Assembly (NCBI GenBank): GCA_038065655.1
Contig: JBBTQO010000009.1
Location: 218 to 64,217, forward strand
Reading direction: 5' to 3'
Origin: Patescibacteria group bacterium
Lineage (GTDB): Bacteria > Patescibacteriota > Minisyncoccia > Phycocordibacterales > WO2-35-19
DNA length: 64,000 nt
Shown here: piece after piece, positions 1 through 64,000 of the stretch
Layout of the letters: every line of letters begins with the position of its first letter
Position numbering within the stretch: the first letter of the stretch is position 1
Translations under genes and position numbers: made by a program
The notes under the pieces: model-generated
Database searches by the model: none
What the model was told of the DNA's origin: nothing
The model's input: only the letters and a program-made list of their open reading frames with translations

Positions 1-611
1 TGGGACTTTAGCAAATTTATCATACTTATGATGAGTTTGAAATACTTACCTCCCTTTTTAACTCTGATTCGGCACATGCCAAACCTAAGCTTTCCCTCTT
101 TTTTACCCTTTAAAATATTGATATTGCTAATTTGTGAAATGGGAATATTTAATAAATTACTCCAAAACTTTTTGACCCTTGAAACATCATTATCTTCATA
201 TATACGAAGCGTTATTTTTAAGTCTTCTTTATTGATTCCAATAAAATACAAACACTCAACAAATACTTTTACAAGAGCAGGATCACTGTTTATTAAATTT
301 AGTTCTTTTTTATTTCCTTCTCCCCAATACAAGGCTGCCAATACAACAAAAGGGTTTTGTTTATTAAATGGTAATAGCAACTCTTTTGCCATTGTTTCAG
401 CGTTTTCCCACCCAACCTTAGAAAGATTTTTTGAATTGAAACGTTTTAAGCTAAAAGCTTCTTTAAACTCTTCTTTCACTTGCACATCTTTTATGTACTT
501 AAAAATGGTTCCTTTACCGGCTGAAACAATGTTTTTTATTTCTGATAAAGTGTGTCCACTAGAGCGCAAATTTCTAATCAATTCTATTTTTGCTTCTGAT
601 AATTTTTCCAT
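1..611 (-). CDS. HTH + LAGLIDADG-like domain protein (partial, continues past window start)
   Basis: Absent from the ORF track because it runs off the window edge. My own minus-strand translation from ATG at 611 gives MEKLSEAKIELIRNLRSSGHTLSEIKNIVSAGKGTIFKYIKDV...PFVVLAALYWGEGNKKELNLINSDPALVKVFVECLYFIGINKEDLKITLRIYEDND.... It is a clear paralog of 49378..50058, sharing the ALYWxEGxK and DPxxLKVFV motifs. A TATAAT box sits 6 nt upstream of the ATG, so the mRNA may be leaderless. Confidence 0.5.
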   Translation of the reverse strand, partial: MEKLSEAKIELIRNLRSSGHTLSEIKNIVSAGKGTIFKYIKDVQVKEEFKEAFSLKRFNSKNLSKVGWENAETMAKELLLPFNKQNPFVVLAALYWGEGNKKELNLINSDPALVKVFVECLYFIGINKEDLKITLRIYEDNDVSRVKKFWSNLLNIPISQISNINILKGKKEGKLRFGMCRIRVKKGGKYFKLIISMINLLKS

Positions 612-694
612 ATGTAAATTATACACCGTTCAGTAAAGGGTCTACAGTTCAAATTGTGGAAAACTAAGGGTTTTGTGTTAATATAATTTGTATT

Positions 695-765
695 GCGGGT
701 ATGGTTTAGTGGTAGAACGCGATCCTTCCAAGATCGTCGCGCCGGTTCGATTCCGGCTACCCGCA
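695..765 (+). tRNA. tRNA-Gly (anticodon TCC)
   Basis: Hand-folded cloverleaf. Acceptor GCGGGTA/TACCCGC, D-stem GTTT/GAAC, anticodon stem CGATC/GATCG with loop CTTCCAA, T-arm GCCGG-TTCGATT-CCGGC, discriminator A. No CCA is encoded. Confidence 0.8.
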
Positions 766-794
766 CAGGTGAAAAGAAGTGGTAAGATATTTAT

Positions 795-1115
795 ATGATT
801 TGGGTAATACCTTTAGTGATCCTTATATTTTTTGAAGCAATTGCTGATATTCTTGCCAAGGAGTGGTCTTTGGGTAATAGGTCTATAACTTATGCATTTC
901 TATCTCTAGTTGTCTACCTTTTAGCCAATTCCTCGTGGCTTATTGCCTTGAAATATGGCTCTGGATTGGCTAGAGGGGCAATAATATTTTCTGTGGCTTC
1001 GGCCATATTAGCTTCCGTAATCGGTATTGTTTTCTATAAAGAGCATCTGTCACCAATTCAACTTGTGGGAGTCTTTCTTGGCGTTTTTTCAATTATCTTG
1101 ATAGTTTGGGAATAG
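795..1115 (+). CDS. small 4-TM membrane protein, SMR/EamA-like (ArnE/ArnF-like) transporter
   Basis: 106 aa, highly hydrophobic, with four predicted membrane spans. Its size and pattern resemble small multidrug-resistance family proteins. Confidence 0.45.
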   Translation: MIWVIPLVILIFFEAIADILAKEWSLGNRSITYAFLSLVVYLLANSSWLIALKYGSGLARGAIIFSVASAILASVIGIVFYKEHLSPIQLVGVFLGVFSIILIVWE

Positions 1116-1138
1116 GTATTATTTCCCTTGAGAGATTT

Positions 1139-1228
1139 CTACAACTTTATCAAAATCATCTTCTGTAGAGATTTTGTTTTTTTGGAGTTTGTCGCATTTT
1201 TGACACATGTTGATTTTGAGTTTGCCAT
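1139..1228 (-). pseudogene. degraded duplicate of the 3' end of the RNHCP-domain gene at 2219..2515
   Basis: Plus-strand 1132..1196 is about 90% identical to 2229..2293. In the minus frame it encodes ...MCQKCDKLQKNKISTEDDFDKVVEISQGK*, matching the C-terminus ...HKCQKCDKLQKNKISTEDDFDKVVEISVK of the intact gene. No intact N-terminal part is present. Confidence 0.6.
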
Positions 1229-1327
1229 ATGTTGATAAATTACCAAAGTGCCACAAAGGTCATGATGCATTACGCAGATTTGACTTTTTTGTTTAACTGT
1301 GTATAATATAGAACAGGAGGTTACTGT

Positions 1328-1714
1328 GTGGTGCAAAAAATTCTGTTTTCTGTCACATTTTTGGTCATGTTTGGGCTTTCGTCGTGTGGTGCTCAGAAGG
1401 AGATTGCCTGCCACGGCGTTATTTTCCATGTGAACGATCGTGACGCGTGGTTTGGAGAAAGCCAGAGTTGGATTTGGAACAAAAACCAATACCCAATTGA
1501 AATTACAAAGAACTCCACATACGCAAACAAGTTCCACCATGACTGGGAGATACTCTGGGTCAAAAATCTTATTGGAGGTGAAAAAATGACAGATAGTATG
1601 CACCTTGATGTCATTTACTTCGTCTCAGTCAACAATAAAGAAAGAACTGGGGGATTTATTTTTAATCCCAACAGTTCTGCGCAGCAGCAGTGCGGTGACT
1701 TTGGTACGAAGTGA
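1328..1714 (+). CDS. putative lipoprotein
   Basis: GTG start 7 nt after an AGGAGG SD. N-terminus MVQKILFSVTFLVMFGLSSCGAQ has a signal peptide with lipobox LSSC. Confidence 0.5.
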   Translation: MVQKILFSVTFLVMFGLSSCGAQKEIACHGVIFHVNDRDAWFGESQSWIWNKNQYPIEITKNSTYANKFHHDWEILWVKNLIGGEKMTDSMHLDVIYFVSVNNKERTGGFIFNPNSSAQQQCGDFGTK

Positions 1715-1770
1715 TCGATAGGTGAATGGCCGCGTTCGCATGAGCGCGGCATTTCGTATATAATAATTTT

Positions 1771-2202
1771 ATGTCTTCACTTCCAAAACCGCCGCCAAAA
1801 TCTATTATTTATGATAATGAGTGGTTATATGTATGTTTGGCTCTTTTCCCCATTACCAAGGGACACGTAGTTGTTGTTTGGAAAAAAGACATGCCAGATT
1901 TGCATGATCTTTCAGATTCTGAATATGACTATCTAATGGAAATTGTTGATATTGCTCGTGATGCACTTTTAAAAACTTTAAATTTAGAAAAGGTATATTT
2001 GATGTATATGGATGAAGTAAAACAAGTGCACTGGCATTTAGTGCCCCGATACAATGAGCAAGGATTTGATGTTTTTTCTCATGAACCAAAAGAGACTCAT
2101 GATTTTTCCCTTGTTTCCGAGGTACAAAAAGCATTTTTGGAAAGATTACAGATAAGAGAAATTAAATTACCCAAAATAGTTTCCATAGCGTCCCATAACT
2201 AA
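1771..2202 (+). CDS. HIT-like (histidine triad family) protein
   Basis: 143 aa. C-terminal motif QVHWHLVP is a variant of the HxHxHxx triad with two of the three His retained. N-terminal region resembles the HIT fold. Confidence 0.5.
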   Translation: MSSLPKPPPKSIIYDNEWLYVCLALFPITKGHVVVVWKKDMPDLHDLSDSEYDYLMEIVDIARDALLKTLNLEKVYLMYMDEVKQVHWHLVPRYNEQGFDVFSHEPKETHDFSLVSEVQKAFLERLQIREIKLPKIVSIASHN

Positions 2203-2218
2203 CATAAACAAAAAAACA

Positions 2219-2515
2219 TTATTTAACTGAAATCTCTACAACCTTATCAAAATCATCTTCAGTAGAGATTTTGTTTTTTTGGAGTTTGTCGCACTTTTGG
2301 CATTTGTGGACTATAGACCACTCTCCCCCATTTTCTTCAGCTGAGAGGGGCTCCATAAGCCCACAACAAGTCTCTTCCCTATCGCCCGGAAAAATATCAA
2401 CATGCTTTGAATACAGGCAGTTTGGACAATGATTAGTAAAGCCGTTCCCCGTTATTTTAGTTTTACAATTTTCGCACACGAAATTTTCAATCTTCTTTTT
2501 AAATTTTGAAGACAT
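2219..2515 (-). CDS. RNHCP-domain zinc-ribbon protein
   Basis: 98 aa with multiple CxxC pairs and the diagnostic FTNHCPNC (RNHCP-like) motif. Confidence 0.5.
   Translation of the reverse strand: MSSKFKKKIENFVCENCKTKITGNGFTNHCPNCLYSKHVDIFPGDREETCCGLMEPLSAEENGGEWSIVHKCQKCDKLQKNKISTEDDFDKVVEISVK
2229..2293 (+). repeat. direct repeat partner of 1132..1196 (3' end of RNHCP gene)
   Basis: About 65 nt, about 90% identical. Confidence 0.6.
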
Positions 2516-2555
2516 ATACTATTTAATTTATTAGCTGTTTCAAATCAGAGTCTGA

Positions 2556-5486
2556 CTACTGGGAAACATATTCGAAGGCTCCCAAATCGTAAGCTGTACC
2601 CTGAGGTCTTGATATCGCTGTGTAGTCGGTTGTTACATAACCGCTGACCGTATTTGATCCGGCATTTATAGCCGGACTTCCAGCCTGTAATCTTAGGTCT
2701 GAAGTTGAAACAAACAACGGATCTACTGTTTTTGCGCCTGATACTGTTATTCCATCACCAGATGGGGCTGATGTACCGTAGAACAGGTCGTTTTGGCTAT
2801 TGTAAGTACCACCCTGATAGGTTTCCAAGTTAAGTACATTAGCTCCAAGACTTCGGTAAATATTATTGCGAGATATAACTTGTGCGGTGCCAGTAATACA
2901 CATCATAATACTACTCCCATTCAACCCATAGAAAGTATTGTTGTAGAGATAGGCGTTGCGTGTGCCCCATGCAAAATACATTCCACCACAACCGTTAGTG
3001 TTTTCTCGCAATACATTGTTATAGATCCAAATATCTCCGTTGTGTGGAGTGGTATCACCGGTGTAGATAAATTCCATGTTTCCACCGTGGAAGTAGTTGG
3101 AGTGAATAAAGACGTGGTCAACTGTCTTTGTGCCTCCAGCGCCACGACTGACGAATATTGCTCCACCTCGGTTGTCACTACCAGCATAAGGTGAGTCAAA
3201 CTCATTCCAGCCCACTGTCACATAGTCAATGCTTTTATCTCCCGTGATGTAATCAGGGTGAGTCTTGATATAAACATTGTGTTTGTAACTGTCATATCCG
3301 TTGTTTTTAAATAAGTTTCCAAGAACTTGAACTTGTTGACTGTTGTCTACCATCACGACTCCAGTCCAGGCATCTGTGCGCATATCCTCCATACTGTTAC
3401 CTATAACTCGTATATAATCTCCCCAAAGACCAAACGCTTGCGTCCCACCTGTAATTCGAAGTTTTGCAAAGGTGAAATAGTTGTTACGTCCATATGGTGA
3501 GTAGTTGGCGTTCCAAATTACTCCTCGGTCGGCATTGAGATTATTGATGAGTGGGGTTTCGCCAGGATAACCTATTAACGCCTTACGCTTTGTACTGCTA
3601 CCATATGGCCCACGAAGTGCTACGAAGGTATCATCAACATCTAAGGCTGTATAGGTTCCATTTTTAACATAGACAATATATTGCCCATCGCCTGAAGGGT
3701 TTAACCCAGGATTAAATTTAAGGATATCTTTCCATGCTGTAGCTACGGTTGTACCATTGTTTGAGTTGCTTCCTGTAGGAGAAATAAAGTAAATTGCTCC
3801 TGCCATAACTTTAAATGGTAATGAATTTGAAGTGACACCGTTTACATTAACCGTGATTGATCCATCGCCATCAGTTGCAGAACTTTGAATCCAGAAAGTA
3901 ATTCTTTCTAACCCTCTGACTGAGCTGGTTATTCCCCATTCAACATATTCAGTAACTTTAGCACCGTTTATTGTCACATAACTTGTTCCTCTGGTGCTAC
4001 CTAAGTTTTCACCCCAAATGGTTATAGCTGCTCCTTTTGATGAGGAGCCCTCCCATCCTGTCTTTGGCCCCCAATCAAGATCGGAGAAAAATATTACTGG
4101 TCCTCCGGTAACACCTGGAGTTGGAATAGGGGTAGGTGTGGGAGTAGGCGTAGGAGTTGGGGTAGGAGTCGGAGCTGTATACTTAACTATATAATCTTCA
4201 ACAGCCCATCCATCTACTTCAGAATCAAAATTTATATTCCACCAAAACATACTATTTGCGTACGATGAACCACCAGTGACTGTTCCCAAGGAACCCAAAA
4301 TTTGGGTACCCAATAGACTTCCTGAAGTAGAAGGGGTTGATCGAACATTTAGATTGTCGGTTGTCTGAACTTTGTCACTAATTATAAATTTAGTACTGAT
4401 TGGGTCTGGGACCGGATCTGGAACAGGTTGAGATACTGTAATTGTTACGCTTTTATTAACGGAACCGCCTGTGCAAGTGATGGTGTAACTTGAATTACTT
4501 GTTGGAGCGACACTATAGGTACCGCTAGTTGATATTGATCCAGATAATGCACCACTTGCAGTACAAGAAGTAGTATTTTGAGAACTCCATGTAATTGTTG
4601 AACTTTGTCCAGAAGTTATTGATGTTGGAGACGCGCTAATCGAAACTGTTGGGGCAGGTGTTGGAGTAGGTGTGGGAGTTGGGGTAGGGCTATCTGAAGA
4701 TGTTTTAGGTTTAAATGATGCAAATACCGAAATAATATTGTAATCGGAATTGGTGTTGTTGGTTCCATTAAAACTATAACTACCTGAATTAACCGCCAAC
4801 TTTTCTGCAAGCAACAATCCATCAGCGCTTATTCTTGAAGTAAAACTTGGGTCTGGATTTAAAATGATAGACGATGAGCCATAAATTTCGGTGGCGCAAC
4901 CGACTAGCAATTCATTTGTCGATGAAGTATTTAACTGACCCGAATCCCATTTTGAACCGCCCTTATACCCTGAGTCATTTGCTACAAAACTATCTAATAC
5001 ATCAATCCCGCTATATTCCGCTGCCATCAAAATCGAAGGTCCCCAAGGGAAATTGGCTGACACTTGAGTTGCCCCACCATAATTATCGGTGGCATAATAG
5101 ATACTTAAATATCCGGCTGAACTGCTATTTTTTATACTACTTACCAATTTATAAATGTTTGATTTGTCGTCAGTAATTTTTGTTGGTACATCTCTACCAA
5201 CAAAACATGCAATAATGGTGTCACCTTTTAAAGTTTGATTTAATTTTGTGTATGTTGATGAGCCCCCAGTTGATTCATCTTTGTAACTTGATTGAATAAA
5301 TTTTATTTCTGAAGGTAATGACAAAATGACTGTTGAAGAATTATTGAAAATAGAATTATATATACTTGCAATATTTAATCTTTCTATATTTTGGGTAATA
5401 AAGGAATTGTTTCCCCACAAAATATATCCGGACAAAAAAAGTAGCAATCCGCTTATTGTCAGAAGAATCTTATTTCTAAATTTCAT
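2556..5486 (-). CDS. large secreted/surface multidomain protein with Pro-Thr linkers, Ig-like and SH3b-like modules and a C-terminal right-handed beta-helix (pectin-lyase-fold-like) region
   Basis: 976 aa. N-terminal signal anchor MKFRNKILLTISGLLLFLSGYILWG. Two PT-rich linkers (PTPTPTPTPAPT and PTPTPTPTPTPTPIPTP). An SH3b-like stretch (LNVRSTPSTSGSLLGTQ...GWAVEDYI). Repetitive NNxxxxN/G beta-helix-like repeats near the C-terminus. Confidence 0.55.
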   Translation of the reverse strand: MKFRNKILLTISGLLLFLSGYILWGNNSFITQNIERLNIASIYNSIFNNSSTVILSLPSEIKFIQSSYKDESTGGSSTYTKLNQTLKGDTIIACFVGRDVPTKITDDKSNIYKLVSSIKNSSSAGYLSIYYATDNYGGATQVSANFPWGPSILMAAEYSGIDVLDSFVANDSGYKGGSKWDSGQLNTSSTNELLVGCATEIYGSSSIILNPDPSFTSRISADGLLLAEKLAVNSGSYSFNGTNNTNSDYNIISVFASFKPKTSSDSPTPTPTPTPTPAPTVSISASPTSITSGQSSTITWSSQNTTSCTASGALSGSISTSGTYSVAPTSNSSYTITCTGGSVNKSVTITVSQPVPDPVPDPISTKFIISDKVQTTDNLNVRSTPSTSGSLLGTQILGSLGTVTGGSSYANSMFWWNINFDSEVDGWAVEDYIVKYTAPTPTPTPTPTPTPTPIPTPGVTGGPVIFFSDLDWGPKTGWEGSSSKGAAITIWGENLGSTRGTSYVTINGAKVTEYVEWGITSSVRGLERITFWIQSSATDGDGSITVNVNGVTSNSLPFKVMAGAIYFISPTGSNSNNGTTVATAWKDILKFNPGLNPSGDGQYIVYVKNGTYTALDVDDTFVALRGPYGSSTKRKALIGYPGETPLINNLNADRGVIWNANYSPYGRNNYFTFAKLRITGGTQAFGLWGDYIRVIGNSMEDMRTDAWTGVVMVDNSQQVQVLGNLFKNNGYDSYKHNVYIKTHPDYITGDKSIDYVTVGWNEFDSPYAGSDNRGGAIFVSRGAGGTKTVDHVFIHSNYFHGGNMEFIYTGDTTPHNGDIWIYNNVLRENTNGCGGMYFAWGTRNAYLYNNTFYGLNGSSIMMCITGTAQVISRNNIYRSLGANVLNLETYQGGTYNSQNDLFYGTSAPSGDGITVSGAKTVDPLFVSTSDLRLQAGSPAINAGSNTVSGYVTTDYTAISRPQGTAYDLGAFEYVSQ

Positions 5487-5615
5487 AATATAAAATTATC
5501 TTGTAATAAAACTTATAAAACCCAACTACTATAGTTTAACAGACTATTGCTGTGTAAAATGTCCTATATGGGGATATCAAATTGTGCCACTTCGCTAAAG
5601 CTTCGCGGCATACTA

Positions 5616-5686
5616 TCGGAGTGCCGAGAATCGAACTCGGACCTAATGCTCCCAAAGCATTTATACTACCACTATACTACACTCCG
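5616..5686 (-). tRNA. tRNA-Pro (anticodon TGG)
   Basis: Minus-strand fold. Acceptor CGGAGUG/CACUCCG (7 bp), U8, D-stem GUAU/GUAU (with wobbles), anticodon stem AAUGC/GCAUU with loop UUUGGGA, T-arm CCGAG-UUCGAUU-CUCGG, discriminator A. No CCA is encoded. Confidence 0.75.
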
Positions 5687-5703
5687 TTAACTCAAATATA
5701 CTA

Positions 5704-6096
5704 TCACAAAATTATATTTTCCATAAATTTGACTTTGGCTACTCGTCTTTCTTGATCTAAAAACACACAAGCCAAATCAAATTGCCATAGAGGTTCCTTC
5801 TTGTATTTCTCCAGTAAGTAGGTTTGGATGGCTCTCCTTAGTCTTTTAAGCTTCCATGGGTGCATATTATCTTCTGGCCGGTAGTTGTTTATCTCTTGCT
5901 CAAATCTTCCCCCATAGCTATTGCGACTAACAGTCTTAACTTCCACAAAATGAAGGACTTTGTCTTTTTCCATTATGATATCTATTTCTCCCCATTTCCT
6001 TCTATAATTCCGGCAAATTAAAATATAGCCTTTTTTTGAAAGGAAATTGGTAACGATGTTCTCCCCCATTTCTCCAGTTTTGTTATGTTTTGCCAT
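5704..6096 (-). CDS. yraN: YraN-family (UPF0102) predicted endonuclease
   Basis: 130 aa. GEMGENIVTNFLSKKGYILICRNYRRKWGEIDIIMEKDKVLHFVEVKT matches the conserved YraN pattern (GExxA...GY.IL.RN.R...GEIDII....LVFVEVK). Confidence 0.8.
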   Translation of the reverse strand: MAKHNKTGEMGENIVTNFLSKKGYILICRNYRRKWGEIDIIMEKDKVLHFVEVKTVSRNSYGGRFEQEINNYRPEDNMHPWKLKRLRRAIQTYLLEKYKKEPLWQFDLACVFLDQERRVAKVKFMENIIL

Positions 6097-6264
6097 AAAA
6101 AATCAAAAAGTCTTTGACTTTTAAAAAACCCTTATTTAGAGCCATATTTTATTTTTAATGACCTTGACTTATACACACTGTCCCCTCAGTTATCCCCAGT
6201 TTTGTTGAAAACTAAGGCCAACTACACCACAAAGACATTTTAACAAATTTTAGGACAAATTTAT

Positions 6265-6376
6265 ATAACTCACCCTACCCTCTCTTATTTCTTTAGAAAC
6301 ACGAAGTACAACAAGAGAGGGTTTTCGGAAAGTCCCTTCCCTTGTTGTAAGGGAAGGGATTTAGGGATGAGTTATT
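6265..6376. repeat. Family-A hairpin elements, two head-to-head copies (GTTGT-loop hairpin + GGG(A/T)GAGTTATT tail)
   Basis: 6334..6376 is cccttccc-ttgttgtaa-gggaaggg then atttagggatgagttatt. 6265..6325 is the reverse-orientation copy (ataactcaccc...ccctctctt...acaacaagagaggg) with an insertion in the loop. Confidence 0.6.
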
Positions 6377-6418
6377 GAATTTTGTATTATGAAATATTTA
6401 TGCTAAATTATTAGCATC

Positions 6419-6489
6419 GCGGCCATAGTTTAATGGTATGACACGTCCTTGCCAAGGATGAGATGGGAGTTCGATTCTCCCTGGCCGCA
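6419..6489 (+). tRNA. tRNA-Gly (anticodon GCC)
   Basis: Acceptor GCGGCCA/TGGCCGC, anticodon stem CGTCC/GGATG with loop TTGCCAA, T-arm GGGAG-TTCGATT-CTCCC, discriminator A. No CCA is encoded. Confidence 0.75.
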
Positions 6490-6528
6490 CAAAGAATTGT
6501 CTCTTTGTTTGTGTTATTATGATTTTAT

Positions 6529-6600
6529 GCGCCCGTGGTGAAACGGATATCATGAATGCCTTCGAAGCATTTGTTGGGGGTTCGAATCCCTCCGGGCGCG
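6529..6600 (+). tRNA. tRNA-Arg (anticodon TCG)
   Basis: Acceptor GCGCCCG/CGGGCGC, D-stem GTGA/TCAT, anticodon stem AATGC/GCATT with loop CTTCGAA, T-loop TTCGAAT, discriminator G. Confidence 0.7.
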
Positions 6601-6613
6601 CACCACACAGAAA

Positions 6614-8101
6614 ATGTCTAACAAAGCTAAAATAGAAAAATTTAAGATACCAGAAGAAGTTTCCCATGTAACTAAGGCGCTCAAGGATGCTAGTTTTGAG
6701 GCGTATTTGGTTGGTGGCTGTGTCAGGGATCTCTTTATGGGGAAAAAGCCTAAAGATTGGGATATTACAACCAATGCCATTCCAGAACAGATTATTCCCC
6801 TATTCCCTAAAACTTTTTACGAAAATGATTTTGGTACAGTTGGAGTTGTAAATGAAGAGGTTTCTGATGAAACTCTTAAGATTATAGAAATCACTCCATA
6901 CCGCATTGAAAGCTCATATTCTGACCATAGAAGGCCTGATAGTGTTCAATTCAGTAAAAACATACAGGATGATTTAAAAAGACGTGATTTTACTATAAAT
7001 GCTATTGCCTATGATGTTGAGACCGGAGAAATAATTGATCCTTTTGCTGGAGTGGCTGATTTGGCCAGAGGAATTATAAAAACGGTTGGAGAACCAAAAG
7101 AAAGGTTTTTTGAAGATGGCCTAAGAATATTGAGAGCTGTCCGGTTTCATGTGCAACTCGGCTTCCCTCTTGATTCAGAAACAGAAAAATCAATACTAGA
7201 AAATAGGGACATTTTGGGAGAAGTTTCTAAAGAAAGAGTTAAGGATGAATTTATGAGTATAATTATGTCCTTAAATCCCTCTAGTGGCCTTTTCCTATTA
7301 AGAAAATTAGGTTTGCTACATTATATTATTCCAGAACTTGAAGAATCGTTTGACGTAGAACAAAACCAGGCCCACTCCTATGATGTCTGGAATCACCTCC
7401 TTAAGACGGTCCAACATTCTGCTGACAAGGAATACCCGTTACATGTGAGACTTGCCGCTCTCCTTCATGATATAGCAAAGCCTAGAACTAGAAGATGGGA
7501 CAAAGAGGCAAATCAATGGACTTTTTATGGTCACGAGGTCGTGGGTTCACGTGTAACTAAAGATATACTTGAAAGATTAAAGTTCTCACGTGAAACAATT
7601 GAGAATGTAACTAACCTAGTTCGCTGGCATATGTTCTTCTCAGATACTGAGCAAATTACCCATTCTGCCGTTAGGCGTCTTATAGCCAATGTGGGCAAAG
7701 AAAATGTATGGGATTTGATAGATATGCGCATGTGTGATCGTATAGGTACTGGTAGACCTAAAGAAAGTCCCTACAGGCTTAGAAAATACAAGTCTATGAT
7801 AGAGGAGGTAATGAGAGACCCGGTTTCGGTTGGGATGCTTAAAATTGACGGTCGGAAAATAATTGAATTACTAAATATTGCTCCAGGTCCAAAAGTCGGG
7901 CAAATACTAAATGCCTTATTGGAAGAGGTTTTAGAAGATCCAACATTAAATAATGAGGAGTATTTAAATAAAAGGACAATAGAATTGTCAAATATGTCTG
8001 ATACAGAATTAAAGAGTTTAGGGGAAAGTGGTAAGAAAAAGAAGGAAAAAGAAGAAGAAAAAAAGATAAAAGAAATAAGGGGCAAACATTATGTTCAATA
8101 A
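6614..8101 (+). CDS. cca: CCA-adding tRNA nucleotidyltransferase with HD domain
   Basis: 495 aa. Head motif LVGGCVRDLFMGKKPKDWDITT is the classic GGxVRD...D.D signature. An HD domain follows (HSYDVWNHLLKT...LLHDIAKP). Lys/Glu-rich C-terminal tail. Starts 14 nt after the tRNA-Arg gene. Confidence 0.85.
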   Translation: MSNKAKIEKFKIPEEVSHVTKALKDASFEAYLVGGCVRDLFMGKKPKDWDITTNAIPEQIIPLFPKTFYENDFGTVGVVNEEVSDETLKIIEITPYRIESSYSDHRRPDSVQFSKNIQDDLKRRDFTINAIAYDVETGEIIDPFAGVADLARGIIKTVGEPKERFFEDGLRILRAVRFHVQLGFPLDSETEKSILENRDILGEVSKERVKDEFMSIIMSLNPSSGLFLLRKLGLLHYIIPELEESFDVEQNQAHSYDVWNHLLKTVQHSADKEYPLHVRLAALLHDIAKPRTRRWDKEANQWTFYGHEVVGSRVTKDILERLKFSRETIENVTNLVRWHMFFSDTEQITHSAVRRLIANVGKENVWDLIDMRMCDRIGTGRPKESPYRLRKYKSMIEEVMRDPVSVGMLKIDGRKIIELLNIAPGPKVGQILNALLEEVLEDPTLNNEEYLNKRTIELSNMSDTELKSLGESGKKKKEKEEEKKIKEIRGKHYVQ

Positions 8102-8312
8102 AGATAGAGTTATCCACTTTTTGTCCTTTACATTATTTTTAAAAGACATAAAATTTCTATCAGACAGCTAATATTTTTTAATCGAACATAATCATTAGCA
8201 TTTGTTCTTTATAATCCGATGCATCGGATTGAAAGAAAGTTTGGTTAGACATAAGAATAGGTTATATATATTCTCACTATTTTATTTTTAAAATGGAATA
8301 TCATACGATTTC

Positions 8313-8450
8313 TTATGAATGCGCTTTTTGACGAAACTTACCTTTCAAATACTCTTTTGTCCGCTTACAAGCCGCCTTGTCGTGTGAAATTCCTCCACCA
8401 CATCTTGGCGGTTTTGTTGTGTTTGGAAAATCAAAACTCTTCCTCGTCAT
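8313..8450 (-). CDS. possible small basic protein (45 aa)
   Basis: MTRKSFDFPNTTKPPRCGGGISHDKAACKRTKEYLKGKFRQKAHS. A TATTATAAAA -10-like box lies immediately upstream (leaderless-like). It sits next to the 8474..8525 repeat. No homolog recognised. Confidence 0.25.
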   Translation of the reverse strand: MTRKSFDFPNTTKPPRCGGGISHDKAACKRTKEYLKGKFRQKAHS

Positions 8451-8473
8451 AAGTTTTATAATACACACAAATT

Positions 8474-8525
8474 TTCTTGCTAGAAAATTTGCTCGTGTTC
8501 GCGCCGTCGCGCTCACAAGGCATTC
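8474..8525 (+). repeat. ~52-nt repeat, copy 1 (intergenic)
   Basis: ttcttgctagaaaatttgctcgtgttcgcgccgtcgcgctcacaaggcattc is about 80% identical to 28332..28383. Confidence 0.5.
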
Positions 8526-8554
8526 TAAAACTTACGACTTCAACGAGTTTTGGT

Positions 8555-9379
8555 TTACATTATTTCAATCAAAATAGGGCAGTGGTCTGAGCCTAAAACT
8601 TCCGGAAGTATTTTTGAATTTTTAATATTTGGTAAAAATTCTTTATTTACAAAAAAGTAGTCAATACGCCAACCAACGTTTCTCTCTCTAGCATTGGCCC
8701 AATGTGTCCACCAAGTATAATTGCCATTACCCTTAGTAAAATGGCGAAATGTATCAACAAATCCGGCTTTTATTATATTATCTATTCCTTTACGTTCCTC
8801 GTCTGTAAATCCATGTTCACCCTTGTTTTGCCTGGGGTTGGCCAAATCATCTGGAGTGTGGGCTACATTTAAATCACCACAGAAAATAACTGGTTTTGCT
8901 TGCCCTGAGTTTGTCGAATGGGTCAAATTTTTTATATATTCCAGAAAAGCTTTATCCCATTTTTGGTGACGAAGGGGGAGTCGACTTAAATCCTGTTTAG
9001 AGTTTGGCGTGTAAACATTAACAACAAAAAAATCCTTAAATTCAGCGGTTAAAACACGACCTTCTTTATTAGGATCGCCATAATTATCTTCTCCTAATTT
9101 ATATTTTTTGATAATTTCAGCAGGGAAGCCAAGAGTTATGTTTAGAACTTTCAAGTTGGCTAATTTTTTTACAAATATTGCTGTTCCGCTGTAACCAGCC
9201 TTTTCGGCGGAATTCCATATCTCTTCGTAGTCTTTTAAATCTATTTCATTTTGTTCTTTTTTAGACTTTATTTCTTGTAAACAAATAATATCTGGCTGAT
9301 ACTTCTCCACCATAGGCAAAAACAGTCCTTTCTTGTGAACTGCCCGCAATCCGTTTACGTTCCAAGATATGATTTTCAT
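8555..9379 (-). CDS. xth: exodeoxyribonuclease III / AP endonuclease (Xth family)
   Basis: 274 aa. MKIISWNVNGLRA...DIICLQEIK... and C-terminal ...LGSDHCPILIEI are the canonical ExoIII motifs. Confidence 0.9.
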   Translation of the reverse strand: MKIISWNVNGLRAVHKKGLFLPMVEKYQPDIICLQEIKSKKEQNEIDLKDYEEIWNSAEKAGYSGTAIFVKKLANLKVLNITLGFPAEIIKKYKLGEDNYGDPNKEGRVLTAEFKDFFVVNVYTPNSKQDLSRLPLRHQKWDKAFLEYIKNLTHSTNSGQAKPVIFCGDLNVAHTPDDLANPRQNKGEHGFTDEERKGIDNIIKAGFVDTFRHFTKGNGNYTWWTHWANARERNVGWRIDYFFVNKEFLPNIKNSKILPEVLGSDHCPILIEIM

Positions 9380-9421
9380 TGTCTTTTATTATGGAATTTT
9401 TTGTGGATATCGTGGAGGTGT

Positions 9422-9682
9422 TTATTTATAAACATCGTGATCCCCAACTGATAAAATAGCTGCGATTTTTTTAGAAACATACCGAAAAACGATACAAGTT
9501 TTGTAATTAACTGAAAAACTATATCTGCCAGTTAATTTACCATGCAATTTGTGCACTTTGAGTTGTTGATGATTTTTGCGATTTTTAAAAAGATTTATTT
9601 TATCCAAAACCTCTTCACCTAAAGCATATTCTAATTTTTTAAACTCTTTTATAAAATTGGGAGTATAAATTAACTCAATCAT
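9422..9682 (-). CDS. type II toxin, RelE/ParE family
   Basis: 86 aa. ...KLHGKLTGRYSFSVNYKTCIVFRYVSKKIAAILSVGDHDVYK fits the ParE/RelE C-terminal pattern. Immediately downstream of an RHH antitoxin gene. Confidence 0.75.
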   Translation of the reverse strand: MIELIYTPNFIKEFKKLEYALGEEVLDKINLFKNRKNHQQLKVHKLHGKLTGRYSFSVNYKTCIVFRYVSKKIAAILSVGDHDVYK

Positions 9683-9683
9683 T

Positions 9684-9944
9684 TTAATTCTTAAATTTTT
9701 TAAGGATTTTTCTTAGATCACCATAGAATATTTTGCCATCCAAAAGTTCTTGTTCGGCCCGAAGAACTGAGGCGACAGCTTCATCTTCCGCAAGTAAATC
9801 AATAGCTTTACGAACAACCTCAGCTTTGTTTGAGGCAAATTTTTGTTTGATCATGGAATTTATAAATTCTTCCTGGCTAGAGTTTATGGGTATTGATAGG
9901 GTGGTCATATTTGTATGATTATTTAATATGATAATATCATACAT
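9684..9944 (-). CDS. ParD/RHH-type antitoxin
   Basis: TTLSIPINSSQEEFINSMIKQKFASNKAEVVRKAIDLLAEDEAVASVL resembles ParD (ribbon-helix-helix). The true start may be the internal Met (MTTLSIP, at 9908). There is a 1-nt gap to the toxin gene. Confidence 0.7.
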   Translation of the reverse strand: MYDIIILNNHTNMTTLSIPINSSQEEFINSMIKQKFASNKAEVVRKAIDLLAEDEAVASVLRAEQELLDGKIFYGDLRKILKKFKN

Positions 9945-9967
9945 TAATCAATAAATTACGCAAGTGT

Positions 9968-10912
9968 TTAACCTCTTTTATTATGAAATTTTTTGTGGAT
10001 GTCGCGGAGGTGTTTGTCGGTGACATGGGTGTAGATTTGGGTGGTGCCTATGTTGGCGTGGCCGAGTAGAGCTTGCACAGAGCGCAGGTCGGCGCCATTT
10101 GAGAGTAAGTCGGTAGCAAAAAGATGGCGCATAGTGTGAGGCGTGACTTTTTTTGATATACCAGCTTTAATTGCATAATGTTTTACTATCCTCTCCACTG
10201 ATCTACGAGTAATGGCCAATCCTTTGCCGCGAGATTCTTGGGCCTTGCTGTTTTTTGATAGTTGAACAAAGAGTGCATCGTCCATATCTTTTCTCTTGGC
10301 TAAATATTCCTTCAAAACTTTTTTAGCATAGTCTGATATGAAAACCACTCGGAGCTTTCTGCCTTTGCCCATAATGGAAAGTTCGTCTGTAGTGAGGTCT
10401 ATATCGCGTGTTAGGGAACAAAGTTCAGAAACACGCAATCCGGTGGAAAAAAGTAATTCTAATATTGCCTTATCACGAAGTGCGTCAAGGCTATTATCTT
10501 TTGGGGCGTCTAACAATCTTTTTAATTCAGCGTTAGTGATGAGATCTAGAGATCTTTCAGGGGTTCTGGCCAGTTCAATCCTTTCCGAGGGCATAGACTT
10601 GATTTCTTGCCTAGCGAGATATTTTAGAAATGCCCTAATAGAGATTAAATAATAATTTTGGGTTTTTTTTGACATTGTTTCCCCTGTTTTTCTGTTGTTC
10701 CCTGTGACTTGGCGATTTAACCAAAGGCGGAATTCACGCACTACACTATCGGTAATGTCTTCAGGTTGTTTTGCTCCTGTTTGCTTTAAAAATACATCGA
10801 GATAATGCTGGTAATTCTCAACAGTTTTCAGAGCGCGACCCTTTTCAATCTCCACATATTCCAAAAATTGCCTTTTTAGTTGTTCTAGATCTTGTGCCAT
10901 ATATAACCCCAC
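9968..10912 (-). CDS. tyrosine recombinase XerC/XerD family
   Basis: 314 aa. C-terminal HTMRHLFATDLLSNGADLRSVQALLGHANIGTTQIYTHV carries the R..H..R..Y catalytic signature. Confidence 0.85.
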   Translation of the reverse strand: MGLYMAQDLEQLKRQFLEYVEIEKGRALKTVENYQHYLDVFLKQTGAKQPEDITDSVVREFRLWLNRQVTGNNRKTGETMSKKTQNYYLISIRAFLKYLARQEIKSMPSERIELARTPERSLDLITNAELKRLLDAPKDNSLDALRDKAILELLFSTGLRVSELCSLTRDIDLTTDELSIMGKGRKLRVVFISDYAKKVLKEYLAKRKDMDDALFVQLSKNSKAQESRGKGLAITRRSVERIVKHYAIKAGISKKVTPHTMRHLFATDLLSNGADLRSVQALLGHANIGTTQIYTHVTDKHLRDIHKKFHNKRG

Positions 10913-10939
10913 CCCTGACCCCTCCCCAAAGGGGAGGGG
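10904..10939 (+). repeat. Family-E C-rich leader + GC hairpin (TAACCCCACCCC...CCCCTCCCC-aaa-GGGGAGGGG)
   Basis: Read directly. Located in the xer upstream region. Confidence 0.5.
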
Positions 10940-11025
10940 AATAAGAAGTGAAAGTAAATTGTATCACTTTTTAACGTCGCACAATATTTTTTCAAAACAA
11001 AATTAAGGAGTGTTATAATTTAAAT

Positions 11026-11292
11026 ATGAAAACATTAGAACAATTTAAAAAAGAAGCATTCAGAAGGTCTGGGGTAAAAAGGGCTTATATTGAAATGCAA
11101 CCAGAAATCAAGATAATTCGGGCTCTTATTGTTTCGAGAAATGAAAAGGGGATGTCTCAGAGAAAATTGGCACAAAAAATAGGTATTACTCAATCAGCCC
11201 TTGCTCGTTTTGAGGCAGGTAGGATAAATCCAACTCTTTCTTTTCTTCAAAAAATAACAACAGGTCTTGGTTTGAGGTTATTGGTAAAATAA
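11026..11292 (+). CDS. XRE-family HTH regulator, HigA-like (orphan antitoxin-like)
   Basis: 88 aa. ...MSQRKLAQKIGITQSALARFEAGRINPTLSFLQKITTGLGLRL is a close paralog of the HigA-like protein at 22866..23195. No toxin partner is adjacent. Confidence 0.65.
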   Translation: MKTLEQFKKEAFRRSGVKRAYIEMQPEIKIIRALIVSRNEKGMSQRKLAQKIGITQSALARFEAGRINPTLSFLQKITTGLGLRLLVK

Positions 11293-11408
11293 TTCCTCTT
11301 CCTATTTCTTTATCTCTACCACTATTAGATACCCGTTTTAGGTGTTTGTAAACGAAAATTATCTGATGCTTTCAAGAAATCTATCAATTTCTTTAAATGA
11401 AGAAAGCG

Positions 11409-11861
11409 TCACAACACTTTGTTTTTGTATGGTTCTAGAAGTTCTGAATGAGACATTTTCCCTTTTTTATATCCGAGCTTATATCTTTTATAGAAAACAT
11501 GCTTCATAAGACTCAAAATCCCTGAGATAGTCTCTTCTTTTCTAAATAATCCCCTTTTTAAAATAGAAAACCATTGGGATAAAATATTTTTATAACGGAG
11601 GTAGATAATAACATCTGCAGATTTTAATCCTGGTTCTAGAAGCCAATATGTTGTCCCCTCAACTATCCACTTACCACTTAAATAATTTTCGGATATCAAT
11701 TTTAAAGCTTCCTGTCTATCACGCGATTTTGAAAACTTTACCTCATAAAAATAATCGTCTGTTGAATGGTGTTGTATATTCAGCTTTTCTGAAATTATTT
11801 TTGCTAAAGTTGATTTTCCTCTACCAGCATCGCCTGTGATTATTATTTTATTGTAGTTCAT
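11409..11861 (-). CDS. P-loop NTP kinase (adenylate-kinase / topology-modulation FlaR-like)
   Basis: 150 aa. Walker A GDAGRGKSTLAK near the N-terminus. Small-kinase architecture. Confidence 0.55.
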   Translation of the reverse strand: MNYNKIIITGDAGRGKSTLAKIISEKLNIQHHSTDDYFYEVKFSKSRDRQEALKLISENYLSGKWIVEGTTYWLLEPGLKSADVIIYLRYKNILSQWFSILKRGLFRKEETISGILSLMKHVFYKRYKLGYKKGKMSHSELLEPYKNKVL

Positions 11862-11902
11862 TATATCTTTATGAAATATTTAATTTTAGTATATCAAATA
11901 TT

Positions 11903-11937
11903 TTATTAAAAAAGACCGCTCATCGCTGAGCGGTCTT
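11903..11937 (-). terminator. intrinsic terminator of E4
   Basis: Perfect stem AAGACCGCTCA/TGAGCGGTCTT with loop TCGC, followed by a T-run on the minus strand. Confidence 0.6.
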
Positions 11938-11997
11938 GTGAACTCTGATCACCTCCTCTCAGGTGAGACCTTTTTGTGGCTGGTCAGGCCGTTTACT

Positions 11998-12318
11998 TTA
12001 CCCTACACTCGGAACACGTCCGAATTTTTCTTGCACCTCTGCAAATGTTTGGGGTAGAGTTTGTTTTTCGACGTCAAAATCTTCAATAATAATGACGCCT
12101 TGTTCTTCCAGAGGTTCAAACGAGCCCTCTGCACAGTCGCTCCCCTGTCTTTTGCGGGGGAGGGTTACTACGCAGTTAGCCGTCTTGAGAGAGCATAGAA
12201 GAAACGAACCTTCTCCGTCACATCGGATGCACTTTCCTTTTGGAATGTGCAGAGCGATGTAATCGTTGTGTCCCTGAAGAACATAACCGTGTTCGTTAGT
12301 AAATCGAAATGCGTTCAT
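11998..12318 (-). CDS. hypothetical Cys-containing small protein (GC-rich cassette E4)
   Basis: 107 aa, MNAFRFTNEHGYVLQGHNDYIALHIPKGKCIRCDGEGSF.... AAGGAG SD 7 nt upstream. TTGACT-N17-TGnTATAAT promoter at 12407..12436 (minus). Intrinsic terminator at 11903..11937. Confidence 0.5.
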   Translation of the reverse strand: MNAFRFTNEHGYVLQGHNDYIALHIPKGKCIRCDGEGSFLLCSLKTANCVVTLPRKRQGSDCAEGSFEPLEEQGVIIIEDFDVEKQTLPQTFAEVQEKFGRVPSVG

Positions 12319-12406
12319 GGTCAAACTCCTTATCCATACCTGCCTTTCGGTCAGGATTTTACTGGATTAAACTCAAAGAACTTTGGGCTTTTCAGCCTGC
12401 CCTTAT

Positions 12407-12436
12407 ATTATACACCCAATCAATATAAAAGTCAAG
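12407..12436 (-). promoter_or_regulatory. sigma70-like promoter (TTGACT-17-TATAAT with TG extension) for cassette E4
   Basis: Read directly on the minus strand: TTGACTtttatattgattgggTGTATAAT. Confidence 0.5.
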
Positions 12437-12483
12437 TAAAACGAAGGAAAATGGCTAAAAATAAAGTTTTTTGTGAAATAACG

Positions 12484-12545
12484 CCCATCACCTTCGCAAG
12501 GTGAGGGGCAACTTGCCGTGGGGCAAGTGGGGTGGGGTCGGAAGG
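12484..12545 (-). repeat. Family-C double-hairpin element (reverse orientation) in the rpsO leader
   Basis: Its reverse complement reads ccttccgaccccacccca-cttgccccacggcaag-ttgcccctcaccttgcgaaggtgatggg. Compare 56930..56990. Confidence 0.55.
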
Positions 12546-12639
12546 AAATTTGAAGATGGTCTTTTGGGGTAGGATATTCAAAGATCATCTTCGGGAAAGA
12601 GGATTTGCAAAAAAATGGGGTTTATGCTATCCTTTTGCC

Positions 12640-12912
12640 ATGCTTACAAAGAATAAAAAGCAAAGAATTATAAAGGAAGTAAAGGTACACGACACTGACA
12701 CTGGTTCTCCAGAAGTACAAATCGCGGTTCTTTCTCGTCGCATTGATGATTTGGCGGCACATTTAAAGAAAAACAAAAAAGATAAACATTCTCGTCGCGG
12801 TCTTTTGGGTTTAGTTGCTGACCGAAAGGCTCATATGAAATATTTGGAGAAAAAGGACACAAAGAGATATAATGCTCTTATTAAGAAGTTAGGACTTAAG
12901 AAAACTTCTTAA
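12640..12912 (+). CDS. rpsO: 30S ribosomal protein S15
   Basis: MLTKNKKQRIIKEVKVHDTDTGSPEVQIAVLSRRIDDLAAHLKKNKKDKHSRRGLLGLV...ALIKKLGL is the typical S15 sequence. A hairpin-rich leader with a 17-codon uORF lies upstream. Confidence 0.9.
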   Translation: MLTKNKKQRIIKEVKVHDTDTGSPEVQIAVLSRRIDDLAAHLKKNKKDKHSRRGLLGLVADRKAHMKYLEKKDTKRYNALIKKLGLKKTS

Positions 12913-12928
12913 ATTAATTTTTAATAAA

Positions 12929-13462
12929 ATGAGTGTAATTAAACATAAAAACCAGAGAGTTGGTATTTTTATTGATACGCAAAATTTATATCATAGTGCC
13001 AAAAACATTTATGGCGCCAAAGTAAATTTTGACCAAGTGGTCAAAGAAGGTTTGGCCGGAAGGTCACTTACTCGAGCAGTCGCCTATGTCATCACCACCG
13101 AATCTGGTGAAGAAAAAAGTTTTTTTGACGCTCTAGAAAAAATGGGGATTGAAACTAAAACCAAAAACTTACAAATTTTTGCCGGTGGCGCCAAGAAAGG
13201 GGATTGGGATGTGGGGCTTGCGGTTGACGCTATCAAACTAGCCCCTAAACTCGATGCTGTTATTTTAATCACTGGAGATGGGGACTTCGTACCATTGGTA
13301 GAATTTTTAAAAAATAATGGTTGCCAAGTGGAAGTGGCTTCTTTCGGTAAATCAACCTCGGCTCGCCTCATTGAGGCGGCGGATGATTTCATTGACCTCG
13401 ACAAAAATCCTCGCAAATATTTGATTTCAGCAATCAGAAACAAATCCCGAAATAGAATTTAA
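12929..13462 (+). CDS. NYN-domain (LabA-like, PIN-like) protein
   Basis: 177 aa. VGIFIDTQNLYHSAK...ILITGDGDFVPLVEFLKNNGCQVEVASF matches the NYN/DUF88 pattern. Confidence 0.7.
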   Translation: MSVIKHKNQRVGIFIDTQNLYHSAKNIYGAKVNFDQVVKEGLAGRSLTRAVAYVITTESGEEKSFFDALEKMGIETKTKNLQIFAGGAKKGDWDVGLAVDAIKLAPKLDAVILITGDGDFVPLVEFLKNNGCQVEVASFGKSTSARLIEAADDFIDLDKNPRKYLISAIRNKSRNRI

Positions 13463-13501
13463 TTTTATTTTTGCTATAATTAATCTTCCATCATATAAAT
13501 T

Positions 13502-15253
13502 ATGCATGTAGAAGATTCACAAATAAGAGATTTCATTATTGATGCCGGGCTTATCTCCAAATCAGAAGCCGAAGAAGCGGAGAAAGAAGCCAAATCAAAA
13601 AAGAAACCATTGGGTGAAATCCTGATATCAAAAGGCAAGTTTTCTGATGATGATTTAAGGAGGGTGCAAGCTTACATACTTGGTATCCCGTTTATAAATT
13701 TAAAAGGTCAAATCTTAAATAGAGATATTTTAAATCTTATTCCTGAACCGATTGCCAGAAAGCACAACATTGTGGCTTTTGAAAAAAAGGACGACTCGCT
13801 CGAGGTGGCGATGCTCGATACCGATGACCTCCAGGCCCTGAACTCAATCAAGAAAAAAGTGGGTTTGAAAATATTACCCCGCCTCACTGACTCGGAGTCA
13901 ATGCGTGGTGCTCTTATTCAATATCAAAAAAATCTTAAAGATGAATTTGGCGATATCATCAAAACTGATTCCGATGAGATAAAAACTATTACTGAAAAAT
14001 TACCAAACGAAAGCTCTTCCTTGGGAGATTTGAAAAAACTAGCCGAAGAATTGCCAGTAGTTAGGATTGTCGATACATTGCTCAAACACGCTATCATCCA
14101 AAATGCTTCTGATATTCACATTGAACCGTTGGAAGACCAGATTTTAGTGCGTTATCGCATTGACGGTATCTTGCACGATGCCATGATTTTACCTAAACAT
14201 ATTGGCTACTCTTTGGTAGCTCGTATCAAAGTGCTTTCCAGTTTAAAGCTAGATGAAAAAAGATTACCACAAGACGGCCGATTTAAAATTGATATGAATG
14301 GCGAGAAGGTTTCTTTTCGTGTTTCTACTTTACCGGTTTATTATGGAGAAAAGACGGTGATGCGACTTTTGCGCGAGTCGGTTTCCGGTTTTACTCTTGA
14401 GTCTTTAGGTTTTCATGGTCAAGGTTTAGAGCTTTTACATAAATCATTGCAACATACAACGGGTATGATTTTAACCACCGGCCCGACTGGATCAGGTAAA
14501 TCAACCACTTTGTATACAATGTTAGATATTTTAAATACTGCTGACGTCAACATTTCTACCATTGAAGATCCGATTGAATATCAAATGAAAAGAATAAACC
14601 AGACTCAGGTAAAACCGGAAATTGGGCTAACTTTTGCATCAGGCCTCCGAACTTTGGTGCGTCAAGACCCAGATATTATTATGGTGGGTGAAATTCGTGA
14701 TAATGAGACAGCCTCTTTGGCTATCAATGCATCATTAACTGGCCACTTAGTGCTATCAACTTTGCACACCAACTCCGCGGCTGGAGCAGTGCCTCGTTTG
14801 ATTGATATGAAAGTTGAACCATTTCTTATTATTTCCACCATTGACGCCATCATTGGCCAAAGATTAGTCAGAAAACTTTCAGATAAGAAAGAAAAATATT
14901 ATCTTTCTAAATCAGAAGTAGAATCAATTTCAAAAGTGGTCAATCTTGATATAGTCATTCAGGTTTTACAAGATGAAAAAATAGTAGGCAAAAAAGATGA
15001 TTGGGAAAATATACCATTTTATAGACCATCAAAAGATGCTGGAGAAGATGCTTTCAAAAGTCGTATCGGCATCTATGAAGTGCTCAATGTCTCTACTGCC
15101 ATTAAAGATTTAATTATCAAAGGTGCTTCCACTGAAGATATGGAACTGCAGGCCAAAAAAGAGGGAATGCTCACTATGCTTGAAGACGGTATTTTCAAAG
15201 CCGCCCAAGGTTTAACCACCATTGAAGAAGTTTTGCGAGTAGTGTCGGAATAA
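13502..15253 (+). CDS. pilB: type IV pilus assembly ATPase PilB/GspE
   Basis: 583 aa. GspE N-terminal domain. Walker A ILTTGPTGSGKSTTLY. Conserved Asp/His boxes. Confidence 0.9.
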   Translation: MHVEDSQIRDFIIDAGLISKSEAEEAEKEAKSKKKPLGEILISKGKFSDDDLRRVQAYILGIPFINLKGQILNRDILNLIPEPIARKHNIVAFEKKDDSLEVAMLDTDDLQALNSIKKKVGLKILPRLTDSESMRGALIQYQKNLKDEFGDIIKTDSDEIKTITEKLPNESSSLGDLKKLAEELPVVRIVDTLLKHAIIQNASDIHIEPLEDQILVRYRIDGILHDAMILPKHIGYSLVARIKVLSSLKLDEKRLPQDGRFKIDMNGEKVSFRVSTLPVYYGEKTVMRLLRESVSGFTLESLGFHGQGLELLHKSLQHTTGMILTTGPTGSGKSTTLYTMLDILNTADVNISTIEDPIEYQMKRINQTQVKPEIGLTFASGLRTLVRQDPDIIMVGEIRDNETASLAINASLTGHLVLSTLHTNSAAGAVPRLIDMKVEPFLIISTIDAIIGQRLVRKLSDKKEKYYLSKSEVESISKVVNLDIVIQVLQDEKIVGKKDDWENIPFYRPSKDAGEDAFKSRIGIYEVLNVSTAIKDLIIKGASTEDMELQAKKEGMLTMLEDGIFKAAQGLTTIEEVLRVVSE

Positions 15254-15273
15254 ATAAACTCAGTAAGAAAAGA

Positions 15274-15318
15274 ATAACTCATCCCTAACCCTTCTCTTAC
15301 AACAAGAGAAGGGTTTCC
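15274..15318 (-). repeat. Family-A element (reverse orientation)
   Basis: ataactcatccctaacccttctcttacaacaagagaagggtt. Confidence 0.6.
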
Positions 15319-15348
15319 GTGCAACTAGTACAAATAAGGCATTAATTT

Positions 15349-15684
15349 ATGTATAACGACCAGAAACAAAAAGAAAGAAGAAGAGAGCTTCGCAAAAATC
15401 AAACCGAAGCAGAAAAGATTTTGTGGCAGAAAATTAGAAATAGACAAATTAACAATTTTAAATTTCATCGTCAATATAGTGCTGGACCATATATTCTCGA
15501 TTTTTTCTGTCCAGAGATTCGTTTGGTAATAGAATTGGACGGTGAACAACATAAAGATACCAAAGAGTATGACAAAGAAAGAGAATTATTTCTGAAAGAC
15601 AAAGATATTAACGTGATCAGATTTTGGAATAATGAAGTTTTGGAGAATATTGAGAATATTTTAAATATCATTAGAGCATGCTAG
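15349..15684 (+). CDS. DUF559 endonuclease-domain protein (Vsr-like fold)
   Basis: 111 aa. ...ILWQKIRNRQINNFKFHRQYSAGPYILDFFCPEIRLVIELDGEQH...VIRFWNNEV is the classic DUF559 pattern. Confidence 0.75.
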   Translation: MYNDQKQKERRRELRKNQTEAEKILWQKIRNRQINNFKFHRQYSAGPYILDFFCPEIRLVIELDGEQHKDTKEYDKERELFLKDKDINVIRFWNNEVLENIENILNIIRAC

Positions 15685-15693
15685 ATTTAAGAG

Positions 15694-16277
15694 GTGAAAA
15701 TTAATAAATTACAGATAAACAAAAAAGCTTGGGATAAAGTTGCAGAACAATTTTTTTCTCACAGTGCTTTGCCGATATGGGGACCTTTTAATATAGGGAA
15801 GAACACAGATTTAATTGGTTCAATCAAAGGTAAAACATTTTTAGATATAGGATTTGGAAGCGGGCATTCAATAAAATATTTGATTGAAAGAGGAGCAAAA
15901 AAGGTATATGGCGTTGATATTTCAAACGCACAATTTCAATTTGCCAGTAAGCTCAACAAAAAACATGTTGAAGCTGGGACCACTCCTTTTTTACTGATGT
16001 AGAGGATTTGAAGGATAAGTTGGAAGTAAAGTATTCATATCACGATGAACATGAGGTATTTTAAAAAGAATGGAAAGGGGGGGCTCCTGTTTATTTAACT
16101 TATCGCAAAACTTCTACATGGTTTAAATTACTTCGAGAAACCGGTTTTAATGTAGTGGATTATCTGGAGCCGGAACCGATTTTAAAGAAAGATTTGAGCA
16201 AGTCGTATTACACAATAAACAAAGCTCAAAAAGTTCCTTGCTCAATGATTTGGGTGTGTGAAAAATCTGAAAAATAA
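15694..16277 (+). pseudogene. class I SAM-dependent methyltransferase, disrupted by two frameshifts
   Basis: The N-terminal part (LDIGFGSGHS...GAKKVYGVDIS) stops at 16002. Reading continues in other frames through a T6 run (~15990) and a G7 run (~16075). The C-terminal part ...WKGGAPVYLTYRKTSTWFKLLRETGFNVVDYLEP... ends at 16277. Confidence 0.6.
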
Positions 16278-16310
16278 AAAACGGCAACAAACAATATATT
16301 TTTGTTCTTA

Positions 16311-16359
16311 CCCCTCTCTTGTTGTAAGAGAGGTCGAGACGAAGTCCGGGTGAGTTATT
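16311..16359 (+). repeat. Family-A element
   Basis: cccctctctt-gttgt-aagagagg...gggtgagttatt. Confidence 0.6.
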
Positions 16360-16442
16360 TTAAAGAAAAAGAAATTGAGGCTAGTTATTTATACCCAAAA
16401 TTTTTTTATTATTTTTTATTATTGCTATAATTAAGACAAGTT

Positions 16443-17657
16443 ATGCCATTTTATAAATACAAATATTTAAAAGAAGGGAAGGAGTATGAAGAAACAAAAG
16501 AGTTTGCTGACAAAGCAACTCTCTATGCGGCAGTGCGTTCAAACAACGGATCGATACTTTCAGCCGAGGGAGTAAAATCCAAGAAAATTCCTTTCAAATT
16601 TTTCTCTTTTAGAAAAAAAGTAAAACCTCAAGAGGTTATTACCTTTGCCAAAAATCTTTCGGTGATGATAGATGCCGGGCTCTCGGTTTCTAGGGCGTTG
16701 GCTGTTTTAAGCAAACAAACAAAAAATAAAAATTTGGTTGCAGTTTTTGAGAGTATAAACACTTCAGTAAATGCTGGTGAAACACTATCAAAATCTTTAG
16801 AAGCGCATTCAGAAATATTTTCCAGTTTGTTTGTCTCTATGGTTAGAGCCGGTGAGGAATCAGGTAAATTATCCTATTCTCTAAAAGTTATTGCTGATCA
16901 ACTTGAAAAATCTCATGCTATTTCTAAAAAAATAAAAGGAGCGATGATTTATCCTATTGTTATTGTTTGTGTGATGGTGGTTATCGGTATTGTTTTGATG
17001 GTTTATATGGTGCCAACCCTGACTGAAACTTTTAAAGGGCTTAATATTAAATTACCATTACCAACTAGAGTTATTATAGCAATCAGTGATTTTTTGATAG
17101 CTAATCTTCTTTTGACTGTGGGGACTCTTGTTGCTATTGGCATCAGTTTTGCTTATAGTCTTAAAACCCAAAGAGGCAAAAATACTTTAGATTTTATTAC
17201 CTTGCATATGCCAATGATTAAAAATATGTCTAAAGAAGTAAACGCCGCCAGGACGGCTAGAACTCTTTCTTCTCTCATTTCGTCTGGAGTAGATATTGTT
17301 TCTGCCGTTGGTATCACCAGTGCAGTATTGCAAAACCATTATTTCAAAGATTTGTTAGATGTGGCAGCTAAAAAAGTAGAAGTAGGTGAACTATTATCGG
17401 TCTCTCTTTCCAATGCAAACGGCAATCTTTACCCCGTTTTTGTGAGTGAAATGCTTAGTGTGGGCGAGGAAACCGGCAAAATAACCGAAATGCTCGACAA
17501 TATCGCTACCTATTATGAAAGCGAAACAGATCAAAAAACCAAGGACTTGTCGACTATTATTGAACCATTCCTTATGATTTTGATTGGTATTGTAGTTGGT
17601 ATCTTTGCGATCGCCATGATGCTCCCGACTTATTCTTTGGTTGACGCAATTCAGTAA
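16443..17657 (+). CDS. pilC: type IV pilus / T2SS platform protein PilC/GspF
   Basis: 404 aa polytopic membrane protein with two GspF repeats. Confidence 0.85.
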   Translation: MPFYKYKYLKEGKEYEETKEFADKATLYAAVRSNNGSILSAEGVKSKKIPFKFFSFRKKVKPQEVITFAKNLSVMIDAGLSVSRALAVLSKQTKNKNLVAVFESINTSVNAGETLSKSLEAHSEIFSSLFVSMVRAGEESGKLSYSLKVIADQLEKSHAISKKIKGAMIYPIVIVCVMVVIGIVLMVYMVPTLTETFKGLNIKLPLPTRVIIAISDFLIANLLLTVGTLVAIGISFAYSLKTQRGKNTLDFITLHMPMIKNMSKEVNAARTARTLSSLISSGVDIVSAVGITSAVLQNHYFKDLLDVAAKKVEVGELLSVSLSNANGNLYPVFVSEMLSVGEETGKITEMLDNIATYYESETDQKTKDLSTIIEPFLMILIGIVVGIFAIAMMLPTYSLVDAIQ

Positions 17658-17659
17658 TA

Positions 17660-17701
17660 TAACCTCACCCCCCAACCCCTCTCCTAGAAGCAGGAGAGGG
17701 G
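17660..17701 (+). repeat. Family-E element right after the pilC stop
   Basis: taacctcaccccccaa-cccctctcct-agaagc-aggagagggg. Confidence 0.5.
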
Positions 17702-17714
17702 AGAAAAAAGAAAA

Positions 17715-19538
17715 ATGGAAATTAATAACTGCAAATTAAAAAGAGCCTGCCCCGCGAAGCTTAAGCGAAGTGGGGGATTTTCTTTGATTGAAGCTATTTT
17801 TGCCGCAGCCATATTTGCCATTGTATCGGTAGCAATTTATCAAGGATTTATTTCTGTCACCTCACTTATATCTGCTTCGCGTGATAAAGTGGTGGCCATA
17901 AATTTAATAAATAGCGAATTTGAGCTTGTTAGAAATTTATCTTACGACGATGTAGGTCTACAAGGAGGTGTTCCTGCTGGAGTTTTAACAGGAACTTCAA
18001 CTACTTCTGTTGACGGTAGAGATTTTATAATAACTAGAACGATTAGAAATATTGACGACCCTTTTGACGGCACCATTGGCGGTTCACCAAATGATCTTTC
18101 GCCAGCTGACTATAAAATGGTACAAATAAACATATCTTGTAGCTCCTGCAAAAAGCCAATAGATTTTAGTACAATCTCAAATGTTTCTCCGAAAAATTTG
18201 GAAACCGCTTCAACCAACGGCGCTTTGTTTGTGAGAGTTTTTGATGCAAACGGTAATCCGGTACCACAAGCTAGTGTCCATGTTGAAAACTCAGCATTGG
18301 GTATAAATATTAATGAAACTACTAACAATGAAGGACTTTTGGCGATCGTAGATGCGCCACCCGCCTTAAATTCTTATAAAATTACTACAACCAAAAGTGG
18401 TTTTACTACTGATAAAACTTATGCGTCAACAGTTAGTAATCCCAATCCTATAAAACTTGATGCCTCTGTAATTTTGCAACAACTTACTCAAATTTCTTTT
18501 ATTATTGATCAGACCAGTGATATTTCAGTACATACGATCACAGACCGCTGCGTACCAGTTGCAAATGTCCCTTTTGAAATAAAAGGTACTAAGCTCATCG
18601 GTACTTCTCCAGATGTCTATAAATGGGTGGAAAATTTCACTACCGACTCAAACGGGTATAAGGATATTGCTGATGTCGAATGGGATGTTTTCACTTTTTT
18701 AGCAACTGGTGGATTTTATTTGGCCGGTACAAACCCAATATCTCCTATATCAATTTTGCCAAACTCAGAACAAAATATAGATTTGATAATAACCGATGAA
18801 ACTCCGGCGCTACTTTTGGTTAATGTTAAGGAATCTTCAACAAATCTCCCGGTATCTGATGCGACGGTCACTCTTTCGGGAGGTACTTATAACAAAACCC
18901 TAACAACAAATAAGGGATTTTTAATTCAATCTGATTGGCAAGGGGGAGCGGGTCAAGCAAATTTTAGTGATGAGACAAAATACTTTTCTTCAGACGGTAA
19001 TATTGACACTGATAGTCCGATAGGAGAGCTTAAACTTGCAAATTCATTAGGCAATTATGTTGCCTCGGGGGAGCTCACGTCATCAATATTTGATACAGGC
19101 ACTTCCTCAAATTGGAGCCGAGTTGATATTTCACCAACAGATCAACCTGTTGAGACAGGGGTGGGCTCGGTCAGGTTTCAAATAGCAACTGCCCTCGAAA
19201 ATACGGCGACAACTACCTGGGATTTTAAAGGCCCAGATGGAACTAGCGCAACTTTTTATACAATTACTGACAATAACATCAACTCAATTCACAACGGAGA
19301 TAGATACATTAGATACAAAATATATTTAAGAACTGCTGATTCTGATTTTACTCCAAATGTTTCTGATTTTGCCATTTCATTTTCTTCATCCTGTATTCCA
19401 CCAGGGCAGGCTCTATTTTCAAATTTAGAGATGGGCGTCTATACTTTAGATGTATCGGCAGCGGGTTTTTCTACTCAAACTGTACCAGTTAATATGAATT
19501 CAGATTGGCAAAGTCAAAATGTTTTATTATCACCATGA
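17715..19538 (+). CDS. large prepilin-type (pseudopilin/minor-pilin-like) protein
   Basis: 607 aa. Class III signal KRSGG|FSLIEAIFAAAIFAIV, the prepilin cleavage/methylation motif. Confidence 0.7.
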   Translation: MEINNCKLKRACPAKLKRSGGFSLIEAIFAAAIFAIVSVAIYQGFISVTSLISASRDKVVAINLINSEFELVRNLSYDDVGLQGGVPAGVLTGTSTTSVDGRDFIITRTIRNIDDPFDGTIGGSPNDLSPADYKMVQINISCSSCKKPIDFSTISNVSPKNLETASTNGALFVRVFDANGNPVPQASVHVENSALGININETTNNEGLLAIVDAPPALNSYKITTTKSGFTTDKTYASTVSNPNPIKLDASVILQQLTQISFIIDQTSDISVHTITDRCVPVANVPFEIKGTKLIGTSPDVYKWVENFTTDSNGYKDIADVEWDVFTFLATGGFYLAGTNPISPISILPNSEQNIDLIITDETPALLLVNVKESSTNLPVSDATVTLSGGTYNKTLTTNKGFLIQSDWQGGAGQANFSDETKYFSSDGNIDTDSPIGELKLANSLGNYVASGELTSSIFDTGTSSNWSRVDISPTDQPVETGVGSVRFQIATALENTATTTWDFKGPDGTSATFYTITDNNINSIHNGDRYIRYKIYLRTADSDFTPNVSDFAISFSSSCIPPGQALFSNLEMGVYTLDVSAAGFSTQTVPVNMNSDWQSQNVLLSP

Positions 19539-20143
19539 TCAATAATTTTAAAAAAGGATTCAGCTTGGTTGAAATAATCATTGTTATTGCTATAGCGACA
19601 GCGATATTTTTGGCAGTTTTTAATTTTGGTAATAGTATTTTTTCTTTTAATTCCAATGCTCAAAAAAACTTAAGTGCTCAAACAGACGCGAGGCGAGTGC
19701 TTAAAACCATAGTAAGGGAGCTTCGAAGTGCATCACCATCAAGCCTTGGTTCGTACCCGGTAGCACTCGCTAGCAGTACTGCTATTACTTTTTTTTCAAA
19801 TATAGATAGTGATTCATATAAGGAGCAAGTCAGGTATTTTATGCAAGGTAATGAATTAAAAAAAGGAGTAATAAAGCCTTCTGGCTCGCCACTAACTTAT
19901 AATCCGGCAAATGAAAAAATCACCCTATTAATTAGAGATATAAATAATGAAGGGGCAGCGGTTTTTGAGTATTTTGATTCAAGCTATGCTGGTACAAGTA
20001 CTCCACTCGTACAACCGGTACAAGCTACGAAGGTCAGACTAGTGAGAATAAATGTTTATATAGAAAAGGATCCAAATAAATCGCTTGGCCCAGTAATGGT
20101 AACAAGCCAAGTTTTTTTGCGTAATCTTAAAGATAATCTATGA
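19535..20143 (+). CDS. prepilin-type N-terminal domain protein (pseudopilin)
   Basis: MINNFKKG|FSLVEIIIVIAIATAIF. Its ATG overlaps the upstream stop (ATGA). Confidence 0.65.
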   Translation: MINNFKKGFSLVEIIIVIAIATAIFLAVFNFGNSIFSFNSNAQKNLSAQTDARRVLKTIVRELRSASPSSLGSYPVALASSTAITFFSNIDSDSYKEQVRYFMQGNELKKGVIKPSGSPLTYNPANEKITLLIRDINNEGAAVFEYFDSSYAGTSTPLVQPVQATKVRLVRINVYIEKDPNKSLGPVMVTSQVFLRNLKDNL

Positions 20144-21615
20144 AAATTAAAAATTTAAAATTAAAAATTACGAACAAAGGGAGTTTGTTGATTCCCATAA
20201 TTATATTTTCTTCGGTTGCGCTAGTTATTATCGGTGGCATTATGAAATGGGCTCAAATAACTATAGTAGCCAACAGACAACTTATAGTGAGGGAAAAAGC
20301 CATTCAAATAGCTGAATCTGGTATTGATTATTATCGTTGGCATTTAGCTCACAATCAAACAGACTATCAGGATGGTACTGGGGCCGCAGGGCCATATGTA
20401 CATCAGGTACTAGATAAAGATGGAAATATTGTAGGCGAATTTAGTCTTTCAATCACCCCGCCTGTTACCGGCTCAACCAAAGTGAGAATAGAGTCAACTG
20501 GTACTCCAGCAAGCTCAACCATTTCAAGAAAGATAAGGGTGGAAATGGCGATTCCATCACTTGCTAAATATGCGGTAGCGGCTAATGATGTGATGCGTTT
20601 TGGAGAGGGGACAGAAGTTTTTGGGCCAATACATTCAAACAAAGGTATTCGTTTTGATGGCCTGATTCACAATCTTATCACTAGCGCGCTTTCTTCTTAT
20701 GATGATCCGGATCATGATGAATGGGGTACTGATAAAGTTGAGTTTGCTGTTCATACTCACGTGAATGTGCCACCAAATGTTGGTGTCAACGATACTTTTA
20801 GAGCGGCTGAAGCTCCACCCATTAACCCTGTTCCAAATAGAACTGATGTTTTTGAGGTTGGTCGGCAGTTTCCGGTACCGGCAGTTGACTTTACCGGACT
20901 AACCAACAATCTGGCCAATATTAAATCAAGTGCCCAAACAAATGGCAGATATTTCGCCGCCTCGGGTTCACAAGGATATAGAATTGTTCTCAATACGGAT
21001 GATACTTTTACTATACGCAAAGTGACTTCACAGTATAACGACAATAATTGTAGTAATCCGGGTAATCAAACCGGCTGGGGTATCTGGAGTGTCCAAAACA
21101 CCTCTGCTGTCGGTACATACCCGATTCCGGCGAATGGTCTTATTTTTGTAGAAGATAATGTTTGGATAGAGGGGGCCATAAATAGCACCAGAGTGACCAT
21201 TGCTGCTGGGCGTTTTCCTGATAACCCTTCTACTCGACCACAGTTAACTATAAATAATGATTTAACTTACACCAATTATGACGGCACAGATGTGGTGGCC
21301 TTGATTTCTCAAGGTAATGTAAATGTGGGGTTAGTTTCAGATACTAATTTGAGGATTGACGCCGCACTAGTTTCTCAAAATGGTAGAGTGGGGAGGTATT
21401 ATTATGAGAGTGATTGTTCGCCATATAATATCAGAAGTTCCATCACGCTTTACGGTATGATTGCCACAAACATAAGGTATGGTTTTGCCTATACCAACGG
21501 CACCGGTTATCAAGACCGAAATATTATATATGATGCCAACCTCTTGTATGGTCCACCACCATCATTTCCATTAACCTCTGATAAATACGAAATTTTGTCG
21601 TGGGAGGAGATATAA
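20140..21615 (+). CDS. pilus-associated large protein (N-terminal hydrophobic anchor)
   Basis: 491 aa. ATGA overlap with the upstream pseudopilin gene. N-terminal TM segment IPIIIFSSVALVIIGGI. Same operon. Confidence 0.45.
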   Translation: MKIKNLKLKITNKGSLLIPIIIFSSVALVIIGGIMKWAQITIVANRQLIVREKAIQIAESGIDYYRWHLAHNQTDYQDGTGAAGPYVHQVLDKDGNIVGEFSLSITPPVTGSTKVRIESTGTPASSTISRKIRVEMAIPSLAKYAVAANDVMRFGEGTEVFGPIHSNKGIRFDGLIHNLITSALSSYDDPDHDEWGTDKVEFAVHTHVNVPPNVGVNDTFRAAEAPPINPVPNRTDVFEVGRQFPVPAVDFTGLTNNLANIKSSAQTNGRYFAASGSQGYRIVLNTDDTFTIRKVTSQYNDNNCSNPGNQTGWGIWSVQNTSAVGTYPIPANGLIFVEDNVWIEGAINSTRVTIAAGRFPDNPSTRPQLTINNDLTYTNYDGTDVVALISQGNVNVGLVSDTNLRIDAALVSQNGRVGRYYYESDCSPYNIRSSITLYGMIATNIRYGFAYTNGTGYQDRNIIYDANLLYGPPPSFPLTSDKYEILSWEEI

Positions 21616-21652
21616 CCCACCCCCCAACCCCTCCCTTAAATTAAGGGAGGGG
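21613..21652 (+). repeat. Family-E element starting with the stop codon
   Basis: TAAcccaccccccaa-cccctccctt-aaatt-aagggagggg. Confidence 0.5.
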
Positions 21653-21660
21653 GGTTCCGA

Positions 21661-21698
21661 GCCCTCTCTTGTTGTAAGAGAGGGTTGGGTGAGTTATT
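21661..21698 (+). repeat. Family-A element
   Basis: gccctctctt-gttgt-aagagaggg-ttgggtgagttatt, 8 nt before the tpiA ATG. Confidence 0.6.
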
Positions 21699-21706
21699 AT
21701 ATAAAT

Positions 21707-22477
21707 ATGAAGCATCGCAATCTAGTAGTGGCTAATTGGAAGATGAGTCCAGAGACTTTAGAAGAGGCCAAAAAAATATTTAATGGCGCTAGGTTGGCAG
21801 CTAAAGGTTTAAAAAATACAGATGTAATTATTTGCCCACCTTTTCTATTTATTCAGCCACTTTTAAAATTGAAATATCCTAAAAATATGTTTTTGGGAGG
21901 GCAGAATATTTCGAGTGAAATCAAAGGTGCTTTTACGGGAGAAGTCAGCGCCTATATGGTAAAAAATTTAGGAGTCGGCTTTTCTATAATTGGTCATTCC
22001 GAAAGAAGGACGATGGGTGAGAGCAATGAAATAATTAGAAAAAAATTACAAATTGCTTTTGATGCCGATTTAACACCAATTTTTTGTATTGGTGAAAAAG
22101 AAAGAGACAAAGAAGGAAGCCATCTCAGTTTTATAAAAAATCAAATCAAAGAATGCTTAACTGGTTTACAGAAAAAACATTTGGTTGGCATCATTGTTGC
22201 CTACGAACCAATTTGGGCCATTGGCAAATCTTACAAAGAAGCAATGAGTGCTACTGACATTCACGAGACAGTTTTATTTATAAAAAAAATTATAAGCGAG
22301 CTTTTTGGTAAGGACATCGCTGATGGTTCTAAAATTCTTTACGGTGGCTCAGTGGAAGCAGAAAATGCTTATGAAATGGCCCATATTGGCAATATTGAAG
22401 GTTTCCTAGTGGGCCACGCCTCACTCCGCCCAGAACAATTTTCTGCCGTCTTAAAATCGGTGGATATGAAGAGGTAA
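21707..22477 (+). CDS. tpiA: triosephosphate isomerase
   Basis: MKHRNLVVANWKM...AYEPIWAIGKS...GGSV are the TIM signatures. Confidence 0.9.
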   Translation: MKHRNLVVANWKMSPETLEEAKKIFNGARLAAKGLKNTDVIICPPFLFIQPLLKLKYPKNMFLGGQNISSEIKGAFTGEVSAYMVKNLGVGFSIIGHSERRTMGESNEIIRKKLQIAFDADLTPIFCIGEKERDKEGSHLSFIKNQIKECLTGLQKKHLVGIIVAYEPIWAIGKSYKEAMSATDIHETVLFIKKIISELFGKDIADGSKILYGGSVEAENAYEMAHIGNIEGFLVGHASLRPEQFSAVLKSVDMKR

Positions 22478-22535
22478 TTTCCCTTCCCAGAAGATGACCT
22501 TTGAAGACCCTGCCTCAAAAGGTCATCTTCAAATT
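22478..22535 (+). terminator. Family-B post-stop hairpin with conserved loop (after tpiA)
   Basis: tttcccttcccaGAAGATGACCTTTgaagaccctgcctcaAAAGGTCATCTTCaaatt. Confidence 0.6.
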
Positions 22536-22583
22536 CCTACATTAGTCAAAAATTCGCGACCGCGAAAATCTGGCTAATTTAGA

Positions 22584-22621
22584 ATACACAGATTTCAGAC
22601 GGTCGTCGCTAATCTGTGTAT
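22584..22621 (+). promoter_or_regulatory. 38-nt palindromic operator-like site (ATACACAG-N-GACGGTCGTC-N-CTGTGTAT), copy 3
   Basis: atacacagatttcagacggtcgtcgctaatctgtgtat overlaps the higB start. Confidence 0.55.
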
Positions 22622-22879
22622 GTAATAAAAAACAAAATTATTTCTTTAGTTGATGTTTTGATGGAAAATAATGGCTCGCTTGGAAACCTTGATTCAAAAA
22701 GTTTAAGAAAAGGACTTTTTGAACTAAGATTAATTGGTTCTGTTAATACAAGAATATTTTATTGTTTTCATAAAGACACAATCTATTTATTACACGCAAT
22801 AATTAAGAAAACTCAAAGAACACCAATAAGAGAAATTGAATTTGCTAGAAAAATGAAAAAGATAGTTGGACAATTATAA
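22616..22879 (+). CDS. HigB-like toxin (Gp49/DUF891-like)
   Basis: ...LRKGLFELRLIGSVNTRIFYCFHKDTIYLLHAIIKKTQRTPIREIEFARK matches Gp49-like killer proteins. Overlaps the downstream XRE antitoxin gene. The track start is a GTG inside a palindrome, so the true start may instead be Met at 22661. Confidence 0.65.
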   Translation: MYVIKNKIISLVDVLMENNGSLGNLDSKSLRKGLFELRLIGSVNTRIFYCFHKDTIYLLHAIIKKTQRTPIREIEFARKMKKIVGQL

Positions 22880-23195
22880 CGCATATGTTATCATAAACAA
22901 TATGGAAAAAACATATAAAAAAATAAAACTAATTTCTCATGAAGACTTCAAAAAAAAGCTTTTAAAGAAGCCATCTTTCCGTAAGTACTATGAAGAAACA
23001 AGTTTTGAAAGAGAAATTTTCAAGGCAATTATAAAGGCAAGAGCTCAAAAAGATCTTACCCAAAGAGAGCTAGCGGAAAAAATCGGTGTCAAACAATCAG
23101 CCTTGGCGCGTTTTGAATCTGGCAGAACCAACCCCACACTCGGTTTTCTTAAAAAAGTTGTTTCAGGATTAGGTTTGAATGTGACGGTAAAATAA
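22866..23195 (+). CDS. HigA-like XRE-family antitoxin
   Basis: ...LTQRELAEKIGVKQSALARFESGRTNPTLGFLKKVVSGLGLNV is an HTH_XRE domain. Confidence 0.7.
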   Translation: MDNYNAYVIINNMEKTYKKIKLISHEDFKKKLLKKPSFRKYYEETSFEREIFKAIIKARAQKDLTQRELAEKIGVKQSALARFESGRTNPTLGFLKKVVSGLGLNVTVK

Positions 23196-23210
23196 CTATA
23201 ATTAAAATTT

Positions 23211-24242
23211 ATGAGTATCAAATCAATTGAAGAAGCGAAAATAGAAAAAGGGACAATGGTTTTGATAAGGGTGGATTGGAACCTGCCAATGAAAGATGGG
23301 GTGATTTTAGATACTTCTAGGATTGGGGCTAGTGTTAAAACTATAAATTTTGCTTTGGACAAAGGAGCCAAGATTATAATATTGAGTCATTTAGGAGACG
23401 GCACAGATTCTTTGGAAATTGTGGCGAAGGAAGCAGAAAAATTTTTCCTAGAAACTCAAGTCAAATTTGTGCGAGATCCTTGGAATGCTTCATCGCCAGA
23501 TGGCAAAAAAGTTTTGGAAAATTTGAAAAGCGGAGAAATTGCGGTTATTGAAAACTTAAGATTTTGGATGGAAAAAGAAAATGATAATTCTTTTGCCCAA
23601 AAATTAGCCGAATTTAGTGATATTTATGTGAATGAAGCCTTTTCTGTTTCTCACCGAGAGCACACTTCTATCGTTAAATTGCCAAAACTTTTGCCTCACT
23701 TTGCCGGATTTCACTTTTTAGAAGAATTTAATAAATTATCAGAGGCTCTAAATCCAGAACACCCGTTTCTTTTTATTTTGGGCGGTCTTAAATTTGAAAC
23801 TAAATTGCCGTTGGTAGAGAAATTTTTAAATATTGCCGATGATATTTTTATCGGCGGAGCCAACGCTTTGCCGGCTTCAGGTGAGTCTTTTGCTGATAAT
23901 CCTAAGATAATCTTCCCAGTTGGCGATATTTCAGCTTTGGATGCAAATACCGAAACTTTGGATGTTTTAAAATTGAAAATTGAAAATTGTAGATTCATCT
24001 TATGGAATGGACCATTAGGTAATTATGAAAAAGGGTTTGTGGCTGGCACAGTGGCTTTGGCTAGAATGCTAGCCGAGTCAAATGCCAAGGTTATAGTGGG
24101 CGGGGGAGACACTTTGGCCGTTCTCAAACCAGAAATTAAAGAAGCCATTTCTGTTCATGGTTTTGTATCCACTGCTGGCGGAGCAATGTTGGATTTTCTC
24201 GCCAATGGCACTTTGCCTGGTATTGAAGCTCTTCAGAACTAA
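23211..24242 (+). CDS. pgk: phosphoglycerate kinase (short form)
   Basis: VLIRVDWNLPMKDGVILDTSRIGASVKTINFALDKGAKIIILSHLG is the PGK N-terminal signature. At 343 aa it is shorter than typical PGK. Confidence 0.8.
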   Translation: MSIKSIEEAKIEKGTMVLIRVDWNLPMKDGVILDTSRIGASVKTINFALDKGAKIIILSHLGDGTDSLEIVAKEAEKFFLETQVKFVRDPWNASSPDGKKVLENLKSGEIAVIENLRFWMEKENDNSFAQKLAEFSDIYVNEAFSVSHREHTSIVKLPKLLPHFAGFHFLEEFNKLSEALNPEHPFLFILGGLKFETKLPLVEKFLNIADDIFIGGANALPASGESFADNPKIIFPVGDISALDANTETLDVLKLKIENCRFILWNGPLGNYEKGFVAGTVALARMLAESNAKVIVGGGDTLAVLKPEIKEAISVHGFVSTAGGAMLDFLANGTLPGIEALQN

Positions 24243-24262
24243 AATAGTTCTTGAGAAAGAAT

Positions 24263-24640
24263 CTATTTTAGTTCTGATATTATTTTTTGAGCGTTTTGAA
24301 CAAAGTTTTTTGGGTCTTCTTTGTTTTCAGAATCCAATCCTGCTTTGGCTGGATAAATCCAAACGTGAGCGTGCTCTACCTCGTCTCCCACTATTTTTGA
24401 AAGTATCCATTTTGTTTTAAATGCTTTTTGTTGAGCTAGTGCTATTTTTTTAACAATTTCAAAATATTCTCCAAAATTTTCTACATCCCATACCCAGCGA
24501 CAATGTTTTTTAGGAATAACTTGAACGTGACCAGGAGATTGGGGGTTTATATCAAGAAAGGCCAAAAAATCATTATCCTCATAAACTTTATGACTTGGTA
24601 TTTGACCCTTTACTATTCTACAAAAAATACAATTTTCCAT
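24263..24640 (-). CDS. HIT-family (Hint-like) protein
   Basis: CIFCRIVKGQIPSHKVYEDNDFLAFLDINPQSPGHVQVIPKKH plus an EHAHVWIYP triad variant. Confidence 0.75.
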   Translation of the reverse strand: MENCIFCRIVKGQIPSHKVYEDNDFLAFLDINPQSPGHVQVIPKKHCRWVWDVENFGEYFEIVKKIALAQQKAFKTKWILSKIVGDEVEHAHVWIYPAKAGLDSENKEDPKNFVQNAQKIISELK

Positions 24641-24754
24641 ATTTTAATTTTATCACATTTACGCACAAAATTACAAAAACATTATTTCTGCGTTAGGTCA
24701 TAAGGATAAGGCTCTTGAAACAATGTTTTTGTAATTTTGTGCTAACATTCTTTT

Positions 24755-26437
24755 ATGTCTAAAAAATACAATATTAAACATAAAATATCTGATAATCTGG
24801 TAGAGCAGTTGTTGTATAACAGGGGAGTAAAAACCAAAGAAGAAAGAGAAATTTTCCTACAACCTGATTTTGTAAAACATTTGCATGACCCTTTTCTTTT
24901 GCCTGATATGAAAAAAGCGGTAAAAAGAATTTTAGTTGCTATTGAAAATAATGAAAGAATAGGAATTTGGAGCGATTATGATGCTGATGGTATCCCCGGT
25001 GGGGCATTACTTCATGATTTTTTTAAACTAATTGGTTTTAATAATTTTATAAATTATATTCCTGACCGGCACATTGAAGGCTATGGTCTAAACAGTGAGG
25101 GCATAGAAGAATTGGCTAAGGATAAAATTAAACTTTTAATAACTATTGATTGTGGTATTAGAGATCATAAAGAAATTGAACATGCCAAAAAACATGGAAT
25201 AGATGTGATTGTTACCGATCACCACGAGCAATCTGATGGATTGCCAAAAGCTTTTGCGATCGTTAATCCGAAAAGGGAAGATTCTAAATATCCAGAAAAA
25301 ATTCTTTGTGGAACTGGAGTGATTTGGAAATTAATTGAAGCCATTTTAAAAACTAAAAGAGAATTGCTAAAAGAAGGGCACGAAAAATGGCTTCTTGATT
25401 TGGTGGGAATGGCCACTCTTTCTGATATGGTGCCACTAATCGGAGAAAACAGAGTCTTGGCTTTCTTTGGTCTTTCTGTCTTGAGGAAAAGTAGACGGCC
25501 GGGACTTTTAAAACTTTTTTCAATGCTCAAAATAAACAAAAACAATATTTCGGAAGATGATATTGCTTTTATGATTACTCCAAGAATTAATGCCGCTTCT
25601 CGAATGGGTCATCCGCGCGACGCTTTTAAACTTTTGATCGCCGAAAATGAAGTGGAAGCGGAAAGTTATGCTAAACATTTGGATAACATAAATAACGAGA
25701 GGAAAGGAGTGGTAGCCAGTATTGTCAAAGAAGTCAAAAAAAGAGTCAGAGAAAAATTTGAAAATGAAGGAGAAAAATCTGTGGTTGTTTTAGGCAATCC
25801 AGATTGGCGACCGGCTCTTTTGGGTTTGGTTGCCAACTCTATTGCCGAAGAATTTAATCGACCGGTTTTTTTATGGGGACGTGCTTCAGATGAAATTGGG
25901 GGTGTGTTGAAAGGGTCCTGCCGATCAGATGGTACCACAAATCTTGTAGCCTTGATGGAAAGAGCCAAAGATCATTTTATTGAATTTGGTGGTCATAAAT
26001 TATCCGGCGGATTTTCGGTTTTGTTTGAAAAAATTCCTACCTTAGAAGAATCCTTAATTGATGCTTCAACCCATATTATAAATAATGATCTAGATATTTT
26101 AGTTGATGCTGAATTAAATTTAAAAGATATTTCAGAAAAATCAGTTACTGAGATTTTAAGTTTGGCACCGTTTGGAGTCGGTAATGAAAAACCATTATTT
26201 ATTTTTAGAAATGTTATACCGGAAAAAATAAATAGGTTTGGTAAAGCTAAAGAACATTTATCAATAAATTTTAGAGACGGACTTCATACAACGAGAGGTA
26301 TTTCATTTTTTACTTCACCTGATCAATTTGGTGATACCCTAAAGGAAGGTATTAAAACAAATCTGGTTGCCAATGTTGAAAAATCTGATTTCGGTGGCCG
26401 ACGAGAAATCCGTTTGAGGATTGTTGATTTTTTTTAG
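24755..26437 (+). CDS. recJ: single-stranded-DNA-specific exonuclease RecJ
   Basis: DHH/DHHA1 architecture: SDYDADGI, VIVTDHH, GGHKLSGG. Confidence 0.85.
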   Translation: MSKKYNIKHKISDNLVEQLLYNRGVKTKEEREIFLQPDFVKHLHDPFLLPDMKKAVKRILVAIENNERIGIWSDYDADGIPGGALLHDFFKLIGFNNFINYIPDRHIEGYGLNSEGIEELAKDKIKLLITIDCGIRDHKEIEHAKKHGIDVIVTDHHEQSDGLPKAFAIVNPKREDSKYPEKILCGTGVIWKLIEAILKTKRELLKEGHEKWLLDLVGMATLSDMVPLIGENRVLAFFGLSVLRKSRRPGLLKLFSMLKINKNNISEDDIAFMITPRINAASRMGHPRDAFKLLIAENEVEAESYAKHLDNINNERKGVVASIVKEVKKRVREKFENEGEKSVVVLGNPDWRPALLGLVANSIAEEFNRPVFLWGRASDEIGGVLKGSCRSDGTTNLVALMERAKDHFIEFGGHKLSGGFSVLFEKIPTLEESLIDASTHIINNDLDILVDAELNLKDISEKSVTEILSLAPFGVGNEKPLFIFRNVIPEKINRFGKAKEHLSINFRDGLHTTRGISFFTSPDQFGDTLKEGIKTNLVANVEKSDFGGRREIRLRIVDFF

Positions 26438-26469
26438 GCATATTGGTATTCTCTTGATGGGAGGTCTTT

Positions 26470-26595
26470 GTGAAGACTACAAAAACTGGAAGTAAAGTAG
26501 GCAAAGAGATTTACAATCTCTGCCTGAAAGGAGGTTTCTCAATCCGCAAAGCGAAGATGTGGGCAAGAATCTTCAGGGAAGAATTTTCTTCCTAA
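26470..26595 (+). CDS. possible 41-aa basic small protein
   Basis: GGGAGG SD, then GTG. VKTTKTGSKVGKEIYNLCLKGGFSIRKAKMWARIFREEFSS. Followed by an intrinsic terminator at 26603..26655. Confidence 0.3.
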   Translation: MKTTKTGSKVGKEIYNLCLKGGFSIRKAKMWARIFREEFSS

Positions 26596-26602
26596 GTGAG
26601 AA

Positions 26603-26655
26603 TGCGCTCCGCAACTCGGGCTCATGTATGAGTTTGGTGCGGAGCGTTTTGTTTG
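26603..26655 (+). terminator. intrinsic terminator
   Basis: Stem GCGCTCCGCAAC...TGCGGAGCG followed by TTTTGTTTG. Confidence 0.55.
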
Positions 26656-26670
26656 TGATAAAATGGTTTC

Positions 26671-26844
26671 ATGAAAAAGGATTTAGCTATAGTACCAATG
26701 GAAATAATTGAAAGAAAAATATCTTTCGGCTCCAAAACCCAAAGAGGGGCGGAAACCACCTCCATACTGGCCTCAGTCATCATGAGCTTGAAGTGGAACC
26801 ACCCAAACGACTGGTTCCAAAAGTATTTAAAATTGAGCACTTAA
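26671..26844 (+). CDS. possible 57-aa small protein
   Basis: MKKDLAIVPMEIIERKISFGSKTQRGAETTSILASVIMSLKWNHPNDWFQKYLKLST. Below the ORF-track size cut-off. An extended -10-like TGTGATAAAAT box lies 6 nt upstream. Confidence 0.25.
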   Translation: MKKDLAIVPMEIIERKISFGSKTQRGAETTSILASVIMSLKWNHPNDWFQKYLKLST

Positions 26845-26918
26845 AATATCCTTGTTTTTAGGGGTGTTTTGAGGGGTGTGGATACTTACATTTCTTTGTT
26901 ATAACTAACCTCTTTTGC

Positions 26919-26947
26919 TTGACAATAAGTTTGGGTAAGAGTATAAA
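26919..26947 (+). promoter_or_regulatory. sigma70-like promoter TTGACA-N17-TATAAA (cassette E3)
   Basis: ttgcTTGACAataagtttgggtaagagTATAAA, read directly. Confidence 0.55.
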
Positions 26948-26973
26948 GTAAATTAGGAAAGGAGCCCGTGAAG

Positions 26974-27246
26974 ATGAACGCACCAACAGGAATGAGATCC
27001 TTGGATGATATCATGGGAGATATCAGACAACATGAAGTGATCCACTATGAGCCTGATGGTTTGGGCGGATTCAGATGCAAAAAGTGTGGCGCCAAAATTC
27101 AGCAAACCACCTGCACCGTTTCTGTCCACACTAACCAATTTAGCAATGTGTGTGCCGGAGGCGGTGAAGTCTTGCAACTGCCTCTGCCGTACTGCTCTTC
27201 TTGTGAAGGGATGCCGACACACACAAGTACTTGTGTTCACGTTTAG
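26974..27246 (+). CDS. hypothetical zinc-ribbon small protein (cassette E3)
   Basis: GGAAAGGAG SD 9 nt upstream of ATG. 90 aa with FRCKKCG...CAGGG...YCSSCEG Cys pairs. Noticeably G+C-richer than its flanks. Terminator at 27258..27292. Confidence 0.5.
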   Translation: MNAPTGMRSLDDIMGDIRQHEVIHYEPDGLGGFRCKKCGAKIQQTTCTVSVHTNQFSNVCAGGGEVLQLPLPYCSSCEGMPTHTSTCVHV

Positions 27247-27257
27247 CAAGCCTATTG

Positions 27258-27292
27258 GGGGGTGATTTCGGTCGCTCCCCTTTGTTTATGCT
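27258..27292 (+). terminator. intrinsic terminator of E3
   Basis: Stem GGGGGGTGA...TCGCTCCCC followed by TTTGTTTAT. Confidence 0.45.
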
Positions 27293-27303
27293 AAAATAGT
27301 TTT

Positions 27304-27924
27304 ATGAATATTTTTAATGATTCAAATAGTGCTCAAAAAAAGTTCCAAGGTAAAATTGCTGGTTCGAAAGGGGCTGGATATGCTGAAATTTTTTTGAATA
27401 AGGAAGTAGAGAAGTTTCTCAGGGAAAATATATCTGATAAAAATACAAAAATAATTATTTATACTGATGGTTCGTCGCGTGGTAATCCTGGGCCGGGTGG
27501 TTTTGGAGCGATTATTTTTAGTAGAGAAAAAGTTTTGGAAATTGGTGGTAGAGAAGAGCAAACAACAAATAATAGGATGGAAATGAAAGCGGCGATTGAA
27601 GCTCTGAAAATAATTCCAGAAAATTCTTTTGTTGAGTTGCATGCAGATTCTGAGTATTTAATAAAAGGTATTACGATTTGGATTAAAAATTGGCAGAAAA
27701 ATAATTGGCGCACTAAAGATAAGAGGGAAGTTTTAAACCGCGATTTGTGGGAAGAACTTTTAGCACAAACAGAAAATAAAAATATAGAATGGAAAAAAGT
27801 AGTGGGCCACTCAGGTCACGAGTTTAATGATCGTTGTGATGAGATTGCTACAAGTTTTGCCGATGGCTTGAATGTTGATTTTTATAATGGCTCAGAATCA
27901 GGGTATTTCTTGTTTCATCAATGA
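27304..27924 (+). CDS. rnhA: ribonuclease HI
   Basis: IIYTDGSSRGNPGPGGFGAII...TTNNRMEMKAAIEAL...HADSEYLIKGIT.WI.NWQKNNW...VGHSGHEFNDRCDEIA are the canonical RNase H motifs. Confidence 0.85.
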   Translation: MNIFNDSNSAQKKFQGKIAGSKGAGYAEIFLNKEVEKFLRENISDKNTKIIIYTDGSSRGNPGPGGFGAIIFSREKVLEIGGREEQTTNNRMEMKAAIEALKIIPENSFVELHADSEYLIKGITIWIKNWQKNNWRTKDKREVLNRDLWEELLAQTENKNIEWKKVVGHSGHEFNDRCDEIATSFADGLNVDFYNGSESGYFLFHQ

Positions 27925-29528
27925 TTGCTTTTGTCGTTTCATTTGTTATAGGAATCGTTTTTGAAAAAATTTTTGGTTTGGGTTGGAGCATCGCCTTGCT
28001 CATAATTTTAGTTTCAGTAACTTTAAGGGCAATCCTTTGGGGCAATTCTTCAAGAGTTGCCCTTGGGGAAGAGAGTCAAAGACGCCCTTTGAAAGTTGTT
28101 CCCAAAAGGGCGTCTTTGACTTTCTTTGCGATTAGTTTGGCTTTTTCTCTCGGAATTTTGAGAATGAATTTTGTTAGCACTTCTCCTGATACAAATCTTT
28201 ACAAACTTATCAGCCAAAAAATTTCTTTTGAGGCCACTATTTCCGATGAGCCCGATATAAGAGATACTTCGGTGCGTTACATAGTCAGACCAGACTTTTC
28301 TTTGGAATATGTTTCTGAATGCACGGATATTTTCTTGCTAGAAAATTCCTCGTGCTCGGCTCAGTCAGCCTCGCAAGGCATTCATAAACACATTCCCTCG
28401 AAAAGTCTTGTACTTTTGGTCGCAAATAGATATCCTGAATTTCAATATGGCGACAAAATAAAAGTTTCTGGTAAATTAGATTTGCCAAAAAATTTCGTAG
28501 CAGAAAATGGTACAGAATTTGATTACATTTCATATTTAGCCAAAGATAAAATTCACTTTTTGATTTATCGTCCTCAAATTGAAAAAATAGAGGGTTATGA
28601 TGGTAGCAAAATTATTACCTCACTCTATTTACTTAAAAATAAATTCATAGAAAAAATTTCAGCGGTAGTGCCCGAACCAAACGCCTCTCTTTTGGGAGGA
28701 GTTATTTTTGGCGTCAAACAATCCTTGGGCACAGATTTGTTGGATGATTTTAGAAAAGTGGGGCTGATTCATATTGTAGTTCTTTCTGGCTATAACATTA
28801 CAATTATTGCGGTTGGCATATTTTACCTTACTTCTTTCTTAGGTAGAAGAAAGTTAGGTTTTGTTATAGGCGCAGTTTCTATTTTACTTTTTGCTATTAT
28901 GGTGGGCCTTGGCGCCACTGTAATCCGAGCTTGCATTATGTCTCTTATTTCTATTTTGGCGGTTTATCTCGGTCGACCTTCAGACGCATTACGCTTCCTT
29001 TTTATTGCTGGGTTTTTAATGCTCCTTTGGAATCCTTTACTTCTTTTTTATGACCCATCCTTTCAACTTTCTTTTATGGCCACATTGGGATTAATTTTAT
29101 TTTCGCCTTTTATTTTTTCTTTTATCACTGAGCACAAGTTTGGAAAGTTTATTTCAATCAAATTTGGTTTAAGAGAAATAGTTTCCTCCACATTAGCTGT
29201 TCAATTTTTTGTCTTACCTTTACTCATCAAGATGTCAGGTTTCGTTTCTTTAATTTCATTTTTAGTTAATCCAATTGTTTTACCACTAGTGCCGTGGGCG
29301 ATGGCCTTTGGCGCTTTGACTGGCGCACTCGGAATATTTTCTCAAATGCTTTCTTGGCCGTTTGGTGTCATTTCCTATTTTATTTCTCAAATAATAATTT
29401 ATATCACCGAACTTTCCGCAAATATTCCTCTTGCCACTTTGCAAACCGGATCAATTTCAATCTGGCTAATTTTTGTTTGGTATGTGGGTTATGGAGTTTT
29501 GTATAAAAAATTGTCAGCAGAAAAATAG
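27921..29528 (+). CDS. comEC: ComEC/Rec2 competence channel (membrane domain only)
   Basis: 535 aa polytopic. LLGGVIFGVKQSLGTDLLDDFRKVGLIHIVVLSGYNITII is the ComEC 'Competence' domain core. No MBL domain in this ORF. Confidence 0.7.
   Translation: MIAFVVSFVIGIVFEKIFGLGWSIALLIILVSVTLRAILWGNSSRVALGEESQRRPLKVVPKRASLTFFAISLAFSLGILRMNFVSTSPDTNLYKLISQKISFEATISDEPDIRDTSVRYIVRPDFSLEYVSECTDIFLLENSSCSAQSASQGIHKHIPSKSLVLLVANRYPEFQYGDKIKVSGKLDLPKNFVAENGTEFDYISYLAKDKIHFLIYRPQIEKIEGYDGSKIITSLYLLKNKFIEKISAVVPEPNASLLGGVIFGVKQSLGTDLLDDFRKVGLIHIVVLSGYNITIIAVGIFYLTSFLGRRKLGFVIGAVSILLFAIMVGLGATVIRACIMSLISILAVYLGRPSDALRFLFIAGFLMLLWNPLLLFYDPSFQLSFMATLGLILFSPFIFSFITEHKFGKFISIKFGLREIVSSTLAVQFFVLPLLIKMSGFVSLISFLVNPIVLPLVPWAMAFGALTGALGIFSQMLSWPFGVISYFISQIIIYITELSANIPLATLQTGSISIWLIFVWYVGYGVLYKKLSAEK
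28332..28383 (+). repeat. ~52-nt repeat, copy 2 (inside comEC CDS)
   Basis: ttcttgctagaaaattcctcgtgctcggctcagtcagcctcgcaaggcattc. Confidence 0.5.
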
Positions 29529-29561
29529 CTTCTTTTGTTCGGTACATAAATTTTTGTTTCG

Positions 29562-29635
29562 TCAAAATGAAAATTTGCAAAAGTCCTCGGGTCACCTCTT
29601 GCAGGGCTCAACCAGATTTTTGAAATTTTATTTTG
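29562..29635 (+). repeat. Family-D nested-IR element
   Basis: tcaaaatgaaaatttgcaaaagtcctcgggtc...ccagatttttgaaattttattttg. Confidence 0.55.
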
Positions 29636-29646
29636 CTTCACAAAAA

Positions 29647-30243
29647 TTATATAACTTCTGTAAAATTCTGTTCAATAACTTGCCAATTCAAATTTTCAAA
29701 AAAATCTTCAATGTATTGTTTTTTACCACTTGGTTGATAATCAGCAACGAAGGCATGTTCCCACATATCCAAAGCTAGGATAGGGGAGCAATTTTGCAGT
29801 TGGCCGATATGTTGTTCATCTATCCAAGTGTTTAAAAGTCTTTTATCTTTTTTATCCCAATAAAGCATAGCCCAACCTATGCCACGAGTGGTTGCCAAAG
29901 ATTTGAAATATGATAGCCATTTATCAAACGAGCCAAATTCTTCTGTAATGACCTTTTTTAATCCACTCGCATCATCCAAATTTTTAGTACCACCGGAAAG
30001 TGATTCAAAATACACCTCATGATTTCGCATACCGTTATATTCAAAACCGAATCTTCTTTGGGTCTCAGCTATAATATAAACATTAGCTTCTAGGTTAGCA
30101 CTCATTTCTTCGATTTTTTCTAAAACCAGATTGGCATTTTTTACATACCCGGCATAAAGTTTTAAATGTTCTTCAATATTTTTTTCTGAAATACCTTTAA
30201 GTTTTGGAATATTAAACTTTTTTTCTTCGAATTTTTGTGCCAT
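29647..30243 (-). CDS. Fe/Mn superoxide dismutase family protein
   Basis: C-terminal ALDMWEHAFVADYQ...NWQVIEQNF is the SOD signature. The N-terminal HHxKHH box is degenerate (EEHLKLY). Confidence 0.6.
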   Translation of the reverse strand: MAQKFEEKKFNIPKLKGISEKNIEEHLKLYAGYVKNANLVLEKIEEMSANLEANVYIIAETQRRFGFEYNGMRNHEVYFESLSGGTKNLDDASGLKKVITEEFGSFDKWLSYFKSLATTRGIGWAMLYWDKKDKRLLNTWIDEQHIGQLQNCSPILALDMWEHAFVADYQPSGKKQYIEDFFENLNWQVIEQNFTEVI

Positions 30244-30285
30244 ATTTTATTGGTTAATGTTATTTGACTATTATATCATTAAAAT

Positions 30286-31203
30286 ATGAGCTTTAAATTA
30301 AAAATTAGGCTGATTATTCTAACTATCTTATTATTTCTAACTATCTTTTCATTTTATATTGCCTGGCGAGAGGAGGACAGAGGTATTTTGACAGTGGTTT
30401 TTTTAAACATTGGTCAGGGCGACGCTACCTTTATTGAAGGGCCAAATGGTAACCAAATTCTTATAGACGGCGGTCCGGGTAAGTCGGTACTTAGAGAATT
30501 GTCTAAAGTTATGCCTTTTTATGACCGAAGTATCGATGTTGTTTTGGCAACTCACGCTGACCAAGACCATGTTGGTGGATTGCCGGATGTTTTAAAAAAG
30601 TATCAAGTAAATATTTTTATGGAAACAGGAGTGGCCGGAGAATCTTCTTCTTATGAAGAACTTGAAAAAATAGTTGGAGAAAAAGAAAGTGCGAGTAGGA
30701 TTAAAAAAATATTAGTCAGAAAGGGTATGGAGATTGATTTGGGAGACGGGGCTATTTTGCAAATTCTTTTTCCCGATAGAGATCCCTCGGGCATGGAGAC
30801 CAATACCGCCTCAATTGTGGCCAGACTTGTTTATGGTGAAAATGAATTCCTACTTACTGGTGACTCGCCACAAGTTATTGAAAAATATCTGGTTTCTTTA
30901 GGTAGTCGAGAGTGTCAAGGGCAACCCTTGAAATGCTCCGGTCCCAAAGGGTTGCCCTTGACACTCGAAAGTGACGTGCTCAAAGCTGGGCATCATGGCT
31001 CAAAAACCTCAACCGGCGCAGTCTTCGTTTCAGCTGTTTCTCCCCAATATGTCGTCATTTCTGCAGGTAAAGACAATCGATACGGCCACCCCAATCAAGA
31101 AGTATTAGATATTGTTTCCAATTTTGGAGCCAAAATATTTCGCACCGACGAGTCGGGCCGCATTATATTCCAAAGCGATGGAGTAAATTTGGAAGTTAAA
31201 TAA
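30286..31203 (+). CDS. MBL-fold metallo-hydrolase, ComEC C-terminal-domain-like, carrying an in-frame palindromic insertion
   Basis: N-terminal TM. HADQDHVGGL (HxHxDH). ...VLKAGHHGSKTS. Residues ...RECQGQPLKCSGPKGLPLTLES are encoded by the 57-nt palindrome at 30910..30966. Confidence 0.7.
   Translation: MSFKLKIRLIILTILLFLTIFSFYIAWREEDRGILTVVFLNIGQGDATFIEGPNGNQILIDGGPGKSVLRELSKVMPFYDRSIDVVLATHADQDHVGGLPDVLKKYQVNIFMETGVAGESSSYEELEKIVGEKESASRIKKILVRKGMEIDLGDGAILQILFPDRDPSGMETNTASIVARLVYGENEFLLTGDSPQVIEKYLVSLGSRECQGQPLKCSGPKGLPLTLESDVLKAGHHGSKTSTGAVFVSAVSPQYVVISAGKDNRYGHPNQEVLDIVSNFGAKIFRTDESGRIIFQSDGVNLEVK
30910..30966 (+). mobile_element. in-frame palindromic mini-insertion element, copy 1
   Basis: Perfect 20-bp arms GAGTGTCAAGGGCAACCCTT / AAGGGTTGCCCTTGACACTC around the loop gaaatgctccggtccca. 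57 nt = 19 codons, inside a CDS. Confidence 0.7.
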
Positions 31204-31267
31204 TAACTCTAAAATGTGTTGTAAAATAAAGCTATTTTGTCATCAACTCAATATTATGCAATAATAC

Positions 31268-31296
31268 TTGACAAATGTATATCTTTTTGCTATACT
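31268..31296 (+). promoter_or_regulatory. consensus sigma70 promoter TTGACA-N17-TATACT (cassette E1)
   Basis: tacTTGACAaatgtatatctttttgcTATACT. Confidence 0.6.
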
Positions 31297-31335
31297 TATA
31301 TCAGATGGGGTTCAAAGAGCCCCTAAGGAGACACA

Positions 31336-31428
31336 ATGAAGATCAGGAAGTTGAAGAAGAATCGACAGGTGCCACCGGCACCGAAACCGATTGCACTTAT
31401 GCTTGCGAACGCCTCCGGTCGAGACTGA
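31336..31428 (+). CDS. 30-aa peptide ORF inside GC-rich transcription unit E1
   Basis: AAGGAG SD 5 nt upstream. MKIRKLKKNRQVPPAPKPIALMLANASGRD. About 150 nt of GC-rich sequence follows before the terminator. Confidence 0.35.
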   Translation: MKIRKLKKNRQVPPAPKPIALMLANASGRD

Positions 31429-31572
31429 CGCCCTGGGCGCCGGCCGACACATTTCACTAGAAAGGAGGTATAGTCCAATGGATTGAACAATTGAGTTGCG
31501 CCAACCCGCGGTACAAGGCACCGTGGTTGCCACAAAGTCCAGTGGTGTATCAGAAACTATGGGCAAAAACTA

Positions 31573-31620
31573 GGGGTCCTGTCGTCATTGAAAACGCAGG
31601 CCCTTTTTGTTTATATTTTT
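31573..31620 (+). terminator. intrinsic terminator of E1
   Basis: AGGGGTCCTG...CAGGCCCT stem followed by TTTTTGTTTATATTTTT. Confidence 0.5.
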
Positions 31621-31661
31621 ACTCTTGTCAAAAATTTTAATATTTTATATAATTTGAATAT

Positions 31662-32273
31662 ATGGAAGGTGTTCAAGGAGAATCAATAGAAGAATCAGGG
31701 GGATATAAACTTTGGAGACAGTCTGATAGCTGTATTGCTCGCTTCTTTCTTAGTGGCGACAAGAATAATCCGCCCGAACTCGAAGATGAATTATTTGAAG
31801 AAATAGTACGTAAAGGTCCAGATGAGTATGCATTGTCAGTGAGAGCATGTTCTCTAGGAGAACTAAAAGAGAACCCACCAAATGATTTAGTTATAGATTG
31901 GAAATACGCAAAGGACTACAATCTATATTTTGATGAGAAAAATTGTAGATGGATTTATTGGATTGAGGGGAATATTACTAATCCAGATCATGACCTGATT
32001 CAACAGGGAATAGAAAAAAGGAGGCAAAAGGGAATAACTCACTCAGCGTTTAGGTTTTTTTTAAAAAATCCAAAAAAATATATTGATAATTTTACTACCA
32101 AAAATTCATACTGCCCTTTTACAAATAAAGAGATAGGATTTATTGAAAAAGCAAGAGAATACTCAAGACATGGAGAATACGAATCTGAAGATGGTGGAGT
32201 TAGGCATGATTATGAATCACTGAAATGTCCTTGTGGTTGTGGCAAAAGTGCAGAAGAAATTATAAATGAATAA
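31662..32273 (+). CDS. hypothetical protein
   Basis: 203 aa, no recognisable family. C-terminal CPFT...CPCGCGKS. TTGTCA-N17-TATAAT promoter whose -10 ends 8 nt before the ATG (leaderless-like). Confidence 0.45.
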   Translation: MEGVQGESIEESGGYKLWRQSDSCIARFFLSGDKNNPPELEDELFEEIVRKGPDEYALSVRACSLGELKENPPNDLVIDWKYAKDYNLYFDEKNCRWIYWIEGNITNPDHDLIQQGIEKRRQKGITHSAFRFFLKNPKKYIDNFTTKNSYCPFTNKEIGFIEKAREYSRHGEYESEDGGVRHDYESLKCPCGCGKSAEEIINE

Positions 32274-32289
32274 TATATAAAAATTTTTC

Positions 32290-32375
32290 TATACACTAAA
32301 TAATCTTTGCTTTTTTGAGGGTGGCGTAGGCGCCGTTTTTTTGGATGGTTTTGAGTTTAACCGTATTGTTTTTAC
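32290..32375 (-). pseudogene. fragment duplicating the 3' end of rpmB (L28)
   Basis: The minus frame encodes ...KNNTVKLKTIQKNGAYATLKKAKII*. Plus-strand 32308..32353 is identical to 32943..32988 (the rpmB 3' end). Confidence 0.6.
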
Positions 32376-32473
32376 GGCTGATGAGGCAAATTTATCATGT
32401 TTAAAATAGCTCTCCAAATAACCCTTATTTTAAGCCACGCTTTGGTTTTTATAAAAAGAAAATGAAATTTTGC

Positions 32474-32502
32474 TTGACAAGAAAAGCATAGTATGCTATA
32501 CT
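32474..32502 (+). promoter_or_regulatory. consensus sigma70 promoter TTGACA-N17-TATACT (cassette E2)
   Basis: tgcTTGACAagaaaagcatagtatgcTATACT. Confidence 0.6.
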
Positions 32503-32564
32503 TATGTAAGATAGTACTCCCAGGCTTATGTCGGGAGGTATAAAGCAAAAAAAAGGAGCCAGTC

Positions 32565-32846
32565 ATGTATAGAGTAAGATTTGAACTGAATTTCCATTCC
32601 GCTGACACAACGGAGTGGCAGGATTTCATCAAGGCCGGGGCTGGTCGGATACGGACTCGGTGCGTGGGGTGGAGTGTAGATTCTCCTCAAGATAAGTTTG
32701 AAATATGGGAGGCTAGGTCTTCCAGACCATTTGTGATCATCATTAACACTCGTGATCACGAGGGTTTCGTCAGGACTGAAAAGGTCCTCGTGGCCACCTC
32801 GGAAAGGTGGCAAGACACTCCAGTCGAACACTGGAGAAAGTTGTAA
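32565..32846 (+). CDS. hypothetical 93-aa protein (cassette E2)
   Basis: AAGGAG SD 7 nt upstream. MYRVRFELNFHSADTTEWQDFIKAGAGRIRTRCVGW.... G+C-richer than its flanks. Terminator at 32855..32900. Confidence 0.5.
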   Translation: MYRVRFELNFHSADTTEWQDFIKAGAGRIRTRCVGWSVDSPQDKFEIWEARSSRPFVIIINTRDHEGFVRTEKVLVATSERWQDTPVEHWRKL

Positions 32847-32854
32847 GAGTTTTA

Positions 32855-32900
32855 GGGCGTCGTGTGGGTTCAAATCCTACCGACGCTCTTTCTTTTTATT
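32855..32900 (+). terminator. intrinsic terminator of E2 with T-arm-like loop
   Basis: GGGCGTCG-tgtGGGTTCAAATCCtac-CGACGCTC followed by TTTCTTTTTATT. Confidence 0.55.
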
Positions 32901-32919
32901 AAAAATTTTTAAAGTTTAT

Positions 32920-33162
32920 TTATATAACTCCAGCTTTTTTGAGGGTGGCGTAGGCGCCGTTTTTTTGGATGGTTTTGATGGCTCGAGTAGAGAGAGTCAG
33001 AGTAAAAGATTTGTTGAGTTCGGGCACGAAAATTTTCTTTTTTTGTAAATTGGCAAATTTCCTTGTATTGCCACAAGGATTAAACTGGGTGGCGCGGGTT
33101 CGGTTTGAATAGGAACCGCCCATCTGAGATGATTTTTTTGTAATTGCACATTCTTTAGCCAT
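32920..33162 (-). CDS. rpmB: 50S ribosomal protein L28
   Basis: MAKECAITKKSSQMGGSYSNRTRATQFNPCGNTRKFANLQKKKIFVPELNKSFTLTLSTRAIKTIQK follows the L28 pattern. Confidence 0.8.
   Translation of the reverse strand: MAKECAITKKSSQMGGSYSNRTRATQFNPCGNTRKFANLQKKKIFVPELNKSFTLTLSTRAIKTIQKNGAYATLKKAGVI
32943..32988 (+). repeat. direct repeat partner of 32308..32353 (3' end of rpmB)
   Basis: 46 nt identical. Confidence 0.65.
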
Positions 33163-33218
33163 GACTCAAGTATACTAACAGATAATCATATCTTTGCAAG
33201 TGTGTTAAAATACAAGAT

Positions 33219-33833
33219 ATGGATTTTTTGTTTATTATCATCATCCTTATAATGTCGGTTGTGATACATGAAGTTTCTCACGGTTATGCGGCACTCGCCC
33301 TTGGCGATTCGACTGCCAAGTATGAGGGACGATTGACTTTGAACCCTTTTTCTCATCTCGACCCAGTGGGCTCGGTTTTGGTGCCTCTCATTGGCTATTT
33401 TGCCGGAGGGTTTATTATCGGTTGGGCTAAGCCAGTCCCTTTTAATCCTTACAATTTAAGAAACCAAAGATGGGGTGAAGCTTTGGTGGCAATAGCTGGG
33501 CCTCTTTCAAATATTTCTTTAGCAATTATATTTGGACTATTTATACGATTGGCCTCCGATTATGGATTTATTAATCCAGCTTTTTTGAGTTTGGCGGGTT
33601 TCGTGGTGATGATAAATATCGTCTTGGCCATATTTAATCTGGTTCCTATTCCACCCCTTGATGGTTCCAAAATACTTTCAGCCTTTTTGCCTTATAAATG
33701 GCATGGTTTTATGCAAAATCTAGAAAAATTTGGTCTAATTTTAGTCTTTGTTTTTATATTTTTATTTTGGCCAGTGATGAGCCCGATTATAAATTTTCTT
33801 TTTACTTTTTTGATTGGTCAGCCAATGCTCTAA
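33219..33833 (+). CDS. M50-family (site-2-protease-like) zinc metallopeptidase
   Basis: HEVSHG (HExxH) in TM1, ...NLVPIPPLDGSKIL, polytopic. Confidence 0.7.
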   Translation: MDFLFIIIILIMSVVIHEVSHGYAALALGDSTAKYEGRLTLNPFSHLDPVGSVLVPLIGYFAGGFIIGWAKPVPFNPYNLRNQRWGEALVAIAGPLSNISLAIIFGLFIRLASDYGFINPAFLSLAGFVVMINIVLAIFNLVPIPPLDGSKILSAFLPYKWHGFMQNLEKFGLILVFVFIFLFWPVMSPIINFLFTFLIGQPML

Positions 33834-33840
33834 AATTGCT

Positions 33841-35166
33841 ATGCGAAAAAATCTTCTTTTAGCAGAACATCTAACCATCTCGTCAGTAGTTCTCTTTATT
33901 ATGCTTGGCGCAGTTTTTGCGTCTTTTTCTTTGGTGGAAGACATTTTAACGAGACCGCAGAGATATTTTAGTACCGAATTATCATCGGAAGAAATACAGT
34001 TTATTCTTGTTCATATATCATTTGTCATAATCAGTGTTCTTGCCTCTTACATTATTTATTTGGTGCTCTCATTACATACCCGTACCGAAATTACTGTTTT
34101 TAATACTACTAAATCGTTAGCGGCTTCATTGGAGCAATTTGTTAAATTTTATGAAGAGGCGCCGGTGCCTTATATTATTATTGATAAATCAGGAAAAATA
34201 ATAAATCCAAACAAAGCCGCCCTGCGCTTCTTTGGAGTAGTTTTGGAAGAAATTAAAGAAAAAGATATTTTTCATTATCAACCAGAAGAAGATAAAGATA
34301 GAATAGAAAAACTGACCAGATATTATAAAGGAAACATTCCTATTAATAGGGAAGAAGTACGGATAGTTACCAAAAGTGGCGCTATTAAATGGGCTCTGCT
34401 ATCAATTTTTGAAACAAAAGATCCTGAGAGCTTTGCTCGTACCGGGCTAGTTACTATTTTTGATATCACTGAACAAAAACAATTGGATCAAGCAAAAACA
34501 GAATTTGTTTCTCTGGCTTCGCATCAATTGCGGACACCGGTGGCTACCGTTAAATGGTATGTAGAGATGTTGCTTTCGGGTAATATGGGGGAATTTTCTC
34601 CTAAACAAAATGATTATCTTGGGACGGTATATAAAGTAAACGAGGAGATGATTGATTTGGTAGAAACTTTGTTAAATGTTTCAAGAGTTGAAATCGGTTC
34701 CGTAAGAGTTGAATCTAAACCAACCAATGCTATTGACCTCACTGAAGGCATATTGGTAGAGCTTTCTCCTCAAATCGAAACAAAAAAGATAAATATTGAA
34801 AGACAGTATGATGATAATTTAAGAAATATAGAAAGTGATCCAAAGTTATTGCGCATAGTGATTCAAAATTTAATTTCTAATGCTGTAAAATATACTCCAG
34901 ATGGGGGCACTGTTGCTATTCGTTTTAAAGAATCTTTAGGAGAGAATATCATTGTTGTTTCCGATAATGGTATTGGTATTCCGGAAAATCAACAAAATAA
35001 GGTCTTTACAAAAATGTTTCGAGCAGACAATGCCCACAATTTAACTGGAAGTCAAGGTACTGGTTTGGGTCTATATTTGGTAAAATCAATAATAGAAGCA
35101 ATGGGCGGGAATATAAGTTTTATATCAAAAGAAGACGAAGGTAGCACCTTCACAATTAAACTTTAA
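33841..35166 (+). CDS. sensor histidine kinase (TM + PAS + HisKA + HATPase)
   Basis: H-box FVSLASHQLRTPVATV. N, G1 and G2 boxes (NLISNAVKYT, DNGIGI, GTGLGL). Confidence 0.8.
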   Translation: MRKNLLLAEHLTISSVVLFIMLGAVFASFSLVEDILTRPQRYFSTELSSEEIQFILVHISFVIISVLASYIIYLVLSLHTRTEITVFNTTKSLAASLEQFVKFYEEAPVPYIIIDKSGKIINPNKAALRFFGVVLEEIKEKDIFHYQPEEDKDRIEKLTRYYKGNIPINREEVRIVTKSGAIKWALLSIFETKDPESFARTGLVTIFDITEQKQLDQAKTEFVSLASHQLRTPVATVKWYVEMLLSGNMGEFSPKQNDYLGTVYKVNEEMIDLVETLLNVSRVEIGSVRVESKPTNAIDLTEGILVELSPQIETKKINIERQYDDNLRNIESDPKLLRIVIQNLISNAVKYTPDGGTVAIRFKESLGENIIVVSDNGIGIPENQQNKVFTKMFRADNAHNLTGSQGTGLGLYLVKSIIEAMGGNISFISKEDEGSTFTIKL

Positions 35167-35183
35167 AAGTTATTTTAAAATAT

Positions 35184-35570
35184 ATGGAAGAAACAAATAA
35201 AAAAAGAATATTAGTTGTTGACGACGATGATAATTTAAGATCAGTTTTAATTGATAAGCTAAATATTTCTGGGTTTGATGTGGCTGGGGCCTCTGATGGG
35301 AGAGAGGGCTTAAACAAAGCGTTTGAATTACGCCCCGATATTATATTGCTTGATGTTTTGATGCCTATAATGAATGGTCAAGAAATGCTTAGAAAATTGA
35401 GAGAGGATGAAGAGTGGGGTAAAAAGGTTAAAGTTATAATGCTCACAGTGGTAGAAGACGCGACAGTTATTGCCCAAGCCGTGCAAGACGGGAGTTTTGC
35501 CTATCTTATAAAAACAGATCAAAGTATAGATGATATAGTGGAGAAAATAAAAGGAATGCTCAAGATGTAA
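35184..35570 (+). CDS. single-domain response regulator (CheY-like receiver)
   Basis: ILVVDDDDNLRSV...DIILLDVLMP. 128 aa with no output domain. Confidence 0.8.
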   Translation: MEETNKKRILVVDDDDNLRSVLIDKLNISGFDVAGASDGREGLNKAFELRPDIILLDVLMPIMNGQEMLRKLREDEEWGKKVKVIMLTVVEDATVIAQAVQDGSFAYLIKTDQSIDDIVEKIKGMLKM

Positions 35571-35677
35571 TTAAAAAGGGGCCTTTATAAGGGGTCATAT
35601 TTTTGGTATGGGGTTGCTTTTTTCTTTGCTTTGTATTAGATTAGTACTTGTCCGCGAGAGCGGTTTTTAAGTTTCAA

Positions 35678-36097
35678 ATGCCTACTATAAATCAATTAGT
35701 TAAAAGAAAAAGAAAAATTCTTCGCTCGAAATCAAAAGCGATAGCTTTGGCGCGTGGTTTTAATACTTTAAAGAACAGACCGGTATATTATGCCTCTCCT
35801 TTTAAAAGAGGTGTTTGTACTAAAGTAACTACCAAAACTCCAAGAAAACCCAACTCAGCTATCCGAAAGATTGCCAGGGTCCGCTTAACCAATGGTATGG
35901 AAGTGACTGCCTATATCCCAGGAATGGGACACAATTTGCAAGAGCACTCAGTGGTTATGCTTAGAGGAGGGAGAGTGAAAGATATTGGAGTACGCTACAC
36001 CATAGTCAGAGGTAAGCTCGACGCTCAGGGCGTAGCCAATAGAAAGACCTCAAGATCAAGTTATGGCGTTAAAAGACCTAAAAAAGATGGAAAATAA
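35678..36097 (+). CDS. rpsL: 30S ribosomal protein S12
   Basis: [13 protein letters not shown]...[45 protein letters not shown]. Confidence 0.9.
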
Positions 36098-36100
36098 AAT

Positions 36101-36571
36101 ATGAGAGGAAAAGTAAAAAACAGAAACATAGCTAAACCGGATATAATTTTTAATTCTCAAAAAGTTGAGAAGTTTATTAATTATGTAATGCAGGAAGGCA
36201 AGAAAAATACTGCCCGAAAAATAGTTTATACCGCTTTTGATTTAATTAAAGAAAAAGCCAAAGTAGAAAGTCCAATGGAAGTATTTGATACTGCTTTAAA
36301 AAATGCCGGACCAACTATGGAGGTTCGTTCTCGCCGAATTGGGGGTGCTAACTATCAAGTGCCGAGAGAAGTTAGACCAGAGAGAAGATCTTATCTTTCA
36401 ATGAAATGGATTATTGATGCCGCTAAAGCTAAAAAAGGCAAACCAATGGCCGAAAAACTTTCCGAGGAAATAATTTTAGCTTCTAAAAACGAAGGCGAAG
36501 CTATCAAAAAACGCGAAAACGTTCACAAAATGGCTGAATCCAACAAAGCTTTTGCCCATTTTGCGTGGTAA
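36101..36571 (+). CDS. rpsG: 30S ribosomal protein S7
   Basis: Typical S7 sequence, ...[19 protein letters not shown].... Confidence 0.9.
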
Positions 36572-36629
36572 TTTTTTCTTTCAATATTTTGTTGCAGAAG
36601 CACCACTCGGTGTTTTTTGTTTTTTAGTA

Positions 36630-36667
36630 ATACACAGATTACTGACAACCGTCAGTGATGTGTGTAT
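36630..36667 (+). promoter_or_regulatory. 38-nt palindromic operator-like site, copy 1 (overlaps a TATAAT box and abuts the paaX-like start)
   Basis: atacacagattactgacaaccgtcagtgatgtgtgtat. -10 TATAAT at 36668..36673, ATG at 36681. Confidence 0.55.
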
Positions 36668-36680
36668 TATAATAAAAGCA

Positions 36681-37250
36681 ATGATAACGAGTTTAGAGAA
36701 AAAAATTAAAAAGGCAAATATACAAAAAGTTATTTTGGAAACGGTAAAATTAGCTGGAATTATTGGTGTTGGAATAATTGCTCCGAATGTATTGAGGGCA
36801 ATGAAAAAAATGGGGTTCATTACACACCCAAGGCAAATTGAATCAATAAAAAGATCTCGAGATGTTCTTATTGAAAGAGGTTTGCTTGAAAATAAAAACG
36901 GGCAACTAAAGATAACGCAAGGAGGAAAAAGGTATTTATTCAGGTGCTTATCTTTGGGAGACAATAAGGAATTAAACAAAAATAAAAAATGGGATGGCAA
37001 ATGGCGGGTTTTAATTTTTGACATTCCCGAAAGCAGGAGATTTGACAGAACAAATATTCGCCAAGCTCTTATTTCAATCGGATTTATGAGGTTGCAGGAT
37101 AGTGTTTGGATATATCCATATAGTTGTGAAAACATAGTATCTCTTTTAAAAGCTGAAACCGAAACGGAAGGAGATGTTTTGTATATGATTGTGGAAGCAT
37201 TGGAAAATGACGAAGAAGTAAAAAAATACTTCGGACTTAGTAAAAAATAG
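36681..37250 (+). CDS. PaaX-family transcriptional regulator-like protein
   Basis: C-terminal KWDGKWRVLIFDIPESRRFDRTNIRQALISIGFMRLQDSVWIYP matches the PaaX_C signature (WDG.W.lv.fdlPe..r..Rd.lr..L...GFg.l..gvWi.P). Inserted between rpsG and fusA. Confidence 0.65.
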   Translation: MITSLEKKIKKANIQKVILETVKLAGIIGVGIIAPNVLRAMKKMGFITHPRQIESIKRSRDVLIERGLLENKNGQLKITQGGKRYLFRCLSLGDNKELNKNKKWDGKWRVLIFDIPESRRFDRTNIRQALISIGFMRLQDSVWIYPYSCENIVSLLKAETETEGDVLYMIVEALENDEEVKKYFGLSKK

Positions 37251-37260
37251 ATTTTTTGGT

Positions 37261-37298
37261 ATACACAGGTTATTGACGGTCGTCGATGATGTGTGTAT
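37261..37298 (+). promoter_or_regulatory. 38-nt palindromic operator-like site, copy 2 (immediately after the paaX-like stop)
   Basis: atacacaggttattgacggtcgtcgatgatgtgtgtat. Confidence 0.5.
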
Positions 37299-37353
37299 AT
37301 GGTTTTAGATTTTATTTTAAATTAAAGCTGATGTAATAAAATTTATAAAAAAT

Positions 37354-37390
37354 GGACGATCGCCTGTTGTGGCGATCGTCCCCTGAATCA
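37354..37390. terminator. bidirectional intrinsic terminator
   Basis: Perfect stem GGACGATCGCC/GGCGATCGTCC with loop TGTTGT, flanked by T/A runs on both strands. Confidence 0.55.
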
Positions 37391-37414
37391 ATTTTTTACT
37401 TCAGAGCCCAGTAT

Positions 37415-37660
37415 TTACCTTGGTAGATCCGAAAGTTTGTGTGGTACCTGAACAAAAACTACCGAGGCCTCAAATTCCAAGTCACTGACTTTCAGTCTCA
37501 ATTTGAAATACTCTTTTTTCTCATTGAGATGAAACCACCCTCTTTTTTTGAGATATTGCACTGCAAAATCAGCAGCCACAAATTCACCATATTGATGGCC
37601 GGCTACTTCAATCCTGTATTTACCGATCATTCCTGTTAAATGCATGGGGCATCTGCGCAT
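37415..37660 (-). CDS. hypothetical 81-aa protein
   Basis: ORF between the paaX-like cassette and the fusA promoter. No recognisable family. Confidence 0.3.
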   Translation of the reverse strand: MRRCPMHLTGMIGKYRIEVAGHQYGEFVAADFAVQYLKKRGWFHLNEKKEYFKLRLKVSDLEFEASVVFVQVPHKLSDLPR

Positions 37661-37777
37661 TTTACACCTTTGCCATTAAACTACCCCTGTTTAGATATTT
37701 TTGCAATTTATTGCTTGTTGGTGTATATTTTCAAGTGTTCCTTACGGAATTTTTTATTTACCTAAATTATTTATTTT

Positions 37778-39931
37778 ATGAATCGTGATTATCCGTTAGA
37801 GAGAGTTAGAAATTTTGGAATTATAGCCCATATTGATGCCGGCAAGACTACTGTTTCCGAGCGTATTTTGTTTTACACCGGAAGCCAGCACAAGATTGGA
37901 GAAGTGCATGAAGGGGAGACTACCACTGACTGGATGGAACAGGAGCGGGAACGAGGAATTACTATCACCGCGGCCGCCATTACTTGTTTTTGGGCACCAA
38001 CATATTTGGGTGAAGAAAGCAGAAAAAACAAAGATAATAAATATCGTTTTAATATTATTGATACTCCAGGGCACATTGATTTTACAGTGGAAGTGAAAAG
38101 ATCAATGCGTGTTTTGGATGCGGCTGTTTGTGTGTTTGATGGCGTAGCCGGAGTTGAGCCTCAGAGCGAAACCAACTGGCGCTATGCCGAGGAAGCCGCT
38201 GTGCCTCGTCTTTGTTTTATAAATAAATTAGATCGAATTGGCGCTAACTTTGAAAAATCATATAAATCAATTTTGGTCAGACTTTCCAAAAAGGCCGTTC
38301 GTATGCAAATACCGGTTGGTGAGGAAGATAAACACGAAGGACAAATTGATTTGTTAAAAATGAAAGCTTACAAATTTGAAGGTCACTTGGGCGGTAATGT
38401 GATTGAGACAGAAGTTCCTGAGAATTTGAAGGAGGAAGCCTTAAAATACCGAGCTGAATTGGTGGAAAGAATTGTAGAGAACAATGATGAAATGATGAAT
38501 AAATATTTAGCTGGGGAGGAAATTGCTGTCGCCGATTTGAAAAAGATTTTGCGCGAAGCTGTTATTGCTAATAAAATTTTCCCAGTTTTTTGTGGTTCTG
38601 CTTTGAAAAATAAAGGAGTGCAGTTGGTTTTGGATGCCGTCGTTGATTATCTACCTAGTCCACTCGATATGCCGGCTATAAAAGGTATTGATCCGAGAAC
38701 TGGCGAAGAGGTAGAAAGACACCCTTCTGACGAAGAACCATTTTCTGCTTTGGCTTTCAAACTTCAAGCCGATCCTTTCGTGGGACAACTCACATTCTTC
38801 CGGGTTTATTCTGGGACAATTGAGTCAGGCTCTTATATATATAATGCTTCAACTGGTGACAAAGAAAGACTTGGTCGTATCGTGCGATTACAGGCCGATA
38901 AGAGAGAAGAAGTGAAAAAAGTTTTTGCCGGAGAAATTGCCGCCGCTGTCGGTTTGAAAGATACCAAAACTTCAAACACATTTTGTGATGAAAATAATCC
39001 TATTATTTTGGAGACCATCATTTTCCCAGAACCAGTTATTTCACTTCGCATTGAACCTAAGACCAAAGCTGACCAAGAGAGAATGGGTATGGCCCTGCAT
39101 CGCCTTTCAGATGAAGACCCAACCTTTAAAGTTAAAGGTGATCCAGAAACAGGAGAAACTGTTATTTCTGGAATGGGCGAATTACATTTGGATATTATTG
39201 TTGATCGTATGAAAAGAGAATTTAATGTGGAAGCTAATGTCGGTGCGCCACAAGTAGCGTACAAAGAGACTATTACCGGTACGGCCGAAGCCGAAACTAA
39301 ATACATCAAACAGACTGGTGGAAAAGGTCAATACGGTCACGTCAAACTCAATATTAAACCTTTGGAGGCAGAAGTGGAAAATAAGAAAAAACAGAAAAAC
39401 ATTCATCGCGAAGAAGGTTTTGAATTCGTTGATTCCATCAAAGGTGGTGTGATTCCTTCTGAATTTATCCCTGCGGTTGAAAAGGGTGTCAAAGAGGCGA
39501 TGGAGCGAGGTATCGTGGCTGGCTACAAAATGGTGGATATTTCTTGTGAACTTACCTTTGGTTCTTACCATGATGTGGACTCATCTGAAATCGCTTACAA
39601 GATTGCCGCATCGCAAGCATTCCAAGAGGCGGCCAAAAAAGCTAAACCAGTGATTCTTGAACCCATTATGAAATTGGAAGTGGTGGTGCCGGAACAGTTT
39701 ATGGGTGATATTACGGGCCACCTTTCATCTAAACGAGGTTTGATTGAAGGTATGGATGATAGAGCTGGACTCAAAGTGGTTAAAGCTAAAGTGCCTCTTT
39801 CAGAATTATTTGGTTATGTTACAACACTTCGCTCTATGACTGAGGGTCGTGGTAATGCTAACATTGAATTTGATCACTATGCTATCGTGCCGGCTAACAT
39901 AGCTTTGGCTATTGTGGAAGCGAGGAAATAA
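37778..39931 (+). CDS. fusA: elongation factor G
   Basis: NFGIIAHIDAGKTTVSERILFYTG, DTPGHIDF, NKLD. 717 aa. Confidence 0.95.
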   Translation: MNRDYPLERVRNFGIIAHIDAGKTTVSERILFYTGSQHKIGEVHEGETTTDWMEQERERGITITAAAITCFWAPTYLGEESRKNKDNKYRFNIIDTPGHIDFTVEVKRSMRVLDAAVCVFDGVAGVEPQSETNWRYAEEAAVPRLCFINKLDRIGANFEKSYKSILVRLSKKAVRMQIPVGEEDKHEGQIDLLKMKAYKFEGHLGGNVIETEVPENLKEEALKYRAELVERIVENNDEMMNKYLAGEEIAVADLKKILREAVIANKIFPVFCGSALKNKGVQLVLDAVVDYLPSPLDMPAIKGIDPRTGEEVERHPSDEEPFSALAFKLQADPFVGQLTFFRVYSGTIESGSYIYNASTGDKERLGRIVRLQADKREEVKKVFAGEIAAAVGLKDTKTSNTFCDENNPIILETIIFPEPVISLRIEPKTKADQERMGMALHRLSDEDPTFKVKGDPETGETVISGMGELHLDIIVDRMKREFNVEANVGAPQVAYKETITGTAEAETKYIKQTGGKGQYGHVKLNIKPLEAEVENKKKQKNIHREEGFEFVDSIKGGVIPSEFIPAVEKGVKEAMERGIVAGYKMVDISCELTFGSYHDVDSSEIAYKIAASQAFQEAAKKAKPVILEPIMKLEVVVPEQFMGDITGHLSSKRGLIEGMDDRAGLKVVKAKVPLSELFGYVTTLRSMTEGRGNANIEFDHYAIVPANIALAIVEARK

Positions 39932-39989
39932 TTCCCTTCCCAAAGGGTGACCCTTGAAGATCCTGCCCCAAAGGGTCATCCTCAAATTT
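39931..39989 (+). terminator. Family-B post-stop hairpin (after fusA), stem with compensatory changes
   Basis: attcccttcccaAAGGGTGACCCTTgaagatcctgccccaAAGGGTCATCCTCaaattt. Confidence 0.6.
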
Positions 39990-40308
39990 TTATAAAATCC
40001 CGTCGATTTTCTGGAGACCGGAAGAGATGTTCGAATTCAAATTTGGGAAACTTCCCGCCAGAGAAGCTTTACCAAAGAAGAACAGGAAGCCAGAAGACGG
40101 CTCCGGAAAATCACTCGTTTTAAGAAAAAGATTCTGAGAAATCAGGATCAGCAATTTGGCCATTAGCTCTGTTTTGCGAGCGCAGGACAGAGCTAATTCT
40201 TTGTGTTATATTAAATGCGTTATAAGTAATTGCGAGATAAATAATTTTTGAATATTTTTGGGCCCAAAATTTGGGAGTAAAAACATTCAAGAATTATCTC
40301 GCGTAAAT

Positions 40309-42462
40309 AGAATGAAGACAAAAAAATATGAAATGGAAATTGGAGGTGAGAAATTGACGGCCGAGTTTAGTGATTTGGCGGAAAATGCTCACGGTTCGGT
40401 AATTTTGAGATTGGGAGACACGACTGTCCTCGCGACGGCGGTTATGTCAAAAGGAGAAAAAGATTTGGAACATTTTCCTCTCTCGGTTGAATATGAGGAA
40501 AGATTTTATGCTTCAGGGCAGATTTTGGGCTCCCGGTTTATGAGAAGAGAGGGGAGACCCTCTGATGAAGCTGTGCTTTCCGGCAGGATCGTTGACCGAA
40601 CTATCCGGCCTCTTTTTGATAGCAATTTGAGAAATGAGATTCAGGTGGTAGTGACAGTGTTTTCTCTTGATAAATATGACCCTGATATTTTGGGAGTTAT
40701 TGCTTCTTCTTTAGCTTTGGCCACTTCAGAAATTCCTTGGAACGGACCTGTGGGCGCCGTGAGAATTGGCAAATTAAAAGGCAAAGAAGAATTTTTAATT
40801 AATCCTTCTTATGAAATGAGAAATTTGTCTGAATTAGAAAATGGAGAAAATAAAAAAGAAGATTATGAATTGGACATGATAGTTTGTGGCCGAGATGGCA
40901 CAGTAAATATGATTGAAGTGGGGTCTAATCAAGTTTCGGAAGACATACTGATGAAGGCTTTAGAAAAAGCAAATGGAGAATTGGCTAAATTGCAAAAATT
41001 TCAGGAAAATATAATAAAAGAAATAGGCAAAGAAAAAAGAGAAATCAAAAAAACAGAAGTGGCCGAAGATTTGAAAAAAGCTTTTGATTCTCAAGTTTTA
41101 ACGAAAATGAAAGATTTGGTGGGTGAAGCTGGTAAACATAAAATTTATGCTTTAGAAGATGAGTGGTTCAAATACTTAAACGAAAATATGCCAGAAGCCG
41201 ACCTTCGAGTGGCCAAAAAACTTTTCCACGGAGCCATTAACGATTTTATTCACCAGATTTCTATTGATGACAACAAACGTATCGATGGTCGCGGTTTTGA
41301 TGAACTTAGAAACTTATATGCTAAGGCAGGAGGTATCTCTCCGATTTTGCACGGTTCGGGTATTTTCTATCGAGGTGGTACTCACATCTTTTCCGCTTTA
41401 ACTTTAGGCGCTCCTGGAGATTCACAAGTGATTGACGGGATGGAAACTCATACTGATAAAAGATTTATGCATCATTACAATTTTCCTCCCTTTTCTGTTG
41501 GTGAAGTTGGCAGAGTGGGTGGCATGAACAGAAGAATGATTGGTCACGGCGCATTGGCCGAAAAAGCTTTGATTCCTATTTTGCCTTCTAAAGATGAATT
41601 TCCTTATACCATTAGAATTGTTTCAGAAGTTTTATCCTCTAACGGTTCTTCTTCTATGGGTTCGGTTTGTGGTTCTACTTTGGCTCTTATGGATGCTGGT
41701 GTGCCAATCAAAAAACCGGTGGCTGGAATAGCATCTGGGCTTATGATGCAACTCTTCGACTCCGCTCAGGGTCAAAATTTTAAATATAAAATTTTGACCG
41801 ATATCCAAGGTCCGGAAGATGAGCACGGCGATATGGATTTTAAAGTAGCGGGAACTCGTGATGGAGTGACGGCAGTTCAGATGGATGTCAAAGTGGATGG
41901 TATTCCTTTACCTATACTTAAAGAAGCTTTTGAAAAAGCCAAAATGGCGCGCATAAAAATATTGGATGTGATTGAAGCGGAAATAAAAGAGCCTAGAAAA
42001 GAATTGTCGCCTAAAGCGCCGAGAATAATTTCTATTAAAATTAAGCCAGAGCAAATCGGGATGGTGATTGGAACTGGTGGCAAGGTTATAAACGAAATCA
42101 AAGATAGTACTGGGGTTGAAATCGATATAGAGGAAGATGGCACGGTTTACATTACTGGCGAAGCCACTGGCGCTGAAAAAGCCAAGGCCCTGATAGAAGA
42201 TATTGTTAAGGAATACAAAGAAGGCGATAGAGTTTTTGGCGAAGTGGTGCGAGTGGCTGATTTTGGTGTGATCGTCAAACTTGGGTCAAAAAGTGACGGC
42301 TTGGTGCATGTTTCCGAAATTGCTCCGTTCCGAATAGAAAAAGTAGAGACTTATATGAAAGTAGGAATGAAAGTACCTGTTATAATAAAAGGCATAGATG
42401 ACAAAGGACGATTGAAACTTTCTATCAAAGATGCTGACCCTAACTTTGTGCAAAAGAAATAG
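40309..42462 (+). CDS. pnp: polynucleotide phosphorylase
   Basis: Two RNase PH domains plus C-terminal KH and S1 domains (GVIVKLGSKSDGLVHVSEI). Confidence 0.9.
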   Translation, partial: RMKTKKYEMEIGGEKLTAEFSDLAENAHGSVILRLGDTTVLATAVMSKGEKDLEHFPLSVEYEERFYASGQILGSRFMRREGRPSDEAVLSGRIVDRTIRPLFDSNLRNEIQVVVTVFSLDKYDPDILGVIASSLALATSEIPWNGPVGAVRIGKLKGKEEFLINPSYEMRNLSELENGENKKEDYELDMIVCGRDGTVNMIEVGSNQVSEDILMKALEKANGELAKLQKFQENIIKEIGKEKREIKKTEVAEDLKKAFDSQVLTKMKDLVGEAGKHKIYALEDEWFKYLNENMPEADLRVAKKLFHGAINDFIHQISIDDNKRIDGRGFDELRNLYAKAGGISPILHGSGIFYRGGTHIFSALTLGAPGDSQVIDGMETHTDKRFMHHYNFPPFSVGEVGRVGGMNRRMIGHGALAEKALIPILPSKDEFPYTIRIVSEVLSSNGSSSMGSVCGSTLALMDAGVPIKKPVAGIASGLMMQLFDSAQGQNFKYKILTDIQGPEDEHGDMDFKVAGTRDGVTAVQMDVKVDGIPLPILKEAFEKAKMARIKILDVIEAEIKEPRKELSPKAPRIISIKIKPEQIGMVIGTGGKVINEIKDSTGVEIDIEEDGTVYITGEATGAEKAKALIEDIVKEYKEGDRVFGEVVRVADFGVIVKLGSKSDGLVHVSEIAPFRIEKVETYMKVGMKVPVIIKGIDDKGRLKLSIKDADPNFVQKK

Positions 42463-42474
42463 TATAATACAAGT

Positions 42475-43461
42475 ATGGATCCTCAAGAAAAAAATGATAA
42501 CCCCAATAAATTTGGGAAGGTAATTGATGCTTTGCATAGCAAGCAAAAGCTTGCTTCTTTGCGTACTTATCAGGGAGACATGGCGGAGTTTATAAAAGAA
42601 AAAAATCAATCTACCATTTCCATTGCCCTAAAAGAGAAGGAAAGAAAAGAAGAAAGAGAAGAAAAAGAAGAGTTGGCTCCAGAGCAAAAAAGGGTAACAG
42701 CAAGTGGTAATGATTTTAAAATGAATTTAACTTCGCTTGCTTTAAGCCTTCTTTTGCTTGCTGGCGGGGCAGTGGCTTCTCTGTATATTTTTCAATTTAT
42801 AGGGAAAGAACCACCGGTAGAGGTTATACTTGATACCGAAATTATTCCTTACAACAATTCAATTATTCTAGCTAACCTAACTAATAAAAATATTGGAGAG
42901 GAATTTACTAAATTAGCATTAAGCAACGGTGTCAGTATTATAAAAGTATCAGATACTAGTGGTTTGGTTCTACAAAAATCCCAAGATTTTCTAGATTTTC
43001 TAGAAATATCTTTACCGGGAACTTTAGAGCGAACTCTAAAAAACGAGTACGCGATTGGAATAATTTCTCAAAATAATCAAAAGGCGTATTTCTTGGTGCT
43101 TGCCGTCAATGATTTTGGTCGCGCTTTCTCAGGTATGCTTGAGTGGGAAAAAACTATGGAAAAAGATCTAACATTCTTTAATGTGGAAATTAAACCAGCA
43201 AGTAATACAAATGTTACAACCAGTACTACTACAAGCACGACGACAAAAGTAATATTGTTTCCTACCCCGCTAGTCAAAGACGTGTTCAATTGGAAAGATT
43301 TAATTATTAAAAATAAGGATACTAGAGCACTGGTCAATCAAAAAAACCAGGCCCAAATTGCCTACACTTTTCTTGATAAAAACACTATTTTGATTACCAA
43401 TAATCTTACTGCTATCGGAGATATGTCAACTGCCTACGCTTCTCGATCATTTGCTAGATAG
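42475..43461 (+). CDS. hypothetical membrane-anchored protein
   Basis: 328 aa. Charged N-terminus, one TM segment (LTSLALSLLLLAGGAVASLYIF), Thr-rich linker. Confidence 0.4.
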   Translation: MDPQEKNDNPNKFGKVIDALHSKQKLASLRTYQGDMAEFIKEKNQSTISIALKEKERKEEREEKEELAPEQKRVTASGNDFKMNLTSLALSLLLLAGGAVASLYIFQFIGKEPPVEVILDTEIIPYNNSIILANLTNKNIGEEFTKLALSNGVSIIKVSDTSGLVLQKSQDFLDFLEISLPGTLERTLKNEYAIGIISQNNQKAYFLVLAVNDFGRAFSGMLEWEKTMEKDLTFFNVEIKPASNTNVTTSTTTSTTTKVILFPTPLVKDVFNWKDLIIKNKDTRALVNQKNQAQIAYTFLDKNTILITNNLTAIGDMSTAYASRSFAR

Positions 43462-43484
43462 CCATATTATGTTAATATATAGAC

Positions 43485-43850
43485 ATGAGAAATGATATAG
43501 ACACAGAATATTTCAAAGAGAAATTAGAAGAGGAACTTCTCTTGGTAGAGAAGGAGCTTAATGATATTGGACGAAAAAATCCCAATAATAAAAATGATTG
43601 GGAAGCGGAGCCAACATTAATGAATGAAGATAGTGCTGATGAAAATGAAACTGCTGACAATATGGAGGAATTTGAGGGCAATACTGCAGTTTTAAAGGAA
43701 TTAGAAATCAGATATAACGACATAAAAACCGCGCTTAAAAAAATTGAAAAAAGTGAATATGGGATTTGTGAAGTTTGTGGTGAGCCGATAGAAGAAGAAA
43801 GATTAATTGCTAATCAAATTGCTCACACCTGCAAAGCCCACATGGGGTAA
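43485..43850 (+). CDS. DksA/TraR-family C4 zinc-finger regulator
   Basis: C-terminal YGICEVCGEPIEEERLIANQIAHTCKAH after a coiled-coil N-terminus. Confidence 0.7.
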   Translation: MRNDIDTEYFKEKLEEELLLVEKELNDIGRKNPNNKNDWEAEPTLMNEDSADENETADNMEEFEGNTAVLKELEIRYNDIKTALKKIEKSEYGICEVCGEPIEEERLIANQIAHTCKAHMG

Positions 43851-43876
43851 AACTTTTGTGTTAGAATATTTCTAAC

Positions 43877-45415
43877 ATGTCATATGCTAAAGTTCACAGC
43901 GCGCAGGCCAATCTTTTAAAACCTTATATTGTTGATGTAGAAGCAGACCTTTCTAGAGGTCTGAATTCTTTTTCCATTGTCGGTTTGGGTGATAAAGCAG
44001 TAGAAGAAGCAAAAGATAGAATCAGTGCTGCCGTTAAAAATACCGGCTTTGAATCTCCAAAATCTAAAAATCATAAAGTAATTATTTCTTTAGCGCCAGC
44101 TGAAATCAGAAAAGAAGGCTCCGGGCTTGATGTGGCGATTGCTCTTTCCTATCTTTTGGCTAGTGGTGATATCATCTTTAATCCCAAATATAAAATATTT
44201 TTAGGCGAACTTTCCCTGGATGGATATTTGCGACCAGTCAAAGGCGCTTTAGCTTTCACTAGAAAAGCTAAAGAGGCTGGTTTTAGAGAAATATATTTAC
44301 CAATCCAAAATGCCCCAGAGGCAGCTCTAGTGGATGGCGTTAAAATTTATGGAGCCGAAACTTTAAAAGAAATTATAAATCATATTGCTGAGGATTCAGA
44401 TATAAATCAAAAAATAAAACCAGAAAAGAGAAGGGAAATCAAAAATTTGCATGATATTTCACTTGATTTGGCAGATATTAAAGGTCAAGAAGCGGCCAAA
44501 CGAGCGCTTGAGATAGCCGCTGCCGGAGGACATAACATTGCTCTCTATGGTCCACCGGGTACAGGCAAGACAATGTTAGCTAAAGCATTACCAGGCATTT
44601 TACCACCACTTTCGTTTGACGAAGCTCTAGAGGTGACTGAAATACATTCCATGACTGGGGCTTTGAATGATAATTTAGTAGCCGAAAGACCTTTCCGCTC
44701 TCCACATCACACTGCCTCCTATGTTGCTTTGATTGGTGGTGGCACTAATCCGAGACCGGGGGAGGTCACTTTGGCCCACAAGGGAATATTATTTCTTGAC
44801 GAATTTCCAGAATTTGAAAACAAAGCGATTGAATCTTTGCGGGAGCCATTAGAGGAAAAAGTAGTTTCGGTTTCGCGAGCCCGCGGTACTGTCAAATTTC
44901 CCGCTCATTTTATATTGGTCGCTGCTATGAACCCATGTCCTTGTGGTAATTTTGGTATCAAAGGTAAACCCTGTATTTGCGCGCCGCTTCAAATTGAGAG
45001 ATACAAGAGAAAAATATCTGGACCCATAATAGATCGTATTGACATCTGGACGGAAGTTTCCAAAGTTGATCACGAGAAACTTACTGAAAAAGCTGAAAAA
45101 AGTGAAAGTATTCCCGCAAGAGAAAGAATAATGAAAGCCAGAAATATTCAAGAGAAAAGATTCAAAGATGCTGGTAGAAAAATAAGTACTAACTCTGAAA
45201 TGAGTGCCAGAGATATTACTCTTATTTTAAAAATATCTGATGATGTTAAAGAAATTTTAAATAAATCGGCTCGCACCTTAGATCTTTCCGCCCGCTCCTA
45301 TCACAAAATTATTAAACTGGCTCGTACTATCGCCGACCTAGACTCCTCTCTAGAAATTTCTCCCTCCCACATCCTCGAAGCCATCTCTTACCGCCCCAAA
45401 CAGCAACAGTATTAA
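43877..45415 (+). CDS. YifB/ComM-family Mg-chelatase-like AAA+ ATPase
   Basis: IKGQEAAKRALEIAAAGGHNIALYGPPGTGKTMLAKALPGILPPL. Confidence 0.85.
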   Translation: MSYAKVHSAQANLLKPYIVDVEADLSRGLNSFSIVGLGDKAVEEAKDRISAAVKNTGFESPKSKNHKVIISLAPAEIRKEGSGLDVAIALSYLLASGDIIFNPKYKIFLGELSLDGYLRPVKGALAFTRKAKEAGFREIYLPIQNAPEAALVDGVKIYGAETLKEIINHIAEDSDINQKIKPEKRREIKNLHDISLDLADIKGQEAAKRALEIAAAGGHNIALYGPPGTGKTMLAKALPGILPPLSFDEALEVTEIHSMTGALNDNLVAERPFRSPHHTASYVALIGGGTNPRPGEVTLAHKGILFLDEFPEFENKAIESLREPLEEKVVSVSRARGTVKFPAHFILVAAMNPCPCGNFGIKGKPCICAPLQIERYKRKISGPIIDRIDIWTEVSKVDHEKLTEKAEKSESIPARERIMKARNIQEKRFKDAGRKISTNSEMSARDITLILKISDDVKEILNKSARTLDLSARSYHKIIKLARTIADLDSSLEISPSHILEAISYRPKQQQY

Positions 45416-45422
45416 AATTATT

Positions 45423-46313
45423 ATGAAAAAAGTTTACTTTATTACTTTTGTTTTTGTTATTTTGTTTGGTAGCTTTTTTTTGTATGAAAAAAGAGAAGTT
45501 AAAATTTTGTTTGTTGGTGATATGAATTTTGATCGCTATATTAGGCAAGTGGGGGAGAATAAAGGCGAAGATTTCGTTTTTTCTTGCATTAGCAATTTTT
45601 TGAAAGATTCTGATTTGGTGGTTGGCAATTTGGAGGGACCAATTACCGATAATTCATCAGTCAGTTTAGGAAGTGTAATAGAAAGTTCAGAGAATTACAC
45701 TTTTACTTTCCCTCCAAATACTGCCAAACTTTTAGCCAAAAATAATATAAAACTAGTGAATCTTGGCAATAATCATATAGGCAATTTTGGTAACGAAGGA
45801 ATCACTTCAACTAAAAAATATTTAAATAAAGCTGGGGTTAATTATTTATACAATAATGAAATATATCGCACTAAAATTGGTGGCACAAAAATAAGTTTTA
45901 TTTCCTTCAATGAATTTGGTGGAGATTCTCCAGAAAAAGTAGCTCAAAGTATTTTAGAGGAGAAAGCTAATAAGCAGATGGTTTTTGTTTATGCTCATTG
46001 GGGAGATGAATATATTAAGCCACCAAAAAGAGTTAAAGATAATGCAAAAATGTTTGCTGAAACTGGAGCAGATTTAATTATCGGTTCTCATCCGCATATT
46101 ATTTTACCTTCTGACCCTTCGATAAACTCATGGCAGGAAAAATATCAAACAATTGTTTACTACTCATTGGGAAATTTTATATTTGACCAATATTGGAATA
46201 AAGATGTTTCAACTGGGCTGGTTTTGGAAGTTGATATTAAAAATGGTGAACTCAGTGTTATTGAACATCAAGTTTCTTTGAATCGTGACGGCCGAACGTG
46301 TTTGGTAAATTAA
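45423..46313 (+). CDS. CapA/PGA_cap-family metallophosphatase-like protein
   Basis: Signal anchor. ...NLGNNHIGNFGNEGI...AHWGDEY...GSHPH are CapA-like motifs. Confidence 0.65.
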   Translation: MKKVYFITFVFVILFGSFFLYEKREVKILFVGDMNFDRYIRQVGENKGEDFVFSCISNFLKDSDLVVGNLEGPITDNSSVSLGSVIESSENYTFTFPPNTAKLLAKNNIKLVNLGNNHIGNFGNEGITSTKKYLNKAGVNYLYNNEIYRTKIGGTKISFISFNEFGGDSPEKVAQSILEEKANKQMVFVYAHWGDEYIKPPKRVKDNAKMFAETGADLIIGSHPHIILPSDPSINSWQEKYQTIVYYSLGNFIFDQYWNKDVSTGLVLEVDIKNGELSVIEHQVSLNRDGRTCLVN

Positions 46314-46786
46314 ATTTGTGGAGATGCCGATATTGAAACCGGATGCAAATAAGTTTTGATAATGCTTCTACGCGATGTAGTTAATTTTATTCTGTTTTGC
46401 AACAGAAATTTGATATTTGTTCTAAAAAATTAACAAAACAAACAAATATCTAGTTTCTTATTTCAAAAACAAGCCGAAACATTTCTTGTTTTTAAAGTCC
46501 GAAGTTATTACAATTCCTTTCTCTAACAGACTTCAAGAGGGAACCGTCGCTTAGGGGAACTTAAAATTAAGTTCTAACGTAAGCGAAAGCAAAATCGTTG
46601 ACTCCAAAATATGGAGAAACAACAGACTTAGCTTGTGCAAGAATGTTTTTAGCATTTATGCTTTGGAAACTTTTTAAGAGTTTTTCCAGCTCTATCGCGC
46701 GCATTGTCAAAGAATCTCATCTGTCTAAACCTGTCATCCCCCTAAAACATTTTATGAAATAAAATATTTTGGGCGAACTTTTGGTT

Positions 46787-47227
46787 TTAATTTTTTATCT
46801 CTCGCCTTATCTCTCGCTCAACATCACGCTTTTTAATAGTCTCGCGTTTGTCGTATTTTTTCTTACCACGGACAATAGCAATCTCTAATTTTAGCTTCCT
46901 ACCCTTATTATACACCGAAAGGGGTACGATCGTCAACCCCTTTTGATTTTCTGACTTAGTTAGGTCAGTTATTTCTTTTTTAGTCAAAAGTAGACGGCGG
47001 TTTCGTAAAGGATTGTAATCATTTGGGGTGTTGGCTGGCTGATAGGGAGGAATCTGCATATTTATCACAAAGGCTTCATTCCCTCGCAAAGTAATATGGG
47101 CGCCTTCCAAAGAGCCCTGACCCTTTTTTAATGATTTAACTTCAAAACCAAGTAATTCTATACCCGCCTCGGTTTTTTCGAGTATTTCATAATTAAAATG
47201 TGCTTTTTTGTTCTGTATTAAAGGCAT
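46787..47227 (-). CDS. smpB: SsrA-binding protein
   Basis: NKKAHFNYEILEKTEAGIELLGFEVKSLK...AHITLRGNEAFVINMQIPPY are SmpB signatures. Confidence 0.9.
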   Translation of the reverse strand: MPLIQNKKAHFNYEILEKTEAGIELLGFEVKSLKKGQGSLEGAHITLRGNEAFVINMQIPPYQPANTPNDYNPLRNRRLLLTKKEITDLTKSENQKGLTIVPLSVYNKGRKLKLEIAIVRGKKKYDKRETIKKRDVEREIRREIKN

Positions 47228-47264
47228 ATTCGATATTTTAACATTTTTATGCTATTATTGTCTT

Positions 47265-47354
47265 GTCACCAAATCAAAATGAAAATTCGCAAAAGTCCTC
47301 GGATCCCGGCTTCGCTTCGGCCAGACTTTTGAAATTTTATTTTGATTTGGTGAC
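47265..47354 (+). repeat. Family-D nested-IR element with perfect 16-bp outer IR
   Basis: gtcaccaaatcaaaat-gaaaattcgcaaaagtcctcggatc...ccagacttttgaaatttt-attttgatttggtgac. Lies in the divergent smpB/ftsH promoter region. Confidence 0.55.
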
Positions 47355-47363
47355 TGCAAAAAT

Positions 47364-49268
47364 ATGGCAAAACAAAAACTAAACAAAAAAAATATTGAAA
47401 AAAAGCCGGAGGGAGGAATTAAAAACTCGTTTTTTAGTAATTTTCTGATAAGCGTTCTCATTTTGTTTTTTGTAGTTTCTATATATTCTTTGATTTCTAA
47501 TAACAAAAGCAAACCCGAAATTAGTATTTCCGAACTGGCCAAAGCGGTGCAAGTCGGTGATGTTAAAGAAATTTCAGTCAAAAGTGATTCTATAGATGCC
47601 ACATTTAAAGATGGGGTTATTAAAACTTCCAAAAAAGAAGACACTGCTGGTCTTACTGAAACTCTTTCTGCCTACGGAGTGACCACCGAAGAACTTGGCA
47701 AAATAAAAGTAAGCGTTGACCAGGGTGGCGGCTTTTTCTATTGGTTCTTAAATCTTTCACCTATATTATTCCCCATACTTTTTATTGCGGTTTTCATTTG
47801 GATGATGACCCGCCAGATAAAGGGAGCTGGTATGCAAGCCTTTTCTTTTGGTCAATCAAGGGCCAGGCTGACGGCGCCGGATGACCAGAAACAAAGAGTA
47901 ACTTTTAAAGATGTGGCTGGTTGTAAAGAAGCCAAAGAAGAACTTTCCGAAATTGTAGATTTTCTTAAAAATCCTAAAAAGTTTCTAGAAATTGGCGCCA
48001 GAATTCCCAAGGGTATTCTATTGATGGGCGCTCCAGGAACAGGCAAAACTCTTTTAGCTAGAGCAGTTGCTGGCGAAGCGGGAGTGGCTTTCTTTTCAAT
48101 CTCTGGTTCTGAATTCGTAGAAATGTTTGTCGGGGTAGGTGCTTCTCGAGTGCGCGACCTTTTCCAAATAGCCAAAAAAGCGGCACCAGCCATTATATTT
48201 ATGGATGAGATTGATGCAGTTGGTAGAGTGAGAGGTGGAGGCTTGGGTGGTGGCAATGATGAGAGGGAGCAAACTCTAAACCAAATTTTAGTTGAGATGG
48301 ATGGTTTTGAACCTGCTGAGAAGGTAGTAGTGATGGCGGCCACCAACAGGCCTGATGTATTAGACCCAGCCTTATTGCGCCCAGGCAGATTTGACCGCCG
48401 AGTGACTATTGATTTACCTGACCGAGCTGATAGAGAAGAAATTTTAAAAATACATTCCAAAGAAAAACCTTTTGCTGAAGATGTAAATTTGATGGTTATC
48501 GCCGAACGAACTCCCGGTTTTTCTGGCGCCGATTTATATTCTCTTATGAATGAAGGAGCTATTTTGGCAGCTAGGGAAAACAGGACCAAAGTTTCTCAAT
48601 TTGATTTGGTGCGTTCTATTGAAAAGGTAATGCTCGGCCCAGAAAGACGCAGTCATATTTTATCCAAAAAAGAAAAAGAAATTACCGCATATCACGAAGC
48701 TGGTCACGCCCTAGTCGCTAGCATTTTACCTTACGCTGATCCGGTTCATAAAATTTCAATTATTTCTCGTGGTCGAGCGGCCGGTTATACTCTCAAATTA
48801 CCCATTGAAGACAGAAGACTTCAATCTAAAAAAGAATTTCTAGATGATATTGCTATGTCTCTGGGTGGTTATGTCACGGAGAAAATGGTTTTTGGTGATT
48901 TGACCACTGGACCATCAAACGATTTACAGGTTTCCACCGCTTTGGCTCGCGATATGGTCACTAAATATGGCATGTCAGAAAATATGGGACCGATTGCTCT
49001 TGAGGGGACAGAGGGCAAAGCTCTCTTTGGCCGAGGAGTGAATGAAAAAGAATATTCAGAAGAAGTGAGTGCTCTTATAGATAAAGAAGTTTCCAAAATA
49101 ATGAAAGATGCTCACGATAAAGCAGAGAAAATAATTACCGAGCATCGTCCCCTCCTTGATGTTATTGCTCGGCGGTTGATTGAAGTAGAAAACATTGAAC
49201 GTGAAGAATTTGAAAACATTCTTATTACAAACGGTGTTCAACCTAAAAGAAAAGAGGAATTGGTTTAA
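47364..49268 (+). CDS. ftsH: ATP-dependent zinc metalloprotease FtsH
   Basis: Two TM segments. [28 protein letters not shown]. Zinc site HEAGHAL. Confidence 0.95.
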
Positions 49269-49377
49269 ATATTTTTTGTTACGTTTTGATTTCTCGCCAT
49301 TTTTCTGGTTATCCACCTTGTTGTTGGTATTAAACGAACCTTTGAATTATAATGTAAAAAACATAATTTAAAGGTTT

Positions 49378-50058
49378 ATGAAACGACTACAAAAGGAAAA
49401 AGAAGAAGCAATAAGAATGAGATTAGGGGGGATGAGTTATTCTCAAATAAAATCAAAAATTAAAGTAAGCAAGAGCTCTCTTAGTGCTTGGCTTGCTAAA
49501 TATCCGTTGTCTGATGAGAGAATTAGAGAATTAAGGGATGTTAATCCTAGAAGAATAGAAAATTACAGAAAAACCATGGCACTCAAATGGCAAGCCAAAC
49601 TAAATGTTGCTCTTGAGAAAGCCAAAAAAGACATTAAACATCTTTCAAAAAGAGAATTATTTATTTTAGGTTTTGCACTATATTGGGCAGAAGGTGGGAA
49701 GACTCGAAAGAGCACATTACATTTTGGAAACACTGACCCCGACATGTTGAAAGTTTTTGTTAAATGGCTTATATTATTGGGAGTTCCTAAGGAGAGACTA
49801 AGGGTCAAACTTCATATGTATAAAGATATGGACAAGGAGAAAACTATTTCTTTTTGGGAAAAAACACTTGGAATTAAATCCGATCAATTTGGAAAACCGT
49901 ATGTCAAAAATTCTTATCTGACGGGGTTGACTTACAAACATGGTTTTGGACACGGTACATGTAATATTGTTTATCATAATACTGAATTGGCAAGCTATGT
50001 TTTGATGGGAATAAGGCATATTATAAATGATTTGATTGATTCAAAAATGCGCGCTTAG
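49378..50058 (+). CDS. HTH + LAGLIDADG-like domain protein
   Basis: 226 aa. N-terminal HTH (GGMSYSQIKSKIKVSKSSLSAWL). LGFALYWAEGGK resembles a LAGLIDADG catalytic motif followed by NTDPDMLKVFVKWLILLGV. Paralog of the partial gene at 1..611. Its last 10 nt overlap the tRNA-Ile(TAT) gene. Confidence 0.5.
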   Translation: MKRLQKEKEEAIRMRLGGMSYSQIKSKIKVSKSSLSAWLAKYPLSDERIRELRDVNPRRIENYRKTMALKWQAKLNVALEKAKKDIKHLSKRELFILGFALYWAEGGKTRKSTLHFGNTDPDMLKVFVKWLILLGVPKERLRVKLHMYKDMDKEKTISFWEKTLGIKSDQFGKPYVKNSYLTGLTYKHGFGHGTCNIVYHNTELASYVLMGIRHIINDLIDSKMRA

Positions 50059-50121
50059 CTCAGTTGGTAGAGCATTCCGCTTATACCGGAACGGTCGGGG
50101 GTTCGAGACCCTCAGCGCGCA
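50049..50121 (+). tRNA. tRNA with anticodon TAT (AUA-decoding tRNA-Ile-like)
   Basis: Acceptor GCGCGCT/AGCGCGC, D-arm GCTC-AGTTGGTA-GAGC, anticodon stem TTCCG/CGGAA with loop CTTATAC, T-loop TTCGAGA, discriminator A. Followed by a terminator at 50135..50160. Confidence 0.65.
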
Positions 50122-50134
50122 CAGCGTTAAGAAA

Positions 50135-50160
50135 AACCTGCACTGTTGCAGGTTTTTTAG
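50135..50160 (+). terminator. intrinsic terminator after the tRNA
   Basis: AAAAACCTGCA-ctgt-TGCAGGTTTTT. Confidence 0.6.
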
Positions 50161-50275
50161 CTGTGCGAGCCGGAGCCATGTTTTGCTAGCAAGCAAAACA
50201 GGCGAGGCGGGGTCGCGGAAATTTCGTTTTGAAGAAAACGAAATTATCTGTGACCACAAAGTCGTATTTTTTTAT

Positions 50276-52471
50276 TCACTCCATATGCACTGTGGTTTTT
50301 TCTGCCAGGTGCTTCGCGAGGAGGGGGTAATTTTTTAATTCAAAATCTTTTTCAATTAAAGTATGAGCTTCCAAACGAGCAGCTTCAACCATTTTGATAT
50401 TGCGGAGCGCTTCCATGGCAAGGTCAGAGACACCCCACTGTTTGGCACCAGCCAAATCACCACTGCCTCTTTGTTGTAAGTCGGCTTCAGCTAACTCAAA
50501 ACCATTATGGGCGGTGGTAAAAGATTTTAGGCGAGAGATAGTTTTTTGGGATTTACTATCGGCGAAAACAAAACAATATGGTTTGTAGGAACTGCGAAGA
50601 ACTCTACCCCGAAGCTGATGCAGTTGAGCTAAGCCAAACCTCTCGGCGTTTTCTATTATGATAACCGTGGCATTGGGTATATTTACTCCCACCTCCACTA
50701 CAGAGGTGGCCACCAAAATATCAATTTTTTTATCCTTGAAATCTCTCATCACATTTTCTTTTTCCATCGGTTTTAATTTACCGGTGATAGCCCCCACTTT
50801 AAATTCAGGGAAAACCTTTTTTTGCAGTCTTTCAGTTTCAGATTTTACTGATTTGGCATTGATAGTGTTTTCTTTATCTGGATCCGGGTCATTTACTCGC
50901 GGGCAAACAACAAAAACTTGCCGACCTGTTTTTAATTCTTCCCTTACTCTTTCATAAATTTCTTCTCTTTGGTGAGGCAAAACAATTTTTGTTTCCGGAA
51001 TTTGTCTGCCAGCCGGTAATTCGTCTAGCAGAGATAAATCCAAATCGCCAAAAATTGTTAAGGCCAGTGTGCGGGGGATGGGGGTAGCGGTCATACTAAG
51101 TAAATGTGGAGCAATATCATGCTTACGACGTAGTTGCATTCTTTGTTTAACACCAAAACGGTGTTGCTCGTCTATGATTATTAGAGCTAAATTTTTAAAT
51201 TGGACGGTTTTTTGAATTAAGGCATGAGTGCCAATCAAAATAGGTATTTCACCATTAGCCACCCATTTTAGAAGTTGTGGTTTAGATATTTTGGTCCAAG
51301 CCAAGGTCGGACCTTTGGGACCGGAGCAGTTTAAGGTCCGACCTTGGCTTGTCTTGGAAGGAAATTTTTTTGCGCCACTGCCGGTAATGAGGCCGACCGA
51401 TAATTTATATTTGGCAAAATATTCTATAAAAGATTCAAAATGTTGCTCGGCCAAAATTTCGGTGGGTGCCATATAGGCAACTTGCAAATTGCCGTATTCT
51501 CTATTTAGAGGAGCGGTAGTTACAGTGGCGAAACTGGCAGTGGCGGCCACCGCTGTTTTACCAGAACCAACATCTCCTTCAAGCAGGCGTGACATTGGGT
51601 GGCCAGTTTTAAAATCGCTCAGTATTACTTCAATTGATTTATTTTGAGCGCTAGTTAAGGGGAAGGGGAATGTATCTATAAAATCTTTTATTTCTTTGTC
51701 TTTTTTTGAAATTAAAAAAGATTTTTCTTTTTGGGCGATATATTTTTCTTTCTGGCGGTCAAGCTGAATAAAAAATATTTCCTCAAAAGCAAATCTTTTT
51801 CTGGCTATTTCGGCGTCTTCTTTTTTGCGTGGAGCATGTATCCAAATGAGAGAGGTTTTGAGTGATGGTAAATTATATTTTTTTAAAATTTCTAGTGGAA
51901 TGGGGTCTATCAAATTGTCTAAAAACTCGGAAGAAAATATTTTTTGGATGGCATGATAAATCCAATTGGTAGAAATACTGCGGCTTTCCGAATAAACGGG
52001 GGAGAGGTTATGATTGTCTTCGCCGGTAAACAAAGAGCCGCTGGTTCCCTCGGGTATTTCTGACACTTTTTCTATTTTTGGATTAGAAAAATAGAGCTCT
52101 CCCTTTCTTTCTGAAATTTTTCCTTCAATCCTCACCAGTGATCCTTCAAAATACATTTTGGCTATGTAAGGCTGAGAAAACCAAATAATTTTAACTTTGC
52201 CAGTAGTGTCTTCTATCTCTGCCGTTGAAATGGCTACTCTGGATTTAAAAGTTTTGGCTGTTTTTAATTTAGAAATTCTACCAAAGACAACGGCATTTTC
52301 CCCGACGTTTAAAAATTCTATCGCTTTTACATCTCCCGCTTCTCCGTATCTGGTGGGGAAATGTCTCAATAAATCTTCGGTTGTTTTGAGACGCATTTTA
52401 GCCAACGCTTTTTTTTGAAAAGGAGAAAGTCTAAAAATTTGTTCAAGCGGAGTATCTGTTTGAATTTTCAT
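50276..52471 (-). CDS. recG: ATP-dependent DNA helicase RecG (with in-frame palindromic insertion)
   Basis: Wedge, helicase motifs (GDVGSGKT, DEQHRFG) and C-terminal domain. ...SQGRTLNCSGPKGPTLAW... is encoded by the palindrome at 51295..51349. Confidence 0.9.
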   Translation of the reverse strand: MKIQTDTPLEQIFRLSPFQKKALAKMRLKTTEDLLRHFPTRYGEAGDVKAIEFLNVGENAVVFGRISKLKTAKTFKSRVAISTAEIEDTTGKVKIIWFSQPYIAKMYFEGSLVRIEGKISERKGELYFSNPKIEKVSEIPEGTSGSLFTGEDNHNLSPVYSESRSISTNWIYHAIQKIFSSEFLDNLIDPIPLEILKKYNLPSLKTSLIWIHAPRKKEDAEIARKRFAFEEIFFIQLDRQKEKYIAQKEKSFLISKKDKEIKDFIDTFPFPLTSAQNKSIEVILSDFKTGHPMSRLLEGDVGSGKTAVAATASFATVTTAPLNREYGNLQVAYMAPTEILAEQHFESFIEYFAKYKLSVGLITGSGAKKFPSKTSQGRTLNCSGPKGPTLAWTKISKPQLLKWVANGEIPILIGTHALIQKTVQFKNLALIIIDEQHRFGVKQRMQLRRKHDIAPHLLSMTATPIPRTLALTIFGDLDLSLLDELPAGRQIPETKIVLPHQREEIYERVREELKTGRQVFVVCPRVNDPDPDKENTINAKSVKSETERLQKKVFPEFKVGAITGKLKPMEKENVMRDFKDKKIDILVATSVVEVGVNIPNATVIIIENAERFGLAQLHQLRGRVLRSSYKPYCFVFADSKSQKTISRLKSFTTAHNGFELAEADLQQRGSGDLAGAKQWGVSDLAMEALRNIKMVEAARLEAHTLIEKDFELKNYPLLAKHLAEKTTVHME
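51295..51349 (-). mobile_element. in-frame palindromic mini-insertion element, copy 2
   Basis: Perfect 19-bp arms CAAGCCAAGGTCGGACCTT / AAGGTCCGACCTTGGCTTG around the loop tgggaccggagcagttt. This loop is the reverse complement of copy 1's loop, i.e. it is the same on the coding strand. Confidence 0.7.
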
Positions 52472-52473
52472 TA

Positions 52474-52734
52474 CTATTGGGGCGCTATTTCATTTAGAGT
52501 GCCGTCTTCAAATATGGCATCTGGTGGAATGGGACAGTCCTCAAATTCACAATTTGGGCCAGTGCGACCGACATAACTGCCATCTGGACAAAGTTTGGCC
52601 TCCATTGTACAAGCTACCGATGGGGTATCATTGGGATTTTTGTATTCTATTGGATCTGGGTTATAAATATAAAGCAGGCCTCCGAGAATGAAGACGACGA
52701 TGATAAATATAAATACAAAAATTTTGTTGTTCAT
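52474..52734 (-). CDS. small membrane-anchored Cys-rich protein
   Basis: MNNKIFVFIFIIVVFILGGLLYIY (TM) followed by a C...C...C...C ectodomain. The longer track ORF would overlap the tRNA-Ser. Confidence 0.45.
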   Translation of the reverse strand: MNNKIFVFIFIIVVFILGGLLYIYNPDPIEYKNPNDTPSVACTMEAKLCPDGSYVGRTGPNCEFEDCPIPPDAIFEDGTLNEIAPQ

Positions 52735-52735
52735 C

Positions 52736-52827
52736 TGGCGGAGGGGGAGGGATTCGAACCCTCGGTGCCTTTTAAAGGGCACGCATCTTTAGCAAAGATG
52801 CACGATAGACCACTCTGACACCCCTCC
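52736..52827 (-). tRNA. tRNA-Ser (anticodon GCT), CCA encoded
   Basis: Minus strand: GGAGGGG...anticodon stem CATCT/AGATG with loop TTGCTAA, long variable arm, T-loop TTCGAAT, acceptor CCCCTCC, G, then CCA. Confidence 0.8.
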
Positions 52828-52915
52828 AACGAATTTAGATTAGCATATTTATTATGTTGACTCCAGAAGTTATATTTGTTAGTCTATATTGGCCCGAAAG
52901 GGCATTTTAATAGAT

Positions 52916-53101
52916 ATGGCAAAAACTTCAGTTATAGCAAGGTCTTTAAAGAAGCCGAAATTTAGCACTCGGATCGTTAGACGATGCTTCAAATGCGGCC
53001 GAGGCAGAGCATATATGGGAGATTTCGGTCTCTGCAGGATATGTTTTAGGGAACTAGCCAATGAAGGGAGAATTCCGGGAGTTAAGAAATCATCTTGGTA
53101 A
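52916..53101 (+). CDS. rpsN: 30S ribosomal protein S14 type Z (zinc-binding)
   Basis: [61 protein letters not shown]. Confidence 0.9.
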
Positions 53102-53164
53102 GTCCCTCGACTTCGCTCGGGATAAATCGAGTGGGGAATAAAAGAGATACTGCCTCGAAAAAAC

Positions 53165-53557
53165 ATGAACGATCCAATAGGAGATTTTATAATAAGAATT
53201 AAAAATGCTGGGAATGTAGGCAAAGAAAGTATTTCGCTGCCTTTTTCTAAAGTTAAATTAGCCATTGCTGAATTACTTTCGGCTAAGGGTTATATTGGCG
53301 CAGTCAGCCAAAAGAGCAAAGGCAATGCTAAATATTTAAATGTAGTTTTGCTTTATACCGAAAATAGAAGTCCAGTGATTTCAGGCGTCAAAAGAATATC
53401 AAAACCTTCCAGACGTTTATACGAAAAAGCCAAAAGTATAAAGAGATTTCGTCGAGGTTTTGGTTTATCAGTTTTCTCTACTCCCAAAGGCATTATGGCA
53501 GATGTGGATGCTAAGAAAGAAAATTTAGGAGGAGAATTTTTGTTTAATATATGGTAG
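53165..53557 (+). CDS. rpsH: 30S ribosomal protein S8
   Basis: MNDPIGDFIIRIKNA...GEFLFNIW. Confidence 0.9.
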   Translation: MNDPIGDFIIRIKNAGNVGKESISLPFSKVKLAIAELLSAKGYIGAVSQKSKGNAKYLNVVLLYTENRSPVISGVKRISKPSRRLYEKAKSIKRFRRGFGLSVFSTPKGIMADVDAKKENLGGEFLFNIW

Positions 53558-53586
53558 TTCGACTACGCTCACTATAAATAATCACA

Positions 53587-54120
53587 ATGAGTAGAATAGG
53601 TAAAAAAGGAATATTGGTACCAGAAAAAACAGAAACCACTTTTAATAATGGAGTTTTTTCAGTAAAAGGCCCAAAGGGTTCTTTGGAAAGAAGTTTCAAA
53701 TCAGACATTTCTATCAAAATTGATGGCAAAGATATTTCTCTTTCTTTAACTAAAGAAAATAAACAAACTAAAGCTTTGTGGGGAACCTATGCCTCACATA
53801 TTAAAAATATGGTTAAAGGTGTGAATGATGGTTTTGAGAAAAAACTTATTTTGGAAGGAGTGGGTTTCAAGTCTCAGGTGAGTGGCAATAAACTAGTTTT
53901 AGCTTTGGGTTTTTCTCATCCGGTAGAAGTTATTATCCCTGCAGGACTAGAAGTGAAGGCTGAAAAAAATCTTTTGACCATATCAGGTATTGATAAGGAA
54001 TTGGTTGGTAGTTTTACTGCTAAAATCAGATCTCTGAAAAAACCAGAACCATACAAAGGCAAAGGTTTCCGTTATCATGATGAAGTTATAAGGAGAAAAC
54101 AAGGGAAGAAATCAGTATAA
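53587..54120 (+). CDS. rplF: 50S ribosomal protein L6
   Basis: MSRIGKKGILVPEKTE...two L6 repeats. Confidence 0.9.
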   Translation: MSRIGKKGILVPEKTETTFNNGVFSVKGPKGSLERSFKSDISIKIDGKDISLSLTKENKQTKALWGTYASHIKNMVKGVNDGFEKKLILEGVGFKSQVSGNKLVLALGFSHPVEVIIPAGLEVKAEKNLLTISGIDKELVGSFTAKIRSLKKPEPYKGKGFRYHDEVIRRKQGKKSV

Positions 54121-54125
54121 AGTTT

Positions 54126-54473
54126 ATGAATACAAAAACAAAAACAGAACAAAGAGACAGAAGAAGAAAGCGCATCAGAGCTAAGATTTTTGGTACTGGT
54201 GATAAACCAAGATTTTCAATTTTCAGGTCAAATAAATATATTTCTGCTCAGCTGATTGATGATTCAAATGGAATAACTTTGGCATCAGCTACAAGTAAAG
54301 ATATAAAGGGTAAGAACGTGGTCGAGAAAGCTAAAGCGGTAGGTGCTTCTATCGCCGAACAAGCTAAGACCCAAAAAATAAGCGTGGCGGTTTTTGATAG
54401 AGGAGGTTACCTTTATACTGGCTCGGTTTCTGCCATAGCCCAAGGAGCAAGAGAAGCTGGTCTTAAATTTTAA
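54126..54473 (+). CDS. rplR: 50S ribosomal protein L18
   Basis: ...RFSIFRSNKYISAQLIDDSNGITLASAT.... Confidence 0.85.
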   Translation: MNTKTKTEQRDRRRKRIRAKIFGTGDKPRFSIFRSNKYISAQLIDDSNGITLASATSKDIKGKNVVEKAKAVGASIAEQAKTQKISVAVFDRGGYLYTGSVSAIAQGAREAGLKF

Positions 54474-54490
54474 TTTAAAAATATTTAATT

Positions 54491-55147
54491 ATGCCAAAAG
54501 AAGAAGAAAAAATAATAGAAGAAGAACTTGTCCCGCAAAGCGATAGCGAAGTGGGGGAGACAACTGAAGAGATAGCTATTCCTGTTGTGGCTGAAAAGGA
54601 GGTTTTACCTGCTGATAATTTTAATGCAAATAATAGAGACAACCGAGACAGAAGAAAAAATGAACGTCGACCATCTCGCAGACCAGAGAGAGTCAGACAA
54701 GAATTTGATAATAAAGTTATCAGTGTCAGAAGAGTGACTCGAGTGGTTTCCGGAGGACGCCGATTTAGTTTCAGTATTGCTATGGTGATTGGTGACAGAA
54801 AAGGGAGAGTCGGAGTTGGCATCGGCAAAGCCAGTGATACTCCAGTGGCTATAGACAAAGCAATGCGGGCGGCTAAGAAAAATATCGTCAAAATTTCTTT
54901 GACTAATAAAAATTCTATTGCTCACCCAGTAGAGGCAAAATATTCTAGCATCAGGATTTCTCTGATGCCGGCTCCGGGCAAAGGAGTGATCGCCGGAAGC
55001 GCAGTGAGAGTAGTCTTGGAGTTAGCTGGTATAACTGAAGTTTCTTCTAAAATTCTTTCCAGATCAAAAAATAAATTAAATATTGCCAGAGCGACCATCA
55101 AGGCATTGGGGCAATTAAAAGAAAAAAAGATTAAAATTAAGGAATAA
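54491..55147 (+). CDS. rpsE: 30S ribosomal protein S5 (with N-terminal charged extension)
   Basis: ...VISVRRVTRVVSGGRRFSFSIAMVIGDRKGRVGVGIGKA.... Confidence 0.9.
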   Translation: MPKEEEKIIEEELVPQSDSEVGETTEEIAIPVVAEKEVLPADNFNANNRDNRDRRKNERRPSRRPERVRQEFDNKVISVRRVTRVVSGGRRFSFSIAMVIGDRKGRVGVGIGKASDTPVAIDKAMRAAKKNIVKISLTNKNSIAHPVEAKYSSIRISLMPAPGKGVIAGSAVRVVLELAGITEVSSKILSRSKNKLNIARATIKALGQLKEKKIKIKE

Positions 55148-55164
55148 ATTTTACCCCAATAATC

Positions 55165-55584
55165 ATGCAATTTCATAATTTAAAAAAGAATAAAACAAAC
55201 CGGAAGGCCAAACAAGTTGGTCGTGGCGGTACTCGTGGTAAGACTTCTGGTAGAGGCACTAAAGGTCAAAATGCTAGAGCTGGTAGAAAGAAAAGACCAG
55301 AAATGCGAGACATTATAAAAAGATTGCCCAAACTCAGAGGTAGAGGCAAAAATTCTCTCAAGACTAGATTTGAAGATATTTTTATCGTAAAGCTCTCCGT
55401 TTTGGAAGATAAATTTGGAACTGGGGAAAAAGTTAATCCTAAAGTTTTACTGGAAAAAGGTATTATAAAGACCAGAAATGGTAAAATCCCGGTAGTGAAG
55501 ATTTTGGCGGACAAGGAGATAAAGAAATCTTTTGTCTTTGAAAATGTTAAAATGTCAGAGAAGGTTAAGAAGTTGAACGGATAA
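55165..55584 (+). CDS. rplO: 50S ribosomal protein L15
   Basis: MQFHNLKKNKTNRKAKQVGRGGTRGKTSGRGTKGQNARAG.... It directly follows rpsE; no L30 gene lies between them. Confidence 0.9.
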   Translation: MQFHNLKKNKTNRKAKQVGRGGTRGKTSGRGTKGQNARAGRKKRPEMRDIIKRLPKLRGRGKNSLKTRFEDIFIVKLSVLEDKFGTGEKVNPKVLLEKGIIKTRNGKIPVVKILADKEIKKSFVFENVKMSEKVKKLNG

Positions 55585-55592
55585 AAGAATAA

Positions 55593-56864
55593 ATGAATAA
55601 TTTTATTCACAAATTCAAATTGGTATTAGGGGACAAGATATTGAGAGGTAGAATCTTGTTTACGCTTTTTATTTTGGTCTTATTTCGCTTGATGGCCACT
55701 ATTCCGATTCCGGGTATTGATACTTTAAGATTAGAGCAATTTATTTCTGGTAACGATTTCTTTGGTCTACTCAACATATTTTCTGGAGGTGGTCTTTCCA
55801 ACCTTTCAATTATTATGCTTGGGGTTTCTCCTTATATCACCGCTTCTATTATTATGCAGCTTATGACAGTGATGTTCCCAAAATTGAAAGCTATGTATCA
55901 AGAAGAGGGGGACGCCGGCAGAAAAAAGTTTTCTCAATATTCAAGATTACTGACAGTGCCGCTCGCTTTTATGCAGGGGTATGCTTTTATTATTTTACTT
56001 CAAAATCAAGGTATATTAGCAAAGTTAGCCACCTTTGATTTAGTAACCAATCTTATTGTGATTAGTGTCGGCTCTCTGTTGCTTATGTGGTTGGGTGAGC
56101 TTATAAGTGAATTTGGTATCGGCAACGGTGTTTCTCTTATAATCTTTGCCGGTATCGTTTCAGTTTTACCGGGGGCAATGGGCAAACTTTTGTTTGCTTT
56201 TGACCCATCTCAACTTCCTGCTTATGTTGGTTTTATCGCGGCAGCACTGGTGGTTATTTGGGGCGTGGTGGTTATTACTGAAGCCGAAAGACCAATCCCG
56301 GTAACTTATGCTAAACAAGTGAGAGGCAACAAAGTGTATGGGGGTGTTTCTACTTATTTACCGCTTAGAGTCAACCAGGCCGGAGTAATCCCAATTATCT
56401 TCGCCCTTTCTATATTACTTTTCCCTCAAATGATTGTTCGTTTCTTGGTTAATGTTAATAATGTGATTGTTCAGAAAATTTCAGCTTTCTTCCTTTCAAT
56501 CCTATCAAACCAGTTGTTTTACGGTATTGCTTATTTCTTACTAGTATTTATTTTTACTTACTTTTACACTGCTATTACTTTTGATCCAGATTCAATTTCA
56601 AAAAATTTGCAAAGAAGCGGGGCTTTCATTCCAGGAGTTCGTCCAGGCGTTTCCACATCTGCTTATATCGCCAAAACTCTTTTCCGTTTGACTATGGTTG
56701 GTGCGCTTTTCCTTGGTGTTATAGCTGTTTTGCCTCTAGTAGTAAAATATTTTACAGGTATTAGCGCGGTGGCTATCGGTGGCACCAGCCTTCTCATCGT
56801 AGTCTCGGTGGTCATTGACCTCATCAAAAAAGTGGACGCTCAAATTTCTGCGAGGGAATATTAA
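55593..56864 (+). CDS. secY: preprotein translocase subunit SecY
   Basis: 423 aa, 10-TM SecY pattern. Confidence 0.9.
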   Translation: MNNFIHKFKLVLGDKILRGRILFTLFILVLFRLMATIPIPGIDTLRLEQFISGNDFFGLLNIFSGGGLSNLSIIMLGVSPYITASIIMQLMTVMFPKLKAMYQEEGDAGRKKFSQYSRLLTVPLAFMQGYAFIILLQNQGILAKLATFDLVTNLIVISVGSLLLMWLGELISEFGIGNGVSLIIFAGIVSVLPGAMGKLLFAFDPSQLPAYVGFIAAALVVIWGVVVITEAERPIPVTYAKQVRGNKVYGGVSTYLPLRVNQAGVIPIIFALSILLFPQMIVRFLVNVNNVIVQKISAFFLSILSNQLFYGIAYFLLVFIFTYFYTAITFDPDSISKNLQRSGAFIPGVRPGVSTSAYIAKTLFRLTMVGALFLGVIAVLPLVVKYFTGISAVAIGGTSLLIVVSVVIDLIKKVDAQISAREY

Positions 56865-56876
56865 TCTCATTCTTCA

Positions 56877-56929
56877 TTTCCCAGAAGATGACCTTTGAAT
56901 ATCCTGCCCCAAAAGGTCATCTTCAAATT
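56877..56929 (+). terminator. Family-B post-stop hairpin (after secY)
   Basis: tttcccaGAAGATGACCTTTgaatatcctgccccaAAAGGTCATCTTCaaatt. Confidence 0.6.
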
Positions 56930-56990
56930 TTCCGACCCCACCCCATCCGACTTGCGCCGGATTGCCCCTCACCTTGCGAAGGTGAGGGAA
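56930..56990 (+). repeat. Family-C double-hairpin element
   Basis: ttccgaccccacccca-tccgacttgcgccggat-tgcccctcaccttgcgaaggtgagggaag. Confidence 0.55.
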
Positions 56991-57021
56991 GAAATAAAAA
57001 TATGTTGGAAAATAACCCTTT

Positions 57022-57369
57022 TTAAACGAGTTGGATTTGTTTGCCGAGAGCTGTGGCTATTTTGTAGATAGTGCTATAAGAAAACCCGTGTCTCGTGTTT
57101 TCAACGCGAGCAATCATAGACTGGGTCATACTTGCTCTTTTGGCTAGGGTTTTTTGAGACATTTTTTTCTTGAGACGAGCTTCTCTTATTTGCTTTTTTA
57201 TTCTCATTTCTGCTAATTCTGTATTGTAAGCATCCCTGAAAGCTTTTGATTTCATACTTTTTTCAAAAACTTCATCAAATGTATAAAATTTGTGTCCTTT
57301 TATTATTAATTTGTAATATTTTTCTGCATAATCTATTTCTTGTAATGGTGTTTTGTTACTTTTCTTCAA
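57022..57369 (-). CDS. XRE-family HTH protein
   Basis: C-terminal MSQKTLAKRASMTQSMIARVENTRHGFSYSTIYKIATALG HTH. Inserted between secY and adk on the opposite strand. Confidence 0.6.
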   Translation of the reverse strand: MKKSNKTPLQEIDYAEKYYKLIIKGHKFYTFDEVFEKSMKSKAFRDAYNTELAEMRIKKQIREARLKKKMSQKTLAKRASMTQSMIARVENTRHGFSYSTIYKIATALGKQIQLV

Positions 57370-57580
57370 GAATACGTTTGCAAAATAAATTGTATTTTTA
57401 TAAATGAAAAATATAAAAAGGAGTTTATAAAATCATTAACTTTTGTTACAAAAGTTGTGCCCAGCGGGTAACTCATAAATCCAAGTATAGCAAAATTGCT
57501 ATATTGATGTCAAGCGGTTTACTTATTCTTACTTTTCCTTTATTCTATATTCATTATTCTTACTTCATAATTCATATCTC

Positions 57581-58171
57581 ATGACACCACAAACATTTAT
57601 ATTTTTTGGGCCATCTGGCTCAGGCAAGGGAAAACAGGCTAAGCTTTTACAGGATGAAATTAAAAAAAGAGACCCTGAAAGGAATATTCTTTATATTGAA
57701 ACTGGTCAAAAGTTTAGAGAATTAGCTGAAAGCGATTCTTATACTGCTAAAAAAATTAAAGAGGTTATTCAAAATGGAGGATTACTCCCCGAATTTTTAT
57801 CAATCTGGGTTTGGACCGGTTTGATGATGGAAAATATAAAAGGTGATGAGCATATTTTTATGGATGGACTTTCCAGACAACCTAAAGAAGCGCCAGTATT
57901 GGACTCGGCTATTAAATTTTATGAAAGGAAAAATCCAACCGTTGTTTCAATAAAGGTTTCAGATGAATGGGCTACTAAATTATTAAAAGGCAGGGGCCGG
58001 AGCGATGATAATGATGAAGAAATAAAAAAGAGGCTTGATTGGTACAAAAAAAAAGTGGTACCTGCCATGGAATATTTTAAAAAAGATCCTTACTACAAAT
58101 TTATTTCCATAGACGGCGAGCACACCATCCCTGAAGTTCATCAAGAAATAATGCAGAAAGTGGGCCTATGA
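57581..58171 (+). CDS. adk: adenylate kinase
   Basis: FFGPSGSGKGKQAKLL, LID-like GRGRSDDNDEEIKKRL. Confidence 0.8.
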   Translation: MTPQTFIFFGPSGSGKGKQAKLLQDEIKKRDPERNILYIETGQKFRELAESDSYTAKKIKEVIQNGGLLPEFLSIWVWTGLMMENIKGDEHIFMDGLSRQPKEAPVLDSAIKFYERKNPTVVSIKVSDEWATKLLKGRGRSDDNDEEIKKRLDWYKKKVVPAMEYFKKDPYYKFISIDGEHTIPEVHQEIMQKVGL

Positions 58172-58941
58172 TTAAATACAAAACAGAAGAAGAGATAGCT
58201 ATTATGCGAGAAGGAGGTAAGATTCACGCTCGGATTTTGAAAGAGGTGGCTAAAAAAGTGAAGCCGGGAATAAAAACCAATGAACTCAATACTTACGCCG
58301 AACAGTTAATTGATGAAGCTGGATGTGTGGCTTCTTTTTTAGGTTATCAACCTCAAGACGTAAAAAGGCCTTACCCAGCCGCCCTTTGTGTTTCAATAAA
58401 TGAAGAGATAGTGCACGGCATACCAAACGACGGCAATGAAAGAATTTTATTTGAGGGTGATGTTGTTACCTTAGATTTGGGTTTAACTTATAATAATTTT
58501 ATAACCGATGCCGCTATCACTGTGCCAGTGGGTAAAATAAGCAAAGAAGCCCAGACTCTTATCCAAGCGACCAAAGAAGCTCTAGATCGGGCAATCACGG
58601 CTATGCGTTTACACGGCCATATAGGTGATATAGGCGATGCTATAATGCAGGTAGCCAAGAAACACGGCCTCGGTATTATAGAAGGCTTGTCAGGTCATGG
58701 GGTTGGTTATAGCGTGCATGAGGAGCCATTTGTGCCCAATAAGGCGAAAAGAGGAGAAGGTCCAGAGCTTCGTGAAGGATTGGTTATAGCTATAGAACCC
58801 ATGTTTTCTCTTGGTAGTCGGGATATAAAAAGATTAAATGACGGCTATACTTACATCACTCGCGACAAATCACTTTCAGCCCATTTTGAACATACGGTGG
58901 CAATGGGATATAATGGTAAAGTTGAAATTTTAACAAAATAA
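58168..58941 (+). CDS. map: type I methionine aminopeptidase
   Basis: Pita-bread fold motifs (HGIP, D..L.L....DAA.T, GHGVG, E.HEEP...IAIEPM). Confidence 0.9.
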   Translation: MIKYKTEEEIAIMREGGKIHARILKEVAKKVKPGIKTNELNTYAEQLIDEAGCVASFLGYQPQDVKRPYPAALCVSINEEIVHGIPNDGNERILFEGDVVTLDLGLTYNNFITDAAITVPVGKISKEAQTLIQATKEALDRAITAMRLHGHIGDIGDAIMQVAKKHGLGIIEGLSGHGVGYSVHEEPFVPNKAKRGEGPELREGLVIAIEPMFSLGSRDIKRLNDGYTYITRDKSLSAHFEHTVAMGYNGKVEILTK

Positions 58942-59084
58942 TTATTAATTAATTTTAGTTCATCAAAACAAAATAGCTTCTTTCGCTCGATACAGAAATT
59001 TTTTGCTAAAAATTTCTTTGTCCTCACCTTTTCACAGGTTCCGGAATCTCGCTTAAGAACTATTTTGTTTTAATTCAAAAGAAT

Positions 59085-59690
59085 ATGTCACATCCAAAAC
59101 AAGAAAGAACTTTAGTAATCATTAAACCAGATGGAGTGCAGAGGACACTCATTGGTGAAATTATAAAAAGATTGGAAAGACCTGGGCTAAAGTTGGTAGC
59201 AATGAAAATGTGTCTGCCGACCGCTGAACATGTGGAAAAACATTACACACTGGACCCAGAATGGCGTCGTATTACTGGTGAAAAAAGAGTCAAAGCGGCT
59301 AAAGAAAAAGGTGAAAAATTGCCAACTGAAGACCCTTTTGAAATCACCGCTAAAATTTTGGAAGTTTTAATAAAATATATAACTTCGGGTCCCGTGGTCG
59401 CTATGGTTTGGCAGGGAGCGCATTCAACTGAGTTGGTTAGAAAAATTGTTGGTGGCACAGAGCCCAGAAGTTCCGATGTGGGCACTATCAGGGGGGATTA
59501 TGTTTTGGATTCTTATGTTATGGCTGATACTGACGGCCGAGCGGTGAGAAATCTGATTCACGCTTCCAGCACTGCTAAAGAATCTGAAGCCGAAATAAAT
59601 CATTGGTTTAAAAAAAATGAAATCCTGGACTACAAACTTGTTCAAGAACAAATTTTGTATGATGTAAATATGGATGGAATTTTGGAATAA
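59085..59690 (+). CDS. ndk: nucleoside diphosphate kinase (with insertions)
   Basis: ERTLVIIKPDGVQR...NLIHASS (active-site His). Confidence 0.8.
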   Translation: MSHPKQERTLVIIKPDGVQRTLIGEIIKRLERPGLKLVAMKMCLPTAEHVEKHYTLDPEWRRITGEKRVKAAKEKGEKLPTEDPFEITAKILEVLIKYITSGPVVAMVWQGAHSTELVRKIVGGTEPRSSDVGTIRGDYVLDSYVMADTDGRAVRNLIHASSTAKESEAEINHWFKKNEILDYKLVQEQILYDVNMDGILE

Positions 59691-60107
59691 ATTTTCAAAC
59701 ATGTTTTTTCTTAAAAGAAAAATTGTTGTAGTAACTCATAGCGGGTCATTTCATGCCGATGATGTTTTCGCTTGTGCCACGATTTCACTTTGGGCAGAGA
59801 AAAATAATTTAAGACTAAAAATAATTAGAGATAGGGATGAAAAAATTATAAAATTAAATTAGTTGTTTATTTACATAAAAATGGTAAAAATTGGTGTGTC
59901 CAAACCGGAAGAGATGATTTGGAAGATTATGATTCGGATCGAGCAAATATGCCAAAAACATGGTGGGGACTTAAGGAAAACGAATTAGTAAATATTTCTG
60001 GTGTTAAGGATGCTTCTTTTTGCATTAATAATGGTGGCTGGTTCGGTACTGCTAAAAGCAAAGAAGGTGCGATAGAAATGGCCGAAAAAGCAGAAATAAA
60101 TAGCTAA
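59674..60107 (+). pseudogene. MYG1/UPF0160-family hydrolase remnant (N- and C-terminal pieces; middle missing)
   Basis: N-terminal piece VVTHSGSFHADDVFACATISL stops at 59862. The C-terminal piece ...DASFCINNGGWFGTAKSKEGAIEMAEKA is readable in another frame up to 60107. About 200 codons of a normal MYG1 are absent. Confidence 0.5.
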
Positions 60108-60352
60108 AATTTGGATATTTATGGACGGATACATGGACTTTAAAATAAGTGCGAATTAGATTATAATTACTACAGGGTTACTTGGATATTTTCTAACTTG
60201 CAAATATTCAGGGAGGCTAACTTTCCCCGCACCAAATTTTGGTGCGGGGTCGAGGCCACCCACCTAATTTTTTTCAATTAGGGAATTATCCCAGGTAGCC
60301 CTACATAGAAATCCCAGCGGAAGCGAGGGATTTTTATGTTATTATTATTTTT

Positions 60353-60760
60353 ATGTTAAAGAAACCACTTTTTATAGAAGCTTTCATTCTTTTGGCGATT
60401 GTCGGGGTGTTGGATAGGATAGCCAACATATATCATTTGTATTGGTCCGTTAATGAGTTTGATAGCTTAGTTCATTTTTTGGGCGGAGCAGCATTGGCAG
60501 CTTTTTTCCTTTGGCTTTACTTTTCTTCTGGTTATTTTAATCCCGCCAAAAGAGATTTGAAAAAATTTTTGTTGGTTTCAATTTTTGGCGCAATGTTCGT
60601 GGCGGTTTCTTGGGAAATTTATGAACTTTTTTTGGGAGAGGCGGTGGTGAATAAAGCTGAATATCCTTTTGACACGATGCTAGATTTAATAATGGATTTT
60701 TTGGGTGCGGTGGCGATATGTTTTTATGGATACTTAAAGGAACACAATGCAAAATCCTAA
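60353..60760 (+). CDS. hypothetical 4-TM membrane protein
   Basis: 135 aa, hydrophobic. Confidence 0.4.
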   Translation: MLKKPLFIEAFILLAIVGVLDRIANIYHLYWSVNEFDSLVHFLGGAALAAFFLWLYFSSGYFNPAKRDLKKFLLVSIFGAMFVAVSWEIYELFLGEAVVNKAEYPFDTMLDLIMDFLGAVAICFYGYLKEHNAKS

Positions 60761-62186
60761 ACTTATATTTTATGGGGGAGTTGGCACAACAACTGGAGCT
60801 AATATAATGCTTCAGTTTAATGATAAGAAAATTTTAGTTGATTGCGGACTTTTGCAAGGCGCTAAATTTGCCGAGGATAAAAATTTTGAACCTTTTAAAT
60901 ATAATCCTGCCGAGGTTGATTTTCTTTTGATTACGCACGCTCATATGGATCATATCGGCAAAATGCCAAAGTTAGTGAGAGATGGGTTTAAAGGCAAAAT
61001 ATTTTCTACTCTTGAAACAATGGAGCTTGCCTCGCCAATGCTGAGGGATGCTTTAAAAGTAATGCAGATAAAACACAAAGGGAGGGTGCTTTTTGAGGAA
61101 AATGATATCCAAAATACTTTAGCCCTTTGGCAAGGTAAAAAATATGGAGAGAGAATGGAGCTTTTCGAAAATTGCAGTTTGATTATGCAAGATGCTGGAC
61201 ATATTTTGGGTTCAGCTATTATAAATGTTTCTTGTGGGGCAGGGGAAGAAAAAAGAATGATAGCTTTTACGGGAGACTTGGGCAATTCTCCGTCACCACT
61301 TTTGCCAGATACCGAGTCCCCAAAAGGGGTTGATTATATTGTGATGGAAAGTGTTTATGGCAATAGAAATCATGAAAGCAAAGAGGAAAGAAGAAAAAAA
61401 TTAAAAGAAGTGATTTTAAACGGTATAAAAAAAGGTGGCACTATGGTCATACCGGCCTTTTCCATTGAAAGAACTCAGGTCCTGCTTTATGAAATAAATA
61501 ATATGATTGAGGATAAGGAAATCCCGCAGATTCCGGTTTTTGTAGACTCTCCTTTGGCTCTAAAAGTGACCGATATTTATAAAAAATATCAAAAAGATTT
61601 TAAGGCATCGATTCAGCAAGAAATAAAAAGTGGAGATGATATTTTTGATTTTCCGGGGTTGCATATTGTGGGAAGAGCTTCAGAATCAGCAGAAATAGAA
61701 AAAATAGCAGGGGCCAAAATAATATTGGCCGGTTCAGGTATGTCTGAAGGGGGACGGGTGGTCAGTCACGAAGCTCGTTTTTTGCCAGATCCAAACGCCA
61801 CTATTATTTTGGTTGGCTATCAATCAGTAGGCTCTTTGGGCAGAGCAATTGCCGATGGAGTTAAAGAAGTTTTTATTGATACGGATGGTAATGCTAAAAA
61901 TGGTAAAGAGAAAGTAAAAGTACGGGCGACAATAGAAAATATTACCGGCTATTCTTCGCATAAAGATTCTGAGCATTTGTTGGAGTTTGTCGAGAAAGTT
62001 AATGAAAATAACGCCCCCCAGCCCCCTCTTATATTAAGAGGGGGAGAGGAAAAAAAAGGATTGAAGAGGGTTTTTGTCATAATGGGCGAACCAAAGTCCT
62101 CCCTTTTCCTCACCCAACGCATCCGCGATTATTTAGATGTAGATGCGGTTTATCCGGAGGAGGGGAAGGAGTATGATTTAAATTAG
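60747..62186 (+). CDS. beta-CASP family MBL-fold ribonuclease (RNase J / CPSF-like)
   Basis: ITHAHMDHIGKMP (HxHxDH). beta-CASP motifs. C-terminal RNA-metabolising domain. Confidence 0.7.
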   Translation: MQNPKLIFYGGVGTTTGANIMLQFNDKKILVDCGLLQGAKFAEDKNFEPFKYNPAEVDFLLITHAHMDHIGKMPKLVRDGFKGKIFSTLETMELASPMLRDALKVMQIKHKGRVLFEENDIQNTLALWQGKKYGERMELFENCSLIMQDAGHILGSAIINVSCGAGEEKRMIAFTGDLGNSPSPLLPDTESPKGVDYIVMESVYGNRNHESKEERRKKLKEVILNGIKKGGTMVIPAFSIERTQVLLYEINNMIEDKEIPQIPVFVDSPLALKVTDIYKKYQKDFKASIQQEIKSGDDIFDFPGLHIVGRASESAEIEKIAGAKIILAGSGMSEGGRVVSHEARFLPDPNATIILVGYQSVGSLGRAIADGVKEVFIDTDGNAKNGKEKVKVRATIENITGYSSHKDSEHLLEFVEKVNENNAPQPPLILRGGEEKKGLKRVFVIMGEPKSSLFLTQRIRDYLDVDAVYPEEGKEYDLN

Positions 62187-62189
62187 TTT

Positions 62190-63719
62190 TTATCTAGCAA
62201 ACTCTATAGTTCTTGATTCTCTTATCACAACCACGCGGATTTCACCTGGATATTTTAGTTCGTTTTCGATGCGAACAGCAATGTCACGAGCAATATTTTT
62301 AGCTTCTAAATCATTGACTTGAGATGGGGTAACAAATATACGAAGTTCTCTCCCTGCTTGTAGAGCATAAGCTTTTTCTACACCGCTAACGGAAATGGCA
62401 ATGGCCTCAAGTTCACCGAGACGCTTCAAATAATTTTCCACACTGTCTCTTCTGGCTCCCGGCCTTGCACCGGAGATAGCGTCAGCTGATTGAACGATGT
62501 AAGACTCTAAAGTGGAATATGGATATTCGCCGTGATGAGACTCCATAGCTCTGATTATTTTTTCATCCGCGCCAAATTTTTGTAAAATGCGACGACCGAT
62601 ATCAACATGAGTACCAGCAATTTCATGGTCTACCGCTTTGCCTATGTCGTGAAGGAGGGCTCCGGCTTTGGCGATGGCGACATTGGCGCCTATCTCGGTG
62701 GCGAGCATCCCGGCAATGTGAGACATTTCAATTGAATGTTGCAAAACATTTTGACCATAAGAGGTTCGGAAATGTAACCTGCCTAAGATGGAAATAATTC
62801 TTGGGTCAAGATTAAAAACGCCACATTCGTAAGCGGCCGCTTCACCCTTTTCTTTGATTATTTTATTTATTTCTTGTTTGGCTTTTTCCACCATTTCCTC
62901 AATTTTGGCCGGCTGAATACGGCCATCCTGGATGAGGTTTTCTAAAGCAACTCTAGCTACTTGGCGGCGAACCGAATCGTAGGAAGAGATGGTAATAAGG
63001 CCGGGGGTATCATCAACTATAATTTCCACACCAGAAACTCTTTCAAAAGCCTTAATATTTCTGCCTTCTTTACCAATAATTTTACCTTTTATTTCATCTG
63101 AAGGAATAGCCACGGAAGTAGAAAAGACTTCTGAAGAAACCGAATTAGCCAATCTTTGAATTGAAGTGGTTAATATTTCCTTGGCCTTTGCTTCTATCTT
63201 TTCAGCACCGCCATTTTCCAATTTTTGCAGTCTGATTGTGATATCCTCTTCAGATTTTTTCTCAATTTCCTTGATTAAGGATTCTTTGGCTTCTTCCTCC
63301 GTCATTTTTGACACTTTTTGAAGTTCTTCGTATCTTTGTTTTTCTAATGTTTCCGCTTTTTCTCTGATAGACTTTATTTCAGAGACTCTTTCTTTCACTT
63401 GTTCGATTTCTTTATCTATATCGAGTTGTCTTTTATCCAAAAATTCCTCTTTTTTAATGAGGCGATCTTCGGTTTTTTGAACTTTTTCTTCTCTTTCTTT
63501 GTACTCCTCTCTTTTTTCTTTGGCAGTTTCCTCCGCTTTAATTGTAGCCTCTTCAACAATTTTTTTGGCTTCTTCTCTGGCATGGAGCTCCATTTGCTTG
63601 ATGCGAAGTTCTACCGAACCGCGCTGTCCCAATGAAATAATCCATCGCAAGAAATAACCAAAACCGACACCAACTAGAGCTGCTAGGCCCGCCAGTAGCA
63701 CTGCTAATTTTAATGACAT
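62190..63719 (-). CDS. rny: ribonuclease Y
   Basis: N-terminal TM. Long coiled coil. KH (GKIIGKEGRNIKAFERVSGVEIIVDD). HD domain (HSIEMSHIAGMLA...LLHDIGKA). Confidence 0.9.
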   Translation of the reverse strand: MSLKLAVLLAGLAALVGVGFGYFLRWIISLGQRGSVELRIKQMELHAREEAKKIVEEATIKAEETAKEKREEYKEREEKVQKTEDRLIKKEEFLDKRQLDIDKEIEQVKERVSEIKSIREKAETLEKQRYEELQKVSKMTEEEAKESLIKEIEKKSEEDITIRLQKLENGGAEKIEAKAKEILTTSIQRLANSVSSEVFSTSVAIPSDEIKGKIIGKEGRNIKAFERVSGVEIIVDDTPGLITISSYDSVRRQVARVALENLIQDGRIQPAKIEEMVEKAKQEINKIIKEKGEAAAYECGVFNLDPRIISILGRLHFRTSYGQNVLQHSIEMSHIAGMLATEIGANVAIAKAGALLHDIGKAVDHEIAGTHVDIGRRILQKFGADEKIIRAMESHHGEYPYSTLESYIVQSADAISGARPGARRDSVENYLKRLGELEAIAISVSGVEKAYALQAGRELRIFVTPSQVNDLEAKNIARDIAVRIENELKYPGEIRVVVIRESRTIEFAR

Positions 63720-63895
63720 ATATTTTGCTGTAATTCCGCTTTAATTTAAAGCGGCGAGAGATTTATGCTTGATTTTGTTGGAAAACAAAGACATTTTGGT
63801 TTTTGTAACTAATCCATCACCGATTATCTAACGAAATTACTATAATTTAATGTTAATGCCAGTATTATACAAAATTCAGCTCAAATATGCAAATT

Positions 63896-64000
63896 CTAGA
63901 GAATTTTATCTACAATACCGTATTTCTTGGCTTCGTCTGCGGTCATGAAGAAATCACGCTCAACGTCGGTGTCTATTTTAGCAAGAGTTTGGCCAGTGTT
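63896..64000 (-). CDS. clpP: ATP-dependent Clp protease proteolytic subunit (C-terminal end; partial at window edge)
   Basis: Minus-strand translation ...[34 protein letters not shown] matches the ClpP C-terminus. Confidence 0.7.

Follow-up and report, generated by a model that had tools for sequence, protein, structure and literature searches.

The window (the whole stretch of 64,000 nucleotides analysed here) comes from a candidate phyla radiation (CPR; Patescibacteria) groundwater genome, is AT-rich and contains a GCGATCGC palindrome. It carries five copies of a short repeat, family A, and four elements of sister families, the latter all on the minus strand. A reading of the sequence alone had described the family A copies as hairpins with variable stems, a fixed GTTGT loop and a fixed tail. 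All five copies were found where it placed them, beside tRNA-Gly, pilB, pilC and tpiA as it said, and they exceed chance: the tail motif (at most one mismatch) has seven matches against 0.69 expected and the loop motif six against 1.35, counts that 0 of 100 shuffles reach in either case. Tail-only matches at 32033 and 49430 are without a hairpin. The stems do pair perfectly, with folding energies of −8 to −12 kcal/mol as DNA, and ViennaRNA predicts the hairpin alone, leaving the tail free.

Read 5′–3′, the unit consists of a pyrimidine (Y) arm, a loop, a purine (R) arm, a linker of 2–4 nt, a strand of G, T and A, and a terminal TTAT. The 5′ part of the tail is the mirror of the hairpin's 3′ purine arm, G corresponding to G and A to A or T, as in AAGAGAGGG/GGGTGAGTT and AAGAGAAGGG/GGGATGAGTT (R arm/third strand); the unit is therefore a potential three-stranded structure and not a hairpin plus a fixed signal. 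Two of the earlier claims need correction. The compensatory stem changes stand, and recur at orthologous sites of other species, but the tail is not fixed, since its G-run length and T/A position co-vary with the stem. The GTTGT loop is constant within the window but not in relatives, where GTAGT, AATGT, AAAGT and GTTAT are found. The terminator at 37354–37390, to which that reading gave the same loop, does not belong to the family, as its hairpin (37354–37381; GGACGATCGCC/GGCGATCGTCC) is not homopyrimidine/homopurine and is without a mirror tail.

Copy 1 (6264–6321, minus strand) is the left half of a tails-outward pair. Its Y arm occupies 6313–6321, its 26-nt loop 6287–6312 (GTTGT plus a 21-nt insert) and its R arm 6278–6286 (AAGAGAGGG), followed by the linker TA (6276–6277), the third strand GGGTGAGTT (6267–6275) and ATA; the motif finder missed it because the loop exceeds 8 nt. 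The centre of the pair, TTTTCGGAAAG (6322–6332), belongs to a TTYCGRAA-like type that recurs between paired elements of other genomes. Copy 2 (6333–6376, core 6333–6373, plus strand) reads TCCCTTCCCTT gttgt AAGGGAAGGGA ttt AGGGATGAGTT ATT, has 10 of 11 triplets compatible and ends 42 nt before tRNA-Gly (6419). A sister-family element at 10907–10939 (minus strand; CCCCTCCCC ttt GGGGAGGGG tca GGGGTGGGG) is followed by TTATAT and then by the ATG, at 10900, of a gene running to 9968, whose orthologue in L051 carries a different element at the same place.

Copy 3 (15273–15313, core 15276–15313, minus strand; CCCTTCTCTT gttgt AAGAGAAGGG tta GGGATGAGTT ATT) has a triplex core that begins 22 nt past the pilB stop codon (15251–15253) and a Y side that lies 35 nt before the ATG of a DUF559 gene (15349); the site is conserved in L023, L003, L001, L045 and L021. 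Copy 4 (16313–16359, core 16313–16356, plus strand) consists of CCTCTCTT gttgt AAGAGAGG, the linker TCGAGACGAAGTCCG and GGTGAGTT ATT. Its linker is a 15-nt mini-hairpin, found as the same insert in L068, and the element stands 86 nt before pilC (16443), at a site also occupied in L007, L021 and L023. The sister-family element at 17662–17701 (minus strand; CCCCTCTCCT gcttct AGGAGAGGGG ttgg GGGGTGAGGT) places its tail 4 nt past the pilC stop codon and its R arm before a 13-nt A-rich spacer and the ATG at 17715.

A second tails-outward pair has the centre GGTTCCGAG (21653–21661). One half is a sister-family element at 21614–21652 (minus strand; CCCCTCCCTT aattt AAGGGAGGGG ttgg GGGGTGGGTT), whose tail TTA complements the TAA with which gene 20140–21615 stops (21613–21615). 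The other is copy 5 (21662–21698, core 21662–21695, plus strand; CCCTCTCTTGTTGTAAGAGAGGGTTGGGTGAGTT), made up of CCCTCTCTT (21662–21670), gttgt, AAGAGAGGG (21676–21684), the linker tt, the third strand GGGTGAGTT (21687–21695) and ATT. Like copies 1 and 2, this inverted pair joins two different subtypes. The last sister-family element (62010–62044, minus strand; CCCCCTCTT aatat AAGAGGGGG ctg GGGGGCGTT) lies in frame within an MBL/beta-CASP-type ORF (60747–62186) and is predicted to be translated; the L038 orthologue lacks 19 residues exactly at this element.

By its sequence, this layout is that of a class II purine-motif intrastrand triplex, as in E. coli BoxC/PIT/TM-ECO (Hoyne and Maher 2000; Holder et al. 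2015, PMC4666352). Under the ITxF/Hoyne–Maher definition of class II, the Y arm, R arm and reverse-Hoogsteen strand follow one another on a single strand, and here the R arm always precedes its mirror strand. Counting G*G-C, A*A-T and T*A-T triplets of an antiparallel third strand over 6–15 positions, with at most one mismatch, the window copies score 8/8, 9/9, 10/10 and 10/11, and copy 1 9/9 by inspection. Copies 2, 3 and 5 (loop 5 nt, linker 2–3 nt) keep within the short loops of 1–6 nt that ITxF allows; the 26-nt loop of copy 1 and the 15-nt linker of copy 4 exceed that limit. The long linkers themselves fold as closed mini-hairpins in about 13 of 16 cases, so that arm and third strand stay adjacent. 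The inner three triplets are A-T based (CTT/AAG/TT), and such triplets are expected to be weaker than those of TM-ECO.

Matching between arm and third strand extends well beyond the window. Class II motifs number 170 in 657 kb of related genomes, where shuffles gave 0, 0 and 2 and the reversed sequence 10; as the loci were collected by the family A pattern, these counts are not genome-wide frequencies. The mirror rule is seen in 97 listed copies. Among 120 GC-rich Y-loop-R hairpins chosen blind to their flanks, a fully compatible mirror strand lies within 6 nt in 68% on one strand and in 0% on the other; control values were 5% where the comparison was direct instead of mirrored and 14% where hairpins exchanged their flanks. 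The opposite order, R-loop-Y, was seen in only two hairpins. There are 66 distinct combinations of arm and third strand, about 40 of them perfect, for example AAGAGGAGG/GGAGGAGTT and AAGGGGAAGG/GGATGGGGTT. The architecture is present, and selection maintains triplet compatibility. All true matches in a genome scan were in Patescibacteria MAGs, and a cyanobacterial origin, which the GCGATCGC palindrome and the AT-richness had suggested, was dropped. None of the elements matched an Rfam covariance model, whether at gathering thresholds or with E relaxed to ≤ 1. Two other structures were considered and set aside: Watson–Crick pairing of the tail with the 5′ arm, which could involve nothing but homopolymer G/C runs and finds no support in the linker bases, and a G-quadruplex, for which each strand has only two G runs.

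The placement of the elements has sharp peaks relative to stop and start codons. With genes called by a crude ORF caller, elements overlap a stop codon in 24 cases, each time at the tail TTA, the complement of the upstream gene's stop. Random insertion into 3′ coding ends finds no support as the source of this overlap, since no gene has its end at the loop TAA or at the third-strand TGA. A conserved distance to start codons, which had been suggested as a check, was also found: the start codon lies 11 nt past the triplex in 12 cases. Of 14 start-codon copies, 11 have a 17-nt spacer from TTGTAA to TAT and 13 have the hexamer TAnnnT; in stop-codon copies the spacer is 18–28 nt and never 17.

These start-codon distances resemble those of promoters for leaderless genes. 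In the related genomes TAnnnT has its maximum 6 nt ahead of the start codon (111 of 603 genes), G stands at −14 in 62%, and Shine–Dalgarno motifs are nearly absent. A sigma-70-type leaderless promoter, taken as a −35-like hexamer, a spacer of 17 ± 1 nt and a TAnnnT ending 6–7 nt before the start codon, is predicted for copy 5 and for others of its subtype. We infer that the loop TTGTAA and tail TAT of copy 5 are the −35 and −10 boxes of a putative leaderless tpiA promoter (21672–21709, plus strand), with TTGTAA at 21672–21677, a 17-nt spacer, TATTAT at 21695–21700, 6 nt and the ATG at 21707. In L006 and L007 the element is missing, and the corresponding position at the tpiA orthologue reads TGnTATAAT-N6-ATG. 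A simple promoter and terminator scan found promoter-like sites no commoner in this AT-rich DNA than in shuffles, and its promoter part is therefore uninformative. The family A tail was rejected as a Shine–Dalgarno site, its spacing to the ATG (at least 14 nt) being too long and Shine–Dalgarno sequences being almost unused; such a role is possible for other families, whose G-rich strand lies 5–8 nt before the ATG.

Placement at gene boundaries is precise. The elements are dynamic: they are gained and lost, occur as flipped pairs and insert in frame. The pilB- and pilC-adjacent sites are conserved across species, with differing arm/third-strand types. L023, L006 and L007 lack the elements that follow pilC and precede tpiA; the one at 17662–17701 is missing from its site in L023 and L007. 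In-frame insertions were confirmed against orthologues without the element, and the copies within ORFs predict peptides such as ITHPNPSLTTREG and NNAPQPPLILRGG. Pairs are mostly tails-outward, with symmetric ends ATAACTCAC...GTGAGTTAT and a conserved centre, and join a 3-G AGAGGG type with a GGAAGGG or AGAAGGGGG type.

Of the known repeats, E. coli BoxC is closest. Both have the class II order of Y arm, loop, R arm, short second loop (often TTA) and reverse-Hoogsteen strand; both follow the logic of G*G-C, A*A-T and T*A-T triplets and share the core GGGAGAG with GGGTGAG as its partner; and both are multi-copy and dispersed, occur singly and as inverted pairs of two different subtypes, and vary in presence among relatives. 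Run on E. coli sequence as a positive control, the motif finder detects the BoxC pair. The strict TM-ECO consensus (CCCTCNCCC N3-6 GGGNGAGGG N3 GGGNGAGGG) has 0 matches in the window and 82 loci, but matches the E. coli control locus. BoxC is one near-invariant sequence, always intergenic and with no preferred distance to ORFs, whereas here many families with co-varying triplets are placed precisely at stop codons and −10 boxes, occur also inside ORFs, have A-T-based inner triplets and end in TTAT. The E. coli hrpB–mrcB pair is tails-inward and these pairs mostly tails-outward; the density here is about 9 per 64 kb, compared with 23 per 4.6 Mb in E. coli; and the host is a patescibacterium, not a proteobacterium. 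In vitro, single-stranded DNA with the TM-ECO core GGGAGAGGG/TTA/GGGTGAGGG folds as a stable triplex; in E. coli, no stable triplex of BoxC was seen in vivo, nor any promoter or terminator activity (PMC4666352).

Other short repeats share single features. REP/BIME and REPIN sequences, which go with RAYT transposases, are likewise short extragenic palindromes, solo or in inverted doublets and in many copies, often just past stop codons or between cistrons; they differ from the present elements, which have a third mirror strand and copies inside ORFs, and no GTAG-type 5′ tetranucleotide was seen by eye across the listed copies. The palindromic elements of Rickettsia (RPE) are about 100–150 bp long, with no reported triplex or mirror strand. 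Reportedly described by Ogata et al. in 2000, they too are short palindromic repeats of a reduced genome, found between genes and as in-frame translated insertions, but the units here measure 33–45 bp (about 90–115 bp as pairs) and are probably unrelated to RPE in sequence. Neisseria Correia elements are promoter-carrying MITEs with defined terminal inverted repeats and a TA duplication. They also are small, have an end that can create a −35/−10 promoter for an adjacent gene and occur in operons, but are not known to have a triplex design, and the promoter proposed here is deduced from geometry alone.

Three other explanations have to be weighed against a triplex-type DNA repeat. That the pattern is an artefact of composition, GC-rich terminator-like hairpins happening to stand beside G-rich ribosome-binding-like sequences in an AT-rich genome, draws on third strands such as GGGAGGTT and GGAGGAGTT, which are Shine–Dalgarno-like and 5–8 nt before the ATG. 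We consider it extremely improbable given the shuffle and reversed-sequence controls, the arm-specific matching lost with swapped flanks, the near-absence of Shine–Dalgarno use and the distance of the family A tail from the ATG. An RNA-level cis element, an intercistronic or 3′-flanking stem-loop that terminates, attenuates, processes or stabilises transcripts with the tail as a fixed signal, would suit the stable hairpins and the many copies that begin at the upstream gene's stop codon or lie between co-directional genes with the next cistron's ATG 11–22 nt on. REP hairpins in intercistronic position in E. coli stabilise the upstream mRNA. Nevertheless, orientation relative to co-directional flanking genes is balanced (40 versus 42), from which we infer action at the DNA rather than the RNA level, and an attenuator or terminator, one of the three options of the sequence-only reading, is unfit because of this balance, the lack of a U tract in either direction, the closeness of the next ATG and the copies inside ORFs. 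An intrinsic (rho-independent) terminator was likewise rejected, as the scan calls none and the flanks are A-rich or G-rich. Transcripts across stop-codon copies carry the C-rich complement, in which only 7 of 10 positions would give canonical pyrimidine-motif triplets; the mirroring of arm by tail would go unexplained; and RNA is reported not to adopt the purine motif (PMC4666352). Overall, the RNA reading is improbable.

A stronger rival is a selfish repeat of REP/MITE type, moved by a protein such as a HUH/Y1 RAYT-like enzyme or another nuclease, with triplet compatibility as part of its ssDNA substrate or incidental, and boundary positions reflecting target preference and purifying selection. 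Gain and loss between species, the inverted pairs with symmetric ends and conserved centre, a pair flipped between L055 and L061, and ORF insertions like those of RPE would all follow from it, and overlap with stop codons at the tail end only is consistent with a TA or TTA target. So, too, would the conservation of the loop and terminal TGAGTTAT in over 20 species. A triplex by itself does not account for the conserved GTTGT loop or the constancy of TGAGTTAT, which point to an extra sequence-specific constraint, for example a promoter or a protein. Against it, no transposase was identified (short of a systematic search), and exact-protein look-up of tpiA gave the same 91-nt spacer in all three samples of the same population. 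No target-site duplication was definable across syntenic loci, which at 66–79% identity leave element boundaries ambiguous; solo copies are without a conserved Y-side end, and a TA duplication would be compatible with the pair ends, but among the loci compared no filled and empty sites are close enough. Mobility is thus suggested by gain and loss between species only. The 17-nt-spacer subtype at leaderless starts also needs functional selection beyond target preference. This explanation is quite possible, if somewhat short of probable, and it overlaps with a triplex-type DNA repeat rather than excluding it. REP-like was also the nearest of the options offered by the sequence-only reading, because BoxC is a classical E. 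coli intergenic repeat family (PMC4666352), and in its dispersed structured repeats that part of the reading finds support. A protein-binding role, another of its options, is possible.

The whole is, in our judgement, likely to be best explained by a class II triplex-type DNA repeat whose copies are fitted to gene ends and promoters. Going by sequence, the five family A copies are the candidate CPR counterpart of the E. coli BoxC/PIT triplex repeats, and family A is probably one sequence family within a wider set of short DNA repeats that are dispersed in this lineage. One DNA strand would fold as a hairpin, in whose major groove the third strand would run antiparallel to the purine arm and form G*G-C, A*A-T and T*A-T triplets. 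The structure would act in DNA, transiently, at times when replication, transcription or the copying of the element itself exposes the G-rich strand as a single strand. Surviving copies would be those fitted to gene ends. In one orientation the tail TTA would supply or abut the stop codon of the preceding gene, making the element an intercistronic or 3′-flanking hairpin. In the other, the subtype with a 9-bp stem and 2-nt linker would offer its loop TTGTAA as −35 and its tail TAT as −10, starting transcription at the ATG of a leaderless gene, as copy 5 may do for tpiA.

As a tentative extension, possible but doubtful, these elements could be a Patescibacterial mobile or gene-boundary module that depends on a transient ssDNA triplex and has been exapted as leaderless-gene promoters, as stop-codon and 3′-end punctuation and as translated peptide insertions; the base-triple covariation, seen in about 40 arm variants and in concerted changes at orthologous sites, would then be the first comparative evidence of an intramolecular DNA triplex selected in vivo. 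A search of the literature on CPR/Patescibacteria genomes found no relevant report of triplexes, palindromic elements or leaderless genes. The question of whether cells ever contain intrastrand DNA triplexes of the BoxC kind, and whether these are of any importance there, goes back to the 1990s. Experiments in E. coli found no BoxC function, and the element there is almost invariant, so that no covariation test is possible. What the CPR lineage adds is many diverged families whose three strands vary in concert, linkers enlarged by insertions that leave the fold intact, and elements positioned exactly with respect to stop codons and promoters; both the structure and a role in gene expression thereby become directly testable. 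For the annotation of CPR genomes, the finding means that intergenic spacers are largely made of these units, that many genes appear leaderless and that some proteins carry repeat-derived peptide insertions.

The family A repeats consist of a pyrimidine (Y) arm, a loop, a purine (R) arm, a linker, a third strand and a terminal TTAT. The five copies named by the sequence-only reading are all present where it placed them, at 6264-6321 (-), 6333-6376 (+), 15273-15313 (-), 16313-16359 (+) and 21662-21698 (+), as are the neighbours it listed (UPF0102, tRNA-Gly, pilB, pilC and tpiA). The tail motif GGGWGAGTTATT, with at most one mismatch, has seven matches in the window against 0.69 expected, and the loop with its closing pairs, CTTGTTGTAAG, has six against 1.35; none of 100 shuffles scored as high for either. 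Tail-only matches at 32033 and 49430 lack a hairpin. Folded as single-stranded DNA, the stems reach -8 to -12 kcal/mol, with the tail left unpaired by Watson-Crick folding, and an Rfam search of the elements returned no family match, even at E <= 1. The hairpin at 37354-37381, previously linked to the family by its TGTTGT loop, is a GCGATCGC palindrome without a mirror strand and is unrelated. Between pilB and pilC lie a DUF559 (Vsr-like endonuclease) gene (15349-15684) and a truncated methyltransferase ORF (15694-16002), bracketed by the third and fourth copies, inverted with tails outward (15273-16359); the DUF559 gene is kept beside the pilB-side element in L001, L003, L023 and L045.

Scanning one genome per species for the exact pattern CTTGTTGTAAG N6-36 GRTGAGTTAT yielded 82 stretches (L001-L082), all in metagenome-assembled genomes (MAGs) of Patescibacteria (candidate phyla radiation) save L009, L022 and L032, which are stemless, obvious chance matches. 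The MAGs are labelled Candidatus Zambryskibacteria, Paceibacterota, 'Patescibacteria group' or 'uncultured Candidatus Saccharibacteria' bins, and an exact-protein look-up of tpiA leads to a Hainich groundwater contig (ENA ERZ1292632).

The tail had been described as fixed; across 97 aligned copies it varies, and it does so with the stem. R arm AAGAGAGGGG is paired with tail GGGGTGAGTT, AAGAGAAGGG with GGGATGAGTT and AAGAGAGGAGG with GGAGGTGAGTT, such that the tail is the R arm reversed, with G kept as G and A read as A or T. Because the tail mirrors the R arm, a stem change is matched on all three strands (C-G*G to T-A*A). Polypyrimidine/polypurine hairpins of unrelated sequence in the window and loci follow the same rule, with arm/third-strand pairs GGGGAGGGG/GGGGTGGGG, AGGAGAGGGG/GGGGTGAGGT, AAGGGAGGGG/GGGGTGGGTT, AAGAGGAGG/GGAGGAGTT, AAGGGGAAGG/GGATGGGGTT and AAAGAAGGGG/GGGGAAGATT; there are 66 distinct combinations, about 40 of them perfect. 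A triplex-motif finder written for the purpose and run on window and loci (657 kb) detects 170 motifs, against 0, 0 and 2 in block shuffles and 10 in the sequence read backwards; as a positive control, it detects the two E. coli BoxC copies that lie between hrpB and mrcB. Among 120 GC-rich perfect Y-loop-R hairpins picked blind to their flanks, 68% are accompanied on one strand, and none on the other, by a mirror strand of 100% compatibility no more than 6 nt from the R arm; the controls give 5% if the comparison is direct rather than mirrored and 14% if hairpins that differ in their arms swap flanks. The opposite order, R-loop-Y, is found in only two hairpins. A polymerase cannot template a mirror repeat. 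Selection on an interaction that is three-stranded, or equivalently parallel-stranded, is the only explanation we can see for this pattern. As judged from these alignments and controls, the elements have a class II triplex architecture and are under selection for triplet compatibility.

Linker insertions are tolerated only where arm and third strand stay adjacent: in about 13 of 16 real cases, a linker of at least 10 nt folds on itself as a closed mini-hairpin, such as TCGCTCCGCAAAGCGGAGCG, CCACACGAAGTGGA and, in the window, TCGAGACGAAGTCCG. Small self-folding inserts occur in the linker or loop at 16334-16348 and 6287-6312 and in L023, L055, L068, L078, L004, L010, L057 and L066, examples being the ACGAAGT type (GAC-GAA-GTC, CAC-GAA-GTG) and GCTCCGC-AAA-GCGGAGC; the CGAAG core is reminiscent of d(GCGAAGC), a DNA mini-hairpin of very high stability. 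At L008 5854-5905, a hairpin (CCCTCCCCTT/AAGGGGAGGG) has a mirror strand on each of the two DNA strands; one of them falls at a stop codon, the other precedes a start codon by 8 nt, and this one unit thereby makes up the entire spacer.

The class II triplex architecture has been described for E. coli BoxC, since renamed PIT elements (Hoyne and Maher) and TM-ECO (Holder et al., PMC4666352). TM-ECO, exemplified by CCCTCTCCC TTGA GGGAGAGGG TTA GGGTGAGGG (PMC4666352), shares with family A a GGGAGAG/GGGTGAG core and a TTA second loop. As a single strand it forms a stable triplex in vitro by CD and NMR, and no stable triplex was detected by DMS footprinting in vivo; it has neither promoter nor terminator activity in E. 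coli, occurs strictly between genes and at no favoured distance from ORFs, always combines two subtypes in inverted pairs and is associated with genomic variability (PMC4666352). The same paper reports that RNA does not adopt the purine motif (PMC4666352). The triplex structure of the present elements probably acts in DNA. Nothing in the window and loci matches the strict TM-ECO consensus, and literature searches turned up no account of these elements from genomes of the candidate phyla radiation. The elements belong with the BoxC/PIT/TM intrastrand triplex repeats as a variant form, from which E. coli BoxC/PIT differs in lacking both phasing at gene boundaries and in-frame copies within ORFs. 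The earlier interpretation is partly right, as to the REP-like character and the selection on structure, but overlooked the third strand.

Placement is sharp at stop codons and at -10 boxes. In counts made with a crude ORF caller at loci collected with the family A pattern, which are hence not genome-wide frequencies, 19 of the 48 opposite-strand genes that come next on the tail side have a stop codon that is the complement of the tail TTA, and 31 of the 48 have it between -2 and +6 nt. In a second count without intergenic restriction, elements overlap 24 stop codons; every one of these coincides with the tail TTA, and the loop TAA and third-strand TGA account for none. The tail TTA of the sister-family element at 21614-21652 (-) complements the stop codon of gene 20140-21615, whose L023 orthologue ends at the same residues. 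In another recurrent setting the R arm is followed by an A/G-rich spacer of 11-22 nt (often with AGGA or AGGAG) and the ATG of the next co-directional gene, as at 17662-17701 (-), which precedes a gene at 17715. Such intercistronic copies lie inside operons and cannot terminate transcription efficiently. The orientation relative to co-directional flanking genes (40 versus 42) speaks against a role that depends on one particular RNA strand. The stop-codon copies are probably tolerated, or useful, as 3′ or intercistronic hairpins. Five genomes (L004 at 2790-2877, L039, L041, L063 and L075) have a conserved tails-inward arrangement, in which 9-13 nt separate a family A copy from the AAGGGGGA/AGGGGGTT copy facing it, with both tails clear of any gene.

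Of 65 cases with the next gene on the same strand, 12 have the start codon exactly 11 nt past the triplex and 23 have it 5-13 nt past. Upstream of 603 crudely called starts in the window and L001-L082, Shine-Dalgarno motifs are near-absent, TAnnnT shows a peak at 6 and 7 nt ahead of the start codon (111 and 59 genes, together 170/603), and T at -15 and G at -14 occur in 67% and 62%. This is the signature expected of extended -10 promoters on leaderless mRNAs, and suggests that this lineage of the candidate phyla radiation may use them widely. In family A, the tail GAGTTAT provides G-14, T-12, A-11 and T-10, and copies at the 11-nt position form a separate subtype. When the start codon is 10-12 nt after the triplex, the TTGTAA-to-TAT spacer is 17 nt in 11 of 14 copies and the hexamer is TAnnnT in 13 of 14; when the tail is at a stop codon, the spacer is 18-28 nt, never 17, and the hexamer is TAnnnT in 5 of 14. 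The copy before tpiA has TTGTAA at 21672-21677, 17 nt, TATTAT at 21695-21700, 6 nt and the ATG at 21707; tpiA in L006 and L007 has an element-free TGnTATAAT-N6-ATG at the same place. The subtype with a 9-bp stem and 2-nt linker would act as a promoter for leaderless genes. A -35 role accounts for the conserved GTTGT loop and TGAGTTAT in promoter copies only; a recognising protein may lie behind their conservation across species.

Many elements unexpectedly lie inside long ORFs, in frame and predicted to be translated, with orthologues that lack them. The sister-family element at 62010-62044 (-), in frame within an MBL/beta-CASP (RNase J-like) ORF (60747-62186), adds 19 residues relative to the L038 orthologue (EFVEKV-NENNAPQPPLILRGGEEKKGLKR-VFVIMGEPK versus EFVEKV-APS-KVFVIMGEPK). 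Family A-derived peptides such as ITHPNPSLTTREG occur in L042, L082 and L015, other element-derived peptides include NSPxTPLLQQERG and PSLVVREGxGEL, and at least 18 in-ORF elements in the loci are backed by an orthologue without the insert. Rickettsia palindromic elements make similar in-frame insertions.

In loci syntenic with the window (66-79% identical), four to six species have elements at the positions following pilB and preceding pilC, with differing arm/third-strand types, and neither the element downstream of pilC nor the tpiA-upstream pair is present in L023, L006 and L007. Comparison of orthologous sites shows that elements have been gained, lost and inserted in frame. No polymorphism was seen before tpiA among three samples of the window's own population, no target duplication was found between these 66-79% identical loci, and no transposase was noticed. 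A tails-outward pair occupies the same intergenic site in L055 (1602-1700) and L061 (1131-1216), with the subtypes facing the stop and start codons swapped, which looks like inversion or replacement of the pair.

The window also carries other hairpin families: GAAGATGACCTTT, 15-nt loop, AAAGGTCATCTTC (22490-22530, 39948-39978, 56884-56924), which is not homopurine/homopyrimidine; 17-20 bp stems with CCTT/AAGG ends and 14-17 nt loops (28074-28121, 30910-30966, 51297-51351); and TACACAGATT, 16-24-nt loop including a GACGGTCGTCG-like sequence, AATCTGTGTA (22584-22621, 36628-36669, 37260-37299). A hairpin at 56966-56988, CCCTCACCTT gcg AAGGTGAGGG, has arms resembling a third strand and its complement, in a region 86% identical to L074 664-735. 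A tmRNA gene lies at 46316-46741 (-) (Rfam, 66 bits), and a Gp49/HTH toxin-antitoxin-like gene pair directly downstream of tpiA at 22616-23195 (Pfam, identical contig).

The interest of these elements lies in natural covariation evidence for a DNA triplex, in their phasing at gene boundaries and in their in-frame insertion in genes.

Follow-up and report, generated by a model that had tools for sequence, protein, structure and literature searches.

Short, multi-copy palindromes of the REP/BIME type lie mostly just downstream of genes in Enterobacteria and Pseudomonas, where they form 3'-UTR stem-loops, build mosaics with other repeat types and conserve pairing above sequence. REPs situated no more than 15 nt from a stop codon reportedly stall ribosomes in E. 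coli, a result credited to work by Liang, Rudd and Deutscher in 2015. A GTAG or CGTC head is the feature by which REPs are sorted (PMC3733652). Rickettsia palindromic elements (RPE) occur in the small genome of a host-dependent bacterium, both in intergenic DNA and in frame within unrelated housekeeping genes, whose products gain a short peptide at sites that tolerate it (PMC10969869). SPRITE, BOX and RUP of Streptococcus pneumoniae, Correia of Neisseria and QMITE2 of Coxiella are small MITE-like, terminator-like or 3'-UTR repeats that bunch and insert into one another (PMC10969869). The genomes of CPR bacteria (Patescibacteria) are usually portrayed as small and streamlined, and the searchable full-text literature yielded no account of palindromic repeats dispersed in them.

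The DNA analysed here, termed the window, is a 64-kb stretch from a Zambryskibacteria/Paceibacteria-type CPR genome. An initial annotation had placed hairpins directly after the stop codons of tpiA, fusA and secY, and all three were recovered at the positions given there, behind genes which Pfam assigned to TIM, EF-G and SecY. The hairpins are nearly identical, each with a 13-bp stem and a 15-nt C-rich loop between a pyrimidine leader ending in CCCA and the tail AAATT, and their predicted folding energies lie between -19 and -22.5 kcal/mol, with z-scores from -2.7 to -5.4. The element after tpiA (22478..22538, plus strand) starts with its leader TTTCCCTTCCCA on the very next base after the TAA stop codon (22475-22477), and has its stem at 22490-22502/22518-22530, the loop GAAGACCCTGCCTCA at 22503-22517 and the tail AAATT (-22.5 kcal/mol, z -4.5; 84.5 bits with model R1). 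The element after fusA (39931..39991, plus strand; stop codon 39929-39931) continues with TTCCCTTCCCA and carries the GAGGGT-type variant of the stem, which includes one G.U pair (39944-39955/39971-39982), around the loop GAAGATCCTGCCCCA (39956-39970), scoring 81.3 bits in the model search. At secY (stop codon 56862-56864), 9 extra nt precede TCATTTCCCA, and the element (56872..56932, plus strand; 85 bits in the same search) has its stem at 56884-56896/56912-56924, starting 19 nt past the stop, and the loop GAATATCCTGCCCCA. Placement directly after the stop codon does not hold for secY, and the loop consensus first proposed stands except for one base of the secY loop (G to T). We regard these three hairpins as members of a REP/RPE-like family of palindromic repeats that is dispersed and either mobile or recently so, with a probability of about 0.7.

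The loop motif search which the initial annotation had suggested, run on the window with up to two mismatches, returned four matches against 0.18 expected, a number reached in none of 100 shuffles, and brought to light a further full copy, the fourth, on the minus strand. The set of three was incomplete, as the window holds eight family members: four full copies, and four divergent relatives within ORFs (three in comEC, one in recG), all of these in frame. The fourth full copy (12544..12604, minus strand) lies 33 nt from the start codon of rpsO (S15; 12637, plus strand), with no same-strand ORF preceding it; it contains one A.C mismatch, folds at -12.2 kcal/mol and scores 71.7 bits, the lowest among the full copies. 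Both this copy and that of secY are fused to an element of a second repeat family, family A. The family-A type element behind secY (56930..56988, plus strand) comprises the box CGACCCCACCCC, a variable hairpin ATCCGACTTGCGCCGGAT and then the hairpin CCCCTCACCTT-GCG-AAGGTGAGGG, whereas the one adjoining the fourth copy (12485..12543, minus strand) has the same conserved flanks and another variable hairpin, ACTTGCCCCACGGCAAGT.

The first relative in the comEC membrane-domain ORF (27921-29528) lies at 28017..28076 on the minus strand, antisense and in frame, with leader TCTCTTCCCCA, stem AAGGGCAACTCTT/AAGGATTGCCCTT and loop GAAGAATTGCCCCA (46.5 bits). It adjoins a long-stem relative in the same ORF (28066..28129, plus strand), sense and in frame, with a stem of 24-25 bp and loop GAAAGTTGTTCCCA (28.1 bits); in this ORF, DUF4131 covers 204 residues against 163 profile positions. 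The comEC metallo-beta-lactamase ORF (30286-31203) contains a sense, in-frame relative at 30910..30966 (plus strand) with a 20-bp stem and loop GAAATGCTCCGGTCCCA, encoding a peptide that includes ECQGQPLKCSGPKGLPLTL (-41.1 kcal/mol; 30.5 bits). The recG relative (51297..51351, minus strand, within 50276-52471 of the same strand) is likewise sense and in frame, with a 19-bp stem, loop AAACTGCTCCGGTCCCA and a peptide that includes SQGRTLNCSGPKGPTLA (-38.7 kcal/mol; 22.2 bits).

A unit of the family is made up of a pyrimidine leader that ends in YCCCA, a 12-13-bp stem, a C-rich, G-poor loop of the form GAA...YCCCA and the tail AAATT, with a core of 41-65 nt and a loop of 14-19 nt. Compensatory stem variants had been noticed from the outset, and covariation over 20 copies supports a genuine, evolutionarily maintained hairpin: 99.2% of cells are paired, and compensatory changes occur at 6 of the 13 pairs, which none of 500 shuffles matched. 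At the orthologous secY site, one pair can be followed from A-U through an A.G mismatch to C-G. The stem arms are themselves near-palindromes of the AAGGGTSACCCTT type, in which pairing holds for 85% of cells and four-way covariation is seen at columns 17/25 and 47/55, and this within-arm symmetry survives the inner-arm change in the recG copy. Unpaired segments are rich in C and poor in G (C 252, G 72). The wider family keeps only GAA...YCCCA of the loop, and loops have been duplicated, inverted or replaced. The loop conservation that had seemed unusual is mostly due to recent common ancestry within one subfamily of a dispersed repeat, and we infer that the three window copies have near-identical loops through descent in that subfamily; a dedicated loop-binding regulator need not be involved. 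Rfam 15 at the gathering threshold detected tRNAs and tmRNA in the window and no family match for the elements, and a search of 56850-57020 with E up to 10 returned chance miRNA and snoRNA matches only.

Related MAGs and metagenomes gave 69 model matches at 44 distinct loci, and L115 brings the number to about 45. All true hairpin matches in 596 Gb of genomes came from Patescibacteria; judged from these sequences, the family appears confined so far to Zambryskibacteria/Paceibacteria-type CPR bacteria, tiny groundwater organisms. Loci other than those reached via recG and secY were picked for carrying the loop motif, so that loop conservation and the context statistics are biased. At 23 of the approximately 45 loci the copy follows a stop codon in sense orientation with its stem 7-19 nt past the stop, and in 18 of these 23 the 12-nt leader begins between -5 and +7 nt relative to it; the antisense arrangement was seen at merely 2-4 candidate loci. 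Intergenic copies are almost all sense and often fused to family A, and this bias in orientation and position suggests some RNA-level constraint. In-frame copies within long ORFs account for 11 loci, among the relatives in lepA (L042), a truB-like ORF (L047) and others. They occur in either orientation, and the split of 4 sense to 7 antisense agrees with a typical copy being open in one of three sense and two of three antisense frames. In the in-gene copies found the frame is kept, and Gly/Pro-rich linkers are encoded in tolerant loops. Neighbouring genes are unrelated housekeeping genes. The family has spread at the DNA level into both intergenic DNA and coding sequence, which argues against dedicated terminators of three highly expressed genes. 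A tie to highly expressed genes, as originally supposed, or to gene ends does not fit in-frame copies in comEC, recG, lepA and the truB-like gene or the copy upstream of rpsO.

Comparison of orthologous sites showed a patchy distribution. Of 121 close RecG sequences, 18 carry the recG insert, a pattern that requires nine or more state changes on a neighbour-joining tree. The 19-pair stem is kept in each of the five filled alleles examined as DNA (four perfectly, L119 with one mismatch and two G.U pairs), although the gene DNA is just 76-84% identical. Filled and empty alleles differ by the replacement of 15 nt and not by a clean insertion. At the 3' end of secY, the element is present in the window and L080, in L115 and L117, and in L014 and L097, while L112, L113, L114, L116 and L119 have no family B at the site. 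Each filled group has a nearer relative without the element, and SecY is 88-92% identical in close relatives without any. Where family B is missing, the secY-adk spacer measures 14-83 nt in some relatives and the two genes seemingly form one operon. Such absence from close relatives is a poor fit to a conserved shared regulator, and the regulatory function that the initial annotation had proposed for the three sites loses ground accordingly. At fusA, the L024 ortholog (81% identical to that of the window) is followed by a different, unique hairpin; L024 and L020 belong to the same MAG, and the composite of family B and family A behind secY (about 125 nt) is 96% identical to L020 over 126 nt, indicating conservation of the element beyond that of the surrounding genes. 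Rearrangements typical of repeats were also seen, with one element nested within another in L120, the loop inverted in L119 and an 8-nt loop duplication in L080; stems and loops reassort among copies, and mosaics combine them with family A and with a third family of hairpins. Neither in the filled and empty recG alleles nor at the secY-adk junctions was a target-site duplication found, or a terminal inverted repeat besides the hairpin.

A mobile palindromic repeat brings these observations together. Post-stop copies would fold in the mRNA into a stable 3'-UTR stem-loop, and intergenic copies are probably kept as such for a role at the RNA level. The stem-loop may block 3'-to-5' exonucleases or serve as a weak or factor-dependent terminator, and, because it stands at the edge of the terminating ribosome, it may brake translation termination, as reported for E. 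coli REP elements. Candidate routes of spread are a trans-acting hairpin-specific (HUH/RAYT-like) enzyme and microhomology-guided gene conversion among copies in naturally competent bacteria. Pfam identified no transposase, RAYT or other mobilising gene among the ORFs of the window, and no recurrent gene was found beside 37 loci. The tight stop spacing, the sense bias and the paired in-gene stems could mean that the hairpin is under selection for a host function and not merely tolerated, and the patchy distribution could result from homologous allele exchange between strains without transposition.

The elements resemble REP/BIME in copy number, size, position, mosaic formation and the priority of pairing over sequence, and share the stop-codon spacing of the E. 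coli REPs said to stall ribosomes. Unlike REPs, they have a large conserved loop and palindromic arms, and GTAG/CTAC or CGTC/GACG terminates none of the 20 aligned copies, which have YCCCA and AAATT there. REPs are extragenic, whereas in-frame copies make up about a quarter of the loci here and 4 of the 8 members in the window. The cognate RAYT of such REPs, an IS200/IS605-like Y1 transposase gene, was not seen among the ORFs of the 64-kb window. In-frame insertion into unrelated genes together with absence from orthologs (103 of 121 for recG) recalls RPE. However, RPE, compared here by description, are about 100-150 bp long and belong to a different phylum, and strict placement after the stop codon and strict sense orientation set the intergenic copies of the present family apart. 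Bunching and mutual insertion are shared with SPRITE/BOX/RUP, Correia and QMITE2, which are thought to affect mRNA stability, termination and processing. Those repeats are rarely in frame within genes, and carry terminal inverted repeats with target-site duplications or are U-tract terminators, none of which was found here. A MITE was rejected, since target-site duplications are lacking at recG and secY-adk and the sole inverted repeat is the hairpin. A DNA uptake sequence (DUS/USS), a short motif that abounds singly and of which inverted pairs are just a subset, was rejected as well, there being no solitary arm motif among 8 matches in the window. The attC sites that end integron gene cassettes have an imperfect palindrome bracketed by R'' (RYYYAAC) and R' (GTTRRRY); this class was rejected because the core motifs (GTTRRRY type) are absent from the aligned copies, the neighbours are core housekeeping genes and copies also lie within genes.

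Among the alternatives, a doubtful one is that of a distinct hairpin cassette with no transposase signature, terminal repeats or target duplication, spreading by hairpin- or microhomology-guided gene conversion. Such a cassette would keep its four-way symmetric stem even in essential genes, and would swap, invert and nest its inner module in naturally competent CPR hosts. The empty recG allele already has TTCCCTTCCAAA, an 11/12 match to the element leader, which hints at microhomology-guided gene conversion. Sense copies 10-14 nt past stops would, on this account, be a co-opted, non-canonical signal coupling translation termination to transcript 3'-end formation or ribosome stalling.

We consider it unlikely that the hairpins are a dedicated 3'-end regulatory RNA, host-selected downstream of important genes as non-canonical terminators or processing/stability sites, whose C-rich loop is read by a specific factor with KH domains (RNase Y, PNPase or NusA). 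The strong sense bias, the tight stop-codon spacing, the stem covariation with its stepwise compensatory change at secY and the C-rich unpaired segments would all suit such an element, and the window contains genes for RNase Y, RNase J and PNPase. However, copies within coding sequence in both orientations, the copy upstream of rpsO on the other strand, the secY-adk junctions of close relatives without family B and a loop that is variable, invertible and replaceable across the wider family argue against it. A U-tract is also missing. Canonical intrinsic (Rho-independent) terminators likewise place a GC-containing hairpin downstream of the gene, but theirs has a G+C-rich stem, a 3-8 nt loop and an immediate U run, in contrast to the 15-nt loop, three A's and short U/C run found here. 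The poor fit to such terminators noted initially was borne out by the tail CAAAUUYY, and the three copies were missed by a terminator scan.

Less probable still are portable factor-dependent (Rho-type) terminator modules, in which the leader, the C-rich loop and the box CGACCCCACCCC would act as a rut-like loading site, exposed once the ribosome stops, with the hairpins as mere spacers. The rutA-boxB-rutB arrangement of phage lambda tR1 is a model for a hairpin as spacer. The C:G ratio of about 3.5:1 in unpaired segments and the position of intergenic copies right after stops, almost all in the C-rich orientation, are consistent with this, as are the frequent fusion to the C-rich family-A box and the family A hairpins, which also follow stop codons with C-rich leaders. 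Nevertheless, strict stem maintenance and the in-gene copies are left unexplained, and the C-rich single-stranded stretches are short relative to known rut sites. A search for Rho homologs in 510 kb of related DNA, which samples little of any one genome, came up empty.

It is highly improbable that the elements are DNA-level binding sites for a recombinase, a nucleoid-associated protein or a DNA-uptake receptor. In favour, each arm is palindromic, giving two dimer-type sites 28 bp apart per element with a symmetry retained in recG, and genes for a Xer-type tyrosine recombinase, for ComEC and for type IV pili lie within the window. However, the arms never stand alone in the window as DNA uptake sequences do, attC core motifs are absent, the adjoining genes are unrelated, and G.U pairs and the intergenic strand bias point to RNA or single-strand structure.

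If the hairpins are indeed copies of a dispersed palindromic repeat, several GC-rich hairpin families would shape gene 3' ends in these genomes, and peptide linkers would have been added to housekeeping proteins, RecG, LepA and ComEC among them, affecting gene calling, protein alignments and phylogenomics. For population genetics at strain level in groundwater metagenomes, the elements would provide natural markers, and they would show what preserves pairing in short hairpins during evolution, coding sequence included. Their placement at the ribosome edge would offer a testable handle on transcript ends in CPR bacteria, where canonical terminators look rare; terminator-like sites in the window are about as numerous as in shuffled sequence (17 versus 15.7, and 22 versus 19.1). 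In a sister subfamily (L042:3462, L080:129), CUUUUU immediately follows the stem.

With a tolerance of up to two mismatches, the loop motif GAAGAYCCTGCCYCA was matched four times in the window against an expected 0.18. Three of these were the hairpins previously described downstream of tpiA, fusA and secY, each of which carries a pyrimidine leader with TTCCCA at its end, a 12-13 bp stem, a 15-nt loop and an AAATT tail, with predicted folding energies of -19 to -22.5 kcal/mol and z-scores of -2.7 to -5.4. The ORFs 5' of the three encode triosephosphate isomerase, EF-G and SecY, and the leader begins on the first base past the stop codon in the tpiA and fusA copies and 9 nt later in the secY copy. 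The hairpins are genuine and had been described accurately, apart from the secY loop, which differs by one substitution from the loop proposed for all three. Three copies proved to be an undercount: the minus strand holds a further full copy at 12544-12604, 33 nt away from the rpsO start and with no same-strand gene upstream of it, and four divergent relatives were found within ORFs of the window. This family, termed family B, is more interesting as a set of repeats than as three terminators.

An exact-pattern scan for the loop, covering 185,579 species genomes, gave 79 loci, only 15 of which were true hairpins; the remaining loci look like stemless chance matches. All 15 came from Patescibacteria MAGs (Zambryskibacteria, Paceibacterota, 'Patescibacteria group', and four loci in three MAGs labelled Saccharibacteria). 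A metagenome scan added 28 loci, chiefly from Hainich groundwater and JGI samples. Twenty copies were aligned (alignment A1) and used to build a covariance model (R1), which gave 69 matches at 44 distinct loci, with one more locus (L115/L117) added later. Most of the context statistics rest on loci picked for carrying the loop motif, and the conservation of the loop is therefore overstated. A known RNA family was ruled out, since no Rfam family was matched at the gathering threshold or at permissive E-values, and full-text literature searches did not find such repeats described in CPR bacteria.

Copies of family B also lie inside genes. In the window, relatives were found in the metallo-beta-lactamase ORF of comEC (30910-30966, plus strand, sense), in the comEC membrane-domain ORF (28017-28076, minus strand, antisense, and 28066-28129, plus strand, sense) and in recG (51297-51351, minus strand, sense), all of them in frame. 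In related genomes, in-frame antisense copies were found in lepA (locus L042), in a truB-like ORF (L047) and in other long ORFs. Pfam alignments of the host domains exceed the profile length by 27-41 residues, as expected of insertions. In-gene copies make up 11 of the approximately 45 loci, four in sense and seven in antisense orientation; as a typical copy is open in 1/3 sense frames and 2/3 antisense frames, this split matches that expected if orientation is random and only copies that leave the frame intact survive. The comEC gene itself is present as two ORFs, a membrane/competence part (27921-29528) and a metallo-beta-lactamase part (30286-31203), with three hairpin insertions in total and a superoxide dismutase gene (29647-30243) on the opposite strand between them.

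The recG copy offered a comparison of orthologous sites with and without the element (filled and empty sites). The encoded insert (..TLNCSGPKGPTLA.. and variants) was present in 18 of 121 RecG sequences, which are 65-92% identical, while the remainder had a 5-residue loop (TNKEK-like) or different small inserts, and the character required at least nine changes on a neighbour-joining tree. The filled allele substitutes for 15 nt of the empty allele, which has TTCCCTTCCAAA, an 11/12 match to the leader of the fusA copy (TTCCCTTCCCAA), and also a tail-like CCAAAAT; this single case hints at a microhomology-guided replacement. Within the filled alleles, the outer stem (CAAGCCAAGG/CCTTGGCTTG) was constant and the inner part varied. 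L118 has three altered positions in each inner arm, fully compensated and with the within-arm palindromy retained despite altered encoded amino acids, L119 carries an inverted loop, and L120 has a complete B-like element of the L078:1149 type in place of the loop. A 19-pair stem was formed in all five filled alleles, perfect in four and with one mismatch and two G.U pairs in L119, although their recG DNA was only 76-84% identical to that of the window. Close RecG homologues (alignment P0001-P0120) also carry many further short Gly/Ser/Ala/Arg-rich inserts at more than 10 positions, such as SARGGSASGG, PASAKGYGGQG, TLRLRSGQAT, IGRQSFSEGG and SPGLSFGEAG, which suggests that these genomes commonly harbour additional families of small elements inserted in frame. 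The closest relative of the window, L080 (RecG 92% identical), has an additional stretch of approximately 2.6 kb separating rpsH from recG (7071-9923), including a faint LAGLIDADG-like ORF.

Modular exchange was seen at other loci as well, where one loop occurs on differing stems and one stem with differing loops, and the L080 secY copy has a loop duplication of 8 nt. In at least 10 of 23 loci lying behind a stop codon, a second repeat, family A, follows family B. It consists of a box [CAT][GA]ACC[CT]CA[CT]CCC, in some copies a hairpin wholly different in sequence from one copy to the next, the GC-rich hairpin CCCCTC(A/T)CCTT-loop-AAGG(T/A)GAGGGG and then AGAAA; its 5' arm (TCACCT) resembles the 16S rRNA 3' tail and its 3' arm is Shine-Dalgarno-like. 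Window copies lie at 10904-10945, 15278-15313, 17660-17703, 21618-21653 and 56930-56988 on the plus strand and at 12485-12543 on the minus strand. A B + A composite of the window shares 96% identity across 126 nt with one in L020, while fusA of L024, from the same MAG as L020, is 81% identical to that of the window. L024 also has a third hairpin family downstream. This family (ATACACAGNTTNNTGACGGTCGTCGNTRATSTGTGTAT), common to other MAGs, occurs at 6882-6929 in L024 and at 22579-22621, 36614-36672 and 37242-37298 in the window, where it flanks a PaaX-like/Cas2-like-domain ORF (36552-37250) and also lies 3' of the tpiA B element.

At the secY-adk junction, the composite was present in the window and L080, in L115/L117 and in L014/L097, whereas plain spacers were found in L112 (83 nt), L113 (65 nt) and L119 (14 nt), an unrelated AT-rich hairpin in L116, and hairpins of the family-A type in L114. 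In the SecY tree, every filled group has a closer relative without the element. Behind the L024 fusA orthologue lies another hairpin, which is unique, while the same MAG has B elements after other genes. For the fusA copy no clean empty counterpart was found, L024 being syntenic as far as the fusA stop with unrelated DNA beyond, and L082 having a different gene 5' of pnp. The in-gene copies, the polymorphism of orthologous sites, the cassette behaviour and the mosaics with high identity support family B as a dispersed repeat rather than a signal tied to particular genes.

The stem is conserved as a structure. In A1, 99.2% of cells were standard pairs and changes on both sides were seen in 6 of 13 pairs, values reached by none of 500 shuffles. 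Among orthologues of the secY 3' site, one stem pair is A-U in the window, L080 and L115, an A.G mismatch in L097 and C-G in L014, a series which reads as stepwise compensatory change. On these comparisons the hairpin is evolutionarily maintained. The arms are near-palindromic, with within-arm pairing in 85% of cells and one position covarying four ways over both arms, so that the element can equally be read as a unit of approximately 28 nt (YCCCA, palindrome, RAA) repeated in tandem. A by-eye check of the copies for strand asymmetry of G.U versus A.C found too few non-canonical pairs, in both directions.

Of the approximately 45 loci, 23 were downstream of a same-strand ORF, and possible antisense equivalents numbered only two to four. 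As orientation inside genes is apparently free except for the frame, we infer that the intergenic sense bias reflects selection rather than the insertion mechanism. In 18 of the 23, the 12-nt leader starts -5 to +7 nt from the stop codon, which places the start of the stem 7-19 nt past the stop. A stem starting 10-14 nt beyond the stop lies at the mRNA channel entrance of the terminating ribosome, and Liang, Rudd and Deutscher are said to have found in 2015 that E. coli REP hairpins no more than 15 nt from the stop stall ribosomes and trigger tmRNA. The sense strand is rich in C and poor in G where it is unpaired (C 252, G 72). Other hairpin families of the window, likewise without U-tracts, also lie right behind stops: family A in at least three copies (after 15253, 17657 and 21615) and the third family after 37250.

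A canonical intrinsic terminator, which the hairpins resemble according to the initial annotation, was rejected on the loop size, the tail and a terminator scan, which showed no enrichment of canonical terminator-like sites across the window. A sister subfamily (L042:3462, after lepA, and L080:129) has CUUUUU immediately past the stem, and the superfamily therefore grades into terminator-like forms. A tblastn search for Rho, with an E. coli query, had no match in the small amount of sequence available (510 kb). That the element supplies the stop codon was rejected, the in-element TGAs lying within the 5' arm and the loop start while the actual stops precede the leader; the identical fusA C-termini of the window and L024 also count against it.

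Family B resembles REP/BIME elements in its post-gene stem-loops, mosaics and conserved pairing. REPs, however, are defined by a GTAG or CGTC head (PMC3733652), which family B lacks, and it is not confined to extragenic sites. In-frame insertion into housekeeping genes is shared with Rickettsia palindromic elements (PMC10969869), but the elements here are too short for membership. Family B differs from MITEs in lacking terminal repeats and target duplications; target-site duplications were absent from both the recG and the secY comparisons. No adjacent mobilising gene was found: Pfam searches of most long window ORFs turned up nothing beyond a Xer-type recombinase, transposases being absent, and all-against-all ORF clustering at 37 loci found no recurring neighbour except paralogous translational GTPases. 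A phage-borne element was likewise rejected, exact-match scans of viral contigs giving no match for family B or for its composite with family A. Intrinsic terminators and integron attC sites were set aside on their defining tests, as were DNA uptake sequences, an idea prompted by the ComEC and pilus genes of the window and dropped because the arms are never solitary.

Several other features of the window were noted. A 16-bp hairpin (ATTAGCTCTGTTTTGC...GCAGGACAGAGCTAAT) at 40162-40197, approximately 60 nt 5' of the pnp start, may by analogy be a leader structure akin to the autoregulatory pnp leader of E. coli. Relative to L080 (12201-12992), the segment 49332-50123, with ORF 49378-50058 and a tRNA, is locally inverted. 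An 82-nt direct repeat, 89% identical (1132-1213 and 2229-2310), lies in two minus-strand ORFs, 1139-1603 (no Pfam match) and 2219-2515 (RNHCP-domain), which probably share a paralogous N-terminus. Tandem repeats with a 12-nt period (GGAGTAGGTGTG-like) occur at 4117-4178 and 4639-4700 within a 976-aa minus-strand ORF (2556-5486; weak SH3 and TIG matches), and on the coding strand are predicted to encode Pro/Thr-rich linkers. Finally, the phosphoglycerate kinase ORF (23211-24242, 343 aa) matches its Pfam profile in two stretches, the better of which spans only positions 7-216 of 379; this may be an interrupted gene or an unusually short one.

Follow-up and report, generated by a model that had tools for sequence, protein, structure and literature searches.

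The window that we analyzed, a stretch of 64,000 nucleotides, belongs to a member of Candidatus Zambryskibacteria (CPR/Patescibacteria), an ultra-small groundwater organism. It contains four small units, E1–E4, each of which consists of a sigma70-type promoter with a 17-nt spacer, the ribosome-binding sequence AAGGAG, a small ORF and, at the 3' end, a hairpin followed by a T-run. The distance from AAGGAG to ATG is 5–9 nt in all four units. This shared compact architecture had been noted in the original prediction, and it was present at 4 of 4 loci, with promoters and G+C peaks beyond chance. The predicted coordinates and sizes also stood, except that the E4 -35 box lies one base off (at 12435) and the E4 ORF has 106 aa rather than 107. 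The following features were assigned (positions of the window).

26919-26924 and 26942-26947, plus strand: E2 promoter, TTGACA and TATAAA separated by N17, consensus match
26959-26964, plus strand: E2 ribosome-binding site AAGGAG, 9 nt 5' of ATG
26974-27246, plus strand: E2 ORF, 90 aa, ATG at 26974
27257-27290, plus strand: E2 intrinsic terminator, hairpin 27257-27280 (10-bp stem) and T-run
31268-31296, plus strand: E1 promoter, TTGACA at 31268, N17 (N14-TGC, extended -10), TATACT 31291-31296
31307-31323, plus strand: E1 5' hairpin, close to where the transcript is predicted to start and identical in L011, a relative
31326-31331, plus strand: E1 ribosome-binding site AAGGAG
31337-31429, plus strand: E1 ORF, 30 aa, MKIRKLKKNRQVPPAPKPIALMLANASGRD
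31430-31572, plus strand: E1 3' untranslated region
31573-31608, plus strand: E1 terminator, hairpin 31573-31603 and T-run
31625-32273, plus strand: fifth unit, promoter TTGTCA-N17-TATAAT from 31625 and ORF 31662-32273 (203 aa)
32417-32506, plus strand: E3 promoter module, TTGACA at 32474, N14-TGC (N17), TATACT 32497-32502, AAGGAG downstream
32517-32537, plus strand: E3 5' UTR hairpin
32565-32846, plus strand: E3 ORF, 93 aa
32856-32898, plus strand: E3 terminator, hairpin 32856-32888 and T-run
12435-12430 and 12412-12407, minus strand: E4 promoter, TTGACT and TATAAT separated by N17
12331-12326, minus strand: E4 ribosome-binding site AAGGAG, 7 nt 5' of ATG
12318-11998, minus strand: E4 ORF, 106 aa
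11935-11908, minus strand: E4 terminator, hairpin 11935-11914 (perfect 9-bp stem) and T6

Consensus promoters (scoring at least 11/12) and a hairpin with T-run at 4 of 4 units are signals at the sequence level for expression that would be independent of the surroundings, and E1–E4 are presumably transcribed. The 5' hairpins of E1, E3 and E4 probably stabilize the mRNA. The fifth unit, which was not among the loci of the original prediction, had the same build as E1–E4 and an ordinary composition (GC3 of 0.23); it was missing from L011.

Composition and promoters of the units

The four top G+C peaks of the window were E1–E4 (0.49–0.53 in 300-nt windows, against a mean of 0.374 with sd 0.046); per unit, G+C was 0.45–0.48 versus 0.374. 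Nine promoters scoring at least 11/12 were found in the window, compared with 2.25 +/- 1.67 in dinucleotide shuffles, and four of these nine best promoters stand directly 5' of the four highest G+C peaks. ORFs of cassette length on the promoter strand occurred in only ~1% of shuffles. The rise in G+C reached GC3 of the cassette ORFs, beyond GC1 and GC2: GC3 of the E1–E4 ORFs was 0.41–0.55, whereas 30 core genes had 0.31 +/- 0.03 (maximum 0.356). Codon adaptation to core genes was under the core minimum for 4 of 4 cassette ORFs. The units had been predicted to be compositionally foreign, and the comparison of local G+C and codon usage with core genes bore this out, as all four deviated.

E1 and E3 share a promoter module, TTGACA-N14-TGCTATACTTAT, which two relatives also have in the corresponding gap. 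Apart from this module, E1–E4 have in common only generic expression signals. No similarity among the E1–E4 products was detected by BLASTP and profile comparisons of E2, E3, E4 and cargo from the gaps of relatives. The idea of one protein family for the cassettes was rejected on these comparisons, and the units do not form the "family" of the original prediction. Another element, CTTTATTTTWAGCCA, was located 5' of the E3, E4 and L013 promoters and was enriched (4 matches versus 0.43 expected). It was considered as a shared boundary motif and dropped, as the enrichment had no interpretable pattern.

Products of the four units

It had been claimed that the encoded proteins match nothing recognizable. 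This held for E4, for which no homolog was found, but not for E3 (one homolog) or E2. A word-index search with E2 gave the query alone, and E2 appeared to be an orphan. This was overturned by an exhaustive HMMER search with E2 as the query, which revealed a widespread, uncharacterized family with 208 or more clusters (50% identity); the nearest relatives were 45–51% identical. The CxxC-type pairs that had been ascribed to the products were confirmed in E2, which has two (CKKCG ... CSSCEG), and in E4, which has one, but E3 has a single Cys. In E2, C35xxC38 and C74xxC77 were conserved across 44 aligned homologs, and these residues are predicted to form a zinc-ribbon-type site. H52, C87 and H89 likely form a second metal site, and the family thus has a likely two-metal site. 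A zinc-ribbon domain binds one zinc through two CxxC knuckles located on beta-hairpins. E2 likewise has two CxxC knuckles within ~90 aa, similar to small zinc-ribbon proteins such as the archaeal CPxCG-type zinc-finger micro-proteins (PDB 8q5b). An AF2 model of E2 had a pLDDT of 89.9 and contained beta-strands, but no match to the predicted fold was found in PDB or BFVD, and no Pfam zinc-ribbon model matched E2 at cut-off. E2 is probably a small metal-binding protein. The substitution pattern in the family was that of a coding sequence, with Cys and His conserved, and E2 RNA folded no better than shuffles. Gene neighborhood was dropped as a route to E2 function, as the homologs examined were located in five different contexts without a common neighbor. 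Genes of the E2 family had G+C of 0.44–0.49 in genomes of 0.46–0.53; therefore, other, G+C-richer bacteria fit as donors. A high-GC host as the donor, which had been suggested as a source, did not gain support.

The E1 product is a basic, proline-rich 30-aa peptide. Its ORF was under coding constraint: L011, the closest relative, had retained it, with six changes synonymous, most replacements conservative and a 3-nt indel in frame. The E1 3' UTR was poorly conserved and had a 42-nt indel relative to L011. A structured GC-rich RNA had been proposed to precede the E1 terminator. The region is indeed G+C-rich (0.53), but its fold was no better than that of shuffles (z of -1.2 for the whole transcript and -0.75 for ORF and 3' UTR minus terminator, neither significant). 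With no Rfam match and a z of -1.2, RNase P, SRP and 6S RNA were ruled out as identities of E1. A metagenome pattern scan for further E1 alleles found the L011 allele alone, and in two of the three matching contigs a different sequence abutted the transcript start. In L053, an IS30 transposase gene was located directly 5' of the E1 transcript. E1 is also present in L011, whose RecJ is 83% identical, and is G+C-rich all the same; thus, recent transfer alone is insufficient to explain the composition of E1.

The only E3 homolog found, P0003 in L051, was 71% identical, with a dN/dS of 0.27 and zero indels, values that place E3, a rare protein of 93 aa, under purifying selection. The homolog was located in an unrelated genomic context, and its unit was flanked by two copies of one hairpin. 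Both the E3 5' UTR hairpin and the pairing of the E3 terminator were retained in L051 through compensatory changes (one in the case of the 5' UTR hairpin), and the whole E3 transcript folded with a z of -3.6. The terminator hairpin resembles a tRNA acceptor/T-arm minihelix (18.5 bits versus a threshold of 42.5; Rfam, relaxed). A role of this tRNA-like 3' end as a processing or integration signal was considered and dropped, because the stem was conserved in the homolog but the T-loop motif was not.

As E4 has no homolog, it is taken as coding on the strength of its ORF length and ribosome-binding site. A coding test by population SNPs revealed zero variation inside the cassette; eight mismatches were clustered just outside the E4 promoter in one low-coverage contig. 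Folding of E4 was strong (whole transcript z of -5.2; ORF region z of about -4.2, strong on both strands), compared with a control mean of -0.26 and sd of 1.05.

Searches for known identities were negative. Rfam 15 at gathering thresholds, with the whole window scanned, gave nothing at any of the four loci; at relaxed thresholds, applied to the E1 and E3 regions, the sole match was the sub-threshold, tRNA-like E3 terminator. Three scans of 2.9 million viral contigs revealed no relatives of the cassettes, there were no PHROG matches, and a BFVD fold search was also negative; phage origin was rejected on these results. PADLOC, Pfam and NCBIfam had zero matches for the units. As the units are also single genes, a defense or toxin-antitoxin function was rejected. 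No integrase, transposase or terminal repeats were found inside the units, and no IntI-type gene adjoined the MBL/L28 or RecJ/RNase H gaps.

Variable gaps between core genes and the E3 flanks

Gene order was fixed across 40 related loci (PGK-HIT-RecJ-RNaseH-ComEC-SOD-MBL-L28-M50-HK). The gaps that bear cassettes, RecJ/RNase H, MBL/L28 and XerC/S15, span a few dozen bases in most relatives. The RecJ/RNase H gap was at most 110 nt in 23 of 34 loci and had an insert of more than 500 nt in the other 11; it is 867 nt here. For MBL/L28, 14 of 23 loci had at most 209 nt and 8 had more than 400 nt, compared with 1717 nt here. The XerC/S15 gap was ~190 nt in L016, the single relative compared, versus ~1.7 kb here. 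Inserts in relatives at these gaps contained different, mostly mutually unrelated ORFs, several of them with a promoter and/or ribosome-binding site and usually with G+C above that of their own genome. For example, a 217-aa gap ORF in L013 had a GC3 of 0.82 in a genome of 39% G+C. The presence/absence variability that had been anticipated was thus evident from gene order, with short gaps in most relatives and other cargo in some. Horizontal transfer occurs in Patescibacteria (PMC12455944), and competence-type genes (ComEC, PilB, PilC and pilins) are located in the same window. Toxin-antitoxin-like pairs fill other variable gaps of the same genome. The E4 gap, which adjoins a tyrosine recombinase (XerC-type) gene, also holds such a pair, which is flanked by 42 nt duplicated from the 3' end of the recombinase gene.

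Around E2 and E3 we detected the following remnants and repeats.

26559-26844, plus strand: decayed remnants beside E2 in the RecJ/RNase H gap, ORF6N-type N-terminus fused to another tail
26651-26673, plus strand: native RecJ/RNase H junction motif TGTGATAAAATGGTTTCATG, copy 1
27283-27306, plus strand: junction motif TGTGATAAAATGGTTTCATG, copy 2, directly 5' of the RNase H start codon
32296-32354, minus strand: L28 (rpmB) 3'-end remnant, ...ATLKKAKII*, L011/L053 type; inner 46 nt (32309-32354) are the left direct repeat
32356-32409, plus strand: likely foreign MBL-hydrolase 3'-end remnant, NRIVFTADEANLSCLK*, 7/14 residues match
32933-32978, minus strand: right 46-nt direct repeat, 3' end of the functional L28 gene, ...KKAGVI*

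The E2 region is thus bracketed by both copies of the junction motif, and the tail of the adjacent remnant appeared by eye to be IS66-transposase-like. L016 and L053 carried IS30 copies in these gaps. The remnants next to E2 and the IS30 copies show that mobile elements reach the gaps as well, and the entry route may therefore differ by cassette.

The direct repeat around E3, a unit of 624 bp, is 46 nt, perfect, and derived from the L28 3' end. Two L28 allelic types flank E3: the left copy has an L011-type C-terminus and the functional gene is of another type. The order 5' of E3 is the left L28 copy, the diverged MBL 3' remnant and the L013-like promoter module, which is ~75% identical to the L013 sequence directly 3' of the MBL stop. 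The segment at 32356-32409 is suggestive of, and likely represents, a diverged foreign MBL 3' end. Judged by this arrangement, the E3 flanks are a footprint of recombination with DNA of another strain. We had also considered E3 as a mini integrative element at the L28 3' end; because the MBL remnant and two L28 allele types were found, this model was replaced by that of a gap transplanted from another strain.

Origin of the units and comparison with known systems

We propose that E1–E4 are moron-like accessory genes located in horizontal-transfer hotspots between core genes, and we consider this explanation likely. E1–E4 would be independent, monocistronic, self-expressing small-protein genes, carried as accessory cargo in a few hypervariable gaps (RecJ/RNase H, MBL/L28 and XerC/S15). 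Their most likely source would be other, G+C-richer bacteria. Entry would probably involve DNA uptake, followed by recombination anchored in conserved flanking genes, which may be homologous or homology-facilitated illegitimate. Horizontal acquisition of self-expressing small-protein genes was among the explanations offered in the original prediction, and it agrees with the composition, the variable gaps and the foreign flanking-gene remnants in one unit.

The units could instead be old, vertically inherited, lineage-specific genes whose G+C follows from the amino acids that they encode (Cys, Gly, Pro, Ala, Arg) or from constraints on mRNA structure, with short gaps produced by repeated loss in streamlined genomes. 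E1 occurs at the same position in L011 and is still G+C-rich, E2-family genes have ~0.44–0.49 G+C regardless of the host genome, a close donor was not found, and the E3 and E4 mRNAs are structured above shuffles. However, of the related loci (34 and 23), most have minimal gaps and the others hold unrelated cargo; E3 is flanked by a resident-type L28 remnant on one side and a foreign-type L28 end on the other, along with a foreign MBL remnant; the context of the E3 homolog is unrelated and E2 homologs occur in five contexts; and GC3 is raised too, not GC1 and GC2 alone. We regard vertical inheritance as distinctly unlikely. Somewhat less probable still is that the units are cargo or debris of mobile elements (a prophage, an IS or an integrative element that uses the adjacent XerC-type recombinase) rather than products of transformation and host recombination. 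The ORF6N-type and, by eye, IS66-like remnants beside E2, IS30 copies at the same gaps in L016 and L053, the tyrosine recombinase next to the E4 gap with the toxin-antitoxin-like pair within the duplication of its 3' end, and the two copies of one hairpin that bracket the E3 homolog in L051 all point in this direction. Yet the 2.9 million viral contigs and PHROGs yielded no relatives, the units have no integrase, transposase or terminal repeats, and the duplications flanking E3 are ends of flanking core genes, as recombination between two genomes predicts.

A role as toxin, antitoxin, anti-defense or defense genes, i.e., the addiction or defense modules of the original prediction, is improbable enough that we give it little weight. 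Small, strain-specific genes in variable regions, strongly expressed as judged by their signals, commonly have such roles, and toxin-antitoxin-like pairs occupy other variable gaps of this genome; against this, PADLOC, Pfam and NCBIfam had no matches, each unit is a single gene without a partner and E2 homologs have no conserved neighbor. Most improbable are highly expressed structured non-coding RNAs with incidental ORFs, for which E4 is the only remaining candidate. Local G+C peaks in an AT-rich genome are typical of RNA genes, promoters and terminators are strong, and folding was marked for the whole E3 and E4 transcripts (z of -3.6 and -5.2) and the E4 ORF region (-4.2). This explanation is contradicted by coding-type substitutions in E1, E2 and E3 and by the lack of an Rfam family match (all four at gathering thresholds, E1 and E3 at relaxed ones); in addition, folding of E1 and E2 did not exceed that of shuffles, the E1 3' UTR is poorly conserved, and AAGGAG precedes ATG by 5–9 nt in every unit.

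If E1–E4 are such moron-like accessory genes, the locus shows where and how genes still enter streamlined CPR genomes with near-frozen gene order: the entry points would be tiny core-gene gaps filled by single ready-to-express genes. The E3 unit offers an unusually clean two-lineage recombination footprint, with remnants of both flanking genes and two allelic types. Products that surfaced include an uncharacterized E2 family with a confident predicted fold, a rare 93-aa E3 protein and a conserved 30-aa peptide. If expression is as strong as the signals suggest, the E1–E4 products are candidates for strain-specific roles in episymbiotic life. A much bolder view, which we offer as speculation and think unlikely, is that CPR genomes keep a few dedicated core-gene "slots" in which promoter-bearing mini-genes are swapped between lineages by uptake and anchor-gene recombination. 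This would be a recombinase-free chromosomal analog of phage morons or integron cassettes, equipped with hairpin ends and with promoter modules that can be used again, and its cargo would be abundant small effectors toward host or phages, e.g., the E2 family and the E1 peptide. Current concepts of horizontal transfer are unaltered by these data, which add a detail of genome plasticity and no new kind of system.

Integron cassettes are usually promoterless and need IntI, attI and Pc. Like them, the units are small and single-gene, end in a hairpin and stand side by side at a fixed site, and the L051 unit lies between two similar hairpins; however, every unit here has its own promoter, IntI is absent, and the duplicated ends are parts of neighboring core genes. 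Homology-facilitated illegitimate recombination during natural transformation was reportedly described by de Vries and Wackernagel in 2002. As judged from the sequence, the E3 unit would share with it one end within a homologous anchor, L28, and another end joined non-homologously, at the L28 remnant/MBL remnant junction (32354/32355). Microhomology at the E3 junction was not established, and the 46-nt anchor-end duplication departs from the textbook outcome.

Phage morons (HK97 gp15-type; Juhala, Hendrix and colleagues) have been reviewed (PMC3594210). Common features are a lone additional gene that brings its own promoter and factor-independent terminator, G+C unlike that of its neighbors and absence from the same position in collinear relatives (with the exception of E1, which is present in one relative); expression independent of the surroundings is shared in our proposal, here from sequence signals. 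In contrast to morons, the backbone here is a CPR core chromosome (RecJ, RNase H and ribosomal protein genes), not a prophage. Transfer hotspots that lie between core genes and owe their diversity to homologous recombination (Oliveira et al. 2017, PMC5635113) are similar in that the same core-gene pair brackets unrelated cargo in different genomes, recombination footprints occur in flanking genes and the organism has competence-type genes. What differs here is that each event would bring one small gene into gaps of 0.4–1.7 kb in a streamlined genome, that the cargo brings full expression signals, and that one promoter module recurs with different cargo.

Anatomy and composition of the four units

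On reading the sequence, four loci with the compact build of the original prediction were present. Each of these units (the cassettes E1 to E4) has a TTGACA or TTGACT box, a 17-nt spacer and a TATAAA, TATACT or TATAAT box, then AAGGAG 5–9 nt 5' of an ATG, a small ORF, and a closing G+C-rich hairpin followed by a T-run. The E4 unit stood as predicted, except for the position of its -35 box (12435-12430) and the length of its ORF (106 aa). CxxC-type pairs, which had been ascribed to the three larger ORFs, do not extend to E3.

Cassette ORFs and the tmRNA gene
26974-27246, plus strand, E2 ORF, 90 aa, member of an uncharacterised family
31337-31429, plus strand, E1 ORF, 30 aa, its unit present at this position in L011 (the closest relative) as well
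32565-32846, plus strand, E3 ORF, 93 aa, a single Cys
12318-11998, minus strand, E4 ORF, 106 aa
46316-46741, minus strand, tmRNA gene, with a near-consensus promoter (TTGACG-N18-TATAAT) at ~46908-46936 (minus strand)

Nine promoters in the window scored at least 11/12 (2.25 +/- 1.67 in dinucleotide shuffles): four head the cassettes, one heads ORF203, a fifth promoter-bearing unit between E1 and E3, and one heads the tmRNA gene, which served as the positive control for the scan. The four highest G+C peaks of the window are the four cassettes (0.49–0.53 in 300-nt windows; mean 0.374, sd 0.046). GC3 of the cassette ORFs is 0.41–0.55, compared with 0.31 +/- 0.03 (maximum 0.356) in 30 core genes, and their codon adaptation falls below the core-gene minimum, which agrees with the predicted G+C enrichment relative to neighbors.

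The ORF203 unit (31625-32273) has a TTGTCA-N17-TATAAT promoter and encodes 203 aa with a C-terminal CPCGCGK; it is of ordinary composition (GC3 0.23), is missing from L011 and gave no family match. At 57022-57513 (minus strand), a TTGACA-N18-TATACT promoter and a gene for a 115-aa HTH_3 protein lie reversed between secY and adk, surrounded by the cluster of ribosomal-protein genes, and may be another inserted unit.

The cassettes had also been described as a family. However, E2, E3 and E4 showed no significant pairwise or profile similarity, either to one another or to the cargo of the corresponding gaps in relatives; what the units have in common is generic expression signals. An exact promoter module, TTGACA-N14-TGCTATACTTAT, occurs at E1, at E3 and in the gap between the MBL hydrolase and L28 genes (MBL|L28) of L011 and another relative, L013, and was not found elsewhere in the window or in other unrelated loci. 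Over 90 nt, the surroundings of the E3 promoter are ~75% identical to sequence directly 3' of the MBL stop in L013, where the cargo behind this promoter region differs from E3. A motif, CTTTATTTTWAGCCA, was also observed 14–37 nt 5' of the -35 boxes of E4 (12446-12466, minus strand), E3 (32423-32443, plus strand) and the L013 gap promoter (L013 16507-16520); at up to 3 mismatches it has 4 matches in the window (0.43 expected).

Gaps between core genes and the junctions around E3

The gene order PGK-HIT-RecJ-RNaseH-ComEC-SOD-MBL-L28-M50-HK is kept across related loci. In 23 of 34 loci the RecJ|RNase H gap does not exceed 110 nt; here it measures 867 nt and contains E2 and decayed remnants. MBL|L28 is at most 209 nt in 14 of 23 loci and 1717 nt here (E1, ORF203 and E3). 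XerC|S15 is ~190 nt in one relative, L016, whereas the ~1.7 kb of this gap in the window accommodate E4, an HTH gene and a P-loop kinase-like gene. Other inserts occupy RecJ|RNase H in 11 of the 34 loci and MBL|L28 in 8 of the 23. In many of them a G+C-richer ORF is accompanied by a TTGACA-type promoter, a ribosome-binding site or both, and IS30 copies and an ORF6N-type gene are among the occupants.

Insert ORFs of relatives
L013, 17080-17733, MBL|L28 gap, 217 aa, G+C 0.64, GC3 0.82, in a 39% G+C genome
L024, 244 aa, GC3 0.64
L018, 199 aa, GC3 0.52

Relatives' insert ORFs such as these had no Pfam match. The 217-aa ORF lies ~480 nt 3' of an E3-like promoter. In the RecJ|RNase H gap of the window, two copies of the native junction motif flank the inserted material. 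Since the gaps are short in most loci and their inserts varied, we regard them as small accessory-gene hotspots in the sense of PMC5635113. The cassettes thus vary in presence and absence among related loci.

IS30-family transposases lie in these two gaps at L053 8-958 and L016 11766-12782; in L053 the element directly adjoins base 1 of the E1 5' hairpin and takes the place of the E1 promoter. Adjoining E2 is a chimeric dead ORF (26559-26844), whose N-terminus, MKKDLAIVPMEIIERKI, matches the ORF6N-type gene with which L016 and L023 fill their RecJ|RNase H gaps, and whose tail, judged by eye, resembles an IS66-family transposase C-terminus.

Two identical 46-nt direct-repeat copies, at 32309-32354 and 32933-32978, flank the E3 unit and correspond to the 3' end of rpmB (L28). 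The left copy runs on to a stop and encodes ...ATLKKAKII, the type of L28 C-terminus seen in the L011/L053 lineage, where E1 occurs as well, while the functional, right L28 ends ...KKAGVI, nearer the L13, L015 and L018 relatives. Directly 3' of the left copy is an ORF fragment, NRIVFTADEANLSCLK and stop, that aligns with the MBL hydrolase C-terminus (GRIVFKSDGVNLEVK and stop in relatives), followed by L013-like sequence normally found 3' of MBL. The L28 allele types, the MBL remnant and the L013-like sequence suggest that the E3 unit is the entire MBL|L28 gap of another lineage. This foreign gap would have been joined into the resident one, with one end in the homologous L28 gene and the other an illegitimate junction at 32354/32355; uptake of foreign DNA and then homology-facilitated illegitimate recombination would yield such an arrangement.

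Encoded products and RNA structure

A word-index search with E2 returned the query alone, and an exhaustive HMMER search detected 208 clusters at E<=1e-3, of which 38 reached E<=1e-10; lengths of 80–130 aa and identities of 35–51% apply to nearly all of them. The alignment keeps C35, C38, C74, C77, H52, C87 and H89 (CKxCG...TCxVSIH...CAGxGEV...PLPYCPxCEGxP...TCVHV), and AlphaFold gave pLDDT 89.9 and pTM 0.77 with the family alignment (48.9 from the single sequence). These clusters, the conserved Cys and His residues and the confident model show that E2 is a genuine protein, from an uncharacterised family that probably carries two metal sites. Matches in Pfam, NCBIfam, PHROG and PADLOC were absent, as was a sequence relative in the PDB; as a working guess, E2 may be a metal-binding, possibly nucleic-acid-binding, small protein. 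The homologs examined lie in five unrelated contexts as single genes, each with its own strong ribosome-binding site, on contigs of 0.46–0.53 G+C in which the gene (0.44–0.49) does not stand out. This fits transfer from G+C-richer bacteria; no close donor was found.

E3 has one homolog, 71% identical and equal in length, on a short contig (L051) from another sample and in a different context; dN/dS is 0.27 with no indels, and pairing in the 5' UTR hairpin and terminator stem is kept through compensatory changes. The E3 terminator hairpin (32856-32888), a weak match to the mascRNA model, mimics a tRNA acceptor/T-arm minihelix; its T-loop motif, UUCAAAU, is not conserved in the homolog. The homologous unit is flanked by two terminator-hairpin copies (L051 501-542 and 1027-1069; ~42 nt, 84% identical, 527 nt apart).

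Relative to L011, the E1 ORF has synonymous changes at six third positions, an indel of one codon that keeps the frame, and clustered, mostly conservative replacements, whereas its 3' UTR has diverged and contains a 42-nt indel; this pattern shows that the peptide is the conserved element. E1 is older, being shared with L011 and still G+C-rich, and G+C composition therefore marks more than recency.

No homolog of E4 was found in the word-index search. An ORF as long as that of E4 on the promoter strand arose in 22 of 2000 shuffles, and its predicted coding status rests on this length and the ribosome-binding site. A low-coverage population contig (L069) is identical to the window across the entire E4 cassette and has 8 mismatches in the 78 nt (12447-12524) immediately beyond the -35 box, which reflect either the boundary of a recombination event or noise in the assembly. 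Elsewhere, at 9382-10015, a toxin-antitoxin-like pair, with homologs at a different location in L015, sits between the two copies of a 42-nt direct repeat (93% identical), a duplication of the end (3') of the gene for the XerC-type recombinase.

Toxin-antitoxin-like ORFs
9422-9682, minus strand, ORF 1, weak HigB/YafQ-like match
9684-9944, minus strand, ORF 2, weak ParD-like match

Structured RNAs with incidental ORFs had been offered as another explanation. Whole-transcript folding z-scores were -1.2 (E1), -1.8 (E2), -3.6 (E3) and -5.2 (E4), and ORF-only values -2.0 (E2), -3.0 (E3) and -4.2 (E4), versus a mean of -0.26 (sd 1.05, minimum -2.86) in 40 core-gene segments; both strands of the E4 ORF region (11998-12318) fold strongly (~-4.2 and ~-4.1), beyond the range of these controls. 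The mRNAs of E3 and especially E4 are thus unusually structured. However, Rfam gave no match at the cassette loci at gathering thresholds, or for E1 and E3 at relaxed ones, the 3' region of E1, although G+C-rich, does not fold significantly, and the folding of E3 and E4 is not enough to set aside the evidence that E1, E2 and E3 are coding. Composition, synteny and coding evidence read from the sequence instead favor the original suggestion that the cassettes may be horizontally acquired, self-expressing small-protein genes.

Genomic setting and relation to known systems

The window (G+C ~37%) carries tRNAs, a tmRNA and housekeeping genes (PGK, RecJ, RNase H, ComEC, SOD, L28, S15, PilB and ribosomal protein operons), with ComEC and type IV pilus genes both within it. 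Contigs of Hainich groundwater metagenomes contain the identical sequence. With the RecJ protein as query, 40 loci were found in species-representative genomes, the closest being Candidatus Zambryskibacteria (CPR/Patescibacteria; 66–83% identity). ARAGORN detected a tRNA-Ile with anticodon TAT (50049-50122), which is uncommon in bacteria, where AUA is mostly read by a lysidine-modified CAU tRNA.

Several repeats were observed. Three copies of a 57-nt palindrome (22479-22535, 39932-39988 and 56873-56929; 86–91% identical) sit immediately 3' of the tpiA, fusA and secY stop codons and look like a putative dispersed REP-like or terminator repeat family. A 53-nt palindrome, AATACACAGATT...AATCTGTGTAT, is present three times (22583-22635, 36629-36681 and 37260-37312), once upstream of a HigB/HigA-like pair and twice as the flanks of a PaaX-like gene. 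C-rich hairpins, CCCCTCTCC...GGAGAGGGG (15278-15313, 17666-17701 and 21618-21653), lie 3' of pilus/competence genes, and L051 terminates in a similar hairpin. An 82-nt direct repeat (1132-1213 and 2229-2310; 89% identical) spans the 3' ends of a pair of minus-strand ORFs; of these, at least the one at 2219-2515 is small and Cys-rich.

By-products of the analysis are the E2 family of uncharacterised small proteins, whose metal site is likely a two-metal one, the clean footprint of recombination at E3, the conserved 30-aa peptide of E1 and a highly structured orphan, E4. The cassettes are not of the integron type, nor do they fall among the toxin-antitoxin genes, defence genes or RNA families already known, and the viral-contig collections searched contained no viral relatives. 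[quoted passage not shown] The cassettes share these features but, unlike phage morons, do not lie in a phage genome. They are consistent with the frequent transfer reported among Patescibacteria (PMC12455944) and fit the concept of transfer hotspots that lie between core genes and owe their diversity to recombination (PMC5635113). They are a fresh instance of an already known kind of genome plasticity.
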